Source of the DNA: Lysobacterales bacterium
Lineage (GTDB): Bacteria; Pseudomonadota; Gammaproteobacteria; Xanthomonadales; SZUA-5
DNA length: 64,000 nucleotides
Assembly: GCA_022844165.1 (NCBI GenBank)
Contig: JALHMH010000003.1
Coordinates: 128,001-192,000, forward strand
Reading direction: 5' to 3'
Part shown: in pieces, positions 1 to 64,000 of the stretch
How the letters are laid out: the number at the start of each line of letters is the position of its first letter
Numbering within the stretch: position 1 is the stretch's first letter
Notes under the pieces: generated by a model
What the model was told of the DNA's origin: nothing
The model's input: only the letters and a program-made list of their open reading frames with translations
Database searches by the model: none
Program-made: the position numbers and the translations under genes

Positions 1-1
1 C

Positions 2-226
2 GACCAGATCAAAGTCCATCCGCGCGAGCAACAGGAGAATGCGGTGCTCCTGGAACGCTGCAAACGTCTGTATGAGGATCGCCTTGGACAAGAGCGTTTG
101 CAGATCCAGGAAGCGCTCATGGCTTTCCAAAACGCGCTCGATGGCCAGGACCCCGAGATCATCGAGCGTGTGCGTGGCCAGGTGAAGAAGTTCCTTGACG
201 AGATCGATCGGGGTTTCGTGCTGTGA
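2..226 (+). CDS. hscC: Hsp70-family chaperone HscC, C-terminal fragment (gene starts before the window)
   Basis: Frame open from nt 2: DQIKVHPREQQENAVLLERCKRLYEDRLG..., resembling the HscC C-terminus (KxHPR...LL.R..RLYE..LG). Followed by a J-domain gene with a GTGA overlap. Confidence 0.75.
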   Translation, partial: DQIKVHPREQQENAVLLERCKRLYEDRLGQERLQIQEALMAFQNALDGQDPEIIERVRGQVKKFLDEIDRGFVL

Positions 227-1977
227 ACGGCTGGCCTTGGTCGGTGCTTCACTGCCCGGCGACCGCCGATGCGCTTGCGATCAAACGCGCCTATGCGAAG
301 CAGCTGAAAACGACTCGCCCGGATGATGATCCGGAGGGTTATCAACAGCTGCGTCAGGCCTACGAGGTTGCGCTGGAGCGAGCGCACCAGATTGCGGCGC
401 AGGCGGCGGACGCAAATGAGCGTGCCCCAGATCTGGCGCAACGCGTCGACTCAGCAACCGCCGATGCCAGGACGGCAGTCGCCACCGAGGCGCTTGAGCG
501 GGTGTCGTCCGGTGACTCAGCTCCAGTGGCGACGCAAACTGCGCCCAGTGAGTTGGACTCGCCAGCAGCAGATGCTACGCCGAAAGCTCGGACGCAAGGG
601 CCGCCGCGCCGGATGCCACAGGACACCGCGTCATATCCGGCGCCGGTGGATCGCTCTGCCATCGAGGACTTGCCTGAACTGATCGCTCGCATCCGCACAA
701 TGCTGGCAGCGGTCGATCGCATCGAGGCGGCAGACTTGCCTCAATGGTGGAAGCGCCTGGAGCCGGATCTTGCACTGGTACCACTGGCGCATCGCGACGC
801 GCTGTCGCGGCAGATGGCGCAGTTCGTCAACGAGCGGACTGGGTTTCCGGATTGGTTGATAGAGCGCGTGGCACGTTCTTTCGAATGGGAGCGAGACTTC
901 CGTCGTTCACGCGACATCGAGGATTTGCCGGCGCTTCGCGAGCGCCTGGCCGCCATCCGGGCAACCGCCCGCGAGCAAGAGCGGGCGAACTGGAGGTTGG
1001 GTCATATTGATCGCGCTCTGGCGACGGGTCGTCCGTACCTTGCCTTTCTGATCGCGATGCTTTTCGCACCGCGTCTAAACGAACAGTTCGACTCGATAGA
1101 AGATCTTCGTTGGGGGATGCGCTTCGGCGCGCGCCGCTCCCGTGTGGGCGAGGTGCTTGAACGCGTTCGCCTCGCGCACCTGGGCCTGGCCGTAGTGGTG
1201 TTGTTGTTCGCGACACAGATCGGAGGGCCAGGGAGCGCAGCCTCAATGCCGAAGGCTGCCCCGTTTTTGGTCTTTGTCGGCGTCAGTCTGTTGGCATGGG
1301 CCTACATGTTGTTCGACCTCACCGTGCCATCCCTTCCAAAGCGCGTGGCAGACGCATGGCGTGTCAGATTCTCCGTGGGTGGAATCGCTGCGCTGGCCGC
1401 CCTTTTTCTGGGTTGGATGCTGCCAGACCAGCGCGCAGTGGTGGCTTCTCTTGTCGTTGCCTCACTTTGGTTCACGCATACTGGAGCGCGTTGGCGACCG
1501 TTGTGGCTGCCGCTGGTGTTCGCTCCGTGCCTTGCAGGTTCTGCGCTTGGCATCGAGGTGCCGGCGTGGATGATCGGCACGCCCGGAGCGATGGTCTTTT
1601 TCGCTCATTGGGCACTTTCCTGGCGATATCAGGAGACGATCGGGATATTTGGACTTGGCTTGTCTGATCTGAAGTTCGGGTGGCCGACCGTCATTTTCTT
1701 TATCATCGGATTCAAGATCGTTGTTCCTGTGCTGCTGGCCGTGGGCACCCTGGTTTTGCCGCTCACCGCTGCCGTCCAGGCACGGACCTTTGGCAACCAC
1801 TACGCGGTATTGTTACTGGCTTTTGCCACGGCACTGACCGTCATGACCGCGTCTGCCGATGCCGTGTTCCCGGTCTGGCTTGGCTGCCTGGGGTTCTGCC
1901 TGATCGCGGGCTTGATTCTCGTTCGGACGGCCGCAATCGCCGCCGCGAAACTCATCGCCTGGCGGCTGCAATCTTAA
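223..1977 (+). CDS. J-domain co-chaperone (DjlB/DjlC-like) with a multi-pass membrane C-terminus
   Basis: N-terminal J-domain PWSVL...AIKRAYAKQLKTTRPDDDPEGYQQLRQAYE; hydrophobic C-terminal half; directly downstream of hscC. Confidence 0.8.
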   Translation: MNGWPWSVLHCPATADALAIKRAYAKQLKTTRPDDDPEGYQQLRQAYEVALERAHQIAAQAADANERAPDLAQRVDSATADARTAVATEALERVSSGDSAPVATQTAPSELDSPAADATPKARTQGPPRRMPQDTASYPAPVDRSAIEDLPELIARIRTMLAAVDRIEAADLPQWWKRLEPDLALVPLAHRDALSRQMAQFVNERTGFPDWLIERVARSFEWERDFRRSRDIEDLPALRERLAAIRATAREQERANWRLGHIDRALATGRPYLAFLIAMLFAPRLNEQFDSIEDLRWGMRFGARRSRVGEVLERVRLAHLGLAVVVLLFATQIGGPGSAASMPKAAPFLVFVGVSLLAWAYMLFDLTVPSLPKRVADAWRVRFSVGGIAALAALFLGWMLPDQRAVVASLVVASLWFTHTGARWRPLWLPLVFAPCLAGSALGIEVPAWMIGTPGAMVFFAHWALSWRYQETIGIFGLGLSDLKFGWPTVIFFIIGFKIVVPVLLAVGTLVLPLTAAVQARTFGNHYAVLLLAFATALTVMTASADAVFPVWLGCLGFCLIAGLILVRTAAIAAAKLIAWRLQS

Positions 1978-2145
1978 CCCGCCTAATCCATGAGGTCTCG
2001 AGGAATTGGCCTGATTTCGTCGCTTCGCCGAGGAGCGCATCGAGAGGGTTGTAATGACAAACTAAGCGCAGCGACAAAGTCATTCATAGCGCCGCCAGCC
2101 CACTTTGTGCATCCTTCACCGCGTCGCTCAATGGAGGGCCGTCAA

Positions 2146-2826
2146 ATGCGTTTCGACATGCGCAGCTGGGTGTTGTTGATTCTGTTGGCGCTGCCGCTGA
2201 GCGCGCTCGCCGGTGCGAAAGAGGAAAAACGCGCGCAAGATGCGGTCGCGGTTTTGCGCGAAGTACAATCGGTTCCGGACATCGAAATTCCACGCTCGCT
2301 GCTATCGAAGGCCTACGCGATCGCCGTGATTCCCGATGTGGTCAAAGTCGGCCTTGTCGTTGGCGGCCGCCGCGGTAAAGGGCTGATCTCGGTGCGCCAG
2401 AGCGATGGCACCTGGTCGAACCCGGCGTATATCGCGATTACCGGCGGCAGCTTCGGTTTTCAAGCGGGCGTGCAGTCGGCCGACATCATTCTGGTGTTCC
2501 GCACGCAGCGTGGCGTCGACAATCTGGTGTCCGGCAAGTTTACGCTTGGCGCCGACGCCTCCGTCGCCGCGGGGCCCGTTGGGCGTCAGGCATCGGCATC
2601 CACCGACATCGAGTTTAAAGCTGAGATCCTGGCCTATGCGCGCACCCGCGGGCTCTTCGCCGGCATTGCGCTCGACGGGTCGGCGCTGTCGATCGATTAC
2701 GATGCGATCGAACGGGTATACGGCAAGGGCACACGTCCCCGAGCCTTGTTCGAAGGTCGCGTCAAAGGCGCACCGACGTTTATTGTCGACTTCCGGGATC
2801 AGTTGGAAGAGCAAACCGCGCGTTGA
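2146..2826 (+). CDS. Ysc84/SYLF lipid-binding domain protein, exported
   Basis: GGAGGG RBS before ATG 2146; signal peptide; motifs AVIPDVVKVGLVVGGRRGKG, GGSFGFQAG, LGADASVAAGPVGR, RTRGLFAG. Confidence 0.9.
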   Translation: MRFDMRSWVLLILLALPLSALAGAKEEKRAQDAVAVLREVQSVPDIEIPRSLLSKAYAIAVIPDVVKVGLVVGGRRGKGLISVRQSDGTWSNPAYIAITGGSFGFQAGVQSADIILVFRTQRGVDNLVSGKFTLGADASVAAGPVGRQASASTDIEFKAEILAYARTRGLFAGIALDGSALSIDYDAIERVYGKGTRPRALFEGRVKGAPTFIVDFRDQLEEQTAR

Positions 2827-2882
2827 CGATTGCATCAAGAACTCAACCACCTACGAATGACCCACCAACCCAGAACTCGAAA

Positions 2883-4151
2883 ATGCACCTGATCGACGAC
2901 CTCCAATGGCGCGGACTGCTGGCCGACTGCACCGACCTCAGAGCATTGCGTGAGCGCATGGATCAAGGACCGATCACGCTGTATTGCGGCTTCGATCCCA
3001 CGGGCGACTCGCTGCATGTGGGCCACCTGATGGGTCAGCTGATGTTGCGCCGCTTTCAGCGCGCCGGGCATATCCCGATCGCACTCGCCGGGGGCGCCAC
3101 CGGCATGATCGGCGATCCATCGGGCAAGTCGGCCGAACGCAACTTGTTGAGCCGCGACCAGCTGCTGCATAACGTCGAGTGCATCAAAGCGCAGCTAACG
3201 CGTCTGCTCGACTTCGACGCACCATTCAACCCGGCGCAGCTGGTCGATAACTACGATTGGACGGCGCCGATCACGGTGCTGGAATTTCTGCGAGATGTCG
3301 GCAAACACTTTTCGCTGACCGCGATGTTGGCGAAGGACTCGGTGCGCTCGCGCATGGAGGCCGAGAGCGGCATCAGCTACACGGAATTCAGCTATCAGTT
3401 GCTGCAAAGCTACGACTTTTATCACCTCCGGTCCGCGCGCCATTGCGAGCTGCAAATCGGAGGATCGGATCAGTGGGGTAACATCACCGCCGGCGTCGAT
3501 TTTACGCGCCGCAAGTTGGGCGCCACGGTGTACGGCTGGACCTTCCCGCTGATCACCAAAGCCGATGGCAGCAAGTTCGGCAAGACCGAATCCGGCGCTG
3601 TCTGGCTCGATCCGGCCAAGACCAGTCCGTATCGCTTCTATCAGTTTTTCCTGAACACGGAAGACGCAAAAATCAGTGAGTATCTGCGCAAGTTCACCTT
3701 CTTGACGCGCGAGGACATCGAGACGCTGGAAGCGCAGCAGGCGGCCAACCCAGGCGCGCGCGAAGCGCAACGGGCATTGGCGCGCGAGGTGACCACAATG
3801 GTGCACGGTGCGTCGGCGGTGGAATCCGCACAACGCGCCAGCGCGATCTTGTTCGGTGCCGAATTGGGTGATATCGATGCAGCTACTTTCCGCGATGTCG
3901 TTGGCGAAGTACCCACCTATCCACTGGCGCGCAACGCGTTCGATGGCGGTTCGCTCATCGATTTATTGCTCGAAGCGAAGCTGGCGCCGTCCAAGAGTCA
4001 GGCGCGCAAAGACATCGAGAGTGGCGGCGTGTATCTGAATAACCGTCGCGCCGATGTTTCGCGCCTCGTCGTATCGGACGACCTGTTGTTCGGACGTTAC
4101 CTGCTCCTGCGCAAAGGCAAAAAGAGCTACGCAGTATTGGACGTGGCATGA
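2883..4151 (+). CDS. tyrS: Tyrosine--tRNA ligase
   Basis: LYCGFDPTGDSLHVGH (HIGH), QIGGSDQWGNI, KFGKT (KMSKS), C-terminal S4 domain with RKGKK. Start at MHLIDDLQWRG (ORF track extends to 2823). Confidence 0.97.
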   Translation: MHLIDDLQWRGLLADCTDLRALRERMDQGPITLYCGFDPTGDSLHVGHLMGQLMLRRFQRAGHIPIALAGGATGMIGDPSGKSAERNLLSRDQLLHNVECIKAQLTRLLDFDAPFNPAQLVDNYDWTAPITVLEFLRDVGKHFSLTAMLAKDSVRSRMEAESGISYTEFSYQLLQSYDFYHLRSARHCELQIGGSDQWGNITAGVDFTRRKLGATVYGWTFPLITKADGSKFGKTESGAVWLDPAKTSPYRFYQFFLNTEDAKISEYLRKFTFLTREDIETLEAQQAANPGAREAQRALAREVTTMVHGASAVESAQRASAILFGAELGDIDAATFRDVVGEVPTYPLARNAFDGGSLIDLLLEAKLAPSKSQARKDIESGGVYLNNRRADVSRLVVSDDLLFGRYLLLRKGKKSYAVLDVA

Positions 4152-4591
4152 CGTTAGTTTGGACGCAGCACCCGTTTGGCGACTTGGCGATCGAGCGCTG
4201 GTACGCAATCAGTCAGGCCCGAACGGCGGTTTTCATCGTCGAGCAGAACTGCCCGTATCAGGACCTCGACGGCAAGGACAGATATTGCCAGCACCTGTGT
4301 GGATGGGCCGGCGAGCAACTCGCGGCCTATTTGCGAATCGTGCCGCCGGGTGTGTCTTACCCAGAAGCGTCGTTGGGTCGAGTGTTAACCACAGCCGGCT
4401 TTCGCCGCGGCGGCTATGGCCGGCTGTTGCTGGCCGAGGGCATCGCCCGCTGCGCACAACGCCATCACGGTCCGATCCGCATCGGCGCACAGCGGTATCT
4501 CGAAGCGTTTTACAGTCGTTTCGGCTTCCGCACGGTATCCGAGCCCTACGACGAAGATGGCATTGAACACGTGCTGATGTTGCGCAGCTGA
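4148..4591 (+). CDS. elaA: ElaA-family GNAT acetyltransferase
   Basis: R..VFIVEQNCPYQDLDGKD, LGRV, IGAQRYLEAFYSRFGF, YDEDGIEH. Confidence 0.9.
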   Translation: MTLVWTQHPFGDLAIERWYAISQARTAVFIVEQNCPYQDLDGKDRYCQHLCGWAGEQLAAYLRIVPPGVSYPEASLGRVLTTAGFRRGGYGRLLLAEGIARCAQRHHGPIRIGAQRYLEAFYSRFGFRTVSEPYDEDGIEHVLMLRS

Positions 4592-4715
4592 GCTGGAAAC
4601 AGGCCGCTAGACAAACGCCTGGATCGCACCGCCCGATCGTTCTGGGAGCGCCCATAGTGCGGCTCCGCGGCATATTCTAACCCGGACATTTCATGAGGGA
4701 ACGCGAATGGTTGCG

Positions 4716-5138
4716 ATGAGCGGAATTTTTCGATCGGCGTCGATCGAGCAACTCAACGCGGCCGGCCGCAACACGCTCGCCGAAGCTCTGGGCATCGAGA
4801 TCACCGAAATCGGCGCGGATTTCGTCCGTGGCAGGATGCCCGTCGATCGGCGTACCTTGCAGCCCTACGGCCTGCTGCATGGCGGCGCTTCGGTCGCGCT
4901 GGCGGAGACGCTGGGCAGCCTCGGTGGTGCGCTTGCGGCGCCCGATGGCACCCAGGTGGTTGGGCTGGAGATCAACGCCAATCACCTGCGCGGCAAGCGC
5001 GAGGGGTGGGTCACAGGCACCGCCCGTCCAATGCACCTTGGCCGCACAACGCAGGTCTGGGAGATCCGCATCGAAGACGACACGCAGGCGTTGGTCTGCA
5101 CTTCGCGACTCACACTGGCAGTGGTGCGACGCGGATGA
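4716..5138 (+). CDS. PaaI/MenI-like hotdog-fold thioesterase
   Basis: QPYGLLHGGASVALAETLGS, VGLEINANH, HLGRTTQVWEI. Start 4707 or 4716. Confidence 0.9.
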   Translation: MSGIFRSASIEQLNAAGRNTLAEALGIEITEIGADFVRGRMPVDRRTLQPYGLLHGGASVALAETLGSLGGALAAPDGTQVVGLEINANHLRGKREGWVTGTARPMHLGRTTQVWEIRIEDDTQALVCTSRLTLAVVRRG

Positions 5139-5620
5139 GCACGCCGATCGAGATTATCTGCTGGCAGCCATCGCTGGCGCACGCCTTTCACGATATCAAC
5201 GAGGCCTGGATATCCGAGATGTTCAGTCTCGAGGATCATGACCGCGAGGTACTCGAAGATCCACAGTGTTTCATCATCGATCGCGGCGGCGAAGTGCTAT
5301 TCGCCAGACGTGGTGCGGGTGTTGTCGGCACGTGCGCGCTGATGCCCACGGACGATGGTGCAATCGAGTTGACCAAGATGGGTGTTGTCCCAGGCGCGCG
5401 TGGCCAGGGCGTGGGCGAATCCTTGCTGGTCGCGGCACTCGAGCGCGCACGGTCGTTGCCGCAGCGGCCGCTGTTTCTGCTCACCAACCGGCGTTGCGCA
5501 AGTGCAATTCGCTTATACGAGAAACTGGGTTTCGCCCATGACCGCGACATCATGTCACGTTACGGGGCCAGTTATGCCCGGTGCGACGTTGCGATGCGCT
5601 ATCTGGAAAGCAACGCGTGA
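5135..5620 (+). CDS. GNAT-family N-acetyltransferase
   Basis: ATGA overlap with the upstream gene; F..IN.AWI...F.LE..D, VGTCAL, ELTKMGV..ARGQGVG, AIRLYEKLGF. Confidence 0.9.
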   Translation: MSTPIEIICWQPSLAHAFHDINEAWISEMFSLEDHDREVLEDPQCFIIDRGGEVLFARRGAGVVGTCALMPTDDGAIELTKMGVVPGARGQGVGESLLVAALERARSLPQRPLFLLTNRRCASAIRLYEKLGFAHDRDIMSRYGASYARCDVAMRYLESNA

Positions 5621-6897
5621 GTCGTTGGCCGGGCTGGCTTTTTATGCTCTCGACGGCCGTCTTGAGTGGCGCGGTTTTGGCGCAGGCATTGAACGGATGG
5701 CTGTTGGTCCTGGCAGCCGCGATGACGGCGTCAATCTTCGGCTGGCTTGCATGGCGTCGCGAGAGGGCGCCTGGAAGTGAGCACTTGCGCGCATTGGCGA
5801 CCTTGGTCGCCGCTTGGAAAGACGCCGACTTTTCGACTTCGATCAGAGTACCGGAGAATGCTGACCTTGCGGAATTGACGCGCACACTGAACGCACTGGG
5901 CAACGAACTTCGCGATGAGCGCCAGCGGCTGATTCAACGCGAGTTGCTGCTCGATACGGTCGTGCAGAACACGCCGACCGCCCTGTATCTGACCGATTCG
6001 CGTGAGCGTGTGGTCTATGCCAACGTCGCCGCACGCGAGCTGTTCGGTGCCAACAGCAGACTTGAGGGGTTAGCCGTATCGGAACTGATCGGCCGGCTGC
6101 CCGGCGAGCTGGCCGATTTGATGCATCGCGGGCAAGATGGCCTGATCACCTTGCCGACGGACGGCGAAGAAGAGGTCTTTCACGTCACCCGACGTGGCTT
6201 TGAATTGCACGGGCGGCCGCATACGCTGGTGCTGGTGCGGCGTCTGACGCGCGAATTGGCGCGACAAGAAGTGGCGACATGGAAAAAAGTGATCCGCGTC
6301 ATCAGTCACGAAATCAACAATGCCCTGGGGCCGATCGCATCGATGGCGCATTCCGGCAGTGTGTATGTCGAGCGCGGCGATAAAACGCGCTTAAAACAGG
6401 TGTTTGCGGCGATCGCCGAGCGCGCGCGGCATCTGGAGGCATTTATCGGCGGGTATGCGCGATTTGCGCGATTGCCAGCACCGATCCACGCGACAGCGTA
6501 TTGGGACAATGTGCTGCGTACGGTGGCGGAATCCGAACAAGTCGCCATCGTTGCGCCTTTGCCCGATGCGCCTGTACGGCTGGACCAGGCGCAGATCGAA
6601 CAGGTGCTGATCAATCTGGTCAAGAACGCCATCGAAGCCGGCTCGGCGCGCGAAGCGATCGAAATCGAAGTTGTCGATCTTGGCCCGCAGTTCAGGCTGC
6701 AATTGCGCGATCGAGGTTCCGGGATGAGCGAGGCGGTGCTATCGCAAGCGCTTTTGCCGTTTTATTCGACGAAGCGCACCGGTACCGGCTTGGGATTGGC
6801 GTTGGCGCGCGAGGTCATCGAAGCACACGGCGGTCGCATTCGCCTGTCGAATCGCGAAGGTGGCGGCTTGATTGTCAGCATTTGGCTACCCAAGTAG
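5617..6897 (+). CDS. Membrane sensor histidine kinase (TM-HAMP-PAS-HisKA-HATPase)
   Basis: GTGA overlap start; H-box WKKVIRVISHEINN, N-box QVLINLVKNAIEA, DRGSG, FYSTKRTGTGLGL. Confidence 0.93.
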   Translation: MSRWPGWLFMLSTAVLSGAVLAQALNGWLLVLAAAMTASIFGWLAWRRERAPGSEHLRALATLVAAWKDADFSTSIRVPENADLAELTRTLNALGNELRDERQRLIQRELLLDTVVQNTPTALYLTDSRERVVYANVAARELFGANSRLEGLAVSELIGRLPGELADLMHRGQDGLITLPTDGEEEVFHVTRRGFELHGRPHTLVLVRRLTRELARQEVATWKKVIRVISHEINNALGPIASMAHSGSVYVERGDKTRLKQVFAAIAERARHLEAFIGGYARFARLPAPIHATAYWDNVLRTVAESEQVAIVAPLPDAPVRLDQAQIEQVLINLVKNAIEAGSAREAIEIEVVDLGPQFRLQLRDRGSGMSEAVLSQALLPFYSTKRTGTGLGLALAREVIEAHGGRIRLSNREGGGLIVSIWLPK

Positions 6898-6979
6898 CGC
6901 ACATTGTCCAGATGCCCGATTTCGACAGTGCGCACCGATGGTGTATTAAGAGCTGCGGAACGATCGATCGAGTATTGCC

Positions 6980-8932
<1,953 letters not shown>

Positions 8933-8951
8933 GGAGCCCGGTCGTCGGCCG

Positions 8952-9824
8952 CTATCGCGCTTCCAATCGTTGCACAGCGGCACGCAGCGCACGAATCTCG
9001 TTGAGCAGTTCGACGCGTTCGGCGTGGGCGACGGCCTCATCTTTGTCTGCCTCAGCCTTCAGATCCTCGGCCACGTGCTCCTGCATGGCGTTGACCACGA
9101 CCGCAATGAACAAGTTCAAAACAGTAAAGGTGCTGACGATCAAATAGCCGAGAAAAAACACCCAGGCCCAGGGTTTGACCACCATCAACTCGCGCGCGAT
9201 GTCCGCCCAGCCTTCCATGGTCATGATTTGGAACAGGGTGAAGGCGCTGCCCCCGAGAGATCCGAAAAATTCTGGCGACACGTCACGAAAGAGCTTTGTG
9301 GCCATGACCGAGGCCACATACAGCACCAGCACCAGCAATGCCATGATCGATGCAAGTCCTGGCAGTGCGCCCAACAGTGCAGCAACGACGCGCCGCATGC
9401 TGGGTACGATCGACACCAGACGCAGCACCCGCAGTATGCGCATCGCCCGGAGCACAGAGAACGCGCCGCTGGCCGGCATCAATGCAACCGATACAATTGC
9501 AAGATCGAACACATTCCACGGATCGCGAAAGAACTTCAGGCGATACACCACAAGCTTCAGCGCGATCTCGACAGTGAAGATGGCGAGCGCCGCGGTGTCG
9601 AGTACATGCAGCCAATGGCCGAAGCCGGCCATCATGCCGGGCGATGTTTCCATGCCCAGGGTGATGGCATTGATCACGATGACAGCGATGATGAATTGGG
9701 AAAAGCGGCGGTGTTCGATGAATTGCTGCAGAGCGTGCATGGGCGTAAGACCAGGTTTTCTTGGTGCCGATATTAGCGAAGCCAGTTGCGATTCGAGCGA
9801 TAGCGCCGGATCGGTCGCGCTCAA
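8952..9824 (-). CDS. Voltage-gated 6TM ion channel (BacNav/Ion_trans family)
   Basis: FFRDPWNVFD (S2-S3), S4 LRAMRILRVLRLV, pore TLFQIMTMEGWADIAR, S6 LNLFIAVVVNAM, C-terminal coiled coil. Start 9824 (TTG overlapping the comF stop) or MHALQQF near 9740. Confidence 0.93.
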   Translation of the reverse strand: MSATDPALSLESQLASLISAPRKPGLTPMHALQQFIEHRRFSQFIIAVIVINAITLGMETSPGMMAGFGHWLHVLDTAALAIFTVEIALKLVVYRLKFFRDPWNVFDLAIVSVALMPASGAFSVLRAMRILRVLRLVSIVPSMRRVVAALLGALPGLASIMALLVLVLYVASVMATKLFRDVSPEFFGSLGGSAFTLFQIMTMEGWADIARELMVVKPWAWVFFLGYLIVSTFTVLNLFIAVVVNAMQEHVAEDLKAEADKDEAVAHAERVELLNEIRALRAAVQRLEAR

Positions 9825-10456
9825 GGTCGTCGCGCGACCACCCAGACCTCAACCCAACTCGCCCCGGCCGCTTTGCAGATTTTGGCGGCCTCATTGAGTG
9901 TCGCACCGGTGGTCATGACATCGTCAACCAGTGCGATGCGCGGCGGCAGGTGCTGCACGACAGCGAAAGCGCCACGAACGTTGCGTCGACGTTCGTCCTT
10001 GTCCAAGCCGGACTGCGCTGCAGTGGCGCGCTGCCGCGCCAGCGCGTGTAACACCGGGCGTCCGCCACAAACCGCCTGCGCCAACAAGAGCGACTGGTTA
10101 AAGCCACGTTGGCGCAGGCGCGAACGATGCAAGGGAATCGGAATCAGCGCATCCACTTTCCGCTCTGCTGTCATCATCTTGAGTTGCCCGGCCGCAACCA
10201 CACCCAACGCGAGACGCTGGTTGAACTTAAAATCCTGCAACAGCAGATCAGCGGGCGGCTCGTAACGCAGTGCCGCCAACGCCGCATCAAACGTGGGTGG
10301 TTTGCGCTGACACTCGCCGCAGAGATCGACGGGCGCCCGCATTGGGATCGCGCAACGGGCGCACGCCGGACCCAGGCCGGGCAGGAGCGACATACAGCGT
10401 TCGCACAACCGCGCATCGCTTGCCTCACCACAAAGGCCACATTGTTGCGTCAGCAT
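9821..10456 (-). CDS. comF: ComF-family amidophosphoribosyltransferase-like protein
   Basis: N-terminal CxxC zinc motifs, PIPLH..RL.QRGFNQS, LVDDVMTTGATL. Confidence 0.93.
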   Translation of the reverse strand: MLTQQCGLCGEASDARLCERCMSLLPGLGPACARCAIPMRAPVDLCGECQRKPPTFDAALAALRYEPPADLLLQDFKFNQRLALGVVAAGQLKMMTAERKVDALIPIPLHRSRLRQRGFNQSLLLAQAVCGGRPVLHALARQRATAAQSGLDKDERRRNVRGAFAVVQHLPPRIALVDDVMTTGATLNEAAKICKAAGASWVEVWVVARRP

Positions 10457-10760
10457 CGTTCAGCCCCGGGCAGTATCATTCAGAAGCTCAAGGTCGGCCC
10501 TGTGCCCATTAGACGACAAAGAACGCCCTGACCGGCATCGCGGCTCAAGGTTAGCTCAGTATGTTGGAACAGGCCGACTCGACGTCAGCTCACTCAATTT
10601 GCCTTTTGCTGCGTTGTTTCGTGTCACCTGGTGCGCCTCATCGGCGTTAGGGGTGACATGGAATACTTGCTGTGGGCCGATCGTGTGCCATAGGTCGACC
10701 GCCGCGAATCGGAATGACTAACGAATGCCGGGGCTTAGGCTGCGTCGGGGGAAAGATGCG

Positions 10761-13550
10761 ATGAAGTTTTGGATTGGCGTGTTGTGGCTCGCGGTCGGGA
10801 CGACAGTCGCTGCGGCGCCGGGTCGATGGAGCAGCCAGGGGCCGTATGGTGGCCGCGTCGATAGTGCGATCGCCAACCCGCTGCAACCGGGCACGTTGTA
10901 CGCGACTTCGCATCGCAGCGTTTATCGCTCGAGCAACGGCGGCTCGACCTGGGTGTTTGCAGGTACAGGCTTGAATACCGTGAGCGACGGCGAAGCGATC
11001 GTTGTTGCGCACCCGACGATTCCCGGCCGATTGATGCTCGCCGGCGCCCGCGGCGTATTTCGCTCCGATGACAGTGGCCGCAACTGGCGCCGCAGTGATA
11101 CCGGGCTTCCTGTCGGTAACGCATCGTTTCGCAGCGTCGATATCGCCTATGTGCCCCAAGACGGCGAGAAGCTGTATCTGGCAACTCGCAGCGACGGTCT
11201 GTATCGCAGCAGCGACAGCGGCCAGAGCTGGAGCGTTTCGACGGCCCCTATCCCGGCCAACCTGGATCGGGTTGCGGCCGATCCCAACAATCTCGGAACG
11301 GTTTTGGTCTGGGCCGCCAACCGCGACACCAGTTCTTTTCCGGCCAGTCTTTATCGCTCCATCGATTTTGGCGTCTCGTTTTCCGCTCTAACCGGCCCGT
11401 GGAATAGCGGCGGTCCGATCGAAAGCAAGCTGGAGTTGCTGGCCTTCAACGGCAACACCGCCAACAGCATTTTTCTGGCGGGCGAGTTCGGCAACTTTCG
11501 CTCGCTCAATGGCGTGTCTTTCTCGAGCCTGCCGGTCAGCTCCGCGACGCAACGGCTGCAGAGTATCGCTTTTGGCAGCGTTGCGGGCCAGGCGATCTTC
11601 GGCACCAGCGAAGGCGTGCTGTCGACAACCAACAATGGCAGCAGCTTTACACCGCGCAATACCGGATTGAGCATCAACGGCACGGATCCGGTGTCGGTCG
11701 GCCCCATGGTGATCGATCCGACAAATCCAGCTCGTTGGCTCGCGTTTTCCGTTTCCGGCGATATTTTTGTGACCACCAACAGCGGCACCAGTTGGTCGCC
11801 CACCAATTTCGGCCTTCGTGGCACCGATATCGAATCGCTGGCGGTTCAACCGGGGCGACCGCAGCGCGTGCTGGCGGGTGTGCGTAATGAGCGCAGCGAA
11901 GCGACCTCGCCAGCGCTTTTTCAATCGGACGATTTTGGCGCAACCTGGGCGCGAACCAACACCAACCTGGTGCTCGATACCATCAATGGCCTCACCTACG
12001 ATCCGGTGAATCTGACGATGCCTGCCAACATGCGCGTTTACGCGGTGGGCGCCGATTTTGCGCCGTTAGGTCAGGCGTCAAATACCTACCGGGGCGGCGT
12101 TTTTGTCAGTACCAACTCGGGCCTGAACTGGGCTCCGGCCGACACGCTGGTGCCGACACTTTCAGGAGGCCCCAGTCAATTGGGCGAAGTGCATCAGTTG
12201 ATCGTCGATCCGACGGAGATCTCGGCTCAAGTCGCACAAAATCTGTACTTTGTGAACGATGGACGCATCACTTGTGGTCCAACGCCGAGTCTCGCCGTGG
12301 CGCGCGTCTGGCGCAGCGTCAATGGCGCAACGTCCTGGACGCCGATCGACAATCTGCCACTGGGCGTTTGCACGCCGCGCCAGCAATTTCCCAGGCCGTT
12401 TCACATCGTCTTCGGCCCGGTTTCGACCGCGAATGTTTTTGTCGGCACTCGCGTCGTCGGCTATGACCCCGGTAATCACCCGCTGCCCACCGTGCCAAAC
12501 GGCGTGTTTCGTACGAGCAACAATGGATCGACATGGACCGCCGCCAACAACGGCTTGCCGCGTATCGGTGGCGGCACTGGTAGCGTTTGGAACGTGACCG
12601 CGCTGCTGTCCGTGCCGGGTACCAATACGCTGTTTGTTGCGTTGCAAGACCCCAGTAGCGAAGCGATTCCAGGTCGCGTGTACAAATCGACGGACGGCGG
12701 CGACAACTGGATCCGCAGCGATTCGGGCATCGTCGGCAACGTCGTGCGTTCGTTGCGCGCCGATCCGATCGCGCCGATGAGAGTCTTTGCGGCCGCCACT
12801 GGTGTCGACACCAGCCCGGGCGGGGTATACGTCAGCGAAAATAGTGGCAGCTCATGGCTCTCGGTATCGATCGGTATGCCTGTCGACTCGGCAGCCGAAG
12901 TTGCGATATCGCGTCCGCCGTCTCCGGCGTCCCCGACGATCCATGCCGGCACCGCAGAGGGCGTTTTCAGCCTGACACGACTTCCAGACGACGACCAGGA
13001 CGGGCCGAGCGACAGTGACGAAGATTTGGCGCCGAACGCCGGCGATGGCAACAACGACGGAATATTGGATCGGCTGCAGCGCGATGTCGCGAGCATCGTT
13101 GAACCGACCCTTCTCCGTGGTGGCAAAGCGCGGGAAGGCACGCTGAGCGATATCGAACTGTTGCGAGGCGGCGGCAATTGCGACCAGTTGGTCGACGCGC
13201 ACTTCGTCGATGCCGAGGAGTTACCGACCGACTCGCAGTTTGTGTCGTATCCGCTGGCCGTTCGCTTCGAACAGGTCGATTGCGAGGCGGCTCAAATGCA
13301 ATTGATCCTGCACAATCAGGATTTGTCGGATGGACAATGGGTGTTGCGCAGGTATGGCCCAGTCAGTGTCGGCGACCCTCTGACTTTGCAGTGGCAAACC
13401 GTGTCTGGCGCGGTATTTGCGAGCAACCGCGTGGTATTCCCCCTGTTCGACAACGGCCCGGGCGATTTGCGCAGCGAGCCAGGGCGAACCTTGTACATTG
13501 TCGCCCCTGCCAGACGGAGTCTTTTTGCCGACGGTTTTGAGAGCCCGTAA
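10761..13550 (+). CDS. Secreted BNR/Asp-box beta-propeller protein (VPS10/GH74-like) with a choice-of-anchor-U-like C-terminal domain and LFADGFE tail
   Basis: Signal peptide MKFWIGVLWLAVGTTVAA; many (Y/F)RSxDxGxxW repeats; acidic DDDQDGPSDSDE..GDGNNDGILDRLQRDVAS segment; ends SLFADGFESP. Confidence 0.8.
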   Translation: MKFWIGVLWLAVGTTVAAAPGRWSSQGPYGGRVDSAIANPLQPGTLYATSHRSVYRSSNGGSTWVFAGTGLNTVSDGEAIVVAHPTIPGRLMLAGARGVFRSDDSGRNWRRSDTGLPVGNASFRSVDIAYVPQDGEKLYLATRSDGLYRSSDSGQSWSVSTAPIPANLDRVAADPNNLGTVLVWAANRDTSSFPASLYRSIDFGVSFSALTGPWNSGGPIESKLELLAFNGNTANSIFLAGEFGNFRSLNGVSFSSLPVSSATQRLQSIAFGSVAGQAIFGTSEGVLSTTNNGSSFTPRNTGLSINGTDPVSVGPMVIDPTNPARWLAFSVSGDIFVTTNSGTSWSPTNFGLRGTDIESLAVQPGRPQRVLAGVRNERSEATSPALFQSDDFGATWARTNTNLVLDTINGLTYDPVNLTMPANMRVYAVGADFAPLGQASNTYRGGVFVSTNSGLNWAPADTLVPTLSGGPSQLGEVHQLIVDPTEISAQVAQNLYFVNDGRITCGPTPSLAVARVWRSVNGATSWTPIDNLPLGVCTPRQQFPRPFHIVFGPVSTANVFVGTRVVGYDPGNHPLPTVPNGVFRTSNNGSTWTAANNGLPRIGGGTGSVWNVTALLSVPGTNTLFVALQDPSSEAIPGRVYKSTDGGDNWIRSDSGIVGNVVRSLRADPIAPMRVFAAATGVDTSPGGVYVSENSGSSWLSVSIGMPVDSAAEVAISRPPSPASPTIHAGTAEGVFSLTRLPDDDQDGPSDSDEDLAPNAGDGNNDGILDRLQRDVASIVEPTLLRGGKAREGTLSDIELLRGGGNCDQLVDAHFVDAEELPTDSQFVSYPLAVRFEQVDCEAAQMQLILHNQDLSDGQWVLRRYGPVSVGDPLTLQWQTVSGAVFASNRVVFPLFDNGPGDLRSEPGRTLYIVAPARRSLFADGFESP

Positions 13551-13618
13551 CCCAGAAGCGACCGCATTTCGAGCACTGCGGGCTGGTCGAAATCGGCGAC
13601 GAGGCGTAGCGTTCGCGT

Positions 13619-16330
13619 ATGAGCGAACGCCCAACCTTATCCTCTGTCACCTCAATCCAGCCGATGGATCCACCATCGCGGATCGCGCCGGTCAGCGGCT
13701 CCAATTCTGGCGGTGGCGGGCCGTCGGCCTGGATCGGCCGTGAGATCGATGGCTACCGAATTGTCCGCGCTATCGGCGCGGGCGGCATGGGTGTGGTGTT
13801 TTTGGCCCAGCAGCAGCATCCAAAGCGTCATGTTGCGATCAAGACCTTGCATGCGGGCTTCCACCAGGCCGAGCTGCTGGCGCGTTTCCAGCAGGAGGCC
13901 GAAATTCTGGCGCGCTTTACGCACGTTGGTATTGCGCAAATCTATGCCAGCGGCTGTACCAATGAAGCGATGGGGAGCGTGCCCTACATCGTCATGGAAT
14001 ATGTCGAGGGCGTGCCGCTGCTGGAGGCCTGCGCTGCGCTGGATATGCGCGAACGGCTGAATTTGCTGCGGCGAGTCTGCGAGGCGGTCGAACATGCGCA
14101 TATTCGCGGCGTTATCCATCGCGATCTGAAACCCGGCAACATCTTGGTGCAATCCGACGGCCAGCCGAAGGTGCTCGACTTCGGCGTCGCTCGCCTTTCC
14201 GGCAATGAAGAGCGTGGCGGTAGCGACCTGACCACCGCCGGCATGGTGATTGGCACGATCGCCTACATGAGCCCCGAGCAAGCGATGGGCGAACCGGGCG
14301 CTGTGGATATCCGCACCGATGTGTATGCGCTCGGCATGATCGGCTATCGCATGCTGACCGGCGATTTGCCGTACGAGGTCACGGGACACAATATCGGCCA
14401 CGCCCTGCAACAAATTTGCGACGTCGCGCCAACGCCGTTGTCCCGTTACGACCGTCGATACGCTGGCGACCTGGAGACGATTTTTCAAAAAGCGCTGGCG
14501 AAAGAGAAAGACAACCGTTATCGCAACGCCGCTGAGCTCAGCGAAGACTTGCGACGCTACCTCGATGATGAGGCGATTTTGGCGCGACGGGCCAGCGTAT
14601 TCGCCGACGTACGGCGCTTTGCGCGTCGCAATCGAGCCTTGTTTGCGGCCGGGATCTTTGCGTTCGTGGCGTTGCTGTCGGCGGTCGCCATCAGCACGCG
14701 ATTTGCGATCCGCGAACAGGCGCAACGCATCGAGGCCGATACCGTCGTGAGCTTCTTGCGCCGAATGCTGTCCAGTGCCAATCCGGTGTTTGCGCAAGGA
14801 CGCGACGTCACGATCCGCGAGGCGATGGATGCTGCCGCGCCTGATCTGGAGTCGCAATTGGCGCAGGTGCCGGCCGCGCGCGGGCGGCTGCGCGCAACGT
14901 TGGCGGATACCTATCATGCCCTCGGCGATCTGCCGCGAGCGATCACCTTCTACGATGCAGCAGCAAGCGACTTCACGGCCGCTGGAATCGATGGCCCTGA
15001 GCATCGGCAAACGATCTTGGGCAAGGTCGAAGTCTTGCTCGACCGTGGCCAGGCGCTCAACGCCCAAATCTTGCTTGATGCATTAGAACCTTTGCGCACC
15101 GTTCCAACCAGTAGCCTGGACGCCAGAACTGCGATTTTCCGGGCAAGAACGCGAGAGGATTTCGGCGACATCGATGCCGCATTGGGCGAACTCGCGGCGT
15201 TGCGTAACGTTGATCTGTCGAAGCTCTCTTGCGAGGACTGTCGACCCGATTGGCGCGCAGCGCTCGATGTCGAAGCGCGCATCATTTCGGCGTCGCTGCT
15301 TCGCCAGAATGAGCAGTTCGACGAAGCCTTGGATATCGCGCAGGCCGCATTTAGCCTCGCAAATGAAACGCTCGGTCCATCTCATCCGATGGCGCTGAAA
15401 GCGGCCATCGAACTGGCGAACTCATTGGACGACAGTGGTCAGCGCGATCAAGCGCTGGCCGTTGCCGAAACCGCAGTTCAAGAACGTCGACGCCTGCTCG
15501 GCGCTACGCACTACCAGACATTGACAGCGCTCAACAACCTGGCGCAAATTCACGAGTCGGTTGGCGATGGCGCGACGGCGAAGCGTCTACTGGTCGAAGC
15601 GCACGAGTTGGCCGAGGCGCAGCTGCAAGACCACGAACTGTGGGCACAGATCACGCATAACCTGGGCCGCATCGAATACCTGGCAGGAAACATCGACCGC
15701 GCGCAGGCGTTGTTGAACGACGCTTATCGTTGGCGACAAAACAAGCTCGGGTTAAGTCACCCGGACACGCTGAACAGCGCCTTGGCTTTGAGCGTGGTGT
15801 ACTCGACACGCAATGAGTACGACAAAGCACTGCCTCTGCGCGAGTCCGCGATTCGCGGGTACGAAGCGCGTTTTGGAACGGAACATCGGGACACGTTGGC
15901 GGCGCGATCCGAGTACGCAGCGCTGCTGCGCAATATGGGCAACTTCGACGCGGCGGACGCCGAGTTCAAATCTGTACTGAGCGCGACGGAACGACTTTTC
16001 AAGCCCGGCGACAGCGAACGAATGCGCGTCCTCTACCAGTATGCCGGCTCGCTGCAGCGCCAGGAGAAATGGCGCGAGGCCGAGAGACTAAGTCGTCAGT
16101 TGATGGACGAAGCAGCGCTCACGGCCGATACCGACGCGCAGCACGCGTTGTTGGCGCCTCTACGCCACGCTCGCTCGCTCATGGGCCTGCGACGCTACGA
16201 CGAGGCTGAGTTTTTGCTGGAGAACCTGGAGAAACAGCTTGGCGCCGAGCATCAGGTGCAAATGCGCGAGATGACCAGCCAGACCCTGGCCGAATTGCGC
16301 GCCGCGCGCGCCGCGCGTGCCGCACAGTGA
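13619..16330 (+). CDS. Hanks-type Ser/Thr protein kinase with a TM segment and C-terminal TPR repeats
   Basis: GAGGMGVV, VAIK, HRDLKPGN, DFGVA, YMSPEQ, DVYALG; TM ALFAAGIFAFVALLSAVAIS; repeats LGxxHPxTL...NNLA. Confidence 0.95.
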   Translation: MSERPTLSSVTSIQPMDPPSRIAPVSGSNSGGGGPSAWIGREIDGYRIVRAIGAGGMGVVFLAQQQHPKRHVAIKTLHAGFHQAELLARFQQEAEILARFTHVGIAQIYASGCTNEAMGSVPYIVMEYVEGVPLLEACAALDMRERLNLLRRVCEAVEHAHIRGVIHRDLKPGNILVQSDGQPKVLDFGVARLSGNEERGGSDLTTAGMVIGTIAYMSPEQAMGEPGAVDIRTDVYALGMIGYRMLTGDLPYEVTGHNIGHALQQICDVAPTPLSRYDRRYAGDLETIFQKALAKEKDNRYRNAAELSEDLRRYLDDEAILARRASVFADVRRFARRNRALFAAGIFAFVALLSAVAISTRFAIREQAQRIEADTVVSFLRRMLSSANPVFAQGRDVTIREAMDAAAPDLESQLAQVPAARGRLRATLADTYHALGDLPRAITFYDAAASDFTAAGIDGPEHRQTILGKVEVLLDRGQALNAQILLDALEPLRTVPTSSLDARTAIFRARTREDFGDIDAALGELAALRNVDLSKLSCEDCRPDWRAALDVEARIISASLLRQNEQFDEALDIAQAAFSLANETLGPSHPMALKAAIELANSLDDSGQRDQALAVAETAVQERRRLLGATHYQTLTALNNLAQIHESVGDGATAKRLLVEAHELAEAQLQDHELWAQITHNLGRIEYLAGNIDRAQALLNDAYRWRQNKLGLSHPDTLNSALALSVVYSTRNEYDKALPLRESAIRGYEARFGTEHRDTLAARSEYAALLRNMGNFDAADAEFKSVLSATERLFKPGDSERMRVLYQYAGSLQRQEKWREAERLSRQLMDEAALTADTDAQHALLAPLRHARSLMGLRRYDEAEFLLENLEKQLGAEHQVQMREMTSQTLAELRAARAARAAQ

Positions 16331-17268
16331 GCGATCATCCGTTTGCGGCCCTGACGCCAGACGTTGTGCTCGATGCCGCAGAGCGGCTTGGCGTTCACTG
16401 CGATGGTCGGTTGCTGGAGCTCAACAGCTTCGAAAACCGAGTGTTTCGGGTCGGCGTGGAGAACGGCTCGCCATTGATCGTCAAATTCTACCGGCCGCAG
16501 CGCTTCACAAGCGATGCGATCCACGAAGAACATGCGTTCTTGCGCGAACTGGCCGACGCTGAGCTGCCTGTTGCCCCGGCGCTCGGTTCGCCGAGCCTGC
16601 TACCGGTCGATGCCGCAGGCGTTGCTTTCATGGCTGCGCTGTTCCCATGCCTGCCAGGTCGCAGCGCCGACCTGGAATCGGCGGACAATCTGGCCTGGCT
16701 CGGTCGCTTGATCGCGCGTATGCACATCGTCGGCGCTCGATCGCGCTTTGAGCATCGGGCGACGTTGACACCTGCGCTCGCTCGCACGGCGCTCGATGCG
16801 GTGATCGGCGGCTTACTGTTGCCGGAGCATTTGGGCTCACGCGCTCGCGAGTACGGTTCGCAGCTCACGTCGCGCATCGAAAAACTCTGGGCCGATGCTG
16901 GTTCCTGCGCCAGGCTGCGGTTGCACGGCGATTTACATCGCGGCAACTTGTTGTGGAACGAGGGTCCGTTGCTCGTCGACTTCGACGACGCAGTAAACGG
17001 ACCTGCGGTGCAAGACCTGTGGATGCTGCTTCCCGTCGACGATGAAAGCGCCCTTGAGGCACTGCTCGAAGGCTACGAGACGTTCCGACCCTTCGACCGC
17101 AGCGAGTTGGCGCTCATCCCGGCGCTGCGCGCGATCCGTCGCCTGCATTTCGCCGGTTGGCTGTCGCAGCGATACGCCGATCCGGCTTTTCCCCGAGCCT
17201 TTCCGTACGCCGCAGGCGCACGCTTCTGGGAGGAGGAAGTGAACGACTGGCGCGAACTGTGCTCTTGA
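16327..17268 (+). CDS. srkA: Stress response kinase SrkA/RdoA
   Basis: HPFAALTPDVVLDA, LNSFENRVF, KFYRP, LRLHGDLHRGN, VDFDD, GPAVQDLWMLL, DPAFPRAFP. Confidence 0.93.
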   Translation: MSDHPFAALTPDVVLDAAERLGVHCDGRLLELNSFENRVFRVGVENGSPLIVKFYRPQRFTSDAIHEEHAFLRELADAELPVAPALGSPSLLPVDAAGVAFMAALFPCLPGRSADLESADNLAWLGRLIARMHIVGARSRFEHRATLTPALARTALDAVIGGLLLPEHLGSRAREYGSQLTSRIEKLWADAGSCARLRLHGDLHRGNLLWNEGPLLVDFDDAVNGPAVQDLWMLLPVDDESALEALLEGYETFRPFDRSELALIPALRAIRRLHFAGWLSQRYADPAFPRAFPYAAGARFWEEEVNDWRELCS

Positions 17269-17357
17269 ACCACGCCACGTTCACCATCAGAGGCCGACAT
17301 TGCCCTTCGCGCGGTTAGCCGCTATCACTGCACGACCCCCTTCTCGAGCATCGCCCC

Positions 17358-18338
17358 ATGAAACTTGCCTCCTTGAAACGCGGCGGCCGCGACGGCACGC
17401 TGATTGTCGTCAGTCGAGATCTGACACGCGCTGTTGTGGCCGACGCCATCGCCCCGAGTTTGCAAGCTGCGCTGGACGAGTGGCAGTACGCCGCGCCGCG
17501 ATTGAATGCACTCAGTGAGCAGTTGAATACGGGTCGCGTAGAGAATTCGTTCGCCGTCGATGTCGACGATCTTGCCGCGCCTTTGCCCCGCGCCTACGAA
17601 TTCGTCGACGGTAGCGCTTATCTGCCGCATGTCGAACGGGTGCGGCGCGCGCGGAATGCAGAGGTGCCGCAGAGTTTTTACGTCGACCCGCTGATGTACC
17701 AGGCGACCAGCGCGCAATTCATGGGTCCCAGCGATCCGGTGCGCGTGGTCAGCGAGGACTATGGCATCGATCTGGAGGCCGAAGTGGTGATCGTCACCGA
17801 CGATGTGCCGATGGCGATCAGCGCAAAGGCGGCGATGGACCATATTCAACTGATTGGCCTGGTGAACGACGTCAGTTTGCGCAATCTGATTCCCGACGAG
17901 CTGGCCAAGGGGTTTGGTTTTTTGCAATCCAAGCCACGCTCGGCGCTTTCGCCGGTATTGGCGACGCCCGATGAGCTGGGCGCCTATTGGCAACAGGGCA
18001 AACTGCACAGACGCCTGATCACGCACATCGACGGCGAACTATTTGGGCAACCAGATGCGGGCAGCGATATGCAGTTTGACTTCGCGCAACTGATTGCACA
18101 CGCCGCGAAAACCCGAAATCTCCTCGCCGGCACCATCGTCGGATCCGGTACGGTGGCCAACCAGGATGAGTCCGTGGGCGCATCCTGTCTTGCGGAGAAG
18201 CGGATGCTTGAAGTGATCGCCAGTGGCAAACCCACCACGCCGTTCTTGCGCTTCGGCCAACGCGTGCGCATCGAGATGTTCGACGATGCAGGCAGCAGCC
18301 TATTTGGCGCCATCGATCAGGAGATCGTGCGCTATTGA
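17358..18338 (+). CDS. Fumarylacetoacetate hydrolase family protein
   Basis: MKLASLK.GGRDGTL.VVSRDL, PLPRAY..DGSAY..HVE.VR, IDLEAEV, NDVSLRNLIP.EL.KGFGFLQSKP. Confidence 0.93.
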   Translation: MKLASLKRGGRDGTLIVVSRDLTRAVVADAIAPSLQAALDEWQYAAPRLNALSEQLNTGRVENSFAVDVDDLAAPLPRAYEFVDGSAYLPHVERVRRARNAEVPQSFYVDPLMYQATSAQFMGPSDPVRVVSEDYGIDLEAEVVIVTDDVPMAISAKAAMDHIQLIGLVNDVSLRNLIPDELAKGFGFLQSKPRSALSPVLATPDELGAYWQQGKLHRRLITHIDGELFGQPDAGSDMQFDFAQLIAHAAKTRNLLAGTIVGSGTVANQDESVGASCLAEKRMLEVIASGKPTTPFLRFGQRVRIEMFDDAGSSLFGAIDQEIVRY

Positions 18339-18384
18339 TGGCTAAAAAGACCACGAACACCGAACGCGCTTTTTTGCGCGACGG

Positions 18385-19737
18385 TTACCGCAGCACCAGC
18401 TCCGGCCAAACTGCAAGGAGTACCAACATCGACAATTGAATGACGATGAACGGCACGACGCCTCGATAAATGGCGCCGGTCGAAAGCTCTGCTGGTGCGA
18501 CGCCGCGCAGGTAAAACAGCGCGAAACCAAAGGGCGGCGTCAGAAATGACGTTTGCAAATTCATCGCGAACAGGACGCCAAGCCAGACAGGGTCGACACC
18601 GAGCGCCAGCAACGGCGGCGCGACCAGCGGCACGACGATAAAGACGATTTCGATGAAATCGATCAAGAAGCCGAGCAGGAAAATCGTCAGGTTGACGATG
18701 ATCAGCGCACCCACCACGCCACCGGGCAAACCGGTCAGCGCTTCGTGGATGTAGTCGTCTCCGCCGTAGCCTCTGAACACCAGCGAGAACAATGTCGCCG
18801 CGATCAGAATCATGTACACCATCGACGTGATCAGCGCGGTACGTTCGGCGGTCTCGCGCACCCCGCGCCAGGACAGTTCGCCGCCGATTGCCGCCAGTAC
18901 GGTGGCGCCAACCGCACCGATGGCGGCGGCCTCGGTCGGCGTCGCGATTCCAGCCAGAATGGAACCCAATACCGCCAACACCAATGCCATTGGCGGTACC
19001 AGCGCTTGCAGCGCTTCGAGCACACTGGCATTGCCTCGCATTTCGGCCGGCAATGCCGGCGCCCGTTGCGGCTGGAGCCATGCGACGCCGATCAGATAAG
19101 CGAGGTATCCGCCGACGAGCACCAGACCTGGTAGCAATGCGCCGGCGAACAGATCGCCCACCGAAACCGACTTGGGCGAAAACAGGCCCTGATCGAGTTG
19201 CGCTTTTTGATAGGCGTTGCTGAGCACATCGCCCAGCAAAACCAGGATCACCGACGGCGGGATGATCTGACCCAGCGTGCCAGCCGAGCAGATCGTGCCC
19301 GCAGCGAGCTTCGGGTCGTAGCCAGCACGCAGCATCGTCGGTAGCGCGATCAGACCCATCGTGACCACCGTGGCGCCGACGATGCCAGTGCTGGCCGCCA
19401 GCACCGCACCAACCAACAGTACGGAAATCGCCAGGCCGCCACGCAGCGACCCGAACAAAGTGGCCATCGATGTCAACAACCGCTCGGCAATTTTCGAGCG
19501 CTCCAGCATCACGCCCATGAACACGAATAGCGGCACGGCGAGCAAGGTTTCGTTGCCCATCGTGCCGAAGAGGCGGTTCGGAAAGGCATCCAAAAAGCTC
19601 GCGTCGAAGGTGCCTGTCAGGATGCCGATGCCGGCAAAAGCGAGCGATACGCCCGCCAGCGTAAACGCTACCGGCAGGCCCAACAGCAACGCTGCAGCCA
19701 GCGCGAGAAACAACAGCAAAGGTAGAAAGGCTTGCAT
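18385..19737 (-). CDS. dctM: TRAP transporter large permease DctM
   Basis: GLPVAFTLAG, LLAVPLFVFMG, AASTGIVGATVVTMG, GTLGQIIPPS, ATPTEAAAIG, NLQTSFLTPPFGFALFYL. Start at MQAFLP. Confidence 0.95.
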   Translation of the reverse strand: MQAFLPLLLFLALAAALLLGLPVAFTLAGVSLAFAGIGILTGTFDASFLDAFPNRLFGTMGNETLLAVPLFVFMGVMLERSKIAERLLTSMATLFGSLRGGLAISVLLVGAVLAASTGIVGATVVTMGLIALPTMLRAGYDPKLAAGTICSAGTLGQIIPPSVILVLLGDVLSNAYQKAQLDQGLFSPKSVSVGDLFAGALLPGLVLVGGYLAYLIGVAWLQPQRAPALPAEMRGNASVLEALQALVPPMALVLAVLGSILAGIATPTEAAAIGAVGATVLAAIGGELSWRGVRETAERTALITSMVYMILIAATLFSLVFRGYGGDDYIHEALTGLPGGVVGALIIVNLTIFLLGFLIDFIEIVFIVVPLVAPPLLALGVDPVWLGVLFAMNLQTSFLTPPFGFALFYLRGVAPAELSTGAIYRGVVPFIVIQLSMLVLLAVWPELVLR

Positions 19738-20176
19738 TGAAATACAGTCCGCCCAGGTTGAACCAAGGATCTGCGACGCGCTAACCCTTAAGGCAAGGCC
19801 GGTTGCGTCAGAAGCAAAGGATCGGACACGCCCCGCGTAAACCATAGCCCTTTTGGCAAGATCCGGCTCCGTCGAGGACGCTGGCAAGGCTACGACTGAG
19901 ATCGCGCCGTTTGAGCACAAATCAGCTCAATGGCAGTTCTTCTCAAAAGATGCCGATGCAAGATGACCATGCATCACTCCGAGTAGGGGCTGCTTGCGGG
20001 ATGACCAGTCAGATCCGCCCAGACATCGCCAGGCTGACTCCGGTCGCGAACACACACCCGATCGTGGTCAGGATAGGTCATCTGATCGAACGCTTGTCGA
20101 ACTCTCCAACCGTGCGTGATGGCGGAGCGCAACGTTCAGCGCCTGGGACAACTGACACCGTGCCAGCGACAATCCT

Positions 20177-20647
20177 TCAGGTTCGCGATTCGATGTCGAA
20201 ATGCAGAACTTCTTCGCGCGTCCCGAGATTGTCGTATAGCGCAATGGCCGGTGCGTCGCCGACGGCAGCTTGAACGTAAATGACATGAGCGCCACGCTCA
20301 ATGGCGACGGTTCTTAGCGTGGCGATCATTGCTGTAGCGATGCCGCGGCGCCGATAGGGTTCGAGTACACCCAGATCGTAAATGTATAGCTCGCTGCGAA
20401 CTTGCTCGAACTTAGGCAGCACATAGCCGGCGATGCCACCCACCATCCGACCGCCCATCGATGCAGCGACAGCGACGAAGGTATCGCGACCTAGCAGGGC
20501 GTTCAAATACGCATCGCAGGGTTGCGCCTGTTCGTAGTTCTCGGGATCCTCGAATGCGGCGCTAAAGACGCTCAACATCTCGCGCAAAAGGGGCGCATCA
20601 CCATCGCCCAAAATTGCGATTTCCAGATCGGCAGCTTCTTTGGCCAT
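20177..20647 (-). CDS. aac(3)-I: AAC(3)-I family aminoglycoside 3-N-acetyltransferase
   Basis: F..AFED...Y...P...YL..LL..DTF, YVLPKFEQ.RSE.YIYDL.V...RRRGIATA, GAHVIYVQA..GD.PAIALY..LG.REEVLHFDI: the characteristic AAC(3)-I string. Confidence 0.88.
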   Translation of the reverse strand: MAKEAADLEIAILGDGDAPLLREMLSVFSAAFEDPENYEQAQPCDAYLNALLGRDTFVAVAASMGGRMVGGIAGYVLPKFEQVRSELYIYDLGVLEPYRRRGIATAMIATLRTVAIERGAHVIYVQAAVGDAPAIALYDNLGTREEVLHFDIESRT

Positions 20648-20707
20648 GGTCGAGAGTCCTGCCAGGTTTGCGAAATTCGGTTGCAGACGGTGGTCGGTGA
20701 AAGCACG

Positions 20708-21355
20708 TCAGCCGTCTTCGCAATCAGGTGCGTCGGGGTAGTACAGCGCTCGTCGCGTCGACATTTCCTGCGCGACCAGCGCCGAACGGCCGCCCTGCCG
20801 GCGCAGTTCGAAAGCCGTCCGATCAAATTCTTCTACGCACCGGTTCTGGCTCAGCTTGAACATGCACTCGATGTCGGTAGCCAGAATATCGATGCACTCG
20901 ATGCGCGGTGCCAGTGCCTGCAGGTAGTCGTCTGGCAAGCTCGAAAACCGATGCGCTGGGCTGCTCTCGAATCTGTTCTTTAGCTCCTCCAGGTGCGCCA
21001 GCAAGGTCGTCCGGTCTCTGGGTTGCACGATACCGCGCAGATGCAATGCCTGGTAGTTCCAGGTGCCACCGAATCGTGGTGTCAGCTGCCAACTCCCGAG
21101 CACCGGCGCATCGGGTCCTAGAAAACAAACGAACACATTCGGTGCATGCTGCAATGCTGCCCAATGATCGGTGTGCCGCATGACGTGGCCGCGCAGTACG
21201 ATCTGATCGCCCCACGATCTCACCAGCAACGGCAAATGTGTGGTTACGTACGCGCCGTTTGCGCCGGTCGCAATCAGAGTTGCGAACGGATGCTGCTCGA
21301 CGAATGCGCGAATCTGGGCCATATCACGGACCCGGAATGCTTCAACCGGATACAT
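20708..21355 (-). CDS. PaiB-like FMN-binding negative transcriptional regulator family protein
   Basis: MYP...F...D......FV..HPFATL, THLP, LRGH, TWNYQALHLRG, FKLSQNR. Confidence 0.85.
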   Translation of the reverse strand: MYPVEAFRVRDMAQIRAFVEQHPFATLIATGANGAYVTTHLPLLVRSWGDQIVLRGHVMRHTDHWAALQHAPNVFVCFLGPDAPVLGSWQLTPRFGGTWNYQALHLRGIVQPRDRTTLLAHLEELKNRFESSPAHRFSSLPDDYLQALAPRIECIDILATDIECMFKLSQNRCVEEFDRTAFELRRQGGRSALVAQEMSTRRALYYPDAPDCEDG

Positions 21356-21619
21356 AGTGTGTTCTCTCAATTTGGGCGAGACCGTTGCCAACCAGGGATG
21401 TAACCGTTCAGGACAGCCACAACCGGCAAGAGGGTGACGTGAACTACGCAAATCGCAGGAGAAAACGACACGGTGTTTTCGCTATTGGGCACGATGCCTT
21501 GAGCTGAACCTGGTGTGGTGTCGGTTGCCCTTGATGCGCCCGATCATTTCCCGCCCTTTGCCCCGAGTGCTGCGCTGCTCGTTGGCGCCCTCCGTCCGGT
21601 GCGTCGGCGCGGCCGCCGT

Positions 21620-21648
21620 GCCATTGGACATCGATGTCCGAAAATGGC
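21620..21648. promoter_or_regulatory. Perfect 14-bp palindrome GGACATCGATGTCC with outer GCCAT/ATGGC arms; candidate operator
   Basis: Palindrome at 21626-21639 in the divergent intergenic region, about 65 bp upstream of the PEP-mutase-like/alkA/ogt operon. Confidence 0.35.
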
Positions 21649-21705
21649 GAGTGTGCTTCCTCCGATGGTGGCAGGCTATGCGCATCCCAACTCTGGAGAT
21701 CGAAC

Positions 21706-22521
21706 ATGCAACCCAGCCAACAGCAGTATGCCGACAGCTTTCGCGCGCTACATCGCAGCGGGCTGCTCATCCTCCCGAACGCCGCCGATGGGGGCAGTGC
21801 GCGAATCATCGAAGCTGCCGGAAGCGCCGCAATCGCGACCAGTAGCGCTGCGGTTGCGTGGTCGCTGGGTTATCCCGATGGAGAGGCAGTCCCGTTCGAT
21901 CGACTGCTTTCGGTCGTGCGCGATATCGTGCGCGTTATTCGCGTGCCGCTCTCGGTGGATGTCGAGAGCGGTTACGCTGCAGAGCCGCATCGTGTGGCGG
22001 CATCGGTGGTGGCGCTCATTCAAGCGGGTGCGGTTGGCATCAACGTGGAAGACGGCGCTGCCGATCCGGCGCTGCTCTGCGCCAAAATCAGCTCGATTCG
22101 CGAGGCCGCCGAACGTCAGGGCATTGCGCTCTTCATCAACGTGCGCACGGATGTCTATTTGCGCGGATTGGTGTCCAGCGATGAACGCGTCGACGAAACG
22201 CTGGCGCGCGCTGAGCGCTATCTCGAGGCGGGGGCCGATGGCCTGTTTGTACCTGCTCTGGTCGACCGCAAAGAAATTTCGCAGGTCGCGAGTGAATGCA
22301 GAATGCCGCTCAACGTCATGTGGATGCCATCCCTTCCGGATCCACAGACATTGACCGCCTTGGGCGTTCGGCGGTTGAGTGCAGGCGCAGCGATAGGCAG
22401 TCGTGTGCTCGGCATGACCGCCGCGCTCGCCGAGCGTTTTTTGAGCTGCGGCGACTTGCGTGTTTCCGAACCGCAGGAATTGCACTACGCCAGAATCGAT
22501 GGGCTGATGGATCGGACTTAA
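21706..22521 (+). CDS. Isocitrate lyase/phosphoenolpyruvate mutase family protein
   Basis: GGAG RBS; FRALH..LLILPNA.D..SAR, ATSSAAVAWSLGYPDGE, PLSVDVESGY, GINVEDG, FINVRTDVYL, YLEAGADGLFVP. Confidence 0.92.
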   Translation: MQPSQQQYADSFRALHRSGLLILPNAADGGSARIIEAAGSAAIATSSAAVAWSLGYPDGEAVPFDRLLSVVRDIVRVIRVPLSVDVESGYAAEPHRVAASVVALIQAGAVGINVEDGAADPALLCAKISSIREAAERQGIALFINVRTDVYLRGLVSSDERVDETLARAERYLEAGADGLFVPALVDRKEISQVASECRMPLNVMWMPSLPDPQTLTALGVRRLSAGAAIGSRVLGMTAALAERFLSCGDLRVSEPQELHYARIDGLMDRT

Positions 22522-22525
22522 CGCC

Positions 22526-24007
22526 ATGCCTGGTCTCTCGATTCCGCCGCCGGAGGTTTGCGATCGCGCACGCGCTGCGAAGGATCATCGTTTTGACGGC
22601 TTATTTTTTACCGCCGTTCGAAGCACCGGTATCTATTGCCGTCCGGTATGCCCGGCGCCGTCGCCGAAGCGCCAGAACATCACTTATTACGCGACCGCTT
22701 CTGCCGCGAGCGCGGCCGGGTACCGGCCTTGTTTGCGCTGCCGGCCGGAGCTGTCGCCAGAGGCGCGGCACGCGTTGCTCGAGGAACCGGTACAGCGCGC
22801 ACTGGAACTGATTGCCGAAGGCATGTTGCAAGACGGCTCCGTGGTCACGCTCGCGAGACGCGTGGGCATGAGCGCGCGTCAGTTGCAACGCCTGTTCGTC
22901 GCAAACGTTGGCGCAACGCCGCACTCCGTCCACGCTACGCGGCGCCTGTTGCTGGCAAAACAACTACTCACGGAAACGGCGTTGCCCGTGACCGACGTGG
23001 CGCTGGCCGCGGGTTACAACAGCCTGCGCCGCTTTAACACGGCGTTTTTCGCGGGCTGCGGAATGCCGCCCAGCGCCATTCGGCGGCAATGTGTCGACAT
23101 GCCCACCGGCATGTTGGTGTTGCGCTTGAGTTTCCGACCGCCGCTGGACTTCGCTGCGATGCTGGCCTTTCTGGCCAAACGCTCGATTCCTGGTATCGAA
23201 CGCGTGCACAATGGCTGCTACCAACGCGTGATGGGTCCGGCGCAAGCGTCCACCTGGATTCGTGTCAGCGCCGATCCGGAGCGCCCAGAACTGCGGCTGG
23301 CCATGACCGCAATTGAGCCGCGCGCCATCCCGGCTGTGGTTCTGCGCGTGCGTCGGATGTTCGATCTGGATGCCGATCTGCAATCGGTGCACGCCGCGTT
23401 CGAGAACGATGCGCTGCTGTCGGAGGCGATCCGGCGCCGCCCAGGACTGCGCGTGCCGTGCGCCTGGGATGGGTTCGAAACCGCCGTGCGCGCGATCCTC
23501 GGCCAACAGATCAGTGTTGCTGGCGCGACCACACTCGCGCGCCGTTTAGTGCAACGCTACGGCGAGCATCGCGAGCAGCCCGATGGTGCGCCGTTGCCTG
23601 AAGATCTGGACCGCATCTTCCCGACGCCCGAACGTCTGCGCACCGCAGATATCGAAGCCATCGGATTGCCACGCACTCGGGCGGCGTCGCTGCGCGCACT
23701 CGCGGCAGCGGTTCACGACGGCCGTCTGTCGTTCGAAGGCGGCCAGCGTGTGGAGGAGTTCATCGCACGCTGCGTTGCGCTGCCCGGCATCGGCGATTGG
23801 ACTGCGCAGTACATCGCCATGCGTGCGTTGGCGCAGCCCGATGCCTTTCCAGCCGGAGATCTTGTCCTGCAAAAGGCCCTGGGCCAGGGACAACGGCTCA
23901 GCGAACGCGGGGCAAGGCTGCGTTCGATGGCATGGCGACCGTGGCGCGCGTATGCCGTCATCCACATTTGGCAATCGACCAGTGACTTGGCGAAGGTGAC
24001 CCAATGA
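22526..24007 (+). CDS. alkA: Ada/AlkA fusion: Ada Zn-binding domain, AraC HTH, AlkA DNA-3-methyladenine glycosylase
   Basis: [32 protein letters not shown], Ara[12 protein letters not shown], Hh[24 protein letters not shown]. Confidence 0.95.
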
Positions 24008-24558
24008 CCTCTTACGACGTACTTCAGACGCCGATCGGCGCATTGACGATCGCCGCGGACGAACACGGCCTGCGGCATATCGAGTTTCCGAACAATCGGC
24101 ATCCTGCGCAGCGGGCGGGCTGGGTTCTCGCGCCGACAAACCCGATACTGCGCCAGGCGCGCGTGCAGCTGCTCGACTACTTTGCGGGCCGGCGCACCGG
24201 TTTTGATTTGGTCCTCCGTCCCGTGGGCACGCCGTTCCAGCTCAAAGTGTGGCAAACGCTCGCCAATATCCCGTACGGCGAAACCTGGAGCTACCGCGAT
24301 CTTGCACGGCGCGTGGGCAACCCAGCAGCGGTGCGCGCGGTCGGCGCTGCCAACGGGCGCAATCCGTTGCCGATCGTCTTGCCGTGTCATCGCGTGATCG
24401 GAGCCGACGGCACCCTCACCGGGTTTGGCGGCGGTCTCGAGACCAAAGCTGCCTTGTTACGGATGGAGGGCGCTCTGCCGGCGATACGGCCGGCAGAGGC
24501 GGACCTGTTCGCCAGCGTCCTGACAGAGTCGGATCCCACGGTCCCCATCGCGCCGTAG
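24004..24558 (+). CDS. ogt: Methylated-DNA--protein-cysteine methyltransferase
   Basis: [26 protein letters not shown], active-site PCHRVIG. Confidence 0.96.
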
Positions 24559-24643
24559 CGGACAAGGTTTCGACTAGTCTCCGCCAAACTCCAGCACCAG
24601 GTCTTCCTGGCAGAAGTCGAAACTCGCGGGGTCCGATTCCTCG

Positions 24644-24707
24644 CCATTGAGCGCAGTGCGCTCAATCGCCCCCTCAAGTCAAGGGGGCCTGAACAGTCAA
24701 AGCCGCT
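24644..24707 (+). repeat. REP-like double-hairpin intergenic repeat, copy A
   Basis: ATTGAGCGCAGTGCGCTCAAT hairpin then GCCCCCTCAAGTCAAGGGGGC hairpin; about 80% identical (manual alignment) to the reverse complement of 32570-32633. Confidence 0.75.
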
Positions 24708-24715
24708 GACTTGAC

Positions 24716-27700
24716 TCAAGGACTCTCGCGGCACAGCCCGGCAAAGGTTGTGCGTTGCAACGGTATCGTGCCGCTGCGCTGAACGCCATCAATGGTCAGC
24801 GAATACTGCGCGGTCAATGATGTGCAGTTGACGACCTCAATGGTCAGCGTGCCGACCTGGGTTCGCGTCACGGGTGGCGTGGCGGAGACGAAATCGCCGC
24901 CTCGCGTCAACGTCACTGGCAGTGTCGCGCTTGAGCCACTGACCGGGCCGATGGCGGTCAGCCACAGCGGCGGCTGTTCGACACCCGCTTCGCCAAACTC
25001 GTAGGCGTACCAGCCAACGACCAACTGCTGTCGATCGGGAAGGTACTCGATCAGCATTCCCTGGCCGTTCGTGGCGGGATTGAACCACGTGCCATTGAGG
25101 CCCACCTGGAAGCGGCCCGATGGTGCTGGTAGCGCAGCGCTTGCGCCTTGGATTCGAAACGCCTGGCACAGTGCGTCCGGCGACAAGCGCTGCAGCGCAA
25201 TTTGCCCGGTACGTGAGCCCGCACCAAGGGTCACCGAGTACTCGACACGCGCGCGCCCGCAATCGTCGAAGCGTACGCGCAGGCCACCGGCGTGGGCCAG
25301 ATTCGCATTCGCCGCATCGAATCGGCCGCGGCTTCGCGATACACTGACTTCCGCTACGCCGTTGCTCAAGGTGCCGGCGCCGGTCAACCAGACGAGATTG
25401 CTGCCAGACGACCCCGGCAGATGGGTGTACCAGGCGACGACAAGGACGTCTTGTTCGGGAATCACATCGAACTGAAATCCCTGGCCATCGACCGCGGGAT
25501 CGAACCAAAGGCCGCTCCAGCCGGGGTTGGCGCGCAGCCCGGGAGCAGACAACGAGTAACTGCCGCGACCGAGGCTCGCCGCAATCAGCCGGTTGCGCCG
25601 CTGGTCGTAGTCCAGTTCGTACACCGGTGCGTTCGGTAAACCCTCGCCCAGGCGCGTCCAATTGCGATACGCCTGTGTCGCGGGTGCGAGGTACACGCCG
25701 ACGTTAGTGCCTGCAATGAGCATATCGCCCTGCCCGGAATGGATATGCAGAAGGCTGCGCACCAGACCTGCCTCGCTGGGTAGATTTCCGGTGACGTCCT
25801 GCCAGGTAGCGCCAAAGTCGATGGTCTCCAGGATCGCCTGTCCGCCGGCGCGGGTCACGCTGCTGTCGGCGGCGATCGCGAACGCATGCTCCGCGCGCCG
25901 CCCATTGATGGTCACGGCGTGCGCGACACGTGGCGCCGTGTTGGCGCGTGCCAACGTCAACGGCGTGCCCAGGACCTGGCGCACAAAAACCCCGTCGTCG
26001 CCATCGGTGCAACTATTACCGCGACATCCAGCGACGTACAGCGCATCGACATTATTTGTCGCTCCATAGGCGATCGAAGCCGAAGAGACCACGGCACGTG
26101 CGCGAATGCCCTCGCCGATGACCTGGACGGTGTCGCCAGAGTCGAAGGACTCGAACACGCCGTTGTCGCCGCCGATGACGAGGCGATGGCCTACCGCGCG
26201 ATTGGCGGCAATCGGTGTTACGAACTGCCCGGTCACCGCATCGCCGCCGCCTACCGATTCAAGCTCGGCCAACACCACCGCGACCGGTGTCTCGCCGTTG
26301 TAGGTGCGGCGCCTGAATCCACCCAGGTTCTGCGAGCTGGTATATCCGACCGATTCACTCTGCAGATCGCGTTGCAGCGCATCGATCGCGGTATCGCCAC
26401 CATCGCCGCCACTGATTACGCGCCATAGCCGCTGGCCGATGTTGTCCTGGCGCATCGTGCCGTTGTCCTGGTTGCCCGTCATCGCAACGCCACTGAGGCC
26501 ATCGACGGCCAGGCTGTGTTGCTCGCTGACTTGCAGATCGCCGTTCAGCGTAATCCAGCGCCCGCTGCTGCTCGCCGGATTCAGGCGCGCATACACGCCG
26601 CCATCGTCGCCTTCGATCAAGCGCCCTGCCGCATCGAAAGCCATGCTGCGCGAGTCGGCGTGCGGCGAGCTGTTGTCGCCGGTACCGTTGTGCGTGAGCG
26701 GCATCCACTCGCCGCCTGAGCGATCGCGACGGAACAAGCGTCCGGTAAAGCCCCGCGCACTGATGCTGTTCGGGAAATTGCCATTGCCACCCACCGGTTG
26801 CCGATCGCCGCCGACAAAGACCCAGTTCGGATTGGCCGGATCGATCGCAACCGACAGGTGCAAGCGGCCCTGGCCACCGGGATGAATACCGATCGCCTCG
26901 CTGCCCTCCATGGTCTGCGGGATACCGAGCGACGCCCAACTGCTGCCGCCGTCGCTGCTGGCGAATACACCCTGCAAGCGGGCGTCCGAAACCGCGGCAA
27001 CGACGTTGCCGCCAACAACCGCCTGCAATCGCACCAGCTTTCCGGTGATGGCCAGCTGGGTATTCATATCTGCATTGCCGACGCGCGCCCAGGTGGCACC
27101 GTTATCGACGCTGCGGTAGATGCCGTTTGCGCTTGAGGAACTGCCGCAGCGTTCGGCGCCATCGATGTGTGCGAACAGCCTCTCCGGTGCGCTGGCATGG
27201 CTTGCCAGCGCCGTCGACAATCCACCAGGCAATCCTTGGCCAGCCCCGAGCTGCACAAAGGTGGACCCTGCGTCGAGACTGCGAAAAAGCCCATAGTCGG
27301 AACATGAGCCGCTGTTAGCGGCATTCACGGCAGCGACCACAACCTCGCCATTGGCGTGCAACCCGGAGATGTTGCGACCGGCCATATTGCTGCTCACCAC
27401 CGACCAGGTTTCGCCTGCGTCGAGTGAGCGCAACACGCCGATGCGCGCGCCACCATCGCTTCGGTAGCTGCTGAAGCGCCCGACGCCGGCAAACATGCGA
27501 CGGCTTGCTGCGTCGCTGTGGTCGTATACCAAGGCGCCGATACTGAGCGATCCCAAATGATCGGTTCTAGCGCGCCACTGCGGCGCGTCTGCCAATGCGT
27601 TCTGCGTGCGCCAGATGCCGCCATTCACCGCACCGATGGTCAACACGTTGGCATCGCCTGGGTGCGGCAACACCACGTGCACCGCGCCGGAAACAGCGTT

Positions 27701-28978
27701 GGGGAGGGGGCCGGCAATATTTTCCGATTGTCCACCAATCGCGGAGGCGGGGCCCTGAGCCTCCCAGCGCTGCGAGCCCGGCTCGATACCAGCGGGCACC
27801 GCGACGGTGTAGTTCAGTGCATACGAGGGACCACTGCTCGGCAAGGCCGTGCAACGGAGCGCCGATGCGTAGGCCGTGGACCGGACGGGCGCGCTGATTG
27901 TCAAGTCGCTGACGTCCCCTGCGAATCTAAAACTCACCTGTGAGGTCGGCAGAAAACTGCCCGGTGCAAGAATGAGCAGCGGCGCTTCTGCTGTGCAATT
28001 CAGGGTCACAAAACCAGCGCCTGATGTCCCTGGAATTGCACGAAAGTGGAGCCAGGTCAATGGCGAAGTGCCACGGACCGATTGCGGAAAATCGATGCGC
28101 GAACCTGGCGGCGGCACGCTGCTGATCTGCGGGGCATCGTTTGCGGCCAGTCCGGCAGGGACGATCACGGAAAAACTCAACGTGTAGTCCGGACCTTCGG
28201 ATGGATCGACAGTGCATGCGAGGCCCAGGGATTGCGCGGCGGGCGTCGTCGCGGCGGCGATACTCAGATCCACCGGTTGCTGGCCCACGGCGACGGTCTG
28301 CGTAAACCGCAGCGCGGTTGGCACCATCCCCGTCGCCCCGACCAATACGCCCGTACCGATGCAATCGATGCCAGCGGATGTACCTGGCGCGCCGCCTGTG
28401 GCAATCAGGTTGATCGATGTGCGCGATAGTTCGCCCAACGGCGCACCCGGCAAGTTAACCGTGCCCGGTGGCGGATTGGCGGTAATGATGGGCGTCGGAT
28501 TGGCTGCGATCAAACGCAACGCGATCGTGCCCGAAGCCGTGTTTTGCCCCGATAGAAATCCATCGACTGCGATTTGGTAAGTGGTGCCGGCAATTGCGTT
28601 AAACCGCACCTCACTGGCCACGCCGCTGGTATCGTCGTTGCTGGCGATTGCCGTTAACTGGTTCACTGCTGCGCCCGTGTACACCGCAAGTACAGTGTCG
28701 AAATTGCTGCCGACCGTATTGATGACAACGCGCACCGTGCTCGGCGCGGTCCAGCGCCACCAGACAGAAGCAGATCCGCCGACACCCGCATGCTGCGGCT
28801 CGCCAGGCTCCCGCGTTGCGCCTACGTTGTTGCCGCTCGCCTGCGCTGTCGCACCGGATAAGGCACCAGCGTTGACGAAAGCATCGTTGGCGGGTTGCGC
28901 ATGGACTGCCCTCGCGATCAGCAACAGGCACATTGTCAGCAGAGCGCGCAGCAAGGAATGGCTCGTCACGGTATTCAT
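24716..28978 (-). CDS. Large secreted multidomain protein: PANDxF/PPC-like domain, two Cys-paired Ig-like repeats, BNR beta-propeller, two C-terminal SGxWF[DN]P repeats
   Basis: Signal peptide ...LLLIARAVHA|QPANDAF; SVWWRWTAP..FDTVLAVYTG..NDD..TYQIAVDG; Asp-boxes RSLDAGETW, RSVDNGATW; PHADSR; GLPNAPVYEL..ASLGRG; two tandem repeats of about 120 aa. Confidence 0.8.
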   Translation of the reverse strand: MNTVTSHSLLRALLTMCLLLIARAVHAQPANDAFVNAGALSGATAQASGNNVGATREPGEPQHAGVGGSASVWWRWTAPSTVRVVINTVGSNFDTVLAVYTGAAVNQLTAIASNDDTSGVASEVRFNAIAGTTYQIAVDGFLSGQNTASGTIALRLIAANPTPIITANPPPGTVNLPGAPLGELSRTSINLIATGGAPGTSAGIDCIGTGVLVGATGMVPTALRFTQTVAVGQQPVDLSIAAATTPAAQSLGLACTVDPSEGPDYTLSFSVIVPAGLAANDAPQISSVPPPGSRIDFPQSVRGTSPLTWLHFRAIPGTSGAGFVTLNCTAEAPLLILAPGSFLPTSQVSFRFAGDVSDLTISAPVRSTAYASALRCTALPSSGPSYALNYTVAVPAGIEPGSQRWEAQGPASAIGGQSENIAGPLPNAVSGAVHVVLPHPGDANVLTIGAVNGGIWRTQNALADAPQWRARTDHLGSLSIGALVYDHSDAASRRMFAGVGRFSSYRSDGGARIGVLRSLDAGETWSVVSSNMAGRNISGLHANGEVVVAAVNAANSGSCSDYGLFRSLDAGSTFVQLGAGQGLPGGLSTALASHASAPERLFAHIDGAERCGSSSSANGIYRSVDNGATWARVGNADMNTQLAITGKLVRLQAVVGGNVVAAVSDARLQGVFASSDGGSSWASLGIPQTMEGSEAIGIHPGGQGRLHLSVAIDPANPNWVFVGGDRQPVGGNGNFPNSISARGFTGRLFRRDRSGGEWMPLTHNGTGDNSSPHADSRSMAFDAAGRLIEGDDGGVYARLNPASSSGRWITLNGDLQVSEQHSLAVDGLSGVAMTGNQDNGTMRQDNIGQRLWRVISGGDGGDTAIDALQRDLQSESVGYTSSQNLGGFRRRTYNGETPVAVVLAELESVGGGDAVTGQFVTPIAANRAVGHRLVIGGDNGVFESFDSGDTVQVIGEGIRARAVVSSASIAYGATNNVDALYVAGCRGNSCTDGDDGVFVRQVLGTPLTLARANTAPRVAHAVTINGRRAEHAFAIAADSSVTRAGGQAILETIDFGATWQDVTGNLPSEAGLVRSLLHIHSGQGDMLIAGTNVGVYLAPATQAYRNWTRLGEGLPNAPVYELDYDQRRNRLIAASLGRGSYSLSAPGLRANPGWSGLWFDPAVDGQGFQFDVIPEQDVLVVAWYTHLPGSSGSNLVWLTGAGTLSNGVAEVSVSRSRGRFDAANANLAHAGGLRVRFDDCGRARVEYSVTLGAGSRTGQIALQRLSPDALCQAFRIQGASAALPAPSGRFQVGLNGTWFNPATNGQGMLIEYLPDRQQLVVGWYAYEFGEAGVEQPPLWLTAIGPVSGSSATLPVTLTRGGDFVSATPPVTRTQVGTLTIEVVNCTSLTAQYSLTIDGVQRSGTIPLQRTTFAGLCRESP

Positions 28979-29038
28979 CTCGCAGACCGACTGTTGGCCA
29001 GTATATTGTGAGAACCAATGAGCGATGGCGGGCAGGTT

Positions 29039-29938
29039 ATGCACATTCGGAACGTGTTGGGCTGCTGGAGTTTGTGCGCGATCGGCCTGATCTCCCCGCC
29101 ACTCGCAGCGACAGAGTTGCAACCGGGATTGCTGCTCGGTGACAACCGTGTTTGGTTGATGGCGCAGGACGGCGGCGTTGCCTGTGTCGCTGTCGACAAT
29201 GGCGAGGAACTCTGGATTTCGCGCGATATAGCGCAGCCGGTAGGTATCAGCGAAAGCCAGTTATTGGCGCTGCGCGAGACCACCCGTGAGGGACTGTCTT
29301 ATGCATGGGTGGAAGCTGACAGTGGCCAGCGCCTGGCGGTTGGTCGCGCCGAACTACCCGAGGGCGTGCGCGTGCTGATCGACGAGCGGCTTGGCGAATC
29401 GTTCGCCATCAATGCGAACGACAGCGGTTTCGATTGGCACTACCGGCGTTCTGAGGTGCGCGGCGCACCCGAGAGCGAAGACGACAATATGGCCAAGCGC
29501 AGCGCTAGTGTCGACAACCAAGGCGCGTTTCGAATCGACTGGAGCAAACGTGCTGTGATCGAATCTCGCGTCGACATCCACAAAGCGCCGCCTCGAGCGG
29601 CCGAGATCGGCACACCCGACGCCGCCACGCGCAGATTCCGCTCGCAGAGCGATGCATTTCGTCTTGCCAGCGAGCGTCAGGCCGACGGCCGTTACCGTTG
29701 GACGATTTCGACAGCCCAGGGTGAAACCCTGGGCGCCGTGACCAGCGACTATTCCTATCGGCCGTTCGACGTCATCGCCGGACGCCTGCTGTTCGTCACG
29801 CCCTTGTCGATGCGGCGCGACGGCGCGGAGGTTGCACTTTCGATGCCGACCCTGGTTGCTTACGATCTGGCGAACGGTGAGCGTGTCTGGCAGCGAGAGC
29901 TTCGAGACACGCGCTACCGAGGACCTTATCCGCCCTAA
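29039..29938 (+). CDS. Exported hypothetical protein with PQQ-like beta-propeller repeats
   Basis: Signal peptide; VACVAVDNGEELW and LVAYDLANGERVWQRE motifs; divergent from the large secreted gene. Confidence 0.7.
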   Translation: MHIRNVLGCWSLCAIGLISPPLAATELQPGLLLGDNRVWLMAQDGGVACVAVDNGEELWISRDIAQPVGISESQLLALRETTREGLSYAWVEADSGQRLAVGRAELPEGVRVLIDERLGESFAINANDSGFDWHYRRSEVRGAPESEDDNMAKRSASVDNQGAFRIDWSKRAVIESRVDIHKAPPRAAEIGTPDAATRRFRSQSDAFRLASERQADGRYRWTISTAQGETLGAVTSDYSYRPFDVIAGRLLFVTPLSMRRDGAEVALSMPTLVAYDLANGERVWQRELRDTRYRGPYPP

Positions 29939-30095
29939 GCGCAGGGTCGGCAACGGATGGAGACCTCATCACCGCGATTTCAGAGCCAATCGCACCAATC
30001 GCGTGCGTGCCTTGAAATCCGCCTGTCGCCGGCATCGTTGAGTCAATCAAACCGGAAGAGTCGACTAAACTCCATCCTTTACGGTGAGACCCGAC

Positions 30096-32237
30096 ATGGC
30101 CACAACAATTGCCGATGTACTCGATCTGTTGCACAAGCGCCTGGGCAAACACTGGACGGTTGCTGCACCGCTTGGATTGGGTAAACCCAATGCCCTGCTC
30201 AATGCCATTTACGCCGCAGCGAAGGCCGATTCGTCGATCCAGTTGCTGATTCTGACGGCATTGTCGCTGGCCCGGCCACAGCCCAGGGCCGACCTGGAAA
30301 AGCGCTTTCTCGGACCGTTCGCGGCACGTTGGTGGGGCGAAGATTATCCTGACCTGAATTATGTGGCAGATGTTCGCAGTGGCCAGGTGCCGAAGAACGT
30401 TTCGGTGCACGAGTTCTATCTGCAATCGGGCTCGATGTTGGGATGTGGGTTGGCGCAGCAGAACTACACCAGCGTTAACTACACGCATGTGGCGCGCGAC
30501 GTCGCAGCGGCCGGCGCGAATGTCGCGGTGCAACTGTTGGCGCGTCGCGAAGCACCCGGAGGCCCTCGCTACAGTTTGTCGTGCAACACGGATGTCACGC
30601 TCGATCTGCGCGATCGGCTCGCGGCCGAAGGACGACGGCTGGTCATGATCGGTGTCGTGCACCCAGATCTCCCTTTCATCGGCAACGACGCCGAAGTCGA
30701 TGCGCGGTTGTTCGATGCCATCATCGATAGCCCGCCACACGAGTTATTCGCACTGCCTCGGCAGCCGGTGGAAGACGCCGAATATGTGCTCGGACTGCAT
30801 GCCAGTACGTTGGTCAAGGACGGCGGTACCTTGCAGATCGGAATCGGCGCGTTGTCCGATGCGCTGGTCTATGCGTTACGTTTGCGCCATCGAGACAATC
30901 TTGCATATCGCACCCTGATCGAGACGCTACAGGAACCGAACGAGCGCCTGTTGGCCGCCAAAATTGGCGGCTTTGAGCCGCTGACGACGGGCCTTTATGG
31001 CGCCAGCGAAATGGTCATGGATGGCTTCATGGAATTGCACCGTGCCGGCATCCTGAAGCGCCGCGTGTACGAGTCCACCGCCTTGCAGCAATTGCTCAAT
31101 CGTGGCGCGATTGGCACGACGCTGCGTGGCGAACAGCTCGATCTCCTGATCGAATCGGCGGTCTATCCAAGGCCGCTTGATGCCGATGCGATTGAACTGC
31201 TGACGACCCTGGCGCTGTTGCCGGCAGGCACCACACTGGCCTCCCGCGAGCGGTTTCGCTGGCCCGATGGCAGCGAGTGCGACACCCTGCTGGCGGACGG
31301 CGCGACGCGTGAGCGATTGCGCGCCTGGATCGATGGCCGCGAACTGACGGGCGGGCGCTATCTGCACGGAGCGTTTTACCTGGGTTCCAAAGCGCTTTAT
31401 GCGTGGATGCGAGCGCTTGAGGGTGCAGATTTCGACGGTTTTTCGATGACGCGCGTGTCCCACATCAACGAGTTATACGGTGGCCAGGAAGCCTTGCACC
31501 GCGCGCAGCGCCATGACGCACGGTTCTTCAATACCTGCATGATGCAAACGCTGCTCGGCGCTGCGGTTTCGGATGCCCTCGACTCCGGGCAAATCGTCAG
31601 CGGCGTTGGCGGCCAATACAACTTCGTCGCGATGGCGCATGCGCTACCGACGGGGCGTTCGGTATTGATGTTGCGCTCGACGCGCGAATCGGGCGGAGAA
31701 GTGCGCTCTAACATCGTCTGGAATTACGGCCACACGACGATCCCAAGGCACCTTCGCGATCTCGTCGTCACCGAGTACGGTATCGCTGATTTGCGCGGTC
31801 AAAGCGATTTGGAGTGCATCCGGCGACTGCTCGCGATCAGCGATGCTCGTTTTCAGGACGAGTTGTTGGCTCAGGCTAAAACCGCGGGCAAGGCGCCGGC
31901 CGATATGACGATCGCCGAGCGCCATCGAAGCAATCGACCTGAGCACTTGAGCGCGGTTTTGCGTGACGCAAAATCGCGCGGACTGTTTAGTTTGTTTCCG
32001 TTCGGCTCGGACTTCGACGCCGTAGAAGAGCGTACCGTCAGTGCGCTGCGCTGGCTCAAGGCCAATACGGTCCGTACGCCCGATCGCGTGCGCACCTTGT
32101 TCGCCGCACTCGGCGCTCGCCCCGGCATTGAGGAAACCGCAGTGCTGAAGCGTCTAGATCTCGACCAGCCGAAAAGCTTCCATGAGCGACTGTACGCTAG
32201 GTTGGTGACGTTGGCGCTGCGACGTTCGCATCAATGA
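30096..32237 (+). CDS. Acetyl-CoA hydrolase/transferase family protein
   Basis: PLGLGKPN, NYTHVARD, SLSCNTD, DGGTLQIGIG, SGVGGQYNFVAMAH, GHTTIPRHLRD.VVTEYGIADLRG. Confidence 0.92.
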   Translation: MATTIADVLDLLHKRLGKHWTVAAPLGLGKPNALLNAIYAAAKADSSIQLLILTALSLARPQPRADLEKRFLGPFAARWWGEDYPDLNYVADVRSGQVPKNVSVHEFYLQSGSMLGCGLAQQNYTSVNYTHVARDVAAAGANVAVQLLARREAPGGPRYSLSCNTDVTLDLRDRLAAEGRRLVMIGVVHPDLPFIGNDAEVDARLFDAIIDSPPHELFALPRQPVEDAEYVLGLHASTLVKDGGTLQIGIGALSDALVYALRLRHRDNLAYRTLIETLQEPNERLLAAKIGGFEPLTTGLYGASEMVMDGFMELHRAGILKRRVYESTALQQLLNRGAIGTTLRGEQLDLLIESAVYPRPLDADAIELLTTLALLPAGTTLASRERFRWPDGSECDTLLADGATRERLRAWIDGRELTGGRYLHGAFYLGSKALYAWMRALEGADFDGFSMTRVSHINELYGGQEALHRAQRHDARFFNTCMMQTLLGAAVSDALDSGQIVSGVGGQYNFVAMAHALPTGRSVLMLRSTRESGGEVRSNIVWNYGHTTIPRHLRDLVVTEYGIADLRGQSDLECIRRLLAISDARFQDELLAQAKTAGKAPADMTIAERHRSNRPEHLSAVLRDAKSRGLFSLFPFGSDFDAVEERTVSALRWLKANTVRTPDRVRTLFAALGARPGIEETAVLKRLDLDQPKSFHERLYARLVTLALRRSHQ

Positions 32238-32454
32238 GCCGACACTGCGCTCATCGGGCTTCTCGCCGGGCCGGTTGAAGATTGCGAGTTGCAGACCAGT
32301 ATTGCTCGCCTCTGGAATCCGTTTCTTCAAAGCGGCTGTGGCTTTTGCGGCCCCATGAATCAGGGGATAAGACTCGGCGCGGACACGCCGCAGGCGTGTG
32401 CCGATCCAAAAGACCGGCGGCTTTGCCGCCAGGCCGGAAATGCGCGAAGCGCGC

Positions 32455-32702
32455 GGGCTTGTGGCGAGTACGCTGTCGAACGAAGCCAGCAATGCTCGTT
32501 GATCTGAGGCGAAGCCTCGCTAGAGTCCTTGACGGAGCCGGATCTTGTCAATTGAGTCTGTTTCTTCAGAGCGGTTTTGGCTTTGGCAGCCCCCTTAAAT
32601 TAAGGGGGCGATTGAGCGCGCAGCGCTCGATGGGGGTTGTGGAAAGTACGGTGTCTGGCGAAGCCAACAATGCTCGGCGGTCTGAGGCGAAGCCTCGCTA
32701 GA
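32455..32702 (+). repeat. Two imperfect 70-bp direct repeats (32455-32524, 32633-32702) in a hairpin-rich intergenic mosaic
   Basis: Copies share TTGTGG..AGTACG.TGTC...CGAAGCCA.CAATGCTCG....TCTGAGGCGAAGCCTCGCTAGA; 11 mismatches in 70 by manual alignment. Confidence 0.85.
32570..32633 (-). repeat. REP-like double-hairpin intergenic repeat, copy B
   Basis: GCCCCCTTAAATTAAGGGGGC followed by ATTGAGCGCGCAGCGCTCGAT; reverse-complement homologue of 24644-24707. Confidence 0.75.
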
Positions 32703-33411
32703 AGTTGTACACCAGATTGGTCGTGAACAATGAGTCGGTCTTTTCCAGGCCGGGCGCAACATCCGTGTTGTGGCGGAACTGCAGCCCAGCCTTGAGCGCG
32801 AGCCGGTCACTCATCTTCACCACCAACCCGGCGTCGTTCTGGGCAAAGGTGTTATCCGAGCCAGCTTCAAGCAACAAGGTGTTTTCGAAGCTGGTGGTCT
32901 CGGTCAACACATGCTTGAATCCCATCAAACCGCGCACGATGAACTCGCCGTCGGTCTCGCCGCTGACCACTTCCTTAAAGCGCCGGTAACCGGGTCCGCC
33001 TTCGAACAACCACTCGGTGGCATCGTTCTTGATCGCGTAATAACCGTAGCTCAACGCGGCGATCGCCTGATAGTCGAACGGCGCGAAGTCGTCGTTTTCG
33101 TATCGCAGCGAGCCATTGAGGTAGCTGCGTTCATCGAACTTGTAGGCTGACGAACCGGTCAGTTCATAGCGGTTGGCGGTCAACACCAACTCGTCGGTGC
33201 CGGCCACTTCACCTTTCTGACGCAGTACGGCGAAACCGAGGGCGTGTTTCCACTGCGCATCTTCGAGCGTAAGTCCCAGCCTGGCGTTCAACGATTCGGT
33301 TTCCGAGTTGCCTCGCGACAGCGCAAGGCCCAGTTCACCCGCACCCTTCCAACCTTCGGCAAGCGAAGCGCTCGACAACGCTAAAAGTGCCACAACAGAA
33401 ATGCAACGCAT
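32698..33411 (-). CDS. DUF481/YdiY-family outer-membrane beta-barrel
   Basis: Signal peptide; WKGAGELG...SRGNSETES, RYENDDF, EGGPGYRR, KTDSLFTTNLVYNF (C-terminal Phe). Confidence 0.9.
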   Translation of the reverse strand: MRCISVVALLALSSASLAEGWKGAGELGLALSRGNSETESLNARLGLTLEDAQWKHALGFAVLRQKGEVAGTDELVLTANRYELTGSSAYKFDERSYLNGSLRYENDDFAPFDYQAIAALSYGYYAIKNDATEWLFEGGPGYRRFKEVVSGETDGEFIVRGLMGFKHVLTETTSFENTLLLEAGSDNTFAQNDAGLVVKMSDRLALKAGLQFRHNTDVAPGLEKTDSLFTTNLVYNF

Positions 33412-33483
33412 CTAAATTGTCCTGATCAGAAAAACCGCACGAATGCTGGTTCGCCGGCGCTGAATTGCCGGTGAAGCGGCACG

Positions 33484-34281
33484 CTATCGATTCAGGAAGA
33501 AGCTAAAGACCATGTCGGCAATCAAAATGGCGCAGATGCTGTAAACCACGGCGCGCGTAGTGGCACGGCCTACGCCTTCGGCGCCGCCTGTGACCGAAAA
33601 GCCGGTCGCGACGCCAATCAGCACGATCAAAACGCCGAACACCACGCTCTTGATCAGTCCCTGATTGATGTCCCAGGGCTCAAGTACGATCAAACACTGG
33701 TAGAGGAATCCAGACAGGCTCATATCGACGCTGCCCAGGGCGAACAGTGCGCCGCCGACGATCGCAAAAAAGTCGGCGATCAACGTCAGGCACGGCAGCA
33801 TCACGATCGTCGCGATCATCGGAGGTGCTGCGAGATAGCGTACCGGCTCAACGCCGATGACGCGCAGGGCGTCTATTTCCTGCGAAACCACCATCGAACC
33901 CAGGCGAGCAGCCAAAGCCGATGCCGAACGGCCCGCGACGACGATGCCCGTAATCAGTGGCCCGAACTCGCGCGTCACGCCGATTCCCAGGCCTACAACG
34001 ATGGCACTCTCGGCACCGAATCGCTCCAATTGCGCGATACCGTTGATCGCCAGGCTCAAGCCGATGGTCACCGCCAATAGCGAAACGATTGGGACCGCAT
34101 CGACGCCAATTTGCCGCATCTGCTCAAACACCGCCTTGACGCGCAACGGCTGCCCGACGCGCCAACCGAAGAAAGTGAAGTAGAAGGTCTCGACCAGCAG
34201 CGCCCCGTAGTAGCCGAGTTCCAACAATGCCGCCTGCGTATTGCGGCCCAGATTGACAATGGCGTTGTACGCTGAAGTCAT
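33484..34281 (-). CDS. mlaE: MlaE-family ABC transporter permease
   Basis: QMRQIGVDAVPIV, TREFGPLITGIVVAGRS, LGSMVVSQEIDALRVIG..P.RYL..P, GLIKSVVFG, GGAEGVGRATT.AVV. Confidence 0.93.
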   Translation of the reverse strand: MTSAYNAIVNLGRNTQAALLELGYYGALLVETFYFTFFGWRVGQPLRVKAVFEQMRQIGVDAVPIVSLLAVTIGLSLAINGIAQLERFGAESAIVVGLGIGVTREFGPLITGIVVAGRSASALAARLGSMVVSQEIDALRVIGVEPVRYLAAPPMIATIVMLPCLTLIADFFAIVGGALFALGSVDMSLSGFLYQCLIVLEPWDINQGLIKSVVFGVLIVLIGVATGFSVTGGAEGVGRATTRAVVYSICAILIADMVFSFFLNR

Positions 34282-34370
34282 GGTGTCTTATCGACCCGCG
34301 AAGTTCGGAGCGAACCCTGACTGTTGCAGGGTCGCCGCGGTTCTCGCCTCTGCTGTTGAGCAAACCAGGA

Positions 34371-34703
34371 TCACTTGTTCGCTTCGTCCAGGTTGGCAAA
34401 AATCGGAAAGACGCGGTCGAGACGGGCCAGTTCGAGCACAGCGTGCACGGGTTTGCTCACCGCAACCAGATTGAACCGTTGCCCTTTGCCGCGGGCATTC
34501 TGAAAACCCTCGACAAGCGCCGCGATCCCGGAGGAATCAATGTACGTGACTTGCGACAGGTCCACGGCTACAGGCCGGCCGGTCGCCAGTGCATCGAGGA
34601 TCGTCTTGCGCAGACGCTGCGACCACGACAAGTCGACCTCGCCGCTGACGCGAACGAGCTTAAAGCCTTGCTGATCTTCGGTGGCGCAATGATTCTGAGT
34701 CAT
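34371..34703 (-). CDS. STAS-domain anti-sigma factor antagonist (RsbV/SpoIIAA-like)
   Basis: VSGEVD, VDLSQVTYIDSSGIAALV (phospho-Ser motif), VLELARLDRVFPI. Confidence 0.92.
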   Translation of the reverse strand: MTQNHCATEDQQGFKLVRVSGEVDLSWSQRLRKTILDALATGRPVAVDLSQVTYIDSSGIAALVEGFQNARGKGQRFNLVAVSKPVHAVLELARLDRVFPIFANLDEANK

Positions 34704-34886
34704 GGTTCGCGGCTGGCAAAAAGTAAATGTCGATAGCGATGGAGTTCACCTGGCGAGCGCGTGCCAAAAGGCGCCAGAATGACTTCGCTGACCTCCGGCG
34801 CCTACACTAGGCTATGAAGCGTCAAAGGTAAAAGGTCAAAATGCCAATCCTGCGCTCGGCTTCCTATCGCTTTGCCGCCGCGCACG

Positions 34887-36539
34887 CTACGGCAGACGTT
34901 TGACCATTCTCAACAAGTTGCCACCGCCGTCGGGTCGCAGGAATGTCCACTCGTCCATCACCGAATCGATCAGGTTGATGCCCAGGCCGCCCGGGCGACA
35001 CTCGCTCAGGTCCCTGGGGCGAATGCGAGTGGCGTCGACGGGCGATGCGAAGTCGCGCAGTTCGAAACGTACCGCGCCTGGATCAAGCCAAAACGAGAGC
35101 TCGACGCGCCCATCGATGCTGCCGCCATAGGCGTGGCGAATGACATTGGCGACGGCTTCGTCGACACTCAGGACCAGGCGTTGCCGTTCGGTCTCGTTGA
35201 AACCCAAACCCACGACAATATCGCTGACCGCACGGCGCACCAGACATAGGTTTTGAGGGTCGCTCAGACCGCCCATGCCGCCGAGATAGCGCGTTGGCGC
35301 GTCGTCATCTGCAAGCAACATCAATGTGGTGTCATCCGCCAGAGCGAGCTTTCGCAAGTGCCCGACCATCGCCCGCACTCGCGCCCGCGGCGACACGCCT
35401 GCCACGCGTTTGATCAAATCGCGAACGCCGTCCATGCCGATCGGCCGGCGATCCGGGCCACGTACATCGGTGACGCCATCGGAAAAAGCGTACAACGAAC
35501 CGCCCGCGAGCGCGAGACGTTGTGCGTCGTACCCGGTGTCCTTGAGGATTCCCAACGGCGGGCCGTCGGCCGGTATCTCCCGGAACCGGCCGTCGCGATA
35601 CAGTAACAGTGGTGGGAAGCCCGCAGAGGCCAGCTCAATCTGGCTGGTGTTTCGGTCCAGGTAGCCAACCAGCGCGCAAACGAACATCCCGCGCGTGACG
35701 GTTTCGCATAACTCCTGATTGACCCGCGACAGCCACACGCCGGGCGTGGCGCCGTCCTTGCCAGCCCAGCGTAAACAGCTCGACGCGCGCACCATCAGAA
35801 GCGCGGCGTCCATACCCTTGCCGGCCACATCGCCGACACAGAATGCTATCCGACCATCGTCGACCTCGAAGTAGTCGTAGAAGTCGCCGGAAATCTCGCG
35901 CGCAGGCAGATTCATTGCAACGATCGGAAGATCGCGGCGGCGCGGCGGCAACAGCGTCTTTTGCATTTGCCGCGCAAGCTGGAATTCGCGTTTGATTCGG
36001 TTCTGCTCGACCAGCTCACGCGACAAACGGGCATTGTTCAAGGCCAGGGCGGTCGGGACCGCGAGCAGGCGCAACACGTCGGCATCATGCGTATCGAACA
36101 AGGCGCCGTCGCGTTTGTTCAGTACCTGCAAAGCGCCAATCGGTCCGTTGGCGCTGTCCAGCGGCGCGCTCAAGATCGAGCGCGACAGGAATCCGCGCTG
36201 ATTGCCCAGAAAGTCAGGATCACGGGTGGTATCGCGAACCAATTGAACGCGATTCTCGGCAATCGCTCGACCGACGATGCCCTTGCCGCGTTCGACGCGA
36301 AGGCCCACCACATCAACCGGCCCGGCGCTCGCGCGGCAAACGCTGCTGCCGTCCTCATCGACCAAAAAAACCGCCGCCGCTTCGGCATTCATGTATTCGG
36401 CGATCTGCGCCACGGCGCGTCGCAGGGTCTCGTCAATATCCAACGTCGCCGCGAAGGCGTGCGAAAAATCGGCAAGGATGCCGACCTCCTCGGCACCGAT
36501 ACTGCGATCCCGCGCCGACACGGCCGTTGGCAGTGTCAC
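34887..36539 (-). CDS. GAF + SpoIIE/PP2C phosphatase + RsbW-type HATPase fusion
   Basis: GTG start overlaps the pssA stop (GTGA); GAF IGALQVLNK..FD..D; PP2C PAREISGDFYD, GDVAGKG, SAGFPP, SDGVTD, DDTTL; HATPase_c_2 DEAVANVIRHAY, GGLGINLIDSVMD. Confidence 0.92.
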   Translation of the reverse strand: MTLPTAVSARDRSIGAEEVGILADFSHAFAATLDIDETLRRAVAQIAEYMNAEAAAVFLVDEDGSSVCRASAGPVDVVGLRVERGKGIVGRAIAENRVQLVRDTTRDPDFLGNQRGFLSRSILSAPLDSANGPIGALQVLNKRDGALFDTHDADVLRLLAVPTALALNNARLSRELVEQNRIKREFQLARQMQKTLLPPRRRDLPIVAMNLPAREISGDFYDYFEVDDGRIAFCVGDVAGKGMDAALLMVRASSCLRWAGKDGATPGVWLSRVNQELCETVTRGMFVCALVGYLDRNTSQIELASAGFPPLLLYRDGRFREIPADGPPLGILKDTGYDAQRLALAGGSLYAFSDGVTDVRGPDRRPIGMDGVRDLIKRVAGVSPRARVRAMVGHLRKLALADDTTLMLLADDDAPTRYLGGMGGLSDPQNLCLVRRAVSDIVVGLGFNETERQRLVLSVDEAVANVIRHAYGGSIDGRVELSFWLDPGAVRFELRDFASPVDATRIRPRDLSECRPGGLGINLIDSVMDEWTFLRPDGGGNLLRMVKRLP

Positions 36540-37294
36540 GCCGCAGCTCCACGTTTGCGCAATCGACGCCATGCCCACATGGCCGGGCCGCTGGCGATGT
36601 AAACAAGACCAATGACCAGCAGCATCGAGGGCGGATGCGCAGCCACCGGGATGATGGCGAGAATGGTCAGCAACACCCAGAAGAAGGGCACACGCTCGGG
36701 CCAGACCTTGAAGCTGTAATACGGAATGCGACTCACCATCAGCAATGCCAGGGTCATCGTCAGAGCCAGCGCGAACCAGCGGGTACCCGTTCCGAATACC
36801 GAGAAGTCCTCCATCGCCCAAACGAAAGCCATCAGCGTGCCGGCGGCCGCAGGACTGGCCAGGCCGGTGAAAAAACGCTTGTCGCCGCTACCAGCCTGAG
36901 TATTGAAGCGCGCCAGACGCAACGCCGCGCAGGCCGCGTACAAAAAAGCGATCAGCCAACCCAGTTTGCCAGCGAAATTGCCATAGCTGCGAAGGTCAGC
37001 GAGCGCCCACATATAAACAATGAGCGCCGGCGCCAGTCCGAAACTGATCAGGTCCGACAGCGAATCGTATTGCACACCGAATTCGCTTTGAGTATTGGTC
37101 ATACGCGCGACGCGGCCATCCAGACCGTCGAACAACCCAGCCACGAAGACCGCAACGACGGCAGCAACGAATTGCTCGTTGATGCCGGCAACGATGGCAT
37201 AGAAGCCGCTGAACATCGCGCCCGTGGTCAGCAGGTTCGGTAGCAAGTAAATGCCGGGCGGCCGCCGCTTTTGGTCGGTATCGGATTCAGTCAT
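36536..37294 (-). CDS. pssA: CDP-diacylglycerol--serine O-phosphatidyltransferase
   Basis: GIYLLPNLLT, DGLDGRVARMTNTQSEFGVQYDSLSDLISFGLAPA, ALRLARFN, FTGLASPAAAG. Confidence 0.96.
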   Translation of the reverse strand: MTESDTDQKRRPPGIYLLPNLLTTGAMFSGFYAIVAGINEQFVAAVVAVFVAGLFDGLDGRVARMTNTQSEFGVQYDSLSDLISFGLAPALIVYMWALADLRSYGNFAGKLGWLIAFLYAACAALRLARFNTQAGSGDKRFFTGLASPAAAGTLMAFVWAMEDFSVFGTGTRWFALALTMTLALLMVSRIPYYSFKVWPERVPFFWVLLTILAIIPVAAHPPSMLLVIGLVYIASGPAMWAWRRLRKRGAAA

Positions 37295-37403
37295 GCGCGG
37301 TCGAACGCCAGTTAAAGAATGTGGTCATTGTATCGCCACGACCAGTCGATGTTGTCGTAAGCTGTAGCAATCGCTTTGTTAGCACAAACAAAAGGAGCTT
37401 GCC

Positions 37404-37814
37404 GTGCGCATCGTTGCCGCCATCGCATTGACGCTGTTCGCTGCCGGTGCTCTCGCGCAAGACGCGAGTCCGACGCAGGATGCCAACAAGGTGTACAAGT
37501 GGACCGACGAAAACGGGACTGTGCATTTTTCGCCGAAACCCCCGGAGAACAACAAGGCCGAAGAAGTGGCGCTGCGCAAGGGTCCAGCTGTGGTCGTGCC
37601 GACGGGTCCGACCGAAGAAGAGATGATTGCCAAACGCTGCAAACAACATGAAGAAAATCTGGCTCTGCTGGCCGACAAAGAAAAAACCTTGACCATCGGC
37701 GATGGCGCCAACAAGCGCGAACTGACGGCCAAAGAGCGTGACGACCAGTTGGCGATCGCCAAGGCCTCTCTTGAACTATGCCGGTTGACGAAGGCTGCCC
37801 CGACCACACCGTGA
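37404..37814 (+). CDS. DUF4124 domain protein
   Basis: AAGGAG RBS; signal peptide; VYKWTDENGTVHFSPKPP; Cys pair in the helical C-terminus. Confidence 0.88.
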   Translation: MRIVAAIALTLFAAGALAQDASPTQDANKVYKWTDENGTVHFSPKPPENNKAEEVALRKGPAVVVPTGPTEEEMIAKRCKQHEENLALLADKEKTLTIGDGANKRELTAKERDDQLAIAKASLELCRLTKAAPTTP

Positions 37815-37822
37815 CGCTCGTC

Positions 37823-38104
37823 ATGCGTCAACGCGGCGGCGCTGGGCTGTGGGTTCTTTTGGCGCTCGCGCTTGCCGCAGTGGGGTTCGCATGGTGGCGA
37901 TTTTTCCCAGATTCGCTGCCCACGACCGTACGCCAGGTGACGCCACCGTCCCCAACTTCAAGCCCCGTGCTGTACAAATGGCGGGATGCCAAGGGCAACC
38001 TGAATTACACCGACACACCGCCGGCAGATCGGCCGTTCGAAAAGGTGCAGATTGACCCAAATACGAATGTGTTGCCTTCCGGTGTCGCACCTGAGCCGGG
38101 CTGA
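37823..38104 (+). CDS. DUF4124 domain protein, membrane-anchored
   Basis: N-terminal TM; LYKWRDAKGNLNYTDTPP..PFEKV.IDPNTN. Start GTG 37811 or ATG 37823. Confidence 0.85.
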   Translation: MRQRGGAGLWVLLALALAAVGFAWWRFFPDSLPTTVRQVTPPSPTSSPVLYKWRDAKGNLNYTDTPPADRPFEKVQIDPNTNVLPSGVAPEPG

Positions 38105-38234
38105 TCGGGCGCACGCTGGTCGCGGTAAGGCAAGGGCCGTACACGAAGTTCGTGCGTCAGGCGCCGCCCGTTGAGGAGCGGCGCCGTCCCATGAAAACGG
38201 AAACTCCGCTTTAGGCGCCGGCTCCGCCGTCACC

Positions 38235-40820
38235 TCATTCAAAACCGTTCTGGAACAACGCATCGTTGTTCGCGGTCGGCAAAGGCCAAACCCACGCACC
38301 GCGCGAACGTGTCCACACAGCGAGCGTTGTGAAACCGCGATCGATGGTCACATCCCAGATCATGACGTTCGGCAGCCCAAGGTGCTTTTGCCAGACCACG
38401 GGATTCGCTTCGACGTCGTCGGTGTAATAAAGCCCCCAGTCGGAACCGGCGAACACTTGGGTGGGACGGTTTGGATTGACGATGACGCTATTGACCGGGA
38501 TGTTCGGCAAGTTACCGGAGACATCGCGCCAGACGAAGCTCGCGCAGTTGACGGTGCATTTGACCTGAAACACATGACCCGGCGTCGTGGGTGTGTTCTG
38601 GTCGAAACCGGCCATCACCGCGTAACCGATCAACGGATCGACGGGGTCGGTGGCGACATCAAGCACGAAGCGGTTCGGCAGCACGGTGTTGTTACCGGTG
38701 ACGTTCACCCAGGTCGCTGAATTGGCGATGTTCTGGCCCATGTTGAAGCCGAACCAGACGTTGCCATCATTGGTGCCGGCGATGGCGACATCAGGCGTGT
38801 TGACTGCATAGGCGACCTGATTAATGAACGAACGGTCGCCCAGGGTTCCCTTGGTCAGATCAGGACTGTTCGGTACCCAGCTTGACGTTGGAATGCCACC
38901 CGACACCGATTCCCAGACGCGGAAACTACCGGCAATGATCCTCCCGCAGCCGGTGGCAGCCGGGCAGCCGGTGGTTTCGCCACCAAACCGATACAGATCG
39001 AAGTTGGTCAGAAAGCTCTTGCGATCGCCGCCCCAGCCGCTCGGTGCCGCGGCAACGGTGGACGTGCCACCCAGGCCACCGCTCGCGCTGGTCGTCGCCA
39101 CGATGTTGCCGCTCTGGCTGGAGTAGTACCAGCGCTGCTGCAAGATGGGTTCAATCGTGCTCCAAATGCCGTCGCCACCGTTTCTTGAGAACCATCGTGC
39201 CGCTCCAATGCTGCTGCCCGGCCATGTCGCGACCATGCACGAATTGTCCTGCGCGCCACCGACCGCACTGACGTTGGCCGACGTGTTGAAGTTCGGTGTG
39301 ATGCCGCCGGAGTAGAACTCGATTGTGTTGAGCGTTTCGTTCAGCGAGGTCCACGTGGGACTGCTGGCCAATGCATTGGGTGCGTAATAAACGCCACCAT
39401 CGGTGCCAATCAGCAGCCGGTTTGGATCGCCCAGCACAAAAGCGAGCGCATGGTGATCGACGTGCGGCAGTGTGCCAGTGCCGACGAAACTGCTGCCGCC
39501 GTTGGTCGACCGAAAAGTGCGGAATGCGCTCAGGAAAACATTGTTGGAATTGGTGGGGTCGACCAGCATGCCAGCGTTGTACCAACTCTGCGTACCGGCG
39601 CCGGTGATGTTGCCGACTTGCGGCTGGGTCCAGTTAGCGCCGCCGTCGATGCTCTTCCACACCCCCAGAATCGTAGCAGAGTTGTTCGGCACGGCCACCT
39701 GCGCATAGATGATGTTCGGGTCGGTCGGCGAACCGGCGATATCGATGCGACCCAGCGGATTGGGTGTGCTGACGTTGCCCGCGGCCGTGCCGGCCGGCCA
39801 GCCGTTGTCGGCGCGTGAGATGGTGGTAAACGTCGGGCAACCGCTGGCTGGGACGGTGGCGCTGTAAAGACCATTCGCGCCATTGCGTTCCAGCCCCGTT
39901 TGCACCGTTGTCGCGAACGCACGCACGCCGACAGAGGCGACGATGCGCGTCGTTGCACCAAGATCGGTCAAGATCAATCCGGTGATGTCCTGGCGCTGAC
40001 CGGGAAACGCATTCGTGGGGCAGGCACCGGTCCAGGTGTCGCCGCCATTGTAAGAAATGTACAGTCCGGTCTTGGCACCAACGATAACGATATTGGAATT
40101 GTTCGGATCGACCTCGACCTTGCCGATGGCCTGATATTGCGGTGGCGCGTTGACGTTTGGCGCATAAAACGGATTGAACACATCTGCGCCCTTCACCGTC
40201 CAGGTCTCGCCACCATCCACCGATTTCAACACGCCATTCGAGCCAAAGGAGAACGAGCCATAGCGCAGATCGCCAGTACCGGCGTACAGCACGTCGGGGT
40301 TGTTTGGATCGATCGCCATGGCGCCGATGGCGCTGTTTTGGATCGGTTCGGTGGTCGCTGAGATATCGGTTGTGTTACGCCAGGTCGTCGCCGCGCTGCA
40401 GCAGTTGGTCGTTTTCCAAACGCCGCCGCCGTCCGAGCCCATCCAGGCGATGGCCGAATCGGTTGGATGGGTGATGATCACGTTCGTGCGCCCGGCAAAA
40501 CCGCCGCCAGTACCCAATGGCCGTGGCCCGAGCGGCGTGAACACGTTCGGCGGCAAATTGCCGCTCCCGCGGAAGGCCTCAATACCCTGTGGCAAGGCCT
40601 GATTGACCTGTGCAGCCTCTTGCGCGGCGTCTATCAGCCAGCTGGGACTAAAGTGCCCGGTCGGATAGGTGGCGCGGTCGCCCCAGAACGGACCCAGATA
40701 AGCTTCCTTGGCGAGCTTGCCGGTGAGCGGCACCGGATCTGCCACCGTCGCGACCTTGGGTGAAGACGCACACGACGCCAAAACAGCGGCGGCAAGAACA
40801 AAAAATGATGTTCGGAACAT
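38235..40820 (-). CDS. Lipoprotein BNR/Asp-box beta-propeller (GH74/VPS10-like) with DALFQNGFE tail
   Basis: Lipobox VLASC after MFRTSFFVLAAA; LYAGTGD, KSVDGGETW, QSWYN, PHVDHH, GTDGGVY, GDG, SGNLPNIPVN, GLPNVMIWD, TRSRGAW; ends NDALFQNGFE. Confidence 0.85.
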   Translation of the reverse strand: MFRTSFFVLAAAVLASCASSPKVATVADPVPLTGKLAKEAYLGPFWGDRATYPTGHFSPSWLIDAAQEAAQVNQALPQGIEAFRGSGNLPPNVFTPLGPRPLGTGGGFAGRTNVIITHPTDSAIAWMGSDGGGVWKTTNCCSAATTWRNTTDISATTEPIQNSAIGAMAIDPNNPDVLYAGTGDLRYGSFSFGSNGVLKSVDGGETWTVKGADVFNPFYAPNVNAPPQYQAIGKVEVDPNNSNIVIVGAKTGLYISYNGGDTWTGACPTNAFPGQRQDITGLILTDLGATTRIVASVGVRAFATTVQTGLERNGANGLYSATVPASGCPTFTTISRADNGWPAGTAAGNVSTPNPLGRIDIAGSPTDPNIIYAQVAVPNNSATILGVWKSIDGGANWTQPQVGNITGAGTQSWYNAGMLVDPTNSNNVFLSAFRTFRSTNGGSSFVGTGTLPHVDHHALAFVLGDPNRLLIGTDGGVYYAPNALASSPTWTSLNETLNTIEFYSGGITPNFNTSANVSAVGGAQDNSCMVATWPGSSIGAARWFSRNGGDGIWSTIEPILQQRWYYSSQSGNIVATTSASGGLGGTSTVAAAPSGWGGDRKSFLTNFDLYRFGGETTGCPAATGCGRIIAGSFRVWESVSGGIPTSSWVPNSPDLTKGTLGDRSFINQVAYAVNTPDVAIAGTNDGNVWFGFNMGQNIANSATWVNVTGNNTVLPNRFVLDVATDPVDPLIGYAVMAGFDQNTPTTPGHVFQVKCTVNCASFVWRDVSGNLPNIPVNSVIVNPNRPTQVFAGSDWGLYYTDDVEANPVVWQKHLGLPNVMIWDVTIDRGFTTLAVWTRSRGAWVWPLPTANNDALFQNGFE

Positions 40821-41086
40821 AGACGGCGACCTGGGGGGCGAACGAGTCGCTGAAGTTTGCATGTCGACTCGACATCCAGCAAGTGCTAAGCCCTCGTTGG
40901 CGCCCGCGACCGACCTGACGCCCGGAATGTGCCAGCTCCGAGGTTGAAAACAACTGGGTTCAAGGCGCGTCGCACCCTGTCCCCACGCGGGATCCACTCC
41001 CGTTATCCAACGTGTCATCGCCAGCCATCGCAATGTGGGTTCTACTCGCGGGGTGTTGTGTTGGTCAGGTCAGCCGGGAACGTTTA

Positions 41087-42379
41087 ATGAACACTCTTTT
41101 GCTCTTCGCCGCCGCGACCTTTGCAGGTGGCGACTATCAGGTCACGACGCGAAACATCCAGTCCAGTGGCCAGGCGCGCAGCTTCGTTTTGGCCACGCCA
41201 ACTTCGGGCGCCACCGGCAAACCGCTGGTGTTTGCTCTGCATGGCGACAATGGAACCGGTGCGGGCATGCGCGCGTCTTTGCCCTTGGAGGCGGCAGCCG
41301 CTGGCGCCGCGGTGTTTGTTTATCCGAACGCAGCAAGCAACAATACTTTTGAGTATTTCTCGGCGATCGGGCGCTCTCGCGAAGTGCAGTTTGTGCGCGA
41401 TGTGGTGAACCTGTTGCAGGCCGAGATCAACATCGACCGCAATCGCGTGTTCCTGAGTGGATTTTCGGGCGGTGGCACAATGGCGAACATCCTGGGCTGC
41501 CGCATGGGTTTCCCGGAAATCCGCGGGCTCGCGGTCAACGCCGGTTCCCTCTATCCCATCGATGGCGACTTCACCTACACGGGCAATGGCGGTGTGAGCT
41601 GCGCGATGCCGGCAACCATGTTGCTCTGGGGCGAATCGGACAACACGCCCAACGTCAGTTACGCAACTGGCGTCAGCATACGCAATAACCTCACGGCGAC
41701 GCACACCTGCAGCGCGGCGACCGCCGCTTTCTCGCCAACCCCGTGCGTCACCTATAACGGCTGCCAACGCGATGTCGGCTGGTGTTCTGTCCCAGGTTTG
41801 GGGCACTCGATCTGGAACCAGGCTGCCAGCGCCTCGTGGGCGTTCTTCAATCGGCAAAGCGGCGGACTTGCGCCGGTCAATCAAGAGATCTACGTGGATT
41901 CCCTGACTAACGGCTGGGAGAACTTCTCCTGGGGCGTTGTCGACTTCGCCAACACGAGCGCACCGCATGCGGGCAACACGGCGATTCGATTTTCGGCGCA
42001 TAGTTTCCAGGGATTGTCCTTTGCCAAACCAGGCGCCGCAATCAGCGCCGCGCAGTTCCCGGAGATTCGTTTTTATATTCGTGGCAGCGCGGGCGGCGAG
42101 AACTTCAATGTGTCGCTGCAAACGGGGTCAACATTGCACACCAATGTGCCGTTGGCGCAGTTCGTCGCAGGCGGCAGTGTCGCCGCGGGTAGTTATCGTG
42201 AGGTGCGAATTCGTATCGCGCAAGCGCCCATGAACTACACAGGCAGCTTTGAGCGCATCAACATCCAAGACGCCACAGGCGCCTCGGCGGGCGCTCCGCA
42301 AGTCGTGTTCGTCGACACTGTCGCGCTGATCGCAGCCGCCGATCTCCCCGACGCCTTGTTTGCTTCAGGGTTCGAATAA
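41087..42379 (+). CDS. Secreted alpha/beta hydrolase (PHB depolymerase/LpqC/CE1-like esterase) with a CBM-like domain and DALFASGFE tail
   Basis: PLVFALHG, FVYPNA, IDRNRVFLSGFSGGG (GxSxG), WGESD, GLGHSIW; C-terminal IYVDSLTNGWENFSWG beta-sandwich; ends PDALFASGFE. Confidence 0.85.
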   Translation: MNTLLLFAAATFAGGDYQVTTRNIQSSGQARSFVLATPTSGATGKPLVFALHGDNGTGAGMRASLPLEAAAAGAAVFVYPNAASNNTFEYFSAIGRSREVQFVRDVVNLLQAEINIDRNRVFLSGFSGGGTMANILGCRMGFPEIRGLAVNAGSLYPIDGDFTYTGNGGVSCAMPATMLLWGESDNTPNVSYATGVSIRNNLTATHTCSAATAAFSPTPCVTYNGCQRDVGWCSVPGLGHSIWNQAASASWAFFNRQSGGLAPVNQEIYVDSLTNGWENFSWGVVDFANTSAPHAGNTAIRFSAHSFQGLSFAKPGAAISAAQFPEIRFYIRGSAGGENFNVSLQTGSTLHTNVPLAQFVAGGSVAAGSYREVRIRIAQAPMNYTGSFERINIQDATGASAGAPQVVFVDTVALIAAADLPDALFASGFE

Positions 42380-42409
42380 ACCCAAGCGCATTCGTCCCGA
42401 TCACATCCT

Positions 42410-43072
42410 TCAACGAACATCGCCGCACAACTTACGCTGGAGGTCTTCTTCGAAACGCGCGTGTTGCCGCATGCAGGCGTCCAGATCGCTGGCGTGGTGC
42501 GCCCGTTCCCAGCCCTCGCTGAGTAAGTCCAGTGGCGCGTCGTAGTCGTGAGCGGCTGTTGGCAAACCGCGTTGCAGCATGCTCAGAAAACGGCCTGCTG
42601 CCTCAAGCCTGTCGTTCTGCGTTTGCGGTTGAAACCCAGGCAATTTGCTGGGGCCGCCATCGGGCAACATGCCATCAATCGAGCGCCCGGCGAAGGCTGG
42701 TTTTTCCGTTTGCTTCGCAAGCGCTTCGTCGTTTGCAGCCACGCGTGCCTGATCCGCCAGCCGCAGCGGCGATAGCGGCGCTACTTCCGAGAGCGATGCT
42801 TGTGGCCGATCGGGCTCGCGGCGAACGATCGGCGCCAATCGGTCCCGGTTGTCGCCGGCTTGCCCGGCGGAACTGACTTGCGCAACGGGCGGCGGCGCAG
42901 GGGGTGAGGGGTCGGAGAGTTCGACGTCCAACTCCATCCGTGGCTGCGAAGTCAGCTCTGGCTCGACGCGCGTATAGCGGGTCAATACGTAGAGCAGCAG
43001 CGCATGCGCAACCAATACGGCAGACATCACAACGATTCGAACACCGCTTTGTGCGAAGTGTCTTTGACTCAC
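42410..43072 (-). CDS. Hypothetical protein with an N-terminal TM and Pro-rich linker (TonB-like architecture)
   Basis: Hydrophobic SAVLVAHALLLYVL, PSPPAPPP linker, C-terminal Cys pair; start uncertain. Confidence 0.55.
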   Translation of the reverse strand: MSQRHFAQSGVRIVVMSAVLVAHALLLYVLTRYTRVEPELTSQPRMELDVELSDPSPPAPPPVAQVSSAGQAGDNRDRLAPIVRREPDRPQASLSEVAPLSPLRLADQARVAANDEALAKQTEKPAFAGRSIDGMLPDGGPSKLPGFQPQTQNDRLEAAGRFLSMLQRGLPTAAHDYDAPLDLLSEGWERAHHASDLDACMRQHARFEEDLQRKLCGDVR

Positions 43073-43281
43073 GGCGGTACCGGAAAAAACGATGGGGCGA
43101 GCATGCAGATCCGGCGCAGCGTTGTGATTCGCCACAACTGAACTGACGAGATTCGCAGCGCGGCATTCAGCACGGGCTAGCAAAGAACGCCAAGACCGCC
43201 TGCTGGCCTGCTGCTGCACGGAGCCACACGAGCGGCGGGCGTCGGCGTATCCTGCGGGTCATCGCCGATCGCATCTCGAAC

Positions 43282-44643
43282 ATGGCCGCTGCGCATATCC
43301 TGGTTGTTGATGACGAGCCCGATATTCGCTCGTTAGTGAAGGAGATCCTGATCGACGAGGGCTATCTTGTCGATACCGCCGAACATGCGGCGGCGGCGCG
43401 GGCGGCGCTGCGCGCACAGCGGCCCGATCTGGTCCTGCTCGACGTCTGGATGCCCGACACCGACGGCATCAGCCTGCTGCGTGAGTGGGCGCAAAGCGGT
43501 CGCGATCCGTTGGCGGTGGTCATGATGAGCGGCCATGGCACGATCGAAACGGCGGTGGAGGCGACGCGCCTTGGCGCTTACGATTTCATCGAGAAGCCGA
43601 TTTCGCTGGCCAAGCTGTTGCTCACGGTCGAACGGGCGCTGGAAACGACGCGTCTCAAACAAGAGAACGAAGGGCTTCGGCGGCGCATTCCCGATGCGAT
43701 CGAACCGATCGGTTCCTCGCGCGCGTTGATCGATTTGAAAGCGCAGTTGGAGCGTGCGGCCAACGTGGATGCCAGCGTGTTGCTCGAGGGTGAGCCTGGC
43801 ACCGGCAAACAACTGCTGGCGCGTTATCTGCACGAACGATCGTCGCGCCGCAGTGGTCCGTTCGTTGTCGTTTCCGGAGCGGCTTTAATGAAGCCTGACG
43901 CGGCCCGCGATCTGTTCGGCAGCGAGGAAAACGGCGAGGCGCGGTACGGGTTGCTGGAGCAGGCGCAGGGCGGCACTTTGTATCTCGATGAAATCGGTGG
44001 CCTGAGTGCAACCTTACAGTCGCGACTGGCGGCGGCACTGCATGCACGACAATTCGCGCGTGTGGATGGTCACACGGCGGTGAAGCTCGAAGCGCGCATT
44101 GTCGCGGGGACTGCAAAGAGCCTGAGCCAGGAGGTTGCGGAAGGACGATTCGACGAAGCATTGATGTACGAGTTGCGTGTTTTGCCCCTGCGCGTCCCAT
44201 CGCTACGCGAACGTCCGGAGGACATACCCGATTTGCTGCGGTGGTTTGCCGAAACCTACGCGGATCGCGATCAGTTGCCGTACCGCCGTTTCACAGTGGC
44301 CGCGCAGAATCGGTTGCGCCAATATGCCTGGCCCGGCAACGTGCGTGAGCTATCGAACCTCGTCCAGCGCCTTTTGATTTTAGGGCAGGGCGACGAGGCC
44401 GATCTGTCCGAAATCGAAGCTGCGCTCGGGCCGCCGCGCAGCATTAAGAACGATGCGCCAGCGCTCGATCTGGGTTTGCCGCTGCGCGAAGCGCGCGAAC
44501 AATTCGAGCGCGAGTATCTGATGCATCAGTTGAAAATGGCCGGCGGCAGCGTTGGCAAACTGGCCAAAGCCGTGGGCCTCGAACGTACGCACTTGTATCG
44601 CAAGCTGCGGTCACTGGGTGTGGAATTGAAAGATGGCGATTGA
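43282..44643 (+). CDS. ntrX: NtrX-like response regulator (REC-AAA+-Fis HTH)
   Basis: ILVVDDEPDIR, LLDVWMPD.DG, GEPGTGK, no GAFTGA loop (LFGSEENGE), WPGNVREL.N, GLERTHLYRKL; upstream of trkA as in Xanthomonadales. Confidence 0.85.
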   Translation: MAAAHILVVDDEPDIRSLVKEILIDEGYLVDTAEHAAAARAALRAQRPDLVLLDVWMPDTDGISLLREWAQSGRDPLAVVMMSGHGTIETAVEATRLGAYDFIEKPISLAKLLLTVERALETTRLKQENEGLRRRIPDAIEPIGSSRALIDLKAQLERAANVDASVLLEGEPGTGKQLLARYLHERSSRRSGPFVVVSGAALMKPDAARDLFGSEENGEARYGLLEQAQGGTLYLDEIGGLSATLQSRLAAALHARQFARVDGHTAVKLEARIVAGTAKSLSQEVAEGRFDEALMYELRVLPLRVPSLRERPEDIPDLLRWFAETYADRDQLPYRRFTVAAQNRLRQYAWPGNVRELSNLVQRLLILGQGDEADLSEIEAALGPPRSIKNDAPALDLGLPLREAREQFEREYLMHQLKMAGGSVGKLAKAVGLERTHLYRKLRSLGVELKDGD

Positions 44644-44763
44644 GAAGCGCTTCGCGGGGAACGGCGGCCCGCCGTCCTGGGCACGGGTACGCAGTGCGCT
44701 GTGCACCGCCCGTTTCTTCCACGGTGACGTAATCGATTCAGCACCCTCCGCCAGGTCCGCCAG

Positions 44764-46137
44764 ATGAACATCTTGATCCTTGGCGCCGGCCAGGTCGGCA
44801 CATCAGTCGCCGCCGCGTTGGCGCGCGAGTCCAACGACATCACGGTGGTCGATACCGACGCGGAGCGGCTGCGGGATCTGGCCGAAAAACTCGACTTGCG
44901 CGTCGTCCAGGGTTTCGCTGCGCACCCCAGCGTGCTGGCACGCGCTGGTGCGGATGATGCCGATGCGATCATTGCTGTGACCTCGTCGGATGAGGTCAAC
45001 ATGATTGCCTGCGAAGTTGCGGCCACGTTGTACAAGACGCCGATGAAAATCGCCCGGGTGCGTGCGCTCGAATATCTCAAGCATCCTGAGTTGTTCGCGC
45101 GTGGGCATGTGTCGATCGACCATTTGATCAGCCCTAGTCAGCGTGTCTGCGATTACATCGAACGCCTGATTCAATACCCTGGCGCGTTGCAAGTGCTCGA
45201 TTTCGCCGACGGCCGCGCGCAACTGATCGCGCTGCGCGCCGATCAGGCCGGAGCGCTCGTCGGCCATCAAATCCGCGATCTGGCGATGCATTTGCCGGCC
45301 GGCAGCGCGGTGCGCATTGCGGCGATCTTTCGCGACAAACGTTCGGTACCGGTCGACGGCGACACGGTGATCGAACGCGGCGATGAGGTGTTCTTTCTCG
45401 CCGATCGCAAGAACATCCGCGCGATGATGGCGGAACTCACGCGTATCGAACGGCCGGCAAAACGCGTGATGATCGCCGGCGGCGGCAATATTGGCCTGGA
45501 TCTCGCACGGCAACTCGAATCGCGTTACAACGTCAAAATCGTCGAGCGCGGCCGCGACCGGGCGCGGATCATCGCCGAGCAGTTGGAGAGCGCGATTGTG
45601 CTCACCGGCGATTGCGCCGATGAGGACTTGTTGCGCGAAGAGAACATCGATCAAACCGATGTGTTCTGTTCGCTGACCAACGACGATGAAGCGAATATCT
45701 TGTCCGCGATGCTGGCCAAGCGCCTTGGTGCGCGCCGCGTGATTTCCTTGATCAATCGGCCCGCATACGCGGAGCTGGTCGAAAGCGGCATGGTCGACAC
45801 CGCAGTCTCGCCGCAGCAAATCACGCTCGGCGCCTTGCTCTCGTATGTGCGCAAGGGCAATCTGGTGCGCGTGCACAGTCTGCGCGGCGGCGCTGCAGAA
45901 GCCTTCGAGGCAGTGGCTACCGGTTCGAGCGGGACCTCACGTCTGGTGGGAAAGAGCATCGAACAAATTCCGTTGCCGTCAGGTGCGACGATTGCCGGCA
46001 TCGTGCGCGGCGAACGCGTGCTCGCGGCGCATCACGACACCGTCATCGAAACCGATGACCACGTGATTTTGTTCCTCTCGGATAAGCGCGAGCTGCGGCG
46101 CGTCGAATTGCTGTTCCGGGCGGGAGCACTGACGTGA
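44764..46137 (+). CDS. trkA: Trk potassium uptake NAD-binding subunit
   Basis: ILGAGQVG, AVTSSDEVNMIAC, IAGGGNIG, LTNDDEANILSAMLAKRLG, HSLRGGAAEAFE. Confidence 0.97.
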   Translation: MNILILGAGQVGTSVAAALARESNDITVVDTDAERLRDLAEKLDLRVVQGFAAHPSVLARAGADDADAIIAVTSSDEVNMIACEVAATLYKTPMKIARVRALEYLKHPELFARGHVSIDHLISPSQRVCDYIERLIQYPGALQVLDFADGRAQLIALRADQAGALVGHQIRDLAMHLPAGSAVRIAAIFRDKRSVPVDGDTVIERGDEVFFLADRKNIRAMMAELTRIERPAKRVMIAGGGNIGLDLARQLESRYNVKIVERGRDRARIIAEQLESAIVLTGDCADEDLLREENIDQTDVFCSLTNDDEANILSAMLAKRLGARRVISLINRPAYAELVESGMVDTAVSPQQITLGALLSYVRKGNLVRVHSLRGGAAEAFEAVATGSSGTSRLVGKSIEQIPLPSGATIAGIVRGERVLAAHHDTVIETDDHVILFLSDKRELRRVELLFRAGALT

Positions 46138-46153
46138 GCGGGGGGATGTGGAG

Positions 46154-46293
46154 CGGGGCACGGGGCGCGGGGCACGGGGCACGGGGAGCGGGAAAGTTGT
46201 TGTCCGTTGCGAGTAGCCCTGGAGTTCAGCCCAAGAATTGCAGCGCCTGGCCCGCACCCCGTGCCCCGTGCCCCGTGCCCCGTGCCCCGTGCC
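46154..46293. repeat. Inverted arrays of heptamer tandem repeats (CGGGGCA)n ... (CCCCGTG)n
   Basis: Left arm 46154-46186, right arm of five CCCCGTG at 46257-46291, about 70 bp unique spacer; lies between trkA and trkH. Confidence 0.9.
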
Positions 46294-46335
46294 GCGCACC
46301 CCCCCGTGCCCAGTGCCGCGCTCTCGAGGACTCCT

Positions 46336-47811
46336 ATGCCCGCTGAGCACGGCAGCAGCGTCGCGCGCTGGGCCACGGCGCTGCGCGCGATCGGAAATGT
46401 GCAACTGATCGTTGGCCTGACGCTGATTCCCTCGATACTGATTGCATGGTGGGATGGCGATAACTCGGCACTGCCGTTCATCGAGGCGGCGCTGGCGATG
46501 TTTGCTTTGGGCACGGCGCTGATCGTGTTTACCCGCGGCCGACGCGCAGAGCTGCGATTGCGCGATGGGTTCCTGGTGGTGTCGTCCGTTTGGATTATCT
46601 CGGCCTTATTGACACCCTTGCCGTTGATGCTCGGGCCGCCGCATCTGTCCTACACGGACGCGGTATTCGAAGTTGTGTCCGGGTTGACGACCACCGGCGC
46701 TACGGTCATCGTTGGTCTCGATCAATTGCCGCGCAGCGTATTGTTTTATCGCCAGTCGCTGCAGTTCCTGGGCGGCATGGGCATTGTGCTGCTGGCTGTG
46801 GCGATTTTGCCCACGCTGCGCATCGGCGGTTCGCAGTTGACCAAGGGCGAGACCAGTGGTCCCAATAAAGACGCCAAGCTGACGCCGCGCATCCAGAGCA
46901 CAGCCGCGGCGCTGTGGTTGATCTACCTCGGATTGAACGCAACCTGCGCGCTCGCGTATTGGATGGGCGGAATGCAGCCTTTCGATGCGGTGACCTATGC
47001 GTTCTCGACCGTCGCGACAGGAGGATTCGGCAACTACGATGCCAACTTCGGCCAGTTCGACTCGCCTCTCCTGGAGAGCATCGCAATGGTCTTCATCGTG
47101 CTCGGCGGCGCGAATTTCGCGTTGCATTTTATCGCCTGGCAACGGGGTTCGGTCGCCGCCTATTTTCAGGACGTTGAGTTTCGCACGTACGTTCGCTGCC
47201 TGCTGTTTTTTTCGGCCATCGTCGGCACATCGCTATACACCACCGGTACCCACGAGGATTGGGCGACGAGTATCCGGCACGGCGCTTTCCATGTGGTTTC
47301 GGTGATGACAACCACCGGCTTCACGACCACCGGATTCGCCGGTTGGCCGGGCTACCTGGCGGCCTTGATGATATTGATCGCGTTTTTCGGCGCCTGCGCC
47401 GGATCGACCGCTGGCGGGTTGAAAATTGTCCGGATCATGATGACAGCAAAACTGGCTTGGCGAGAAATCCTGCGTGTCATTCACCCGCGTGGCCAGTTTG
47501 TTGTCAAAATCGGACGGCAAGTCGTGGGCGAACCGATTCTGGCGGCGGTGGCCGGTTTCATCACGGTGTACATTGGTAGTTACGTCGTGATCGCGTTGTG
47601 TATAGCGGCCACCGGGGCCGATCTGATCACTGCGTTTTCTGTCGCCGCGGCATCAATCACGAATTTGGGGCCGGCGCTTGGCGCTGCTGCCGCGACGGTG
47701 CGGGACCTGAACGATGTTGCTGTGTGGTTGTGTTCGGCAGCAATGCTGCTCGGGCGCCTTGAGGTGTTTACCCTGTTGGTGCTGCTGACGCCGGCATTTT
47801 GGCGCGAGTGA
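46336..47811 (+). CDS. trkH: Trk potassium uptake permease
   Basis: GAGGA RBS; FEVVSGLTTTGAT, QFLGGMGI, STVATGGF, TTTGF, GACAGSTAGGLK, NLGPALG, MLLGRLE. Confidence 0.97.
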   Translation: MPAEHGSSVARWATALRAIGNVQLIVGLTLIPSILIAWWDGDNSALPFIEAALAMFALGTALIVFTRGRRAELRLRDGFLVVSSVWIISALLTPLPLMLGPPHLSYTDAVFEVVSGLTTTGATVIVGLDQLPRSVLFYRQSLQFLGGMGIVLLAVAILPTLRIGGSQLTKGETSGPNKDAKLTPRIQSTAAALWLIYLGLNATCALAYWMGGMQPFDAVTYAFSTVATGGFGNYDANFGQFDSPLLESIAMVFIVLGGANFALHFIAWQRGSVAAYFQDVEFRTYVRCLLFFSAIVGTSLYTTGTHEDWATSIRHGAFHVVSVMTTTGFTTTGFAGWPGYLAALMILIAFFGACAGSTAGGLKIVRIMMTAKLAWREILRVIHPRGQFVVKIGRQVVGEPILAAVAGFITVYIGSYVVIALCIAATGADLITAFSVAAASITNLGPALGAAAATVRDLNDVAVWLCSAAMLLGRLEVFTLLVLLTPAFWRE

Positions 47812-47817
47812 GGCGGA

Positions 47818-48945
47818 CTAGCGCAGATCCGCCAGTTCCATCTCAATCAAGCCGCGATCCGGTGCATTGGGTGCCAGTTCCAGGTAACGCCGGAGCGCTT
47901 TCGCGGCGCTCGCAGAATCGCCCAGTTTGACCAGCACCAATCCCAGACCCCGCCACGAACGCGCAGGCGCGTTCGGATCACCCAGCGATGTTTCGTAGTG
48001 TCTTCTTGCCAGCGCCAAATCGCCTTCCCGTGCACGGCGGCGATACATCTCGCCAGTTGCATATTCGATCTCCGCGGGCGCAAACGGCAGTCCTCGCAAG
48101 CGCGCTAATAACACCTGCGTTTGTCCGTAATGGCGACGCCCCACTTCGTCTTCCAGCCAATCCAGGCGATGCGGCGCGATGACCGAATGGAATGCTTCCG
48201 CGCGCGTTTCGCCGCCGCGGGTGGCGGCCTTCTTCAGCCGTTCGGCGCGTTGTGCGCTCGGCGGATGTGTGGCAAAAATACCGGACGAAAGTTTCCGCTC
48301 GCGCGCCTGCTCTTCGCGCCAGATGTCGGCCCATGATTGCCCGGCGCGATGCGTGTCGTAACCTAACTCGGCGAGGCGCTTGAGGCCGTAGTCGTCTGCC
48401 GCGCGCTCCTGATCGCGCGAAAAGGCGAAGGCCGGCGCCAAGGCACCTAACCCGGCGACGGTCGCGAGCGCGGAGCCGCCGACAGCGCCGCCGACAACCT
48501 GCAGGGCAATCGACGCATTTGCCGAAGACTTCATCTGTCGCCATCGCGTCAGTGAATCGCGCGACAACAAATGGCTCATTTCGTGGCCGAGCACGAACAG
48601 CAGTTGCGCTTCGTCCTCCATGCGCAACAGCAAACCCGTGAACACCACCATGGCGCCGTTAGGCGACATCAGCGCGTTGAAGTACGGCTCGCGGATCAGA
48701 TAGATGCGCACGTCTGCGCAGCGCTGTGCGTCGATCTTGCAAAGGAGGTCGCGAAGATAGGCATCCAACACCGGGTCGCGCAGCCGCGCGGCACGTGCAG
48801 CGATGCGTTCTTCGAACGCGTCTGCCTGATGCAGCAGTCCTGCTTCATCGGCGTCAGGCGTGGCGTATAGAGCGGTGGAACTCAGGTACAGCCACAACAC
48901 CAGCAGGCGCGCAGCGCGAGCCGCGCTATTCGCGCTGTTGCTCAC
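47818..48945 (-). CDS. M48 family metallopeptidase with a C-terminal TPR
   Basis: FNA.M.PNG..VVFTGLL, VLGHEMSH (HExxH), FSRDQERAAD, FATHP..R; TPR helices. Confidence 0.92.
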   Translation of the reverse strand: MSNSANSAARAARLLVLWLYLSSTALYATPDADEAGLLHQADAFEERIAARAARLRDPVLDAYLRDLLCKIDAQRCADVRIYLIREPYFNALMSPNGAMVVFTGLLLRMEDEAQLLFVLGHEMSHLLSRDSLTRWRQMKSSANASIALQVVGGAVGGSALATVAGLGALAPAFAFSRDQERAADDYGLKRLAELGYDTHRAGQSWADIWREEQARERKLSSGIFATHPPSAQRAERLKKAATRGGETRAEAFHSVIAPHRLDWLEDEVGRRHYGQTQVLLARLRGLPFAPAEIEYATGEMYRRRAREGDLALARRHYETSLGDPNAPARSWRGLGLVLVKLGDSASAAKALRRYLELAPNAPDRGLIEMELADLR

Positions 48946-49631
48946 AGCGGCGCGCCAGCGAGCAGCAACTCAATCGACTCCCGCGCTTTGTCCAACGCGC
49001 GCAGATCGCCGCGCTCGGAGGCGAGAACATTGAACCAGACGATCGCGCCGCTATCGAGATCGACCAGCGACGCAAAACCGACTTGCTGACCGAGCGATAC
49101 GCCAACGCCCACCAGTGCGAGCGCCATCATCGCCTTGCGACCATCGGTTGCATACGAATCGCGCAAGTAAACGAAGAGGCCGTAGCGGGCGCTGGCATCG
49201 AGTGCTCGGGCGCCGCTCCCGAGCGTCCAATCGAAACCGGTCTTGTGCGCTAACTTGCCGGTGCCAAGGCCATGCAGCATCACGCTGTAGCCAACCATTT
49301 CATGCAGTAGCGTGAGCTGCCGCGCACGTTCTGGATCGCCAAGTGCCTGAAAGTTGTCGATCGTCCGCGCTTTGGCGCCGCGCTGCTTCAAGGCTTGCTC
49401 AAGCGCGGTCCGGACGTGAGCTTCCGCTGCCAGCGTCCAATCGGCGCGAACCTCCTGCAGCCCGGAAGCGAGCAAAGACGACAGTTCGACATCCGGCGGC
49501 AGAATCACAATCTCTGCACCGCGGCCCAGCTGGGCGTCTTCCGCCACGCCGCTGGCGCGCTCGTTGCGCGTCACCGCACAGGCGTTCAACAGCAGAGCGA
49601 TCAACAAAAGGCGACAACGGATCCTGGTCAT
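48942..49631 (-). CDS. Hypothetical lipoprotein
   Basis: Lipobox LLNAC; GQQVGFASLVDLDSGAIVWFN..GDLR; 4-nt overlaps with hisIE and the M48 gene. Confidence 0.8.
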   Translation of the reverse strand: MTRIRCRLLLIALLLNACAVTRNERASGVAEDAQLGRGAEIVILPPDVELSSLLASGLQEVRADWTLAAEAHVRTALEQALKQRGAKARTIDNFQALGDPERARQLTLLHEMVGYSVMLHGLGTGKLAHKTGFDWTLGSGARALDASARYGLFVYLRDSYATDGRKAMMALALVGVGVSLGQQVGFASLVDLDSGAIVWFNVLASERGDLRALDKARESIELLLAGAPL

Positions 49632-50230
49632 GCTCGGTGACGCTCACGAAGTACACCGATCACATCATCCAGCGACAGGCCGCGTGCCTGCAACAGCACC
49701 AGTAGATGAAACAGAAGATCGGCGGATTCACCGAGCAGTTCCCGGTCCGACTGGGCGACGCCAGCGAGTGCGGTTTCGACCCCTTCTTCGCCGACCTTTT
49801 GCGCGATTTTATGCAGGCCACGTTCGAACAGTTTGGTGGTGTACGAGCCTTCTGGGCGCTGCTTGTCGCGTTCGGCCACCAGGCGCATCAGCGCGCCGAG
49901 AAACGCCAGTGGCGGACCGGGAAAGTCGCCGAAACACGTCGTCGTCCCGGTATGGCAGGTGGGCCCGTGTGGACGCGCATGGATTAGAATGGTGTCACCG
50001 TCGCAGTCCAGGTAAGCGTCGATCAACTCCAATACATTGCCGCTGGTTTCGCCCTTCGTCCAAAGCCGTTTCTTGCTGCGCGAGTAGAAGGTCACCTGCC
50101 TGGATTCGAGCGTCGCCGCGAGCGCCGCAGCGTTCATGTAGCCGAGCATCAACACTTGCGCGGTGCTGATGTCCTGCACCACCGCTGGCACCAGACCTTT
50201 ACTGAAATCGACTTGCTGAAGCTCAAGCAT
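49628..50230 (-). CDS. hisIE: Phosphoribosyl-AMP cyclohydrolase / phosphoribosyl-ATP diphosphatase
   Basis: [57 protein letters not shown]. Confidence 0.97.
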
Positions 50231-51020
50231 GCGCGGGCTCCGGTGGCCGAATGGCGTGGCCTCGATCGAGCAAGTACAACTTCAACGCCGGAATCTCCAC
50301 CTCGCCCGAGTGGAACACGCTGGCGGCCAGTGCGCCATCGACATCGGCCAGGGCGAAGGCGTTGGCAAAATGTTCCGGTGCGCCAGCGCCACCGGAGGCG
50401 ATTAACGGCACCTCGCAAATTGCTCGGACCGCCTTGAGTTGCTCCAGATCGTAGCCCCGCCGTTCACCATCGACATTCATGCAGTTGAGGACAATTTCGC
50501 CGGCACCCAGTTCCTGCGCCTGACGCACCCAATCGAGGGTGCGAATTGACAGTTGTTGCGTCTTGTTGGGATCGCCAGTGTACCGGTTGACGCGCCACTC
50601 GCTGTCAATGCGTTTGCTGTCGATGCCGACCACCACGCACTGCGCGCCGAATTCGTCCGACAGTTCCCGGATCAATGCTGGTCGCTCCAGCGCCGGTGTG
50701 TTGACGCTGATTTTGTCGGCGCCGGCGAACAGGACTTCGCGCGCATCCGTGATGCTGCGGATCCCGCCGGCTACGCAAAATGGGATATCGATGGCGCGCG
50801 CCACGCGCTCGACCCAGGTCCGATCGACACTGCGACCTTCCGGGCTGGCAGTGATGTCGTAGAACACCAGCTCATCCGCGCCCGCATCGCGGTAGCGCAT
50901 TGCCAGATCGAGGATGTCGCCCATCACCACGTGGTCGCGAAAACGCACGCCTTTGACAACTTTGCCGTCGCGCACGTCCAGGCACGGGATGAGGCGACGG
51001 GTGAGCTGGGTTGTAGTCAT
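50223..51020 (-). CDS. hisF: Imidazole glycerol phosphate synthase cyclase subunit
   Basis: [57 protein letters not shown]. Start 51020 or 51065. Confidence 0.97.
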
Positions 51021-51061
51021 GGTGGATGGTCGTTGGTTGTTGGAGGGCGATATGGACGACG

Positions 51062-51793
51062 TCATTCGGCTTGATGCAGCGCATCGGGCACACCGAATCT
51101 CCCGTCCAACAGCGCCTTGCCGATCACCACCGCCGCTGCGCCCGCCGCACGTAGCGCGCGCAGATCAGCAAGCGCGTGCACACCGCCGGAGGCAACCAAG
51201 TGGGCGTTCGCAAAACGCGCCGCAAGACTGCGATACAGCGCTACATTCGGCCCGCCGAGCATGCCGTCGCGATCGATGTCGGTGACCAGGAAGTGCCTCG
51301 CGCCTTTGGCAAGCCATGCGGCCGTCGTCGATTCGAGATCGGCGGTTTCAAGCTCGGTCCAACCCGCGGTGGCGATCCGGAACACGCCGCCAGCATCGGC
51401 GCGCGCATCGAGCGCCAGCGTAAGGCGCTCGGCGCCGAACTCGTCAAACCATTGCGCGACCAGCTGCGGCTGTTTGACCGCCAGCGAACCGACGACAACG
51501 CGCTCGACACCCGCTTTAAGAAACGCATCGAGTTGCGCGCGTGAGCGCACGCCGCCGCCGGCCTGCACGCGCAGACCGGTGGCCACCATGCGTTCGATCA
51601 CCGCGAGGTTCTCGGTGCTGCCGGTCTTGGCGCCGTCGAGATCGACCACGTGCAACCACTGCGCGCCTTGATCGCGATACGTTCTCGCCAGTTCTACAGG
51701 ATCGTTGGCATAGGTTTGCTGCTGCGCGAAGTCGCCCTGCAGCAAACGCACGACGCGCTGGGCGCGCAAGTCGATGGCCGGGATAATGATCAT
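51062..51793 (-). CDS. hisA: ProFAR isomerase
   Basis: IIPAIDL...[45 protein letters not shown]. Confidence 0.97.
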
Positions 51794-52389
51794 GACATCG
51801 CCAGAAAGTTGCGGATCAAACGGGCGCCGACGGCTGAAGAGCGCTCGGGGTGAAATTGCGCAGCCATGAAGTTGCCGCGGGCCACAATGGCGCAGAACGG
51901 CTGGCCGTGCTGGCAGGACGCCAGCGTCAACTCGCTGACCGGCGCGGCAAAGCTATGCACGAAATACGCGTACGAACGCTCGTCGAGACCGGCGATCAGC
52001 GGATGCTCGCGCAATATTTGCAGCGCATTCCAACCCATATGCGGCACGCGCGCCGCAGCGCTGGCTTCGAGGCGTCGGATCGTGCCATCGAACAATCCCA
52101 GGCAGCGCGTCTGGCCACCCTCGTCCGACGTTGAGAATAGCAACTGCATGCCCAGACAAACGCCGAGCACCGGCTGCTTGAGCGTTGGCAGACGCGTCGA
52201 CAAACCCAACGCATCCAACTCACGCATCGCCGCGGCAGCGGCGCCGACGCCCGGCAAAATTACCCGCGGCGCACGCGCAATCTCGTTCCAGTCGCGCGTC
52301 ACCGTCACGTGCGCACCCTCGCGCTCGAGCGCGGCGCGCATTGAGCCGATGTTGGCAACGCCGGAGTCGATCAGGGCGACGGGCGTCAT
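51790..52389 (-). CDS. hisH: Imidazole glycerol phosphate synthase glutaminase subunit
   Basis: IDSG.AN..S, ILPGVG, LGVCLGMQLL, VPHMGWN, YFVHSF, QFHPERS. Confidence 0.97.
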   Translation of the reverse strand: MTPVALIDSGVANIGSMRAALEREGAHVTVTRDWNEIARAPRVILPGVGAAAAAMRELDALGLSTRLPTLKQPVLGVCLGMQLLFSTSDEGGQTRCLGLFDGTIRRLEASAAARVPHMGWNALQILREHPLIAGLDERSYAYFVHSFAAPVSELTLASCQHGQPFCAIVARGNFMAAQFHPERSSAVGARLIRNFLAMS

Positions 52390-52418
52390 GGCTGTTGCGC
52401 CGCGTTGTCGAGCAAGAG

Positions 52419-52548
52419 CGGGACACGGTACACGGGGCACGCAACCGCCCCCCCTGGCATTCGAATCACATCCGTCGCAACCTCGGGCCATGCTCTGTGT
52501 GCCCGGTGCCGCGTGCCGCGTGCCGCGTGCCCCGTGCCCCGTGCCCCG
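52419..52548. repeat. Inverted heptamer tandem-repeat arrays, second copy
   Basis: CGGGACA CGGTACA CGGGGCA CG at 52419-52441 and (GTGCCSC)n at 52499-52548; lies between hisB and hisH. Confidence 0.85.
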
Positions 52549-52573
52549 CCTTTCTCGTCCGCCCCGCGCCGCA

Positions 52574-53635
52574 TCACAACACCCCCTTGGTACTCGGCAC
52601 CGCGTCCCCGCTGCGCCGCGTCGCCACGCGCAGCGTACGCGCGAGCACCTTGAAGCAGGCCTCGACCATGTGATGCGCGTTGTCGCCGCGAACGGTCAGA
52701 TGCAGATTGGCGCCGAGCGTTTCGCACAGCGAGCGGAAAAAGTGCGGCACCAATTCGGTTGGCAGCTCACCAACGCGCTCGCGCGGGAACGTGCCGTCGA
52801 ACACAAAGTATGGACGTCCCGATAAATCGAGCGCTGCGCTGGCCAGGGTTTCGTCCATCGGCAGCGTGAACGCATAACGCTCGATACCACGTTTGTCGCC
52901 GAGCGCAGATTTGAGCGCCTGTCCCAACGCGAGCGCGCTGTCTTCGACCGTGTGGTGCTCGTCGATGTGTAAATCGCCCTTGCAGCTGAGCGCCAGTTTA
53001 AAGCCACCATGGCGCCCGATTTGCTCGAGCATATGGTCGAAAAACCCCAGGCCGGTCTGGACTTCCGGCAGTGCTTCGCGATCCAGATCGATCTCGACGC
53101 GAACGCGCGTTTCCTTGGTGTTGCGCTCAATCACTGCAACCCGCGGCGCATTCAGCAGGCGGTGCGCAATTTCGGGCCAAGGCAATCCCTCCGTGCCGCA
53201 GCGTATGCCGGTCACGCCCATGTTCTTTGCGAATTCCAGATCCGTCAGGCGATCGCCCACCATCGCGCTGCATTTCCGATCCCAGCCAGGATCGGCCAGA
53301 TAGTCGAGCATCATCCCGACCTTGGGTTTGCGCGTATCAGAGGGTTGATGCGCAAAATGCCGATCGATGCGTTCGCTGGCGAAGGTGATCCCTTGCGAGC
53401 GCAGTACATCAAGCATCAGGTTGTGCGCGGGCCAAAAAGTGTCTTCGGGAAAGCTCTCGGTACCAAGACCGTCCTGATTGCTCACGAGCACCAGCTCATA
53501 CCCGGCATCGACGATGCGCTTGAGCGCCGGGATGACCTGTGGCAGAAACTTCAGCTTCTCGATGGCGTCGATCTGCTGATCCGGTGGTTCTTCGATCAGA
53601 CAACCGTCGCGGTCGATGAAAAGGATTTTGCGCAT
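52574..53635 (-). CDS. hisB: Bifunctional histidinol-phosphatase / imidazoleglycerol-phosphate dehydratase
   Basis: [25 protein letters not shown]; [39 protein letters not shown]. Confidence 0.97.
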
Positions 53636-53719
53636 GGATTTCTCTTGCCTCTTTCTCCGTCGCTATCGCGCGACGCCTTTGTCTGTTCCCGCAAGCCTCC
53701 AGCGCCGGCGGCAACGGCC

Positions 53720-54784
53720 TCACGCCAGCACGCGACCCACTGCTTCCAGAAACTGATCGTTTTCGACAGGCGATCCGATCGTCACCCGCAAGCCGCCAGC
53801 GAGCTTCAAATAGTGCGATACGTCGCGGATCAGTACGCCCTGATCGGCCAGTTGATTCCAGATCGACCTCGCGTCATCCACCTGGAATGCCAGGAAGTTG
53901 GCGCGACTGGGCCATACGCGGCGTATGTCGCGTATGCCCGTCAGTGCTCCGTAGACGCGCTCGCGTTCCTGCACGGTTGCAGCAATGCGCGCCTGATGCT
54001 CGTCGCGAACCGCGAGCGCCTTCAGTGCCGCATCGACGCAGGGCGTCGGCAGTGGATAAGGCGCCATGATCCGGCGCACGAGGCCAATGATCTCCTCGTG
54101 TGCGATCAGCGTACCCAGGCGCGCGCCCGCTAAAGCGTATGCCTTCGACATCGTGCGCAGCACGCAGACGTGCGGATAGCGATCGATCAGGCCCACGGCG
54201 CTCTCGCTTCCGGCGTATTCCAGATAGGCTTCGTCGACCACCACGAGCGCGCGACCGGCCAGCGCGGCTGCCAATCGTTCGATATCCGCAAGCGGCACCC
54301 GCGAACCCGTCGGATTGTTCGGGGTGCACACGTAAACCAGCTTCACCGGCGCTGCGAGCGCTGCGGTGATCAGTCGGTCGACATTGAGGCGAAAGTCGGT
54401 ATCCGCTGTCAGCGGCTCGCTGATGACGCTGGCGCCTTGCACGCCGGCTGCCACTGCGTACATCCCGAAGGTGGGCGGCGAGATCAGCACCGCGTCTTGC
54501 CCGGCGCGACAGAAGGCGCGCGTCAACAAATCGATGGCCTCATCGCTGCCGCGGCCGACGAACACGCATTCGGGGCGGGTGCCGTATAGCGCTGCCAGTG
54601 TATCCATCAAGGAGCGCGGTTGCGGATCGGGATAGCGATTCAAGCCGAGCAGATCGCCGACAAAAGGCAACGTTGGCGACTCGTTGGCGTTCAACATCAC
54701 ACTCGCCCGGCCCGCCTCCAGGCGCGCCGAGCTGTAGGCTTTCAGCGTCAGCAGCTCGGGCCGTGCGAGCGCCAATACGCTCAC
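53720..54784 (-). CDS. hisC: Histidinol-phosphate aminotransferase
   Basis: GTG start overlapping the hisD stop; [48 protein letters not shown]. Confidence 0.97.
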
Positions 54785-56094
54785 GGGCGACCTTCCTGTG
54801 CGATCGCCGTCAGGCGTACCTGAACGGCAAGCGCGTGTGCCTCCAGACCTTCCGCTTCGGCCAGCGTGATGGCGGCGGGGCCTACGGCTCTGAGTCCCTC
54901 TGCGCTGGCCTCCTGTACGGTGACGAGCTTTTGAAAACTCTGCACCGATACGCCGCTCAGCGTGCGCGCATGCCCGTTGGTTGGCAGCACGTGATTGGTG
55001 CCGCTGGTGTAGTCGCCAAGCGACTCGGGTGTGTAGCGGCCCAAGAACACTGACCCGGCGTTTTCGACATTCAACAGCAGGCGCCGTGGATCGGCGACAT
55101 TCAAGATCAGATGTTCCGGCGCGTAGTCGTTGGCGATGGCTACCGCCTCTTCCAGCGAATCGACGCAGATCGAGCGGCTGTGGCGCAGCGCCTGACGGGC
55201 AATATCGGCGCGCGGCAGGGTTTCGAGCAAATCGTCGATCGCTTCGACCACGCTGTCGGCCAGTTCGCCACACGGGCTGAGCAACAGCACCTGCGAATCC
55301 GCGCCATGTTCGGCCTGGCTGAGCAGATCGGCAGCGACAAAGCGTGCGTTTGCGGTGTTGTCGGCGATGACCAACACCTCCGAGGGTCCGGCCGGCATAT
55401 CGATCGCGGCACCAAAACTCTGCTGCGAGACCTGCAGTTTGGCCTCCGTGACGTAGCTGTTGCCGGGCCCAAATATCTTCGCCACCCTGGGTACGCTCGC
55501 CGTGCCATAGGCCATCGCCGCAATCGCCTGCACGCCGCCGAGTTTGTAGATCTCGCGGATGCCGCACGACCATGCCGCATACAACACCGCCGGATCGATG
55601 CTGCCGTCCTTACGCGGCGGCGAACACAAGGCGACACGTCTGCACCCAGCCAGGCGCGCGGGTACGCACAACATCAAAGCGGTCGACGGCAATGGCGCTG
55701 TGCCTGCGGGCACATACAGGCCGACGGCGGATATGGGCAGCGGCAGGCGCTCGCACATCAATCCTGGCGCCGTCGACAAGGCAATGGGGTGGGGGCGCGT
55801 TTCGCGGTGGAAGCGCTCGATGCGGATGCGTGATTCGTCGATTGCCTGCTTGAGTGCGCCGGGCAGCGCCGCTTCCGCAGCTGCGAACTCCGCGTCGTCG
55901 ACGCGGAACGCACCGATCTCGACACCATCGAAGCGTCGCGTCAACGCACGCAGCGTGGAATCGCCATCGCTGCGGACCTGCGCCAGCAATCGTGCCACTT
56001 GTTCCTTGAGATCGGCGCTGGACAGGCCTTCTGGGCGGGCAAGGGCTTGCGCACGCTCTGCGGCGTTCAAGGTAGACCAGGTCAGGCGTTTCAT
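54781..56094 (-). CDS. hisD: Histidinol dehydrogenase
   Basis: [69 protein letters not shown]. Confidence 0.97.
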
Positions 56095-56978
56095 GACAGC
56101 AGGCTCTCCACAGGCAATACCATTAACTGGCTGGCGCCGCCCTTTTTCAGTGCTTCCAGGTGTGTCCAGGTCACTGCCTCATGGCACAGCGCCTGCACCG
56201 TAATGCCACCCTGTCGCGCCAGCACATTCGGCGTCGCGCCGCGTGGCAACAGCGGGAGTAGCGCAGCAAGATCGCTCTGCGCTGCGTTCAGTATCAGGAG
56301 CTTCGATTCGCGTACACGAATCACGCCATCGATACGCCGCAGCAGCAGCTCGGCGTATTCGGCGCGTTCATCGAGCGGTGTGGCGCTACCGATCAACACC
56401 GCCTGACTGTCGAGAATCGAAGCGACCTCGCGCAGCTGGTTGGCGATCAGTGTGGCGCCCGACGACACCAGGTCGCAGATCGCATCGGCCGTTCCCAGGC
56501 GTGGCGCGATTTCCACCGAGCCGTTCAGCACAACCACGTCCGCTGCCACCTCATGGCGTTTCAAGTAGTCCCCGAGCAAGTGCGGGTAACTGGTTGCGAT
56601 GCGCAATCCGGCGAGCGACTGCGGGCCGTCGAAAGTATCTTCGTTGGGGACAGCGATCGACAGACGACAGCGCCCAAAGCCCAGCTCGCGAAGTTCCACG
56701 AATCCTGCGGTGCCGGTCGTTTGTGCTTCGATACGGCGCTCCTGTGCGACGTTGCGGCCAACGATGCCCATCTCACAAACGCCCTGCGCGATCAACCCCG
56801 GAATATCGTCGTCGCGCACCAGTAACAGATCAATCGGCAAGGTCTCGCCGAAGCAAAAGAGCTTGTCGCGACTCTGGCGGAACTTGAGTCCGCAGCGTTG
56901 CAGCAAGTCTTGCGACGACTCCGACAGTCGCCCGGATTTTTGCACTGCGATGCGCAGGCGATCGCGTGGTTTGCTCAT
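56091..56978 (-). CDS. hisG: ATP phosphoribosyltransferase (long form)
   Basis: AAGGA RBS; [49 protein letters not shown]. Confidence 0.97.
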
Positions 56979-57058
56979 GATGTTGTCCTTCGTGGCTACG
57001 CCGCCGTAACGCGCCGCAACCTGGGGTGTGGTGATGGTGGCCGCTACCGCCGCGGAAC

Positions 57059-57379
57059 TCAGGCCGGCTTCCGTTTTCGGCGCAGCCGCTCGCTCGCCAG
57101 TTGGTAACCGCTGTGATCCGCTGTGAGGCAACGCGCCACGCGCCCGATGGTGGTTACGCTCACTGCCGTCAGATCGTGAATGTCGCGGTACGGCACGCCC
57201 TCGACCAGATACGGCACCACCGACCACCGATCGGCCAGCGCTTCGAGTTCGGCGGGGGTCGTCAGATCCTTCAAAAAAGCATGCATCTCATCCACCGAAC
57301 GCAACGTCAACAGCGCTTCGCACAGCGCCGCTTCTGCATGCGACCTGGATGCCACCGGAGCCACGAATCGACGCTTCAT
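57059..57379 (-). CDS. YerC/YecD-family TrpR-like repressor (probable his regulator)
   Basis: FLKDLTTPAELEALADRW, G.PYR.I...T.VS.TTIGRVAR.L..GY; first gene of the his operon. Confidence 0.92.
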   Translation of the reverse strand: MKRRFVAPVASRSHAEAALCEALLTLRSVDEMHAFLKDLTTPAELEALADRWSVVPYLVEGVPYRDIHDLTAVSVTTIGRVARCLTADHSGYQLASERLRRKRKPA

Positions 57380-57381
57380 AG

Positions 57382-57401
57382 TGTAATAGCGCGTTAATAC
57401 A
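57382..57401. promoter_or_regulatory. Imperfect 20-bp palindrome TGTAATAGCGCGTTAATACA; putative operator of the YerC/TrpR-like repressor
   Basis: 8/10 arm symmetry; AT-rich in a GC-rich context; directly upstream of the repressor ATG and downstream of the predicted promoter. Confidence 0.7.
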
Positions 57402-57410
57402 TTGGCGCGG

Positions 57411-57439
57411 ACCATAGACGAGCGCCAGAGAGCCGTCAA
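57411..57439 (-). promoter_or_regulatory. Sigma70-type promoter of the his operon (TTGACG-N17-TATGGT)
   Basis: Minus strand -35 TTGACG at 57439-57434, 17-bp spacer, -10 TATGGT at 57416-57411. Confidence 0.65.
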
Positions 57440-57677
57440 GCGAACCGCGCAATCTGACCCGCATACTTCACGAGGTCGCGAGGAAATGGTTGATTTCGTA
57501 GCAACGGCGAGGAATTCTCGACGTTGATCGATACGACGGGCTGTACGCTGCCATTTCTTCGCTCAGGCGGCTGCGCTCCCAGCTTCGCTCCTCCGGCCAA
57601 CGTATCCATGCGTCGCGATTGCGGATGCGCGAGGGCAATTCGCAGCCGTACGCGGCGTGAAGGTCCCGCATTGAATC

Positions 57678-58424
57678 TCAGAGAGTCACGAGCGCCTGGC
57701 GCAGGATGGCGACCGCTCGCGCCATACCGATCTTCAGCGTGCGCTCGATGTCTTCCATCGTGATCTCCGCTTCTGGCCCACGCCCGGCGGCCCAATTGGC
57801 GCTGACCGCAAGACTGGCGTAGTCGATATCCAGCTCGCGAGCGAGCGCCGCCTCCGGCATCGCGGTCATGCCGACAACATCGCAACCGTCGCGATGCAGG
57901 CGCGCGATTTCGGCGCGGGTTTCCAGGCGCGGCCCCTGGGTGACCGCCATGACGCCGCCATCGTGCGCGCTCTCATGGCAGCGGCGCGCAGCGTCGAGCC
58001 AGATCTGGCGCAAACCTGGCGTGTAGGGCTCGGATAGATCAATGTGGCGGACCGCTTCGCCGTATTGATCGCTAAAGCTGCTGACCCGGCTATGTGTGTA
58101 GTCGATGATCTGATCGCAGACCACGAGTGCGCCCGGAGGTGCGATGTTGGAAATGCCGCCGACGGCGTTAATCGACAGCAGCGAATGCACGCCGACCTGC
58201 TTTAGCGCCCACAAGTTGGCGCGATAATTGACACGATGCGGCGCAAGTCGATGCGGATCGCCGTGGCGCGCGACGAACACGACTTCCACACCATCGAGCT
58301 TGCCGCGTTTGAGTGGGCTGGTAGGTTCGCCGAAAGGGGTCGACCAGGGTTCATGGCGAACGTCGGTCAGATCGGGCAGGTGGTAAAGGCCGGTGCCGGC
58401 GATGACGCCAATCGGATTGCTCAT
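57678..58424 (-). CDS. S-methyl-5'-thioinosine/thioadenosine phosphorylase (PNP/MTAP family)
   Basis: IGVIAGTG, TPFGEP, ARHG..H..APH.VNYRANLWAL, QGPRLET.AEI, VVGMT.MPEAALAREL, NWAAG. Confidence 0.93.
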   Translation of the reverse strand: MSNPIGVIAGTGLYHLPDLTDVRHEPWSTPFGEPTSPLKRGKLDGVEVVFVARHGDPHRLAPHRVNYRANLWALKQVGVHSLLSINAVGGISNIAPPGALVVCDQIIDYTHSRVSSFSDQYGEAVRHIDLSEPYTPGLRQIWLDAARRCHESAHDGGVMAVTQGPRLETRAEIARLHRDGCDVVGMTAMPEAALARELDIDYASLAVSANWAAGRGPEAEITMEDIERTLKIGMARAVAILRQALVTL

Positions 58425-58960
58425 ACGGCGTAGATTCCTCCCAGGTTGCGACCACGTTCGTGCATGTCCATTCCGCAGCCGAACACGTAGCGGTCGGGCA
58501 CCTCAAGGCCGACAAAATCGGCGCGCAGCCCTGGCACGCAGCGGTCGTGAAGTTTGCGCGCCAATACGGCGATTCGAACACTCCTGGCGCCGCCGCGCGT
58601 AGCCATTTCAACCAAAGCCGCCAGCGTTTTACCTTCGTCGAGAATATCGTCGACGAACAGCACATCGCGCCCGGTGAATGGCTGGCGTGGTTTCGCTTTC
58701 AGTTCCATCCATGCGCCAGTGGTGGCGCCGCGATAACGCGTTGCGTGCAGATAATCGAAATCCAGATCCAGGTCGATGCGCGGCGCCAATTTCCCAGCAA
58801 GAATCAGCCCGCCGGTGAGCACACAGATGTAATGCGGCCGCATGCCACGCATCGCGACCGTGATCTCATCGCCCATGCGCACAATGGCGCGATCGATCGA
58901 TGCTTCGTCGTGGATCAGGTCGGCTCGTTTGAGAGCGGCTTCGAATTCGGCATCGGTCAT
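58421..58960 (-). CDS. hpt: Hypoxanthine-guanine phosphoribosyltransferase
   Basis: DYLHATRYRG.T.G, VLFVDDILDEGKTL, PDRYVFGCGMD....RNL..IYA. Confidence 0.93.
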   Translation of the reverse strand: MTDAEFEAALKRADLIHDEASIDRAIVRMGDEITVAMRGMRPHYICVLTGGLILAGKLAPRIDLDLDFDYLHATRYRGATTGAWMELKAKPRQPFTGRDVLFVDDILDEGKTLAALVEMATRGGARSVRIAVLARKLHDRCVPGLRADFVGLEVPDRYVFGCGMDMHERGRNLGGIYAV

Positions 58961-59970
58961 AGGGGCGACGACTCATCAAACAGATTGTGCAGCCTAGCGT
59001 TCCAATGTGACCACGTCGAGCGTGCGAGTTCCTTCCGCAGCCCCGCGCGTAAGTCACCGCGCAAGGCGCCGGCCAGTTTGCGGCTGACAGCAAAGCCACT
59101 CGACACAGACAGCGCGTCTTCGACAATCTCCGGGCTGCAAACCAGAACCAGGTCGCAGCCTGCGGTGCGGTGTGCGTCGAGCCGTAGTTTGATCGCACCG
59201 AGCGCCGCGCCGGCCAACATGCCGATGTCGTCGGAAATCACAATGCCGTTGAACCCGAGTGCGCTCCGGAGCGCCGTCTTGATCCAGAACGGCGAGTACC
59301 CTGCGGCCTCGGGCGCGACCTGCGGGTACTCGACGTGACCCATCATCACCGCGCGCGCTAAAGCCCCGGCCATCGCGAACGGCAGCACGTCCTCTTCGAA
59401 GATCGCCAGCGACGGGCGCTGATCGATGGCGCGATCGAAATGGGTATCGGCCAGCACGCTGCCATGCCCAGGAAAATGCTTGAGCGTGGCTGCCATGCCG
59501 GCGCGCTGCATCGCATCGACGTATACCGTCACCAGTTCAGCACAAATCGCCGGATTGGCATGAAACGCGCGATCGCCGATCGCCAGGTTGCCACGTAACA
59601 GGTCCGCGACCGGTGCGAAGCTCAAGTCGAGGCCGGCATCCAGTACCTCGGCGACCATGATCGTTGCGTGCAAGCGTGCCGCACGCCGTGCGGCCACAGG
59701 ATTGCTGTCATACAGCGCGCCGATTCGCGCCAGCGATGGCAGTAGCGTGAACCCGGTCTTGAAACGCTGCACACGTCCGCCTTCCTGGTCGACCGCGATC
59801 AAGGTGTCGGGGCGCAGCGCACGGATGTCAGCACATAGTGCTCTGAGCTGTTGGCGGTCGGCGAAGTTGCGCGTGAACAGAATCACGCCCGCGACTGCCG
59901 GATGCGCGAGCCAGTGTCGTTCTTGCGGCGCAAGTTCAAGCCCGGCGAGGCCGATCATCAACGCGCTCAT
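58957..59970 (-). CDS. nagZ: Beta-N-acetylhexosaminidase (GH3)
   Basis: GVILFTRN, VDQEGGRVQR, SFAPVAD, KHFPGHG....DTH, ISDD.GM, AGCD..LVC. Confidence 0.95.
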   Translation of the reverse strand: MSALMIGLAGLELAPQERHWLAHPAVAGVILFTRNFADRQQLRALCADIRALRPDTLIAVDQEGGRVQRFKTGFTLLPSLARIGALYDSNPVAARRAARLHATIMVAEVLDAGLDLSFAPVADLLRGNLAIGDRAFHANPAICAELVTVYVDAMQRAGMAATLKHFPGHGSVLADTHFDRAIDQRPSLAIFEEDVLPFAMAGALARAVMMGHVEYPQVAPEAAGYSPFWIKTALRSALGFNGIVISDDIGMLAGAALGAIKLRLDAHRTAGCDLVLVCSPEIVEDALSVSSGFAVSRKLAGALRGDLRAGLRKELARSTWSHWNARLHNLFDESSPL

Positions 59971-60437
59971 CTGTGCCATCGCGTAAAAGGCAATTTCGCC
60001 AGGCGCACATTGTAGTAGCGCTCGTCGTTCGTCACCTCGATGCCGAGCCAATCCGGGCGAGGAAACTCCGCGTCCTCGTTGGGCAACTCCAACTCAGCGA
60101 CGATCAAACCGGAGTTTTCGCCGTGAAATTCGTCAATCTCGAACACGAAGTTCGCCATGTTGATGTAATGTCGAGTTTTACTCAACACCGGCCCATCGGC
60201 AAATTGCCTGATCATCTCGTGCGCCTCATCAACGGGGATGGCGTATTCGAACTCCAGCCGGGCCGCGCCGCGATCCAGGCTCTTCAGATTGAGCCATGCC
60301 GCCTCGCCCGCGATCCGCACTCGCGTCGAGCACCGTGTTCCGCCGAGATACGCCTGACTCATGTGTGCGCTACGTCCAACCAACGCACGCCAGCTGTCGT
60401 TGGCCAGCAAAAACTTACGTTCAATTTCGATGGGCAT
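59967..60437 (-). CDS. CYTH domain protein
   Basis: EIERKFL, R.EFEY.IP, KTR, EIDEF.GEN.GL..AE.EL, P.WLG.EVT.D.RY.N..LA. Confidence 0.95.
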   Translation of the reverse strand: MPIEIERKFLLANDSWRALVGRSAHMSQAYLGGTRCSTRVRIAGEAAWLNLKSLDRGAARLEFEYAIPVDEAHEMIRQFADGPVLSKTRHYINMANFVFEIDEFHGENSGLIVAELELPNEDAEFPRPDWLGIEVTNDERYYNVRLAKLPFTRWHR

Positions 60438-60524
60438 AACGCTCCCTGGAAGAGCACATTTTCGCAGCGCCGATTCAAGTATCGGCAGGTCCGGGCGCGG
60501 CGGCAGCCGTGCCCACTCCGGGCA

Positions 60525-61286
60525 TCAGCTGCGCAAGCCCACGCCCTGACGCAGCAGATGCAGGCAGAAGACGAATAACACCGCCGTCATGCCGATCATG
60601 ATGGCAAACGCTACCCACAGATTGACATCAGACTCGCCCAATACGCCATAACGAAAGGCATTGACTGTGTACAAGATCGGATTGGCGAGCGAGACGTTCC
60701 GCCAAAATTCTGGAAGCAGATTGACGGAGTAAAAAACGCCTCCGAGATAGGTCAAAGGGGTGAGGATGAACGTCGGGATGATCGAAATATCGTCGAACTT
60801 CTTCGCGTAGACCGCGTTGACGAATCCGGCCAGTGAAAACAAAACAGCTGCGACGAAAACACTGAGCAGCATGATCCACGGATGTGCAATCGACAAGTCG
60901 GTGAATAGCAGCGATACGATCAGCACGATGCCGCCGACGAGCATGCCGCGCATCACGCCGCCGGCGACATAACCGGCCAGGATGATCCAGTTCGGTGTCG
61001 GCGACACCAACAGCTCTTCGACATAGCGGCCAAATTTGCTGCCAAAGAACGAGCTGACCACGTTGGCATAGGCGTTCTGGATGACACTCATCATGACCAG
61101 GCCCGGCACGATGAAGTCCATATAGCGATGACCGCCCATCTCGCCGATGCGGCTACCCACGAGCTGGCCAAAAATCAAGAAGTACAGCGTCATGGTGATC
61201 GCCGGCGGTACCAGGGTTTGACCCCAGATGCGCAGAATGCGGTTAACTTCTTTGATGACGATGGTCTGGAATGCAATCAGCGACAT
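60525..61286 (-). CDS. yadH: ABC-2 transporter permease (YadH-like)
   Basis: RIWGQTLVPPAITMTLYFLIFG, YMDFIVPGL.MM.VI.NAY.NV.SSFF, PLTYLGGVFYS, NPILY.VNAFRYG. Confidence 0.93.
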   Translation of the reverse strand: MSLIAFQTIVIKEVNRILRIWGQTLVPPAITMTLYFLIFGQLVGSRIGEMGGHRYMDFIVPGLVMMSVIQNAYANVVSSFFGSKFGRYVEELLVSPTPNWIILAGYVAGGVMRGMLVGGIVLIVSLLFTDLSIAHPWIMLLSVFVAAVLFSLAGFVNAVYAKKFDDISIIPTFILTPLTYLGGVFYSVNLLPEFWRNVSLANPILYTVNAFRYGVLGESDVNLWVAFAIMIGMTAVLFVFCLHLLRQGVGLRS

Positions 61287-61356
61287 GGGACAGATGCTCG
61301 GAGCGGAACAACAATCGTCAGCGAAACAACAATCTTGGGGTGCGACGGCGAGTACA

Positions 61357-62283
61357 TCAGGCTGCTCTACCCTTGGCATCATCCAACAGATTCATGAACA
61401 GCTCTTCCAATCGGTTCGTCTTGTTGCGCATCGAGCGCACGCCGATGCCTGCTCCGCTGAGCGCGCCGAACAAAGCGTTGAGCTCAGTGCCGCGCGGCAC
61501 TTCGATTTCAATCGTCAACTCGTCGATACGCGTGACCCGATAGCCGCCAAGTTCAGGCAACGTTTCAATGGGTCGCGCCAGGTCGAAGATGAAGTGTTCC
61601 CGGTCTAGTTTGCCGAGCAGCTGTTTCATCCCGGTGTGCTCGATGATCGTACCGCGGTCGATAATGGCAATGTTCCGGCAGAGGTTTTCGGCCTCTTCAA
61701 GATAATGCGTCGTTAGTATCACGGTAGTGCCGGCACGGTTGATGTCTGTCAGGTAGGTCCACATCGAGCGGCGGATTTCAATATCCACGCCGGCCGTTGG
61801 CTCATCGAGAATCAGCAGGCGCGGCTCGTGCATCATCGCTCGCGCAATCATGAGCCGGCGCTTCATGCCACCCGAGAGCGTGCGCGACGCAACATCCTTC
61901 TTGTCCCAGAGGGTCAGCTGATTCAGGTACTGCTCGGCGCGGCGTTTGGCGAGTTCACGCGGTACGCCGTAATAACCGGCTTGGTTGACCAGGATTTCGA
62001 ACGGCTTCTCGAACTGATTGAAGTTGAATTCCTGCGGGACCAGGCCGATGTGCGCCACGGCTGCCATACGGTCGGTGACGACGCTTTTGCCGAAAATGCG
62101 CACGTCGCCAGAACTCGGGCGCACCAGCGAAGAGGCGATACCGATCAAGGTTGACTTGCCCGCGCCGTTCGGCCCGAGCAGCGCGAAGAAATCGCCTTGC
62201 GCCACGTCCAGCGAAATGCCTTTGAGCGCCTCGACACGATTGCCATAGGTCTTCTTCAGATGAGTTGCCGAAAGCGCGTGCAC
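61357..62283 (-). CDS. yadG: ABC transporter ATP-binding protein (YadG-like)
   Basis: GPNGAGKST, GLVPQEFNFNQFE, LSGGMKRRLMIARA, LDEPTAGVD, TTHYLEEAE, NRLEELF. Confidence 0.93.
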   Translation of the reverse strand: MHALSATHLKKTYGNRVEALKGISLDVAQGDFFALLGPNGAGKSTLIGIASSLVRPSSGDVRIFGKSVVTDRMAAVAHIGLVPQEFNFNQFEKPFEILVNQAGYYGVPRELAKRRAEQYLNQLTLWDKKDVASRTLSGGMKRRLMIARAMMHEPRLLILDEPTAGVDIEIRRSMWTYLTDINRAGTTVILTTHYLEEAENLCRNIAIIDRGTIIEHTGMKQLLGKLDREHFIFDLARPIETLPELGGYRVTRIDELTIEIEVPRGTELNALFGALSGAGIGVRSMRNKTNRLEELFMNLLDDAKGRAA

Positions 62284-62459
62284 TTGGGCTCAGGGTCGAC
62301 TGCGAGGCGGCGCAGTATAGAGGCAGGTCGGCGCCCCGAAACCTTCGGTCCGCCGTTCCTGATTCGCACTTCGGCGCTTTGCGACCGATGGCACCTGACA
62401 GCGAATGCCCTTTGCGCTAATGTCCGCGGTCATTTTTTGCACGTCGAAGGATTGCACCG

Positions 62460-64000
62460 ATGAGATCGCTTGCAGTGGCCGTCGCTCTGAGTTTCGCTGC
62501 ATCGCATGCAGTGGCTGTCGAAGGCATGTGGCAACCGCATCAGTTGCCGGCGATCGAGGCGCAGTTGAAGGCTGCGGGCATCGCCGTCGATCCGAAGGCG
62601 CTCAAAGAACTCACGCAGTATCCGATGAACGCTATCGTGGGCCTGGGTTTTTGCACCGCCTCCTTCGTTTCGCCGATGGGCCTTGTGGTGACCAATCACC
62701 ATTGCGCGTATGGCTCGATTCAATTCAACTCAACGGCGGAAAAGAACTTGCTTCGCGACGGCTTTCTGGCGGCGAATCTGGGCGATGAGTTGCCTGGCGA
62801 ACCGACGCTGCGGGTTTATGTGACCGAGTCAATCACCGAAGTGACCGACAAGGTGCGCGCTGATCTGAGCGATACGATGAGCGGTCGTCAGCGTTTCGAT
62901 GCGATCGACAAAAACCAAAAAGCGCTGGTTGCCGAGTGCGAAGCCACCAAGGGCTTCCGTTGCGATGTTTACGTGTTCCATGGTGGCGCATCGTATTTTT
63001 TGATTCGGCAGATGGAAATCCGCGACGTGCGTCTGGTGTACGCGCCCGCCGAAGCGATCGGCAAGTTTGGTGGCGATATCGATAATTGGATGTGGCCTCG
63101 CCACACCGGCGACTTTGCGTACTATCGCGCCTACGTGGGACCTGACGGTCAGCCGGCAGATTTTAACGAAGCCAACGTGCCATACCGGCCCAGGTCGCAT
63201 CTAAAAGTGCAGCCAGCAGGCGTGAAAGAGGGCGATTTTGCGATGATCGCCGGCTATCCGGGGCGCACCAACCGATATCGGCTCAGCGAAGAGGTTGGCG
63301 ATGTTATTTCCTGGGGTTATCCGACCCAGATTCAGCGCTTCAAGGACTTACTCGCAATCATCGATCGCGAAACCAAAGACCGGCCAGACGCAGCGATCAA
63401 GTACGCAGGCGCGGTCGCCGGTCTCAACAATGGGCTGAAGAACTTCGAGGGCAACCTCGAAGGGTTCGCCAAAATCGATGGCGTCGGCATCAAGCAGGCA
63501 GAAGAGCAGGCGATCATCGAGTGGGCAAAAACCAACGATCCGGCCGGTGTCGCTGGGTTCGATGCATTAAAATCGATGCTCGCCCAAACACGTGCTCGCC
63601 GCGACCGCGATCAACTGCTGGGATTGATGGCACAAAGCGGCGCACTCACCACAGCGCAAACGCTGTATCGGCTTGCCGTCGAGCGGCGTAAGCCGAACGC
63701 CGAGCGTGAAGTGGGTTTTCAGGAGCGCGACGAGATCCGCATCGAAGGGCGGCTCAAGCAGCTCGATCGTCGTTACGACCCACAGACCGATCGTGCGCTA
63801 CTCACCTATGTGCTGGGCGAGTACTTAAAGCTCCCCGCCGAGCAGCGTGTCGCCGAGCTCGATCGCTGGATGGGTGGTGATGAGTCGCCGACGTCAGCGC
63901 TGCTCAACGAGCGTCTGGATGATCTTTATGCAAAGACCAAGGTTGGCGATCTCGAGCAACGCCTGAAGTGGTTCAAGGCAGACCTCGCTGCGCTTGATGC
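62460..64000 (+). CDS. S46 family dipeptidyl peptidase (DAP BII/DPP7-like), runs off the window end
   Basis: Not in the ORF track (no stop in window). Translated by hand: MRSLAVAVALSFAASHAVAVEGMWQPHQLP..., CTASFVS..GLVVTNHHCAYG.IQ, DVRLVYAP...IGKFGGDIDNWMWPRHTGDF, AGYPGRTNRY. Confidence 0.93.
   Translation, partial: MRSLAVAVALSFAASHAVAVEGMWQPHQLPAIEAQLKAAGIAVDPKALKELTQYPMNAIVGLGFCTASFVSPMGLVVTNHHCAYGSIQFNSTAEKNLLRDGFLAANLGDELPGEPTLRVYVTESITEVTDKVRADLSDTMSGRQRFDAIDKNQKALVAECEATKGFRCDVYVFHGGASYFLIRQMEIRDVRLVYAPAEAIGKFGGDIDNWMWPRHTGDFAYYRAYVGPDGQPADFNEANVPYRPRSHLKVQPAGVKEGDFAMIAGYPGRTNRYRLSEEVGDVISWGYPTQIQRFKDLLAIIDRETKDRPDAAIKYAGAVAGLNNGLKNFEGNLEGFAKIDGVGIKQAEEQAIIEWAKTNDPAGVAGFDALKSMLAQTRARRDRDQLLGLMAQSGALTTAQTLYRLAVERRKPNAEREVGFQERDEIRIEGRLKQLDRRYDPQTDRALLTYVLGEYLKLPAEQRVAELDRWMGGDESPTSALLNERLDDLYAKTKVGDLEQRLKWFKADLAALD

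Follow-up and report, generated by a model that had tools for sequence, protein, structure and literature searches.

To our knowledge, every C-terminal sorting signal described in bacteria is either a membrane-embedded tripartite signal or a folded domain. The tripartite signals (LPXTG/sortase, PEP-CTERM/exosortase, GlyGly-CTERM/rhombosortase, MYXO-CTERM/myxosortase, and IPTL-CTERM) place a short C-terminal motif on many unrelated exported proteins per genome, are lineage restricted, and are located behind "choice-of-anchor" domains. The T9SS CTD, a C-terminal tag on Sec-exported Gram-negative proteins, is a folded domain of some 70 to 100 residues. Two NCBIfam models, NF053834 (ultrashort_CTERM, 10 positions) and NF050076 (sort_motif_YLP, 11 positions), represent C-terminal tags roughly ten residues long that lack a membrane anchor. 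Dockerins, which bind known cohesin partners, are folded calcium-binding modules some 70 residues in length; they are portable and sit on many secreted hydrolases, mostly at the C terminus but sometimes N-terminally or internally. In eukaryotes, the terminal peptides PTS1 (-SKL, peroxisomal) and -KDEL (ER retrieval), which are very short and unstructured, are read by receptors on many unrelated cargoes.

We analyzed a 64,000-nucleotide stretch of DNA (the window) in which an earlier note had reported a near-identical tail on three exported proteins, interpreted as a candidate sorting or anchoring system. The three tails (LFADGFESP, LFQNGFE, and LFASGFE) were confirmed, and the pattern, here called the GFE tag, proved far larger than the window. 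The features concerned are the following.

10761 to 13550, + strand: tagged gene 1 (929 aa), with a Sec signal peptide, a BNR/Sortilin-type beta-propeller, an acidic linker, a C-terminal domain, and the tail
13521 to 13547, + strand: tail of protein 1, LFADGFE plus SP ahead of the stop
13619 to 16330, + strand: membrane Ser/Thr kinase whose C-terminal region contains TPRs; it lies 63 bp downstream of tagged gene 1
38235 to 40862, - strand: tagged gene 2, encoding a lipoprotein (lipobox LASC) whose body resembles a beta-propeller and is followed by the tail
38238 to 38258, - strand: tail of protein 2, LFQNGFE, abutting the stop codon
41087 to 42379, + strand: tagged gene 3 (430 aa), with a signal peptide, a PHB-depolymerase-type esterase, a beta-sandwich domain, a short linker, and the tail
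42356 to 42376, + strand: tail of protein 3, LFASGFE, abutting the stop codon and disordered in the AlphaFold2 model

All three window proteins carry Sec or lipoprotein signal peptides. Protein 1 starts with the export signal MKFWIGVLWLAVGTTVAAAP and ends in RRSLFADGFESP (stop codon at 13548 to 13550, + strand), and its body matches Sortilin-Vps10/BNR (4e-25). A "choice-of-anchor-U-like" domain previously suggested for this protein was not reproduced by NCBIfam at an E value of ≤0.1, and the span 13521 to 13550, first given for RSLFADGFESP plus the stop, covers only LFADGFESP plus the stop, a trivial offset. Protein 2, with its start set at ATG 40862 (alternative, ATG 40820), has the lipobox VLASC/ASS as its export signal, a body with a weak match to the same family as protein 1, and the C terminus NDALFQNGFE (stop codon at 38235 to 38237, - strand). 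Protein 3 runs from the export signal MNTLLLFAAATFAGG through an esterase of the PHB-depolymerase type (2e-22) and a beta-sandwich for which no family match was found to the C terminus PDALFASGFE (stop codon at 42377 to 42379, + strand). When the window was read in six frames, GF[ED] followed by at most four residues ended only three ORFs of at least 60 aa, namely tagged proteins 1 to 3. The tail was kept in 16 of 16 proteins returned for the C-terminal region of protein 1 (query counted; 44 to 100% identity), whose orthologues end in GFE, GFESP, or GFENP, and in 38 of 38 full-length proteins returned for protein 3 (query counted; 56 to 100% identity; 37 GFE and 1 SFE). Among relatives of both proteins, the tail is conserved while the linker drifts.

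Across the whole genome (4.68 Mb), 59 ORFs have the exact end [LVIM]-[F/L]-x-[N/D/S]-G-F-E. The regular expression [ILVMF]F..GF[ED] gave 90 matches in 44,320 six-frame ORFs, 47 of which abut the stop and a further 13 of which lie at most four residues from it. GFE is the commonest C-terminal tripeptide: of 3,780 coding-like ORFs, 54 end in it where 0.53 would be expected, and the runner-up occurs 17 times. Depending on the count, 59 to 75 ORFs bear the motif, and the tag is found on about 1.5 to 2% of the genome's proteins, mostly secreted hydrolases and adhesin-like propellers. Its consensus is D-x-[LVIM]-[F/L]-[A/R]-[N/D/S]-G-F-E, with Asp at position -9 in 30 of the 59 ORFs; Glu is either the last residue or is followed by residues such as S, P, G, or N. 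Each of the three stop codons occurs (21 TGA, 14 TAG, and 12 TAA), the tag codons vary synonymously, and the DNA downstream is not conserved. Given the synonymous variation, selection acts on the peptide and not on the DNA.

Signal-peptide-like starts, scored with a crude home-made heuristic, were present in 39 of 45 tagged ORFs versus 1115 of 3735 others (30%; P = 5e-15 by Fisher's test), the genome-wide enrichment that the earlier note had proposed to look for. The bodies form 40 BLAST clusters among the 59 ORFs and 47 Pfam families among the 72 scanned, none with more than five members; they include esterases, M12B, S8, S9, and M14 peptidases, beta-helix proteins, and propellers. The last 80 residues ahead of the tag form 51 clusters among 59, and the shared part is just 7 to 9 residues. 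As first supposed, then, the tag is short and portable and is borne by Sec-exported proteins whose bodies are unrelated. The Sec and lipoprotein signals of these 39 ORFs and of all three window proteins do not fit a type I secretion C-terminal signal, which goes with one-step export from the cytoplasm and no N-terminal signal peptide. Nor does the tag fit an outer membrane protein beta-signal, an aromatic residue closing a beta-barrel: here the terminal residue is Glu, and it follows soluble bodies, hydrolases and propellers.

Among the NCBIfam matches of the tagged proteins, the choice-of-anchor Q domain leads (8 of 72), and some tagged proteins match the rhombosortase- and myxosortase-dependent M36 families. 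The choice-of-anchor name stands for domains that precede alternative surface anchors (10.1101/2023.03.06.531300). By these domain matches, the tag occupies the same slot as sorting signals. A few IPTL-CTERM-like tripartite ends occur separately in the same genome. If the motif were itself a covalent sorting signal, a transpeptidase would cut inside it, perhaps behind [N/D/S], and attach the protein to an envelope molecule, as sortase or PorU does. The shared slot would fit this, as would the PorU-like C25 proteins present in most genomes of the order (up to 8 per genome), a likeness to the T9SS. However, the tag has no hydrophobic helix or basic tail, a point on which the earlier note was right: the stop lies 0 to 4 residues past the motif, and the leaving group would have three residues at most. 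No enzyme is known for the tag, and C25 peptidases (PF01364), the only enzyme candidate profiled for co-occurrence, do not track it. They are missing in four tag-bearing genomes (G026, G027, G037, and G038), all at least 94% complete, of which G026 is closed and G037 has 27 tags, and they are present in the tag-free G028. Conserved internal and N-terminal copies (described below) also argue against a transpeptidase, and we regard covalent sorting as very improbable. The tag also differs in sequence from NF053834 and NF050076, which gave four and one noise matches, respectively, at E values of about 1 or worse and none at tagged genes. For the last 40 residues of each window protein, no NCBIfam model matched at an E value of ≤10, and we found no description of the motif in the literature, NCBIfam, or Pfam.

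In the AlphaFold2 model of protein 3 (mean pLDDT, 89.9), tail residues 424 to 430 are disordered, with pLDDT below 50. As modeled, the tail is not part of a fold and no strand of a shared domain, in contrast to the T9SS CTD. The idea of a strictly C-terminal signal did not survive. Beside the roughly 60 to 75 terminal copies, this genome has only about 8 to 10 internal ones. Conserved copies immediately follow signal peptides or lie in linkers, such as those of AA10-[motif]-FN3-GH18 and esterase-[motif]-GH5/GH18. One large family has a tight hairpin of 22 to 29 residues in 144 of 147 aligned members; the other three, the only ones with an insertion at the hairpin tip, all carry the motif there while their flanks have diverged. 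The insertion is modeled as a disordered excursion (residues 420 to 433, pLDDT below 50). Copies in linkers may have been left behind by gene fusions, an origin that has been proposed for an internal MYXO-CTERM (PMC11980579). The internal, N-terminal, and hairpin-tip copies indicate that a free C terminus is not essential, and this tolerance of position favors a docking or recognition motif, recognized as an exposed linear element, over a sortase-type signal.

The internal copies lie exactly at module boundaries, beside Pro-rich linkers. Together with the copies right after signal peptides and with genomes rich in secreted peptidases (the C25 proteins included), this would suit a proteolytic processing site, at or beside which an envelope or extracellular protease cuts to separate modules or trim ends. 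We find this highly doubtful, as the majority of copies (the 59 at the stop) have nothing beyond them to remove, the hairpin-tip copy sits inside a folded domain, and the C25 peptidases fail to track the tag.

Within the order, 36 of 39 genomes had the tag, with reversed-pattern controls giving 0 to 1 matches; among 298 genomes sampled from elsewhere in the class, none had more than four. Ahniella affigens is one cultured, named species of the order found with it. Restriction to one order suggests, from sequence distribution, a lineage-specific partner. The alternative is that there is no dedicated reader and that the peptide acts physicochemically, for example, as an acidic cap against periplasmic tail-specific proteases, which prefer apolar C termini, or as an aromatic/acidic patch sticking to lipopolysaccharide via divalent cations. 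The terminal Glu, the Asp at -9 in about half of the exact ORFs, and the failure of several partner tests to find a reader are in line with such an action. We nevertheless consider it quite unlikely: at least 10 families of the order share five near-invariant positions, Gly and two aromatic residues among them, which goes beyond the needs of a cap; internal copies are kept while flanks diverge; and the proposed targets are universal, whereas the motif is limited to one order.

As the earlier note had stated, no sorting machinery is recognizable, and on phyletic pattern, three candidate readers (PorU-like C25, GspC/GspL, and TPR kinases) failed or gave mixed results. Of 31 TPR Ser/Thr kinase paralogues, 7 have a tagged gene no more than 500 bp away, versus 4.8% of other long genes, but such paralogues also occur in tag-free genomes, and the kinase next to tagged gene 1 is probably regulatory. 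Around the six tagged genes of a closed 2.4-Mb genome, no recurrent neighbors were found. The motif might instead be a type II secretion (T2SS) recognition signal, in which folded cargo presents the peptide to a T2SS component, such as the PDZ domain of GspC or the vestibule of the secretin, and is then moved across the outer membrane. The carriers all have Sec or lipoprotein signals and belong to classes typical of T2SS cargo, GspC in these bacteria has a conserved C-terminal PDZ domain, and recognition of folded cargo would permit varied motif positions. The two genomes of family f2 lack both T2SS markers and have no tags. MYXO-CTERM and GlyGly-CTERM proteins cross the outer membrane via the T2SS (PMC11980579). 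On the other side, the tag-free G028 has GspC and GspL; G029 (98% complete) has at least five genuine tagged proteins, and neither GspL nor GspC was found there with the family model or with the GspC of the genome that contains the window; and in G030 (26 tags), GspL was found but not GspC. These absences are soft, as the markers are insensitive (the GspL model matched in only 2 of 14 control genomes). By phyletic pattern, a secretion channel as reader (one option of the earlier note) is, in the case of the T2SS, not sufficient and not clearly required, and we consider it unlikely. Overall, the sorting/anchoring interpretation was partly supported.

What the tag looks like is an undescribed address or docking label. 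We propose, in a judgment evenly poised between acceptance and doubt, that it is a short, flexible, solvent-exposed linear motif on extracytoplasmic proteins, to which a conserved component of the envelope or the extracellular space binds noncovalently in these bacteria. The order would attach it nearly always as the final residues; the carrier would be exported by Sec and fold before the motif is bound. The motif probably forms a tight [N/D/S]-G turn that gathers the aliphatic and two aromatic residues beside the acidic end, a conformation deduced only from residue preferences, as both models show disorder. Binding would either retain the protein on vesicles or the cell surface or pass it to an outer membrane export step. 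We infer the existence of the reader, the noncovalent binding, the turn, and the effect of binding from the patterns above. The mode of action would resemble that of a receptor-read address peptide and not that of a membrane-embedded sortase signal. With PTS1 and KDEL, the GFE tag would share a very short unstructured peptide on many unrelated cargoes and noncovalent reading, but kingdom, compartment, and sequence differ, internal positions are tolerated, and no receptor is known. With dockerins, it shares portability and varied placement on secreted hydrolases, but it is a peptide of 7 to 9 residues without a known partner.

More tentatively, and with rather less confidence, the tag may be the cargo side of a sorting system of a new kind, in which a position-independent peptide and a dedicated, noncovalent envelope receptor set the release, surface retention, or vesicle loading of some 60 to 75 exoproteins per cell. 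If true, this would be a prokaryotic counterpart of PTS1 or KDEL, mechanistically apart from every sortase-type system, and an unstructured tag of 7 to 9 residues that works from loops and linkers too would represent a new addressing principle beyond the Gram-negative inner membrane. For this order of soil and water bacteria, the tag would then make exoproteomes simple to predict from metagenomes and would provide a very small, portable label with which to secrete proteins or display them on the surface.

The three open reading frames (ORFs) for which the earlier note had described near-identical C-terminal GFE ends are all real, and their termini in the sequence are as described:

10761-13550, plus strand, tagged gene 1; protein 1 ends in ...RRSLFADGFESP
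38235-40862, minus strand, tagged gene 2; protein 2 ends in ...NDALFQNGFE
41087-42379, plus strand, tagged gene 3; protein 3 ends in ...PDALFASGFE

The window's other proteins lack such an end, as had been stated for the housekeeping ones: no further ORF of at least 60 aa in any frame ends in GF[ED] plus up to four residues. Protein 1 combines a Sec signal peptide with a BNR/Sortilin-type propeller; the "choice-of-anchor-U-like" label it had been given was not reproduced in an NCBIfam search. The signal of protein 2 is that of a lipoprotein (VLASC), and its propeller-type body matches the same family only weakly. In protein 3, the signal peptide is followed by a PHB-depolymerase-type esterase domain and then by a beta-sandwich without a family match. 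No model in Pfam or NCBIfam covers the tail of the tagged proteins.

At the genome level (assembly G000; 4.68 Mb in 59 contigs), the regular expression [ILVMF]F..GF[ED] gave 90 matches in 44,320 six-frame ORFs, with 47 flush with the stop codon and a further 13 within four residues of it. The exact motif, with F, L, or H permitted at position -6, ended 59 ORFs of at least 100 aa, and the number of tagged ORFs rose to 75 when up to four trailing residues were permitted. GFE was the most frequent C-terminal tripeptide among 3,780 coding-like ORFs (54 observed versus 0.53 expected; the runner-up occurred 17 times). Upstream, the tail had D at -9 (30/59), L, V, I, or M at -7 (59/59), and F or L at -6 (58/59), followed by A at -5 (34/59), N, D, or S at -4 (38, 13, and 8, respectively), and then G, F, and E. 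The tag codons varied synonymously at every position, all three stop codons followed the tag (21 TGA, 14 TAG, and 12 TAA), and the DNA 3' of the stops was unrelated. It is therefore the peptide that is conserved, and a DNA repeat or mobile-element artifact is ruled out.

Outside the window, the stop codons of five or more tagged genes are directly followed by a shared GC-rich hairpin-like element (…GCGCCGGTGAAAACCGGCGGAGTG…), probably of the dispersed REP-like or terminator kind. Its copies lie downstream of tagged genes at C8:117323-117360 and on contigs C32, C53, C28, and C2 of G000. Two of these contigs carry tagged ORFs (703 aa on C32; 177 aa at the contig end of C53) whose last 40 residues are identical and whose downstream DNA is nearly so; the pair reflects either recent duplication or a repeat in the assembly.

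The enrichment of the tag among signal-peptide proteins, a check that the earlier note had proposed, was found: in a crude home-made test, 39 of 45 tagged ORFs were positive versus 1,115 of 3,735 others (odds ratio, 15; P = 5e-15). The bodies of the tagged proteins are unrelated. They fell into 40 BLAST clusters (n = 59), and the last 80 residues ahead of the tail fell into 51. The domain scan took in 72 of the 75 tagged proteins (the three longest were omitted) and assigned them to 47 Pfam families (E ≤ 1e-5) with at most five members each. These included beta-helix, DUF5122 and Sortilin propellers, FG-GAP, Ig-like domains, and esterases, together with the peptidase families M12B, S8, S9, and M14. 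The most frequent NCBIfam match was the choice-of-anchor Q domain (8/72). In P0090, a distant GFE-tailed homolog, a choice-of-anchor-J-like domain abuts the tail, although its score of 27.6 bits is just below the cutoff of 30. "Choice-of-anchor" denotes surface-protein domains that precede one of several alternative anchors (bioRxiv 10.1101/2023.03.06.531300). With such domains ahead of it, the tail occupies the slot taken by sorting signals in other lineages.

The tail is also retained among homologs. In the full-length set of protein 3 (56 to 100% identity, query included), 38 of 38 proteins end in it (37 GFE and 1 SFE), some with one to three additional residues, and the linker of 8 to 12 residues ahead of it varies in sequence and length. 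An ortholog of protein 3 in Ahniella affigens, a member of the order that can be cultured, has the tail; the only close relative among the named genomes scanned was a Lysobacterales MAG. A search with the C-terminal region of protein 1 returned 16 proteins, query included, and every one has the tail. An AlphaFold2 model of protein 3 built with 37 sequences (mean pLDDT, 89.9) ends its final beta-sandwich strand at residue 415, and tail residues 424 to 430 have a pLDDT below 50. Given the tail's place outside the last strand of this model and the 51 pretail clusters, the alternative named in the earlier note, in which the motif would form an integral strand of some common folded domain, is rejected, and the note's description of the tail as portable holds. 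The tail thus appears, as modeled, to be selected yet no part of a fold.

The full-signature motif of G000 also occurs in four settings away from the C terminus. Two proteins carry it directly after the signal peptide (e.g., ...ATPAQA followed by DAVFANGFEG...). Copies between modules usually adjoin a Pro-rich linker, as in AA10 LPMO-[LLFANGFE]-FN3-GH18; others lie between a subtilase or BNR protein and a 215-residue C-terminal domain ([LF(M/Q)DGFEDPVP]). Further copies lie inside an RHS-type protein and in a loop of two paralogs. On contigs C33 (1,144-aa ORF) and C1 (1,044-aa ORF), the internal motif and DPVP are followed by a common domain of about 215 residues ending in WIIDN[IV]E[LV]KRCN. 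This ending resembles the pretail stretch of P0090, the site of its subcutoff choice-of-anchor-J-like domain. Among protein 3 relatives fused to GH5 or GH18, the motif was in the linker in all five inspected of 13 fusions.

The loop copies were placed in a family context by searching 1.84 billion representatives, which returned 13,054 relatives, the best 147 of them alignable over the region compared. In 144 of the 147, the region is a tight beta-hairpin of 22 to 29 residues (RWFELRRTGG..W.L.QEGTYAP). Only three have an insertion at the hairpin tip, and all three insertions contain the motif (ELFANGFE, GLFSDGFE, and LVFRSGFE) within diverged flanks. AlphaFold2 modeled the insertion (residues 420 to 433) as a low-confidence excursion between hairpin strands 408 to 418 and 439 to 446 (mean pLDDT, 89.7; pTM, 0.87). 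Taken alone, the linker copies could be relics of gene fusion, an origin that one paper proposes for an internal MYXO-CTERM (PMC11980579). Gene fusion cannot account for the copies at the hairpin tip and after signal peptides. Since the motif is conserved at nonterminal positions, a free alpha-carboxylate is not essential, and the motif has the character of an exposed, self-contained linear module.

Relatives were searched for sequences encoding F-x-[N/D/S/G]-G-F-E-stop by means of a degenerate DNA pattern, with the reversed pattern as a control. The pattern was present in 36 of 39 genomes of the order (control, 0 to 1). Within its own family, G000 and the 22 other members all have 13 to 60 copies each, and another family reaches 75. 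No match was found in G023 and G034 (family f2) or G028 (family f7), all 99 to 100% complete, and queries with proteins 1 and 3 found no ortholog of either in these three genomes. When the class was sampled evenly, not one of 298 genomes outside G000 and f2 had more than four matches (controls, ≤2); the tally takes in one unpublished genome, G074, on which no conclusion depends. Some distant homologs have a longer end, ...IFxDGFE-[S/G/A]-G-[D/N]-T-x-x-W-S...; the form GFE-x-G-[D/N] showed no enrichment in a 301-genome class sample (0 to 1 per genome). In G033, which has five tags, the protein 1 ortholog (locus L132, C7:114580-120438; minus-strand ORF of 1,088 aa) has the decayed end ...DLIFADGLQ, a single case that may reflect loosened constraint on the motif in a genome that is losing the system.

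We profiled three candidate partners that might recognize the tag. PorU/gingipain-type C25 peptidases matched in 32 of the 39 genomes of the order and in none of 14 control genomes, and G000 has two Peptidase_C25 genes:

C10:107326-111372, Peptidase_C25 gene (locus L001)
C11:9538-13563, Peptidase_C25 gene (locus L002)

One rival explanation holds that the tag is a processing site, and a PorU-like C25 peptidase was considered as the tail-processing enzyme. The phyletic pattern does not fit: C25 matches are absent from tag-bearing G026 (a closed genome with 6 tags), G027, G037 (27 tags), and G038, whereas tag-free G028 has a C25 peptidase, so these enzymes are not the general partner. A match was also absent in G007 (86% complete). 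Giant C25-domain proteins are expanded in the order, with up to eight matches per genome, and the longest open frames reach about 3,400 aa.

The second candidate was the group of membrane Ser/Thr kinases with a C-terminal TPR region, which has 31 paralogs in G000, including one in the window:

13619-16330, plus strand, TPR kinase, 63 bp behind tagged gene 1

Seven of these 31 genes have a tagged gene no more than 500 bp away, versus 45 of 939 other long genes (4.8%; binomial P = 5.5e-4). Several are paired with ECF-sigma-like genes. As periplasmic readers the kinases were rejected: they occur in all three tag-free genomes (28 matches in G028), and no kinase was found in the flanks examined around the tagged loci of G029 and G033. 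In G026, a kinase is near only one of six tagged genes. We read the TPR kinases as regulators of neighboring exoprotein genes, not as the reader. Beyond the kinase/sigma cassettes, tagged genes of G000 and the six of G026 had no recurrent neighbors, and the surroundings of the latter shared nothing recurrent with G000.

The third candidate was type II secretion (T2SS), and a rival explanation takes the tag itself as a T2SS signal. The markers GspL and GspC are both present in tag-free G028. Neither was found in G029, where five of six pattern matches proved to be true protein ends, at least three of them on proteins with visible signal peptides, and GspL but not GspC was found in G030 (26 tags); these markers are insensitive. 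T2SS is therefore not sufficient for the tag and perhaps not necessary, and the mixed pattern rejects it as a partner that is both. GspL and GspC were also not found in G023 and G034 (reported 100% complete), which have neither the tag nor C25 peptidases. When the GspC PDZ domain was modeled together with the beta-sandwich and tail of protein 3, the prediction (score, 0.00; mark, 0.32) spoke neither for nor against an interaction. MYXO-CTERM and GlyGly-CTERM proteins cross the outer membrane by T2SS (PMC11980579), and by analogy T2SS is still the most plausible route across it for the tagged proteins.

The GFE tag differs from known systems. It lacks both the helix and the basic tail that define tripartite sorting signals, and it is not a folded domain, the defining trait of the T9SS CTD. 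Two NCBIfam "ultrashort" sorting-motif models describe different motifs and do not match the tagged genes. A handful of G000 proteins do end in a tripartite arrangement of an IPTL/IPV motif, a hydrophobic helix, and RRR (e.g., ...IPTLDRWSLLVLLL...RRR), encoded on contigs C25 (1,343- and 295-aa ORFs), C26 (2,640 aa), C7 (347 aa), C6 (576 aa), and C51 (344 aa). These ends resemble IPTL-CTERM, and G000 thus has, next to the GFE tag, another C-terminal sorting class of the conventional type. Because the two coexist, the GFE tag is an additional system and no replacement. Full-text searches of the literature yielded no description of the motif, and matches to the letter string were unrelated words.

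The interpretation offered in the earlier note is borne out in part: a selected, portable tag is present on exported proteins, but the phylogenetic profiling it had suggested was negative for C25 peptidases and TPR kinases and mixed for T2SS, and no machinery was found. Further rival explanations are covalent anchoring through the tag and a physicochemical role that involves no reader. The GFE tail is a real, strongly selected peptide tag, hitherto undescribed, that marks the exoproteome of a single order. Judging from the sequences, its most likely role, to which we give about an even chance, would be that of a docking or sorting motif read by a receptor.
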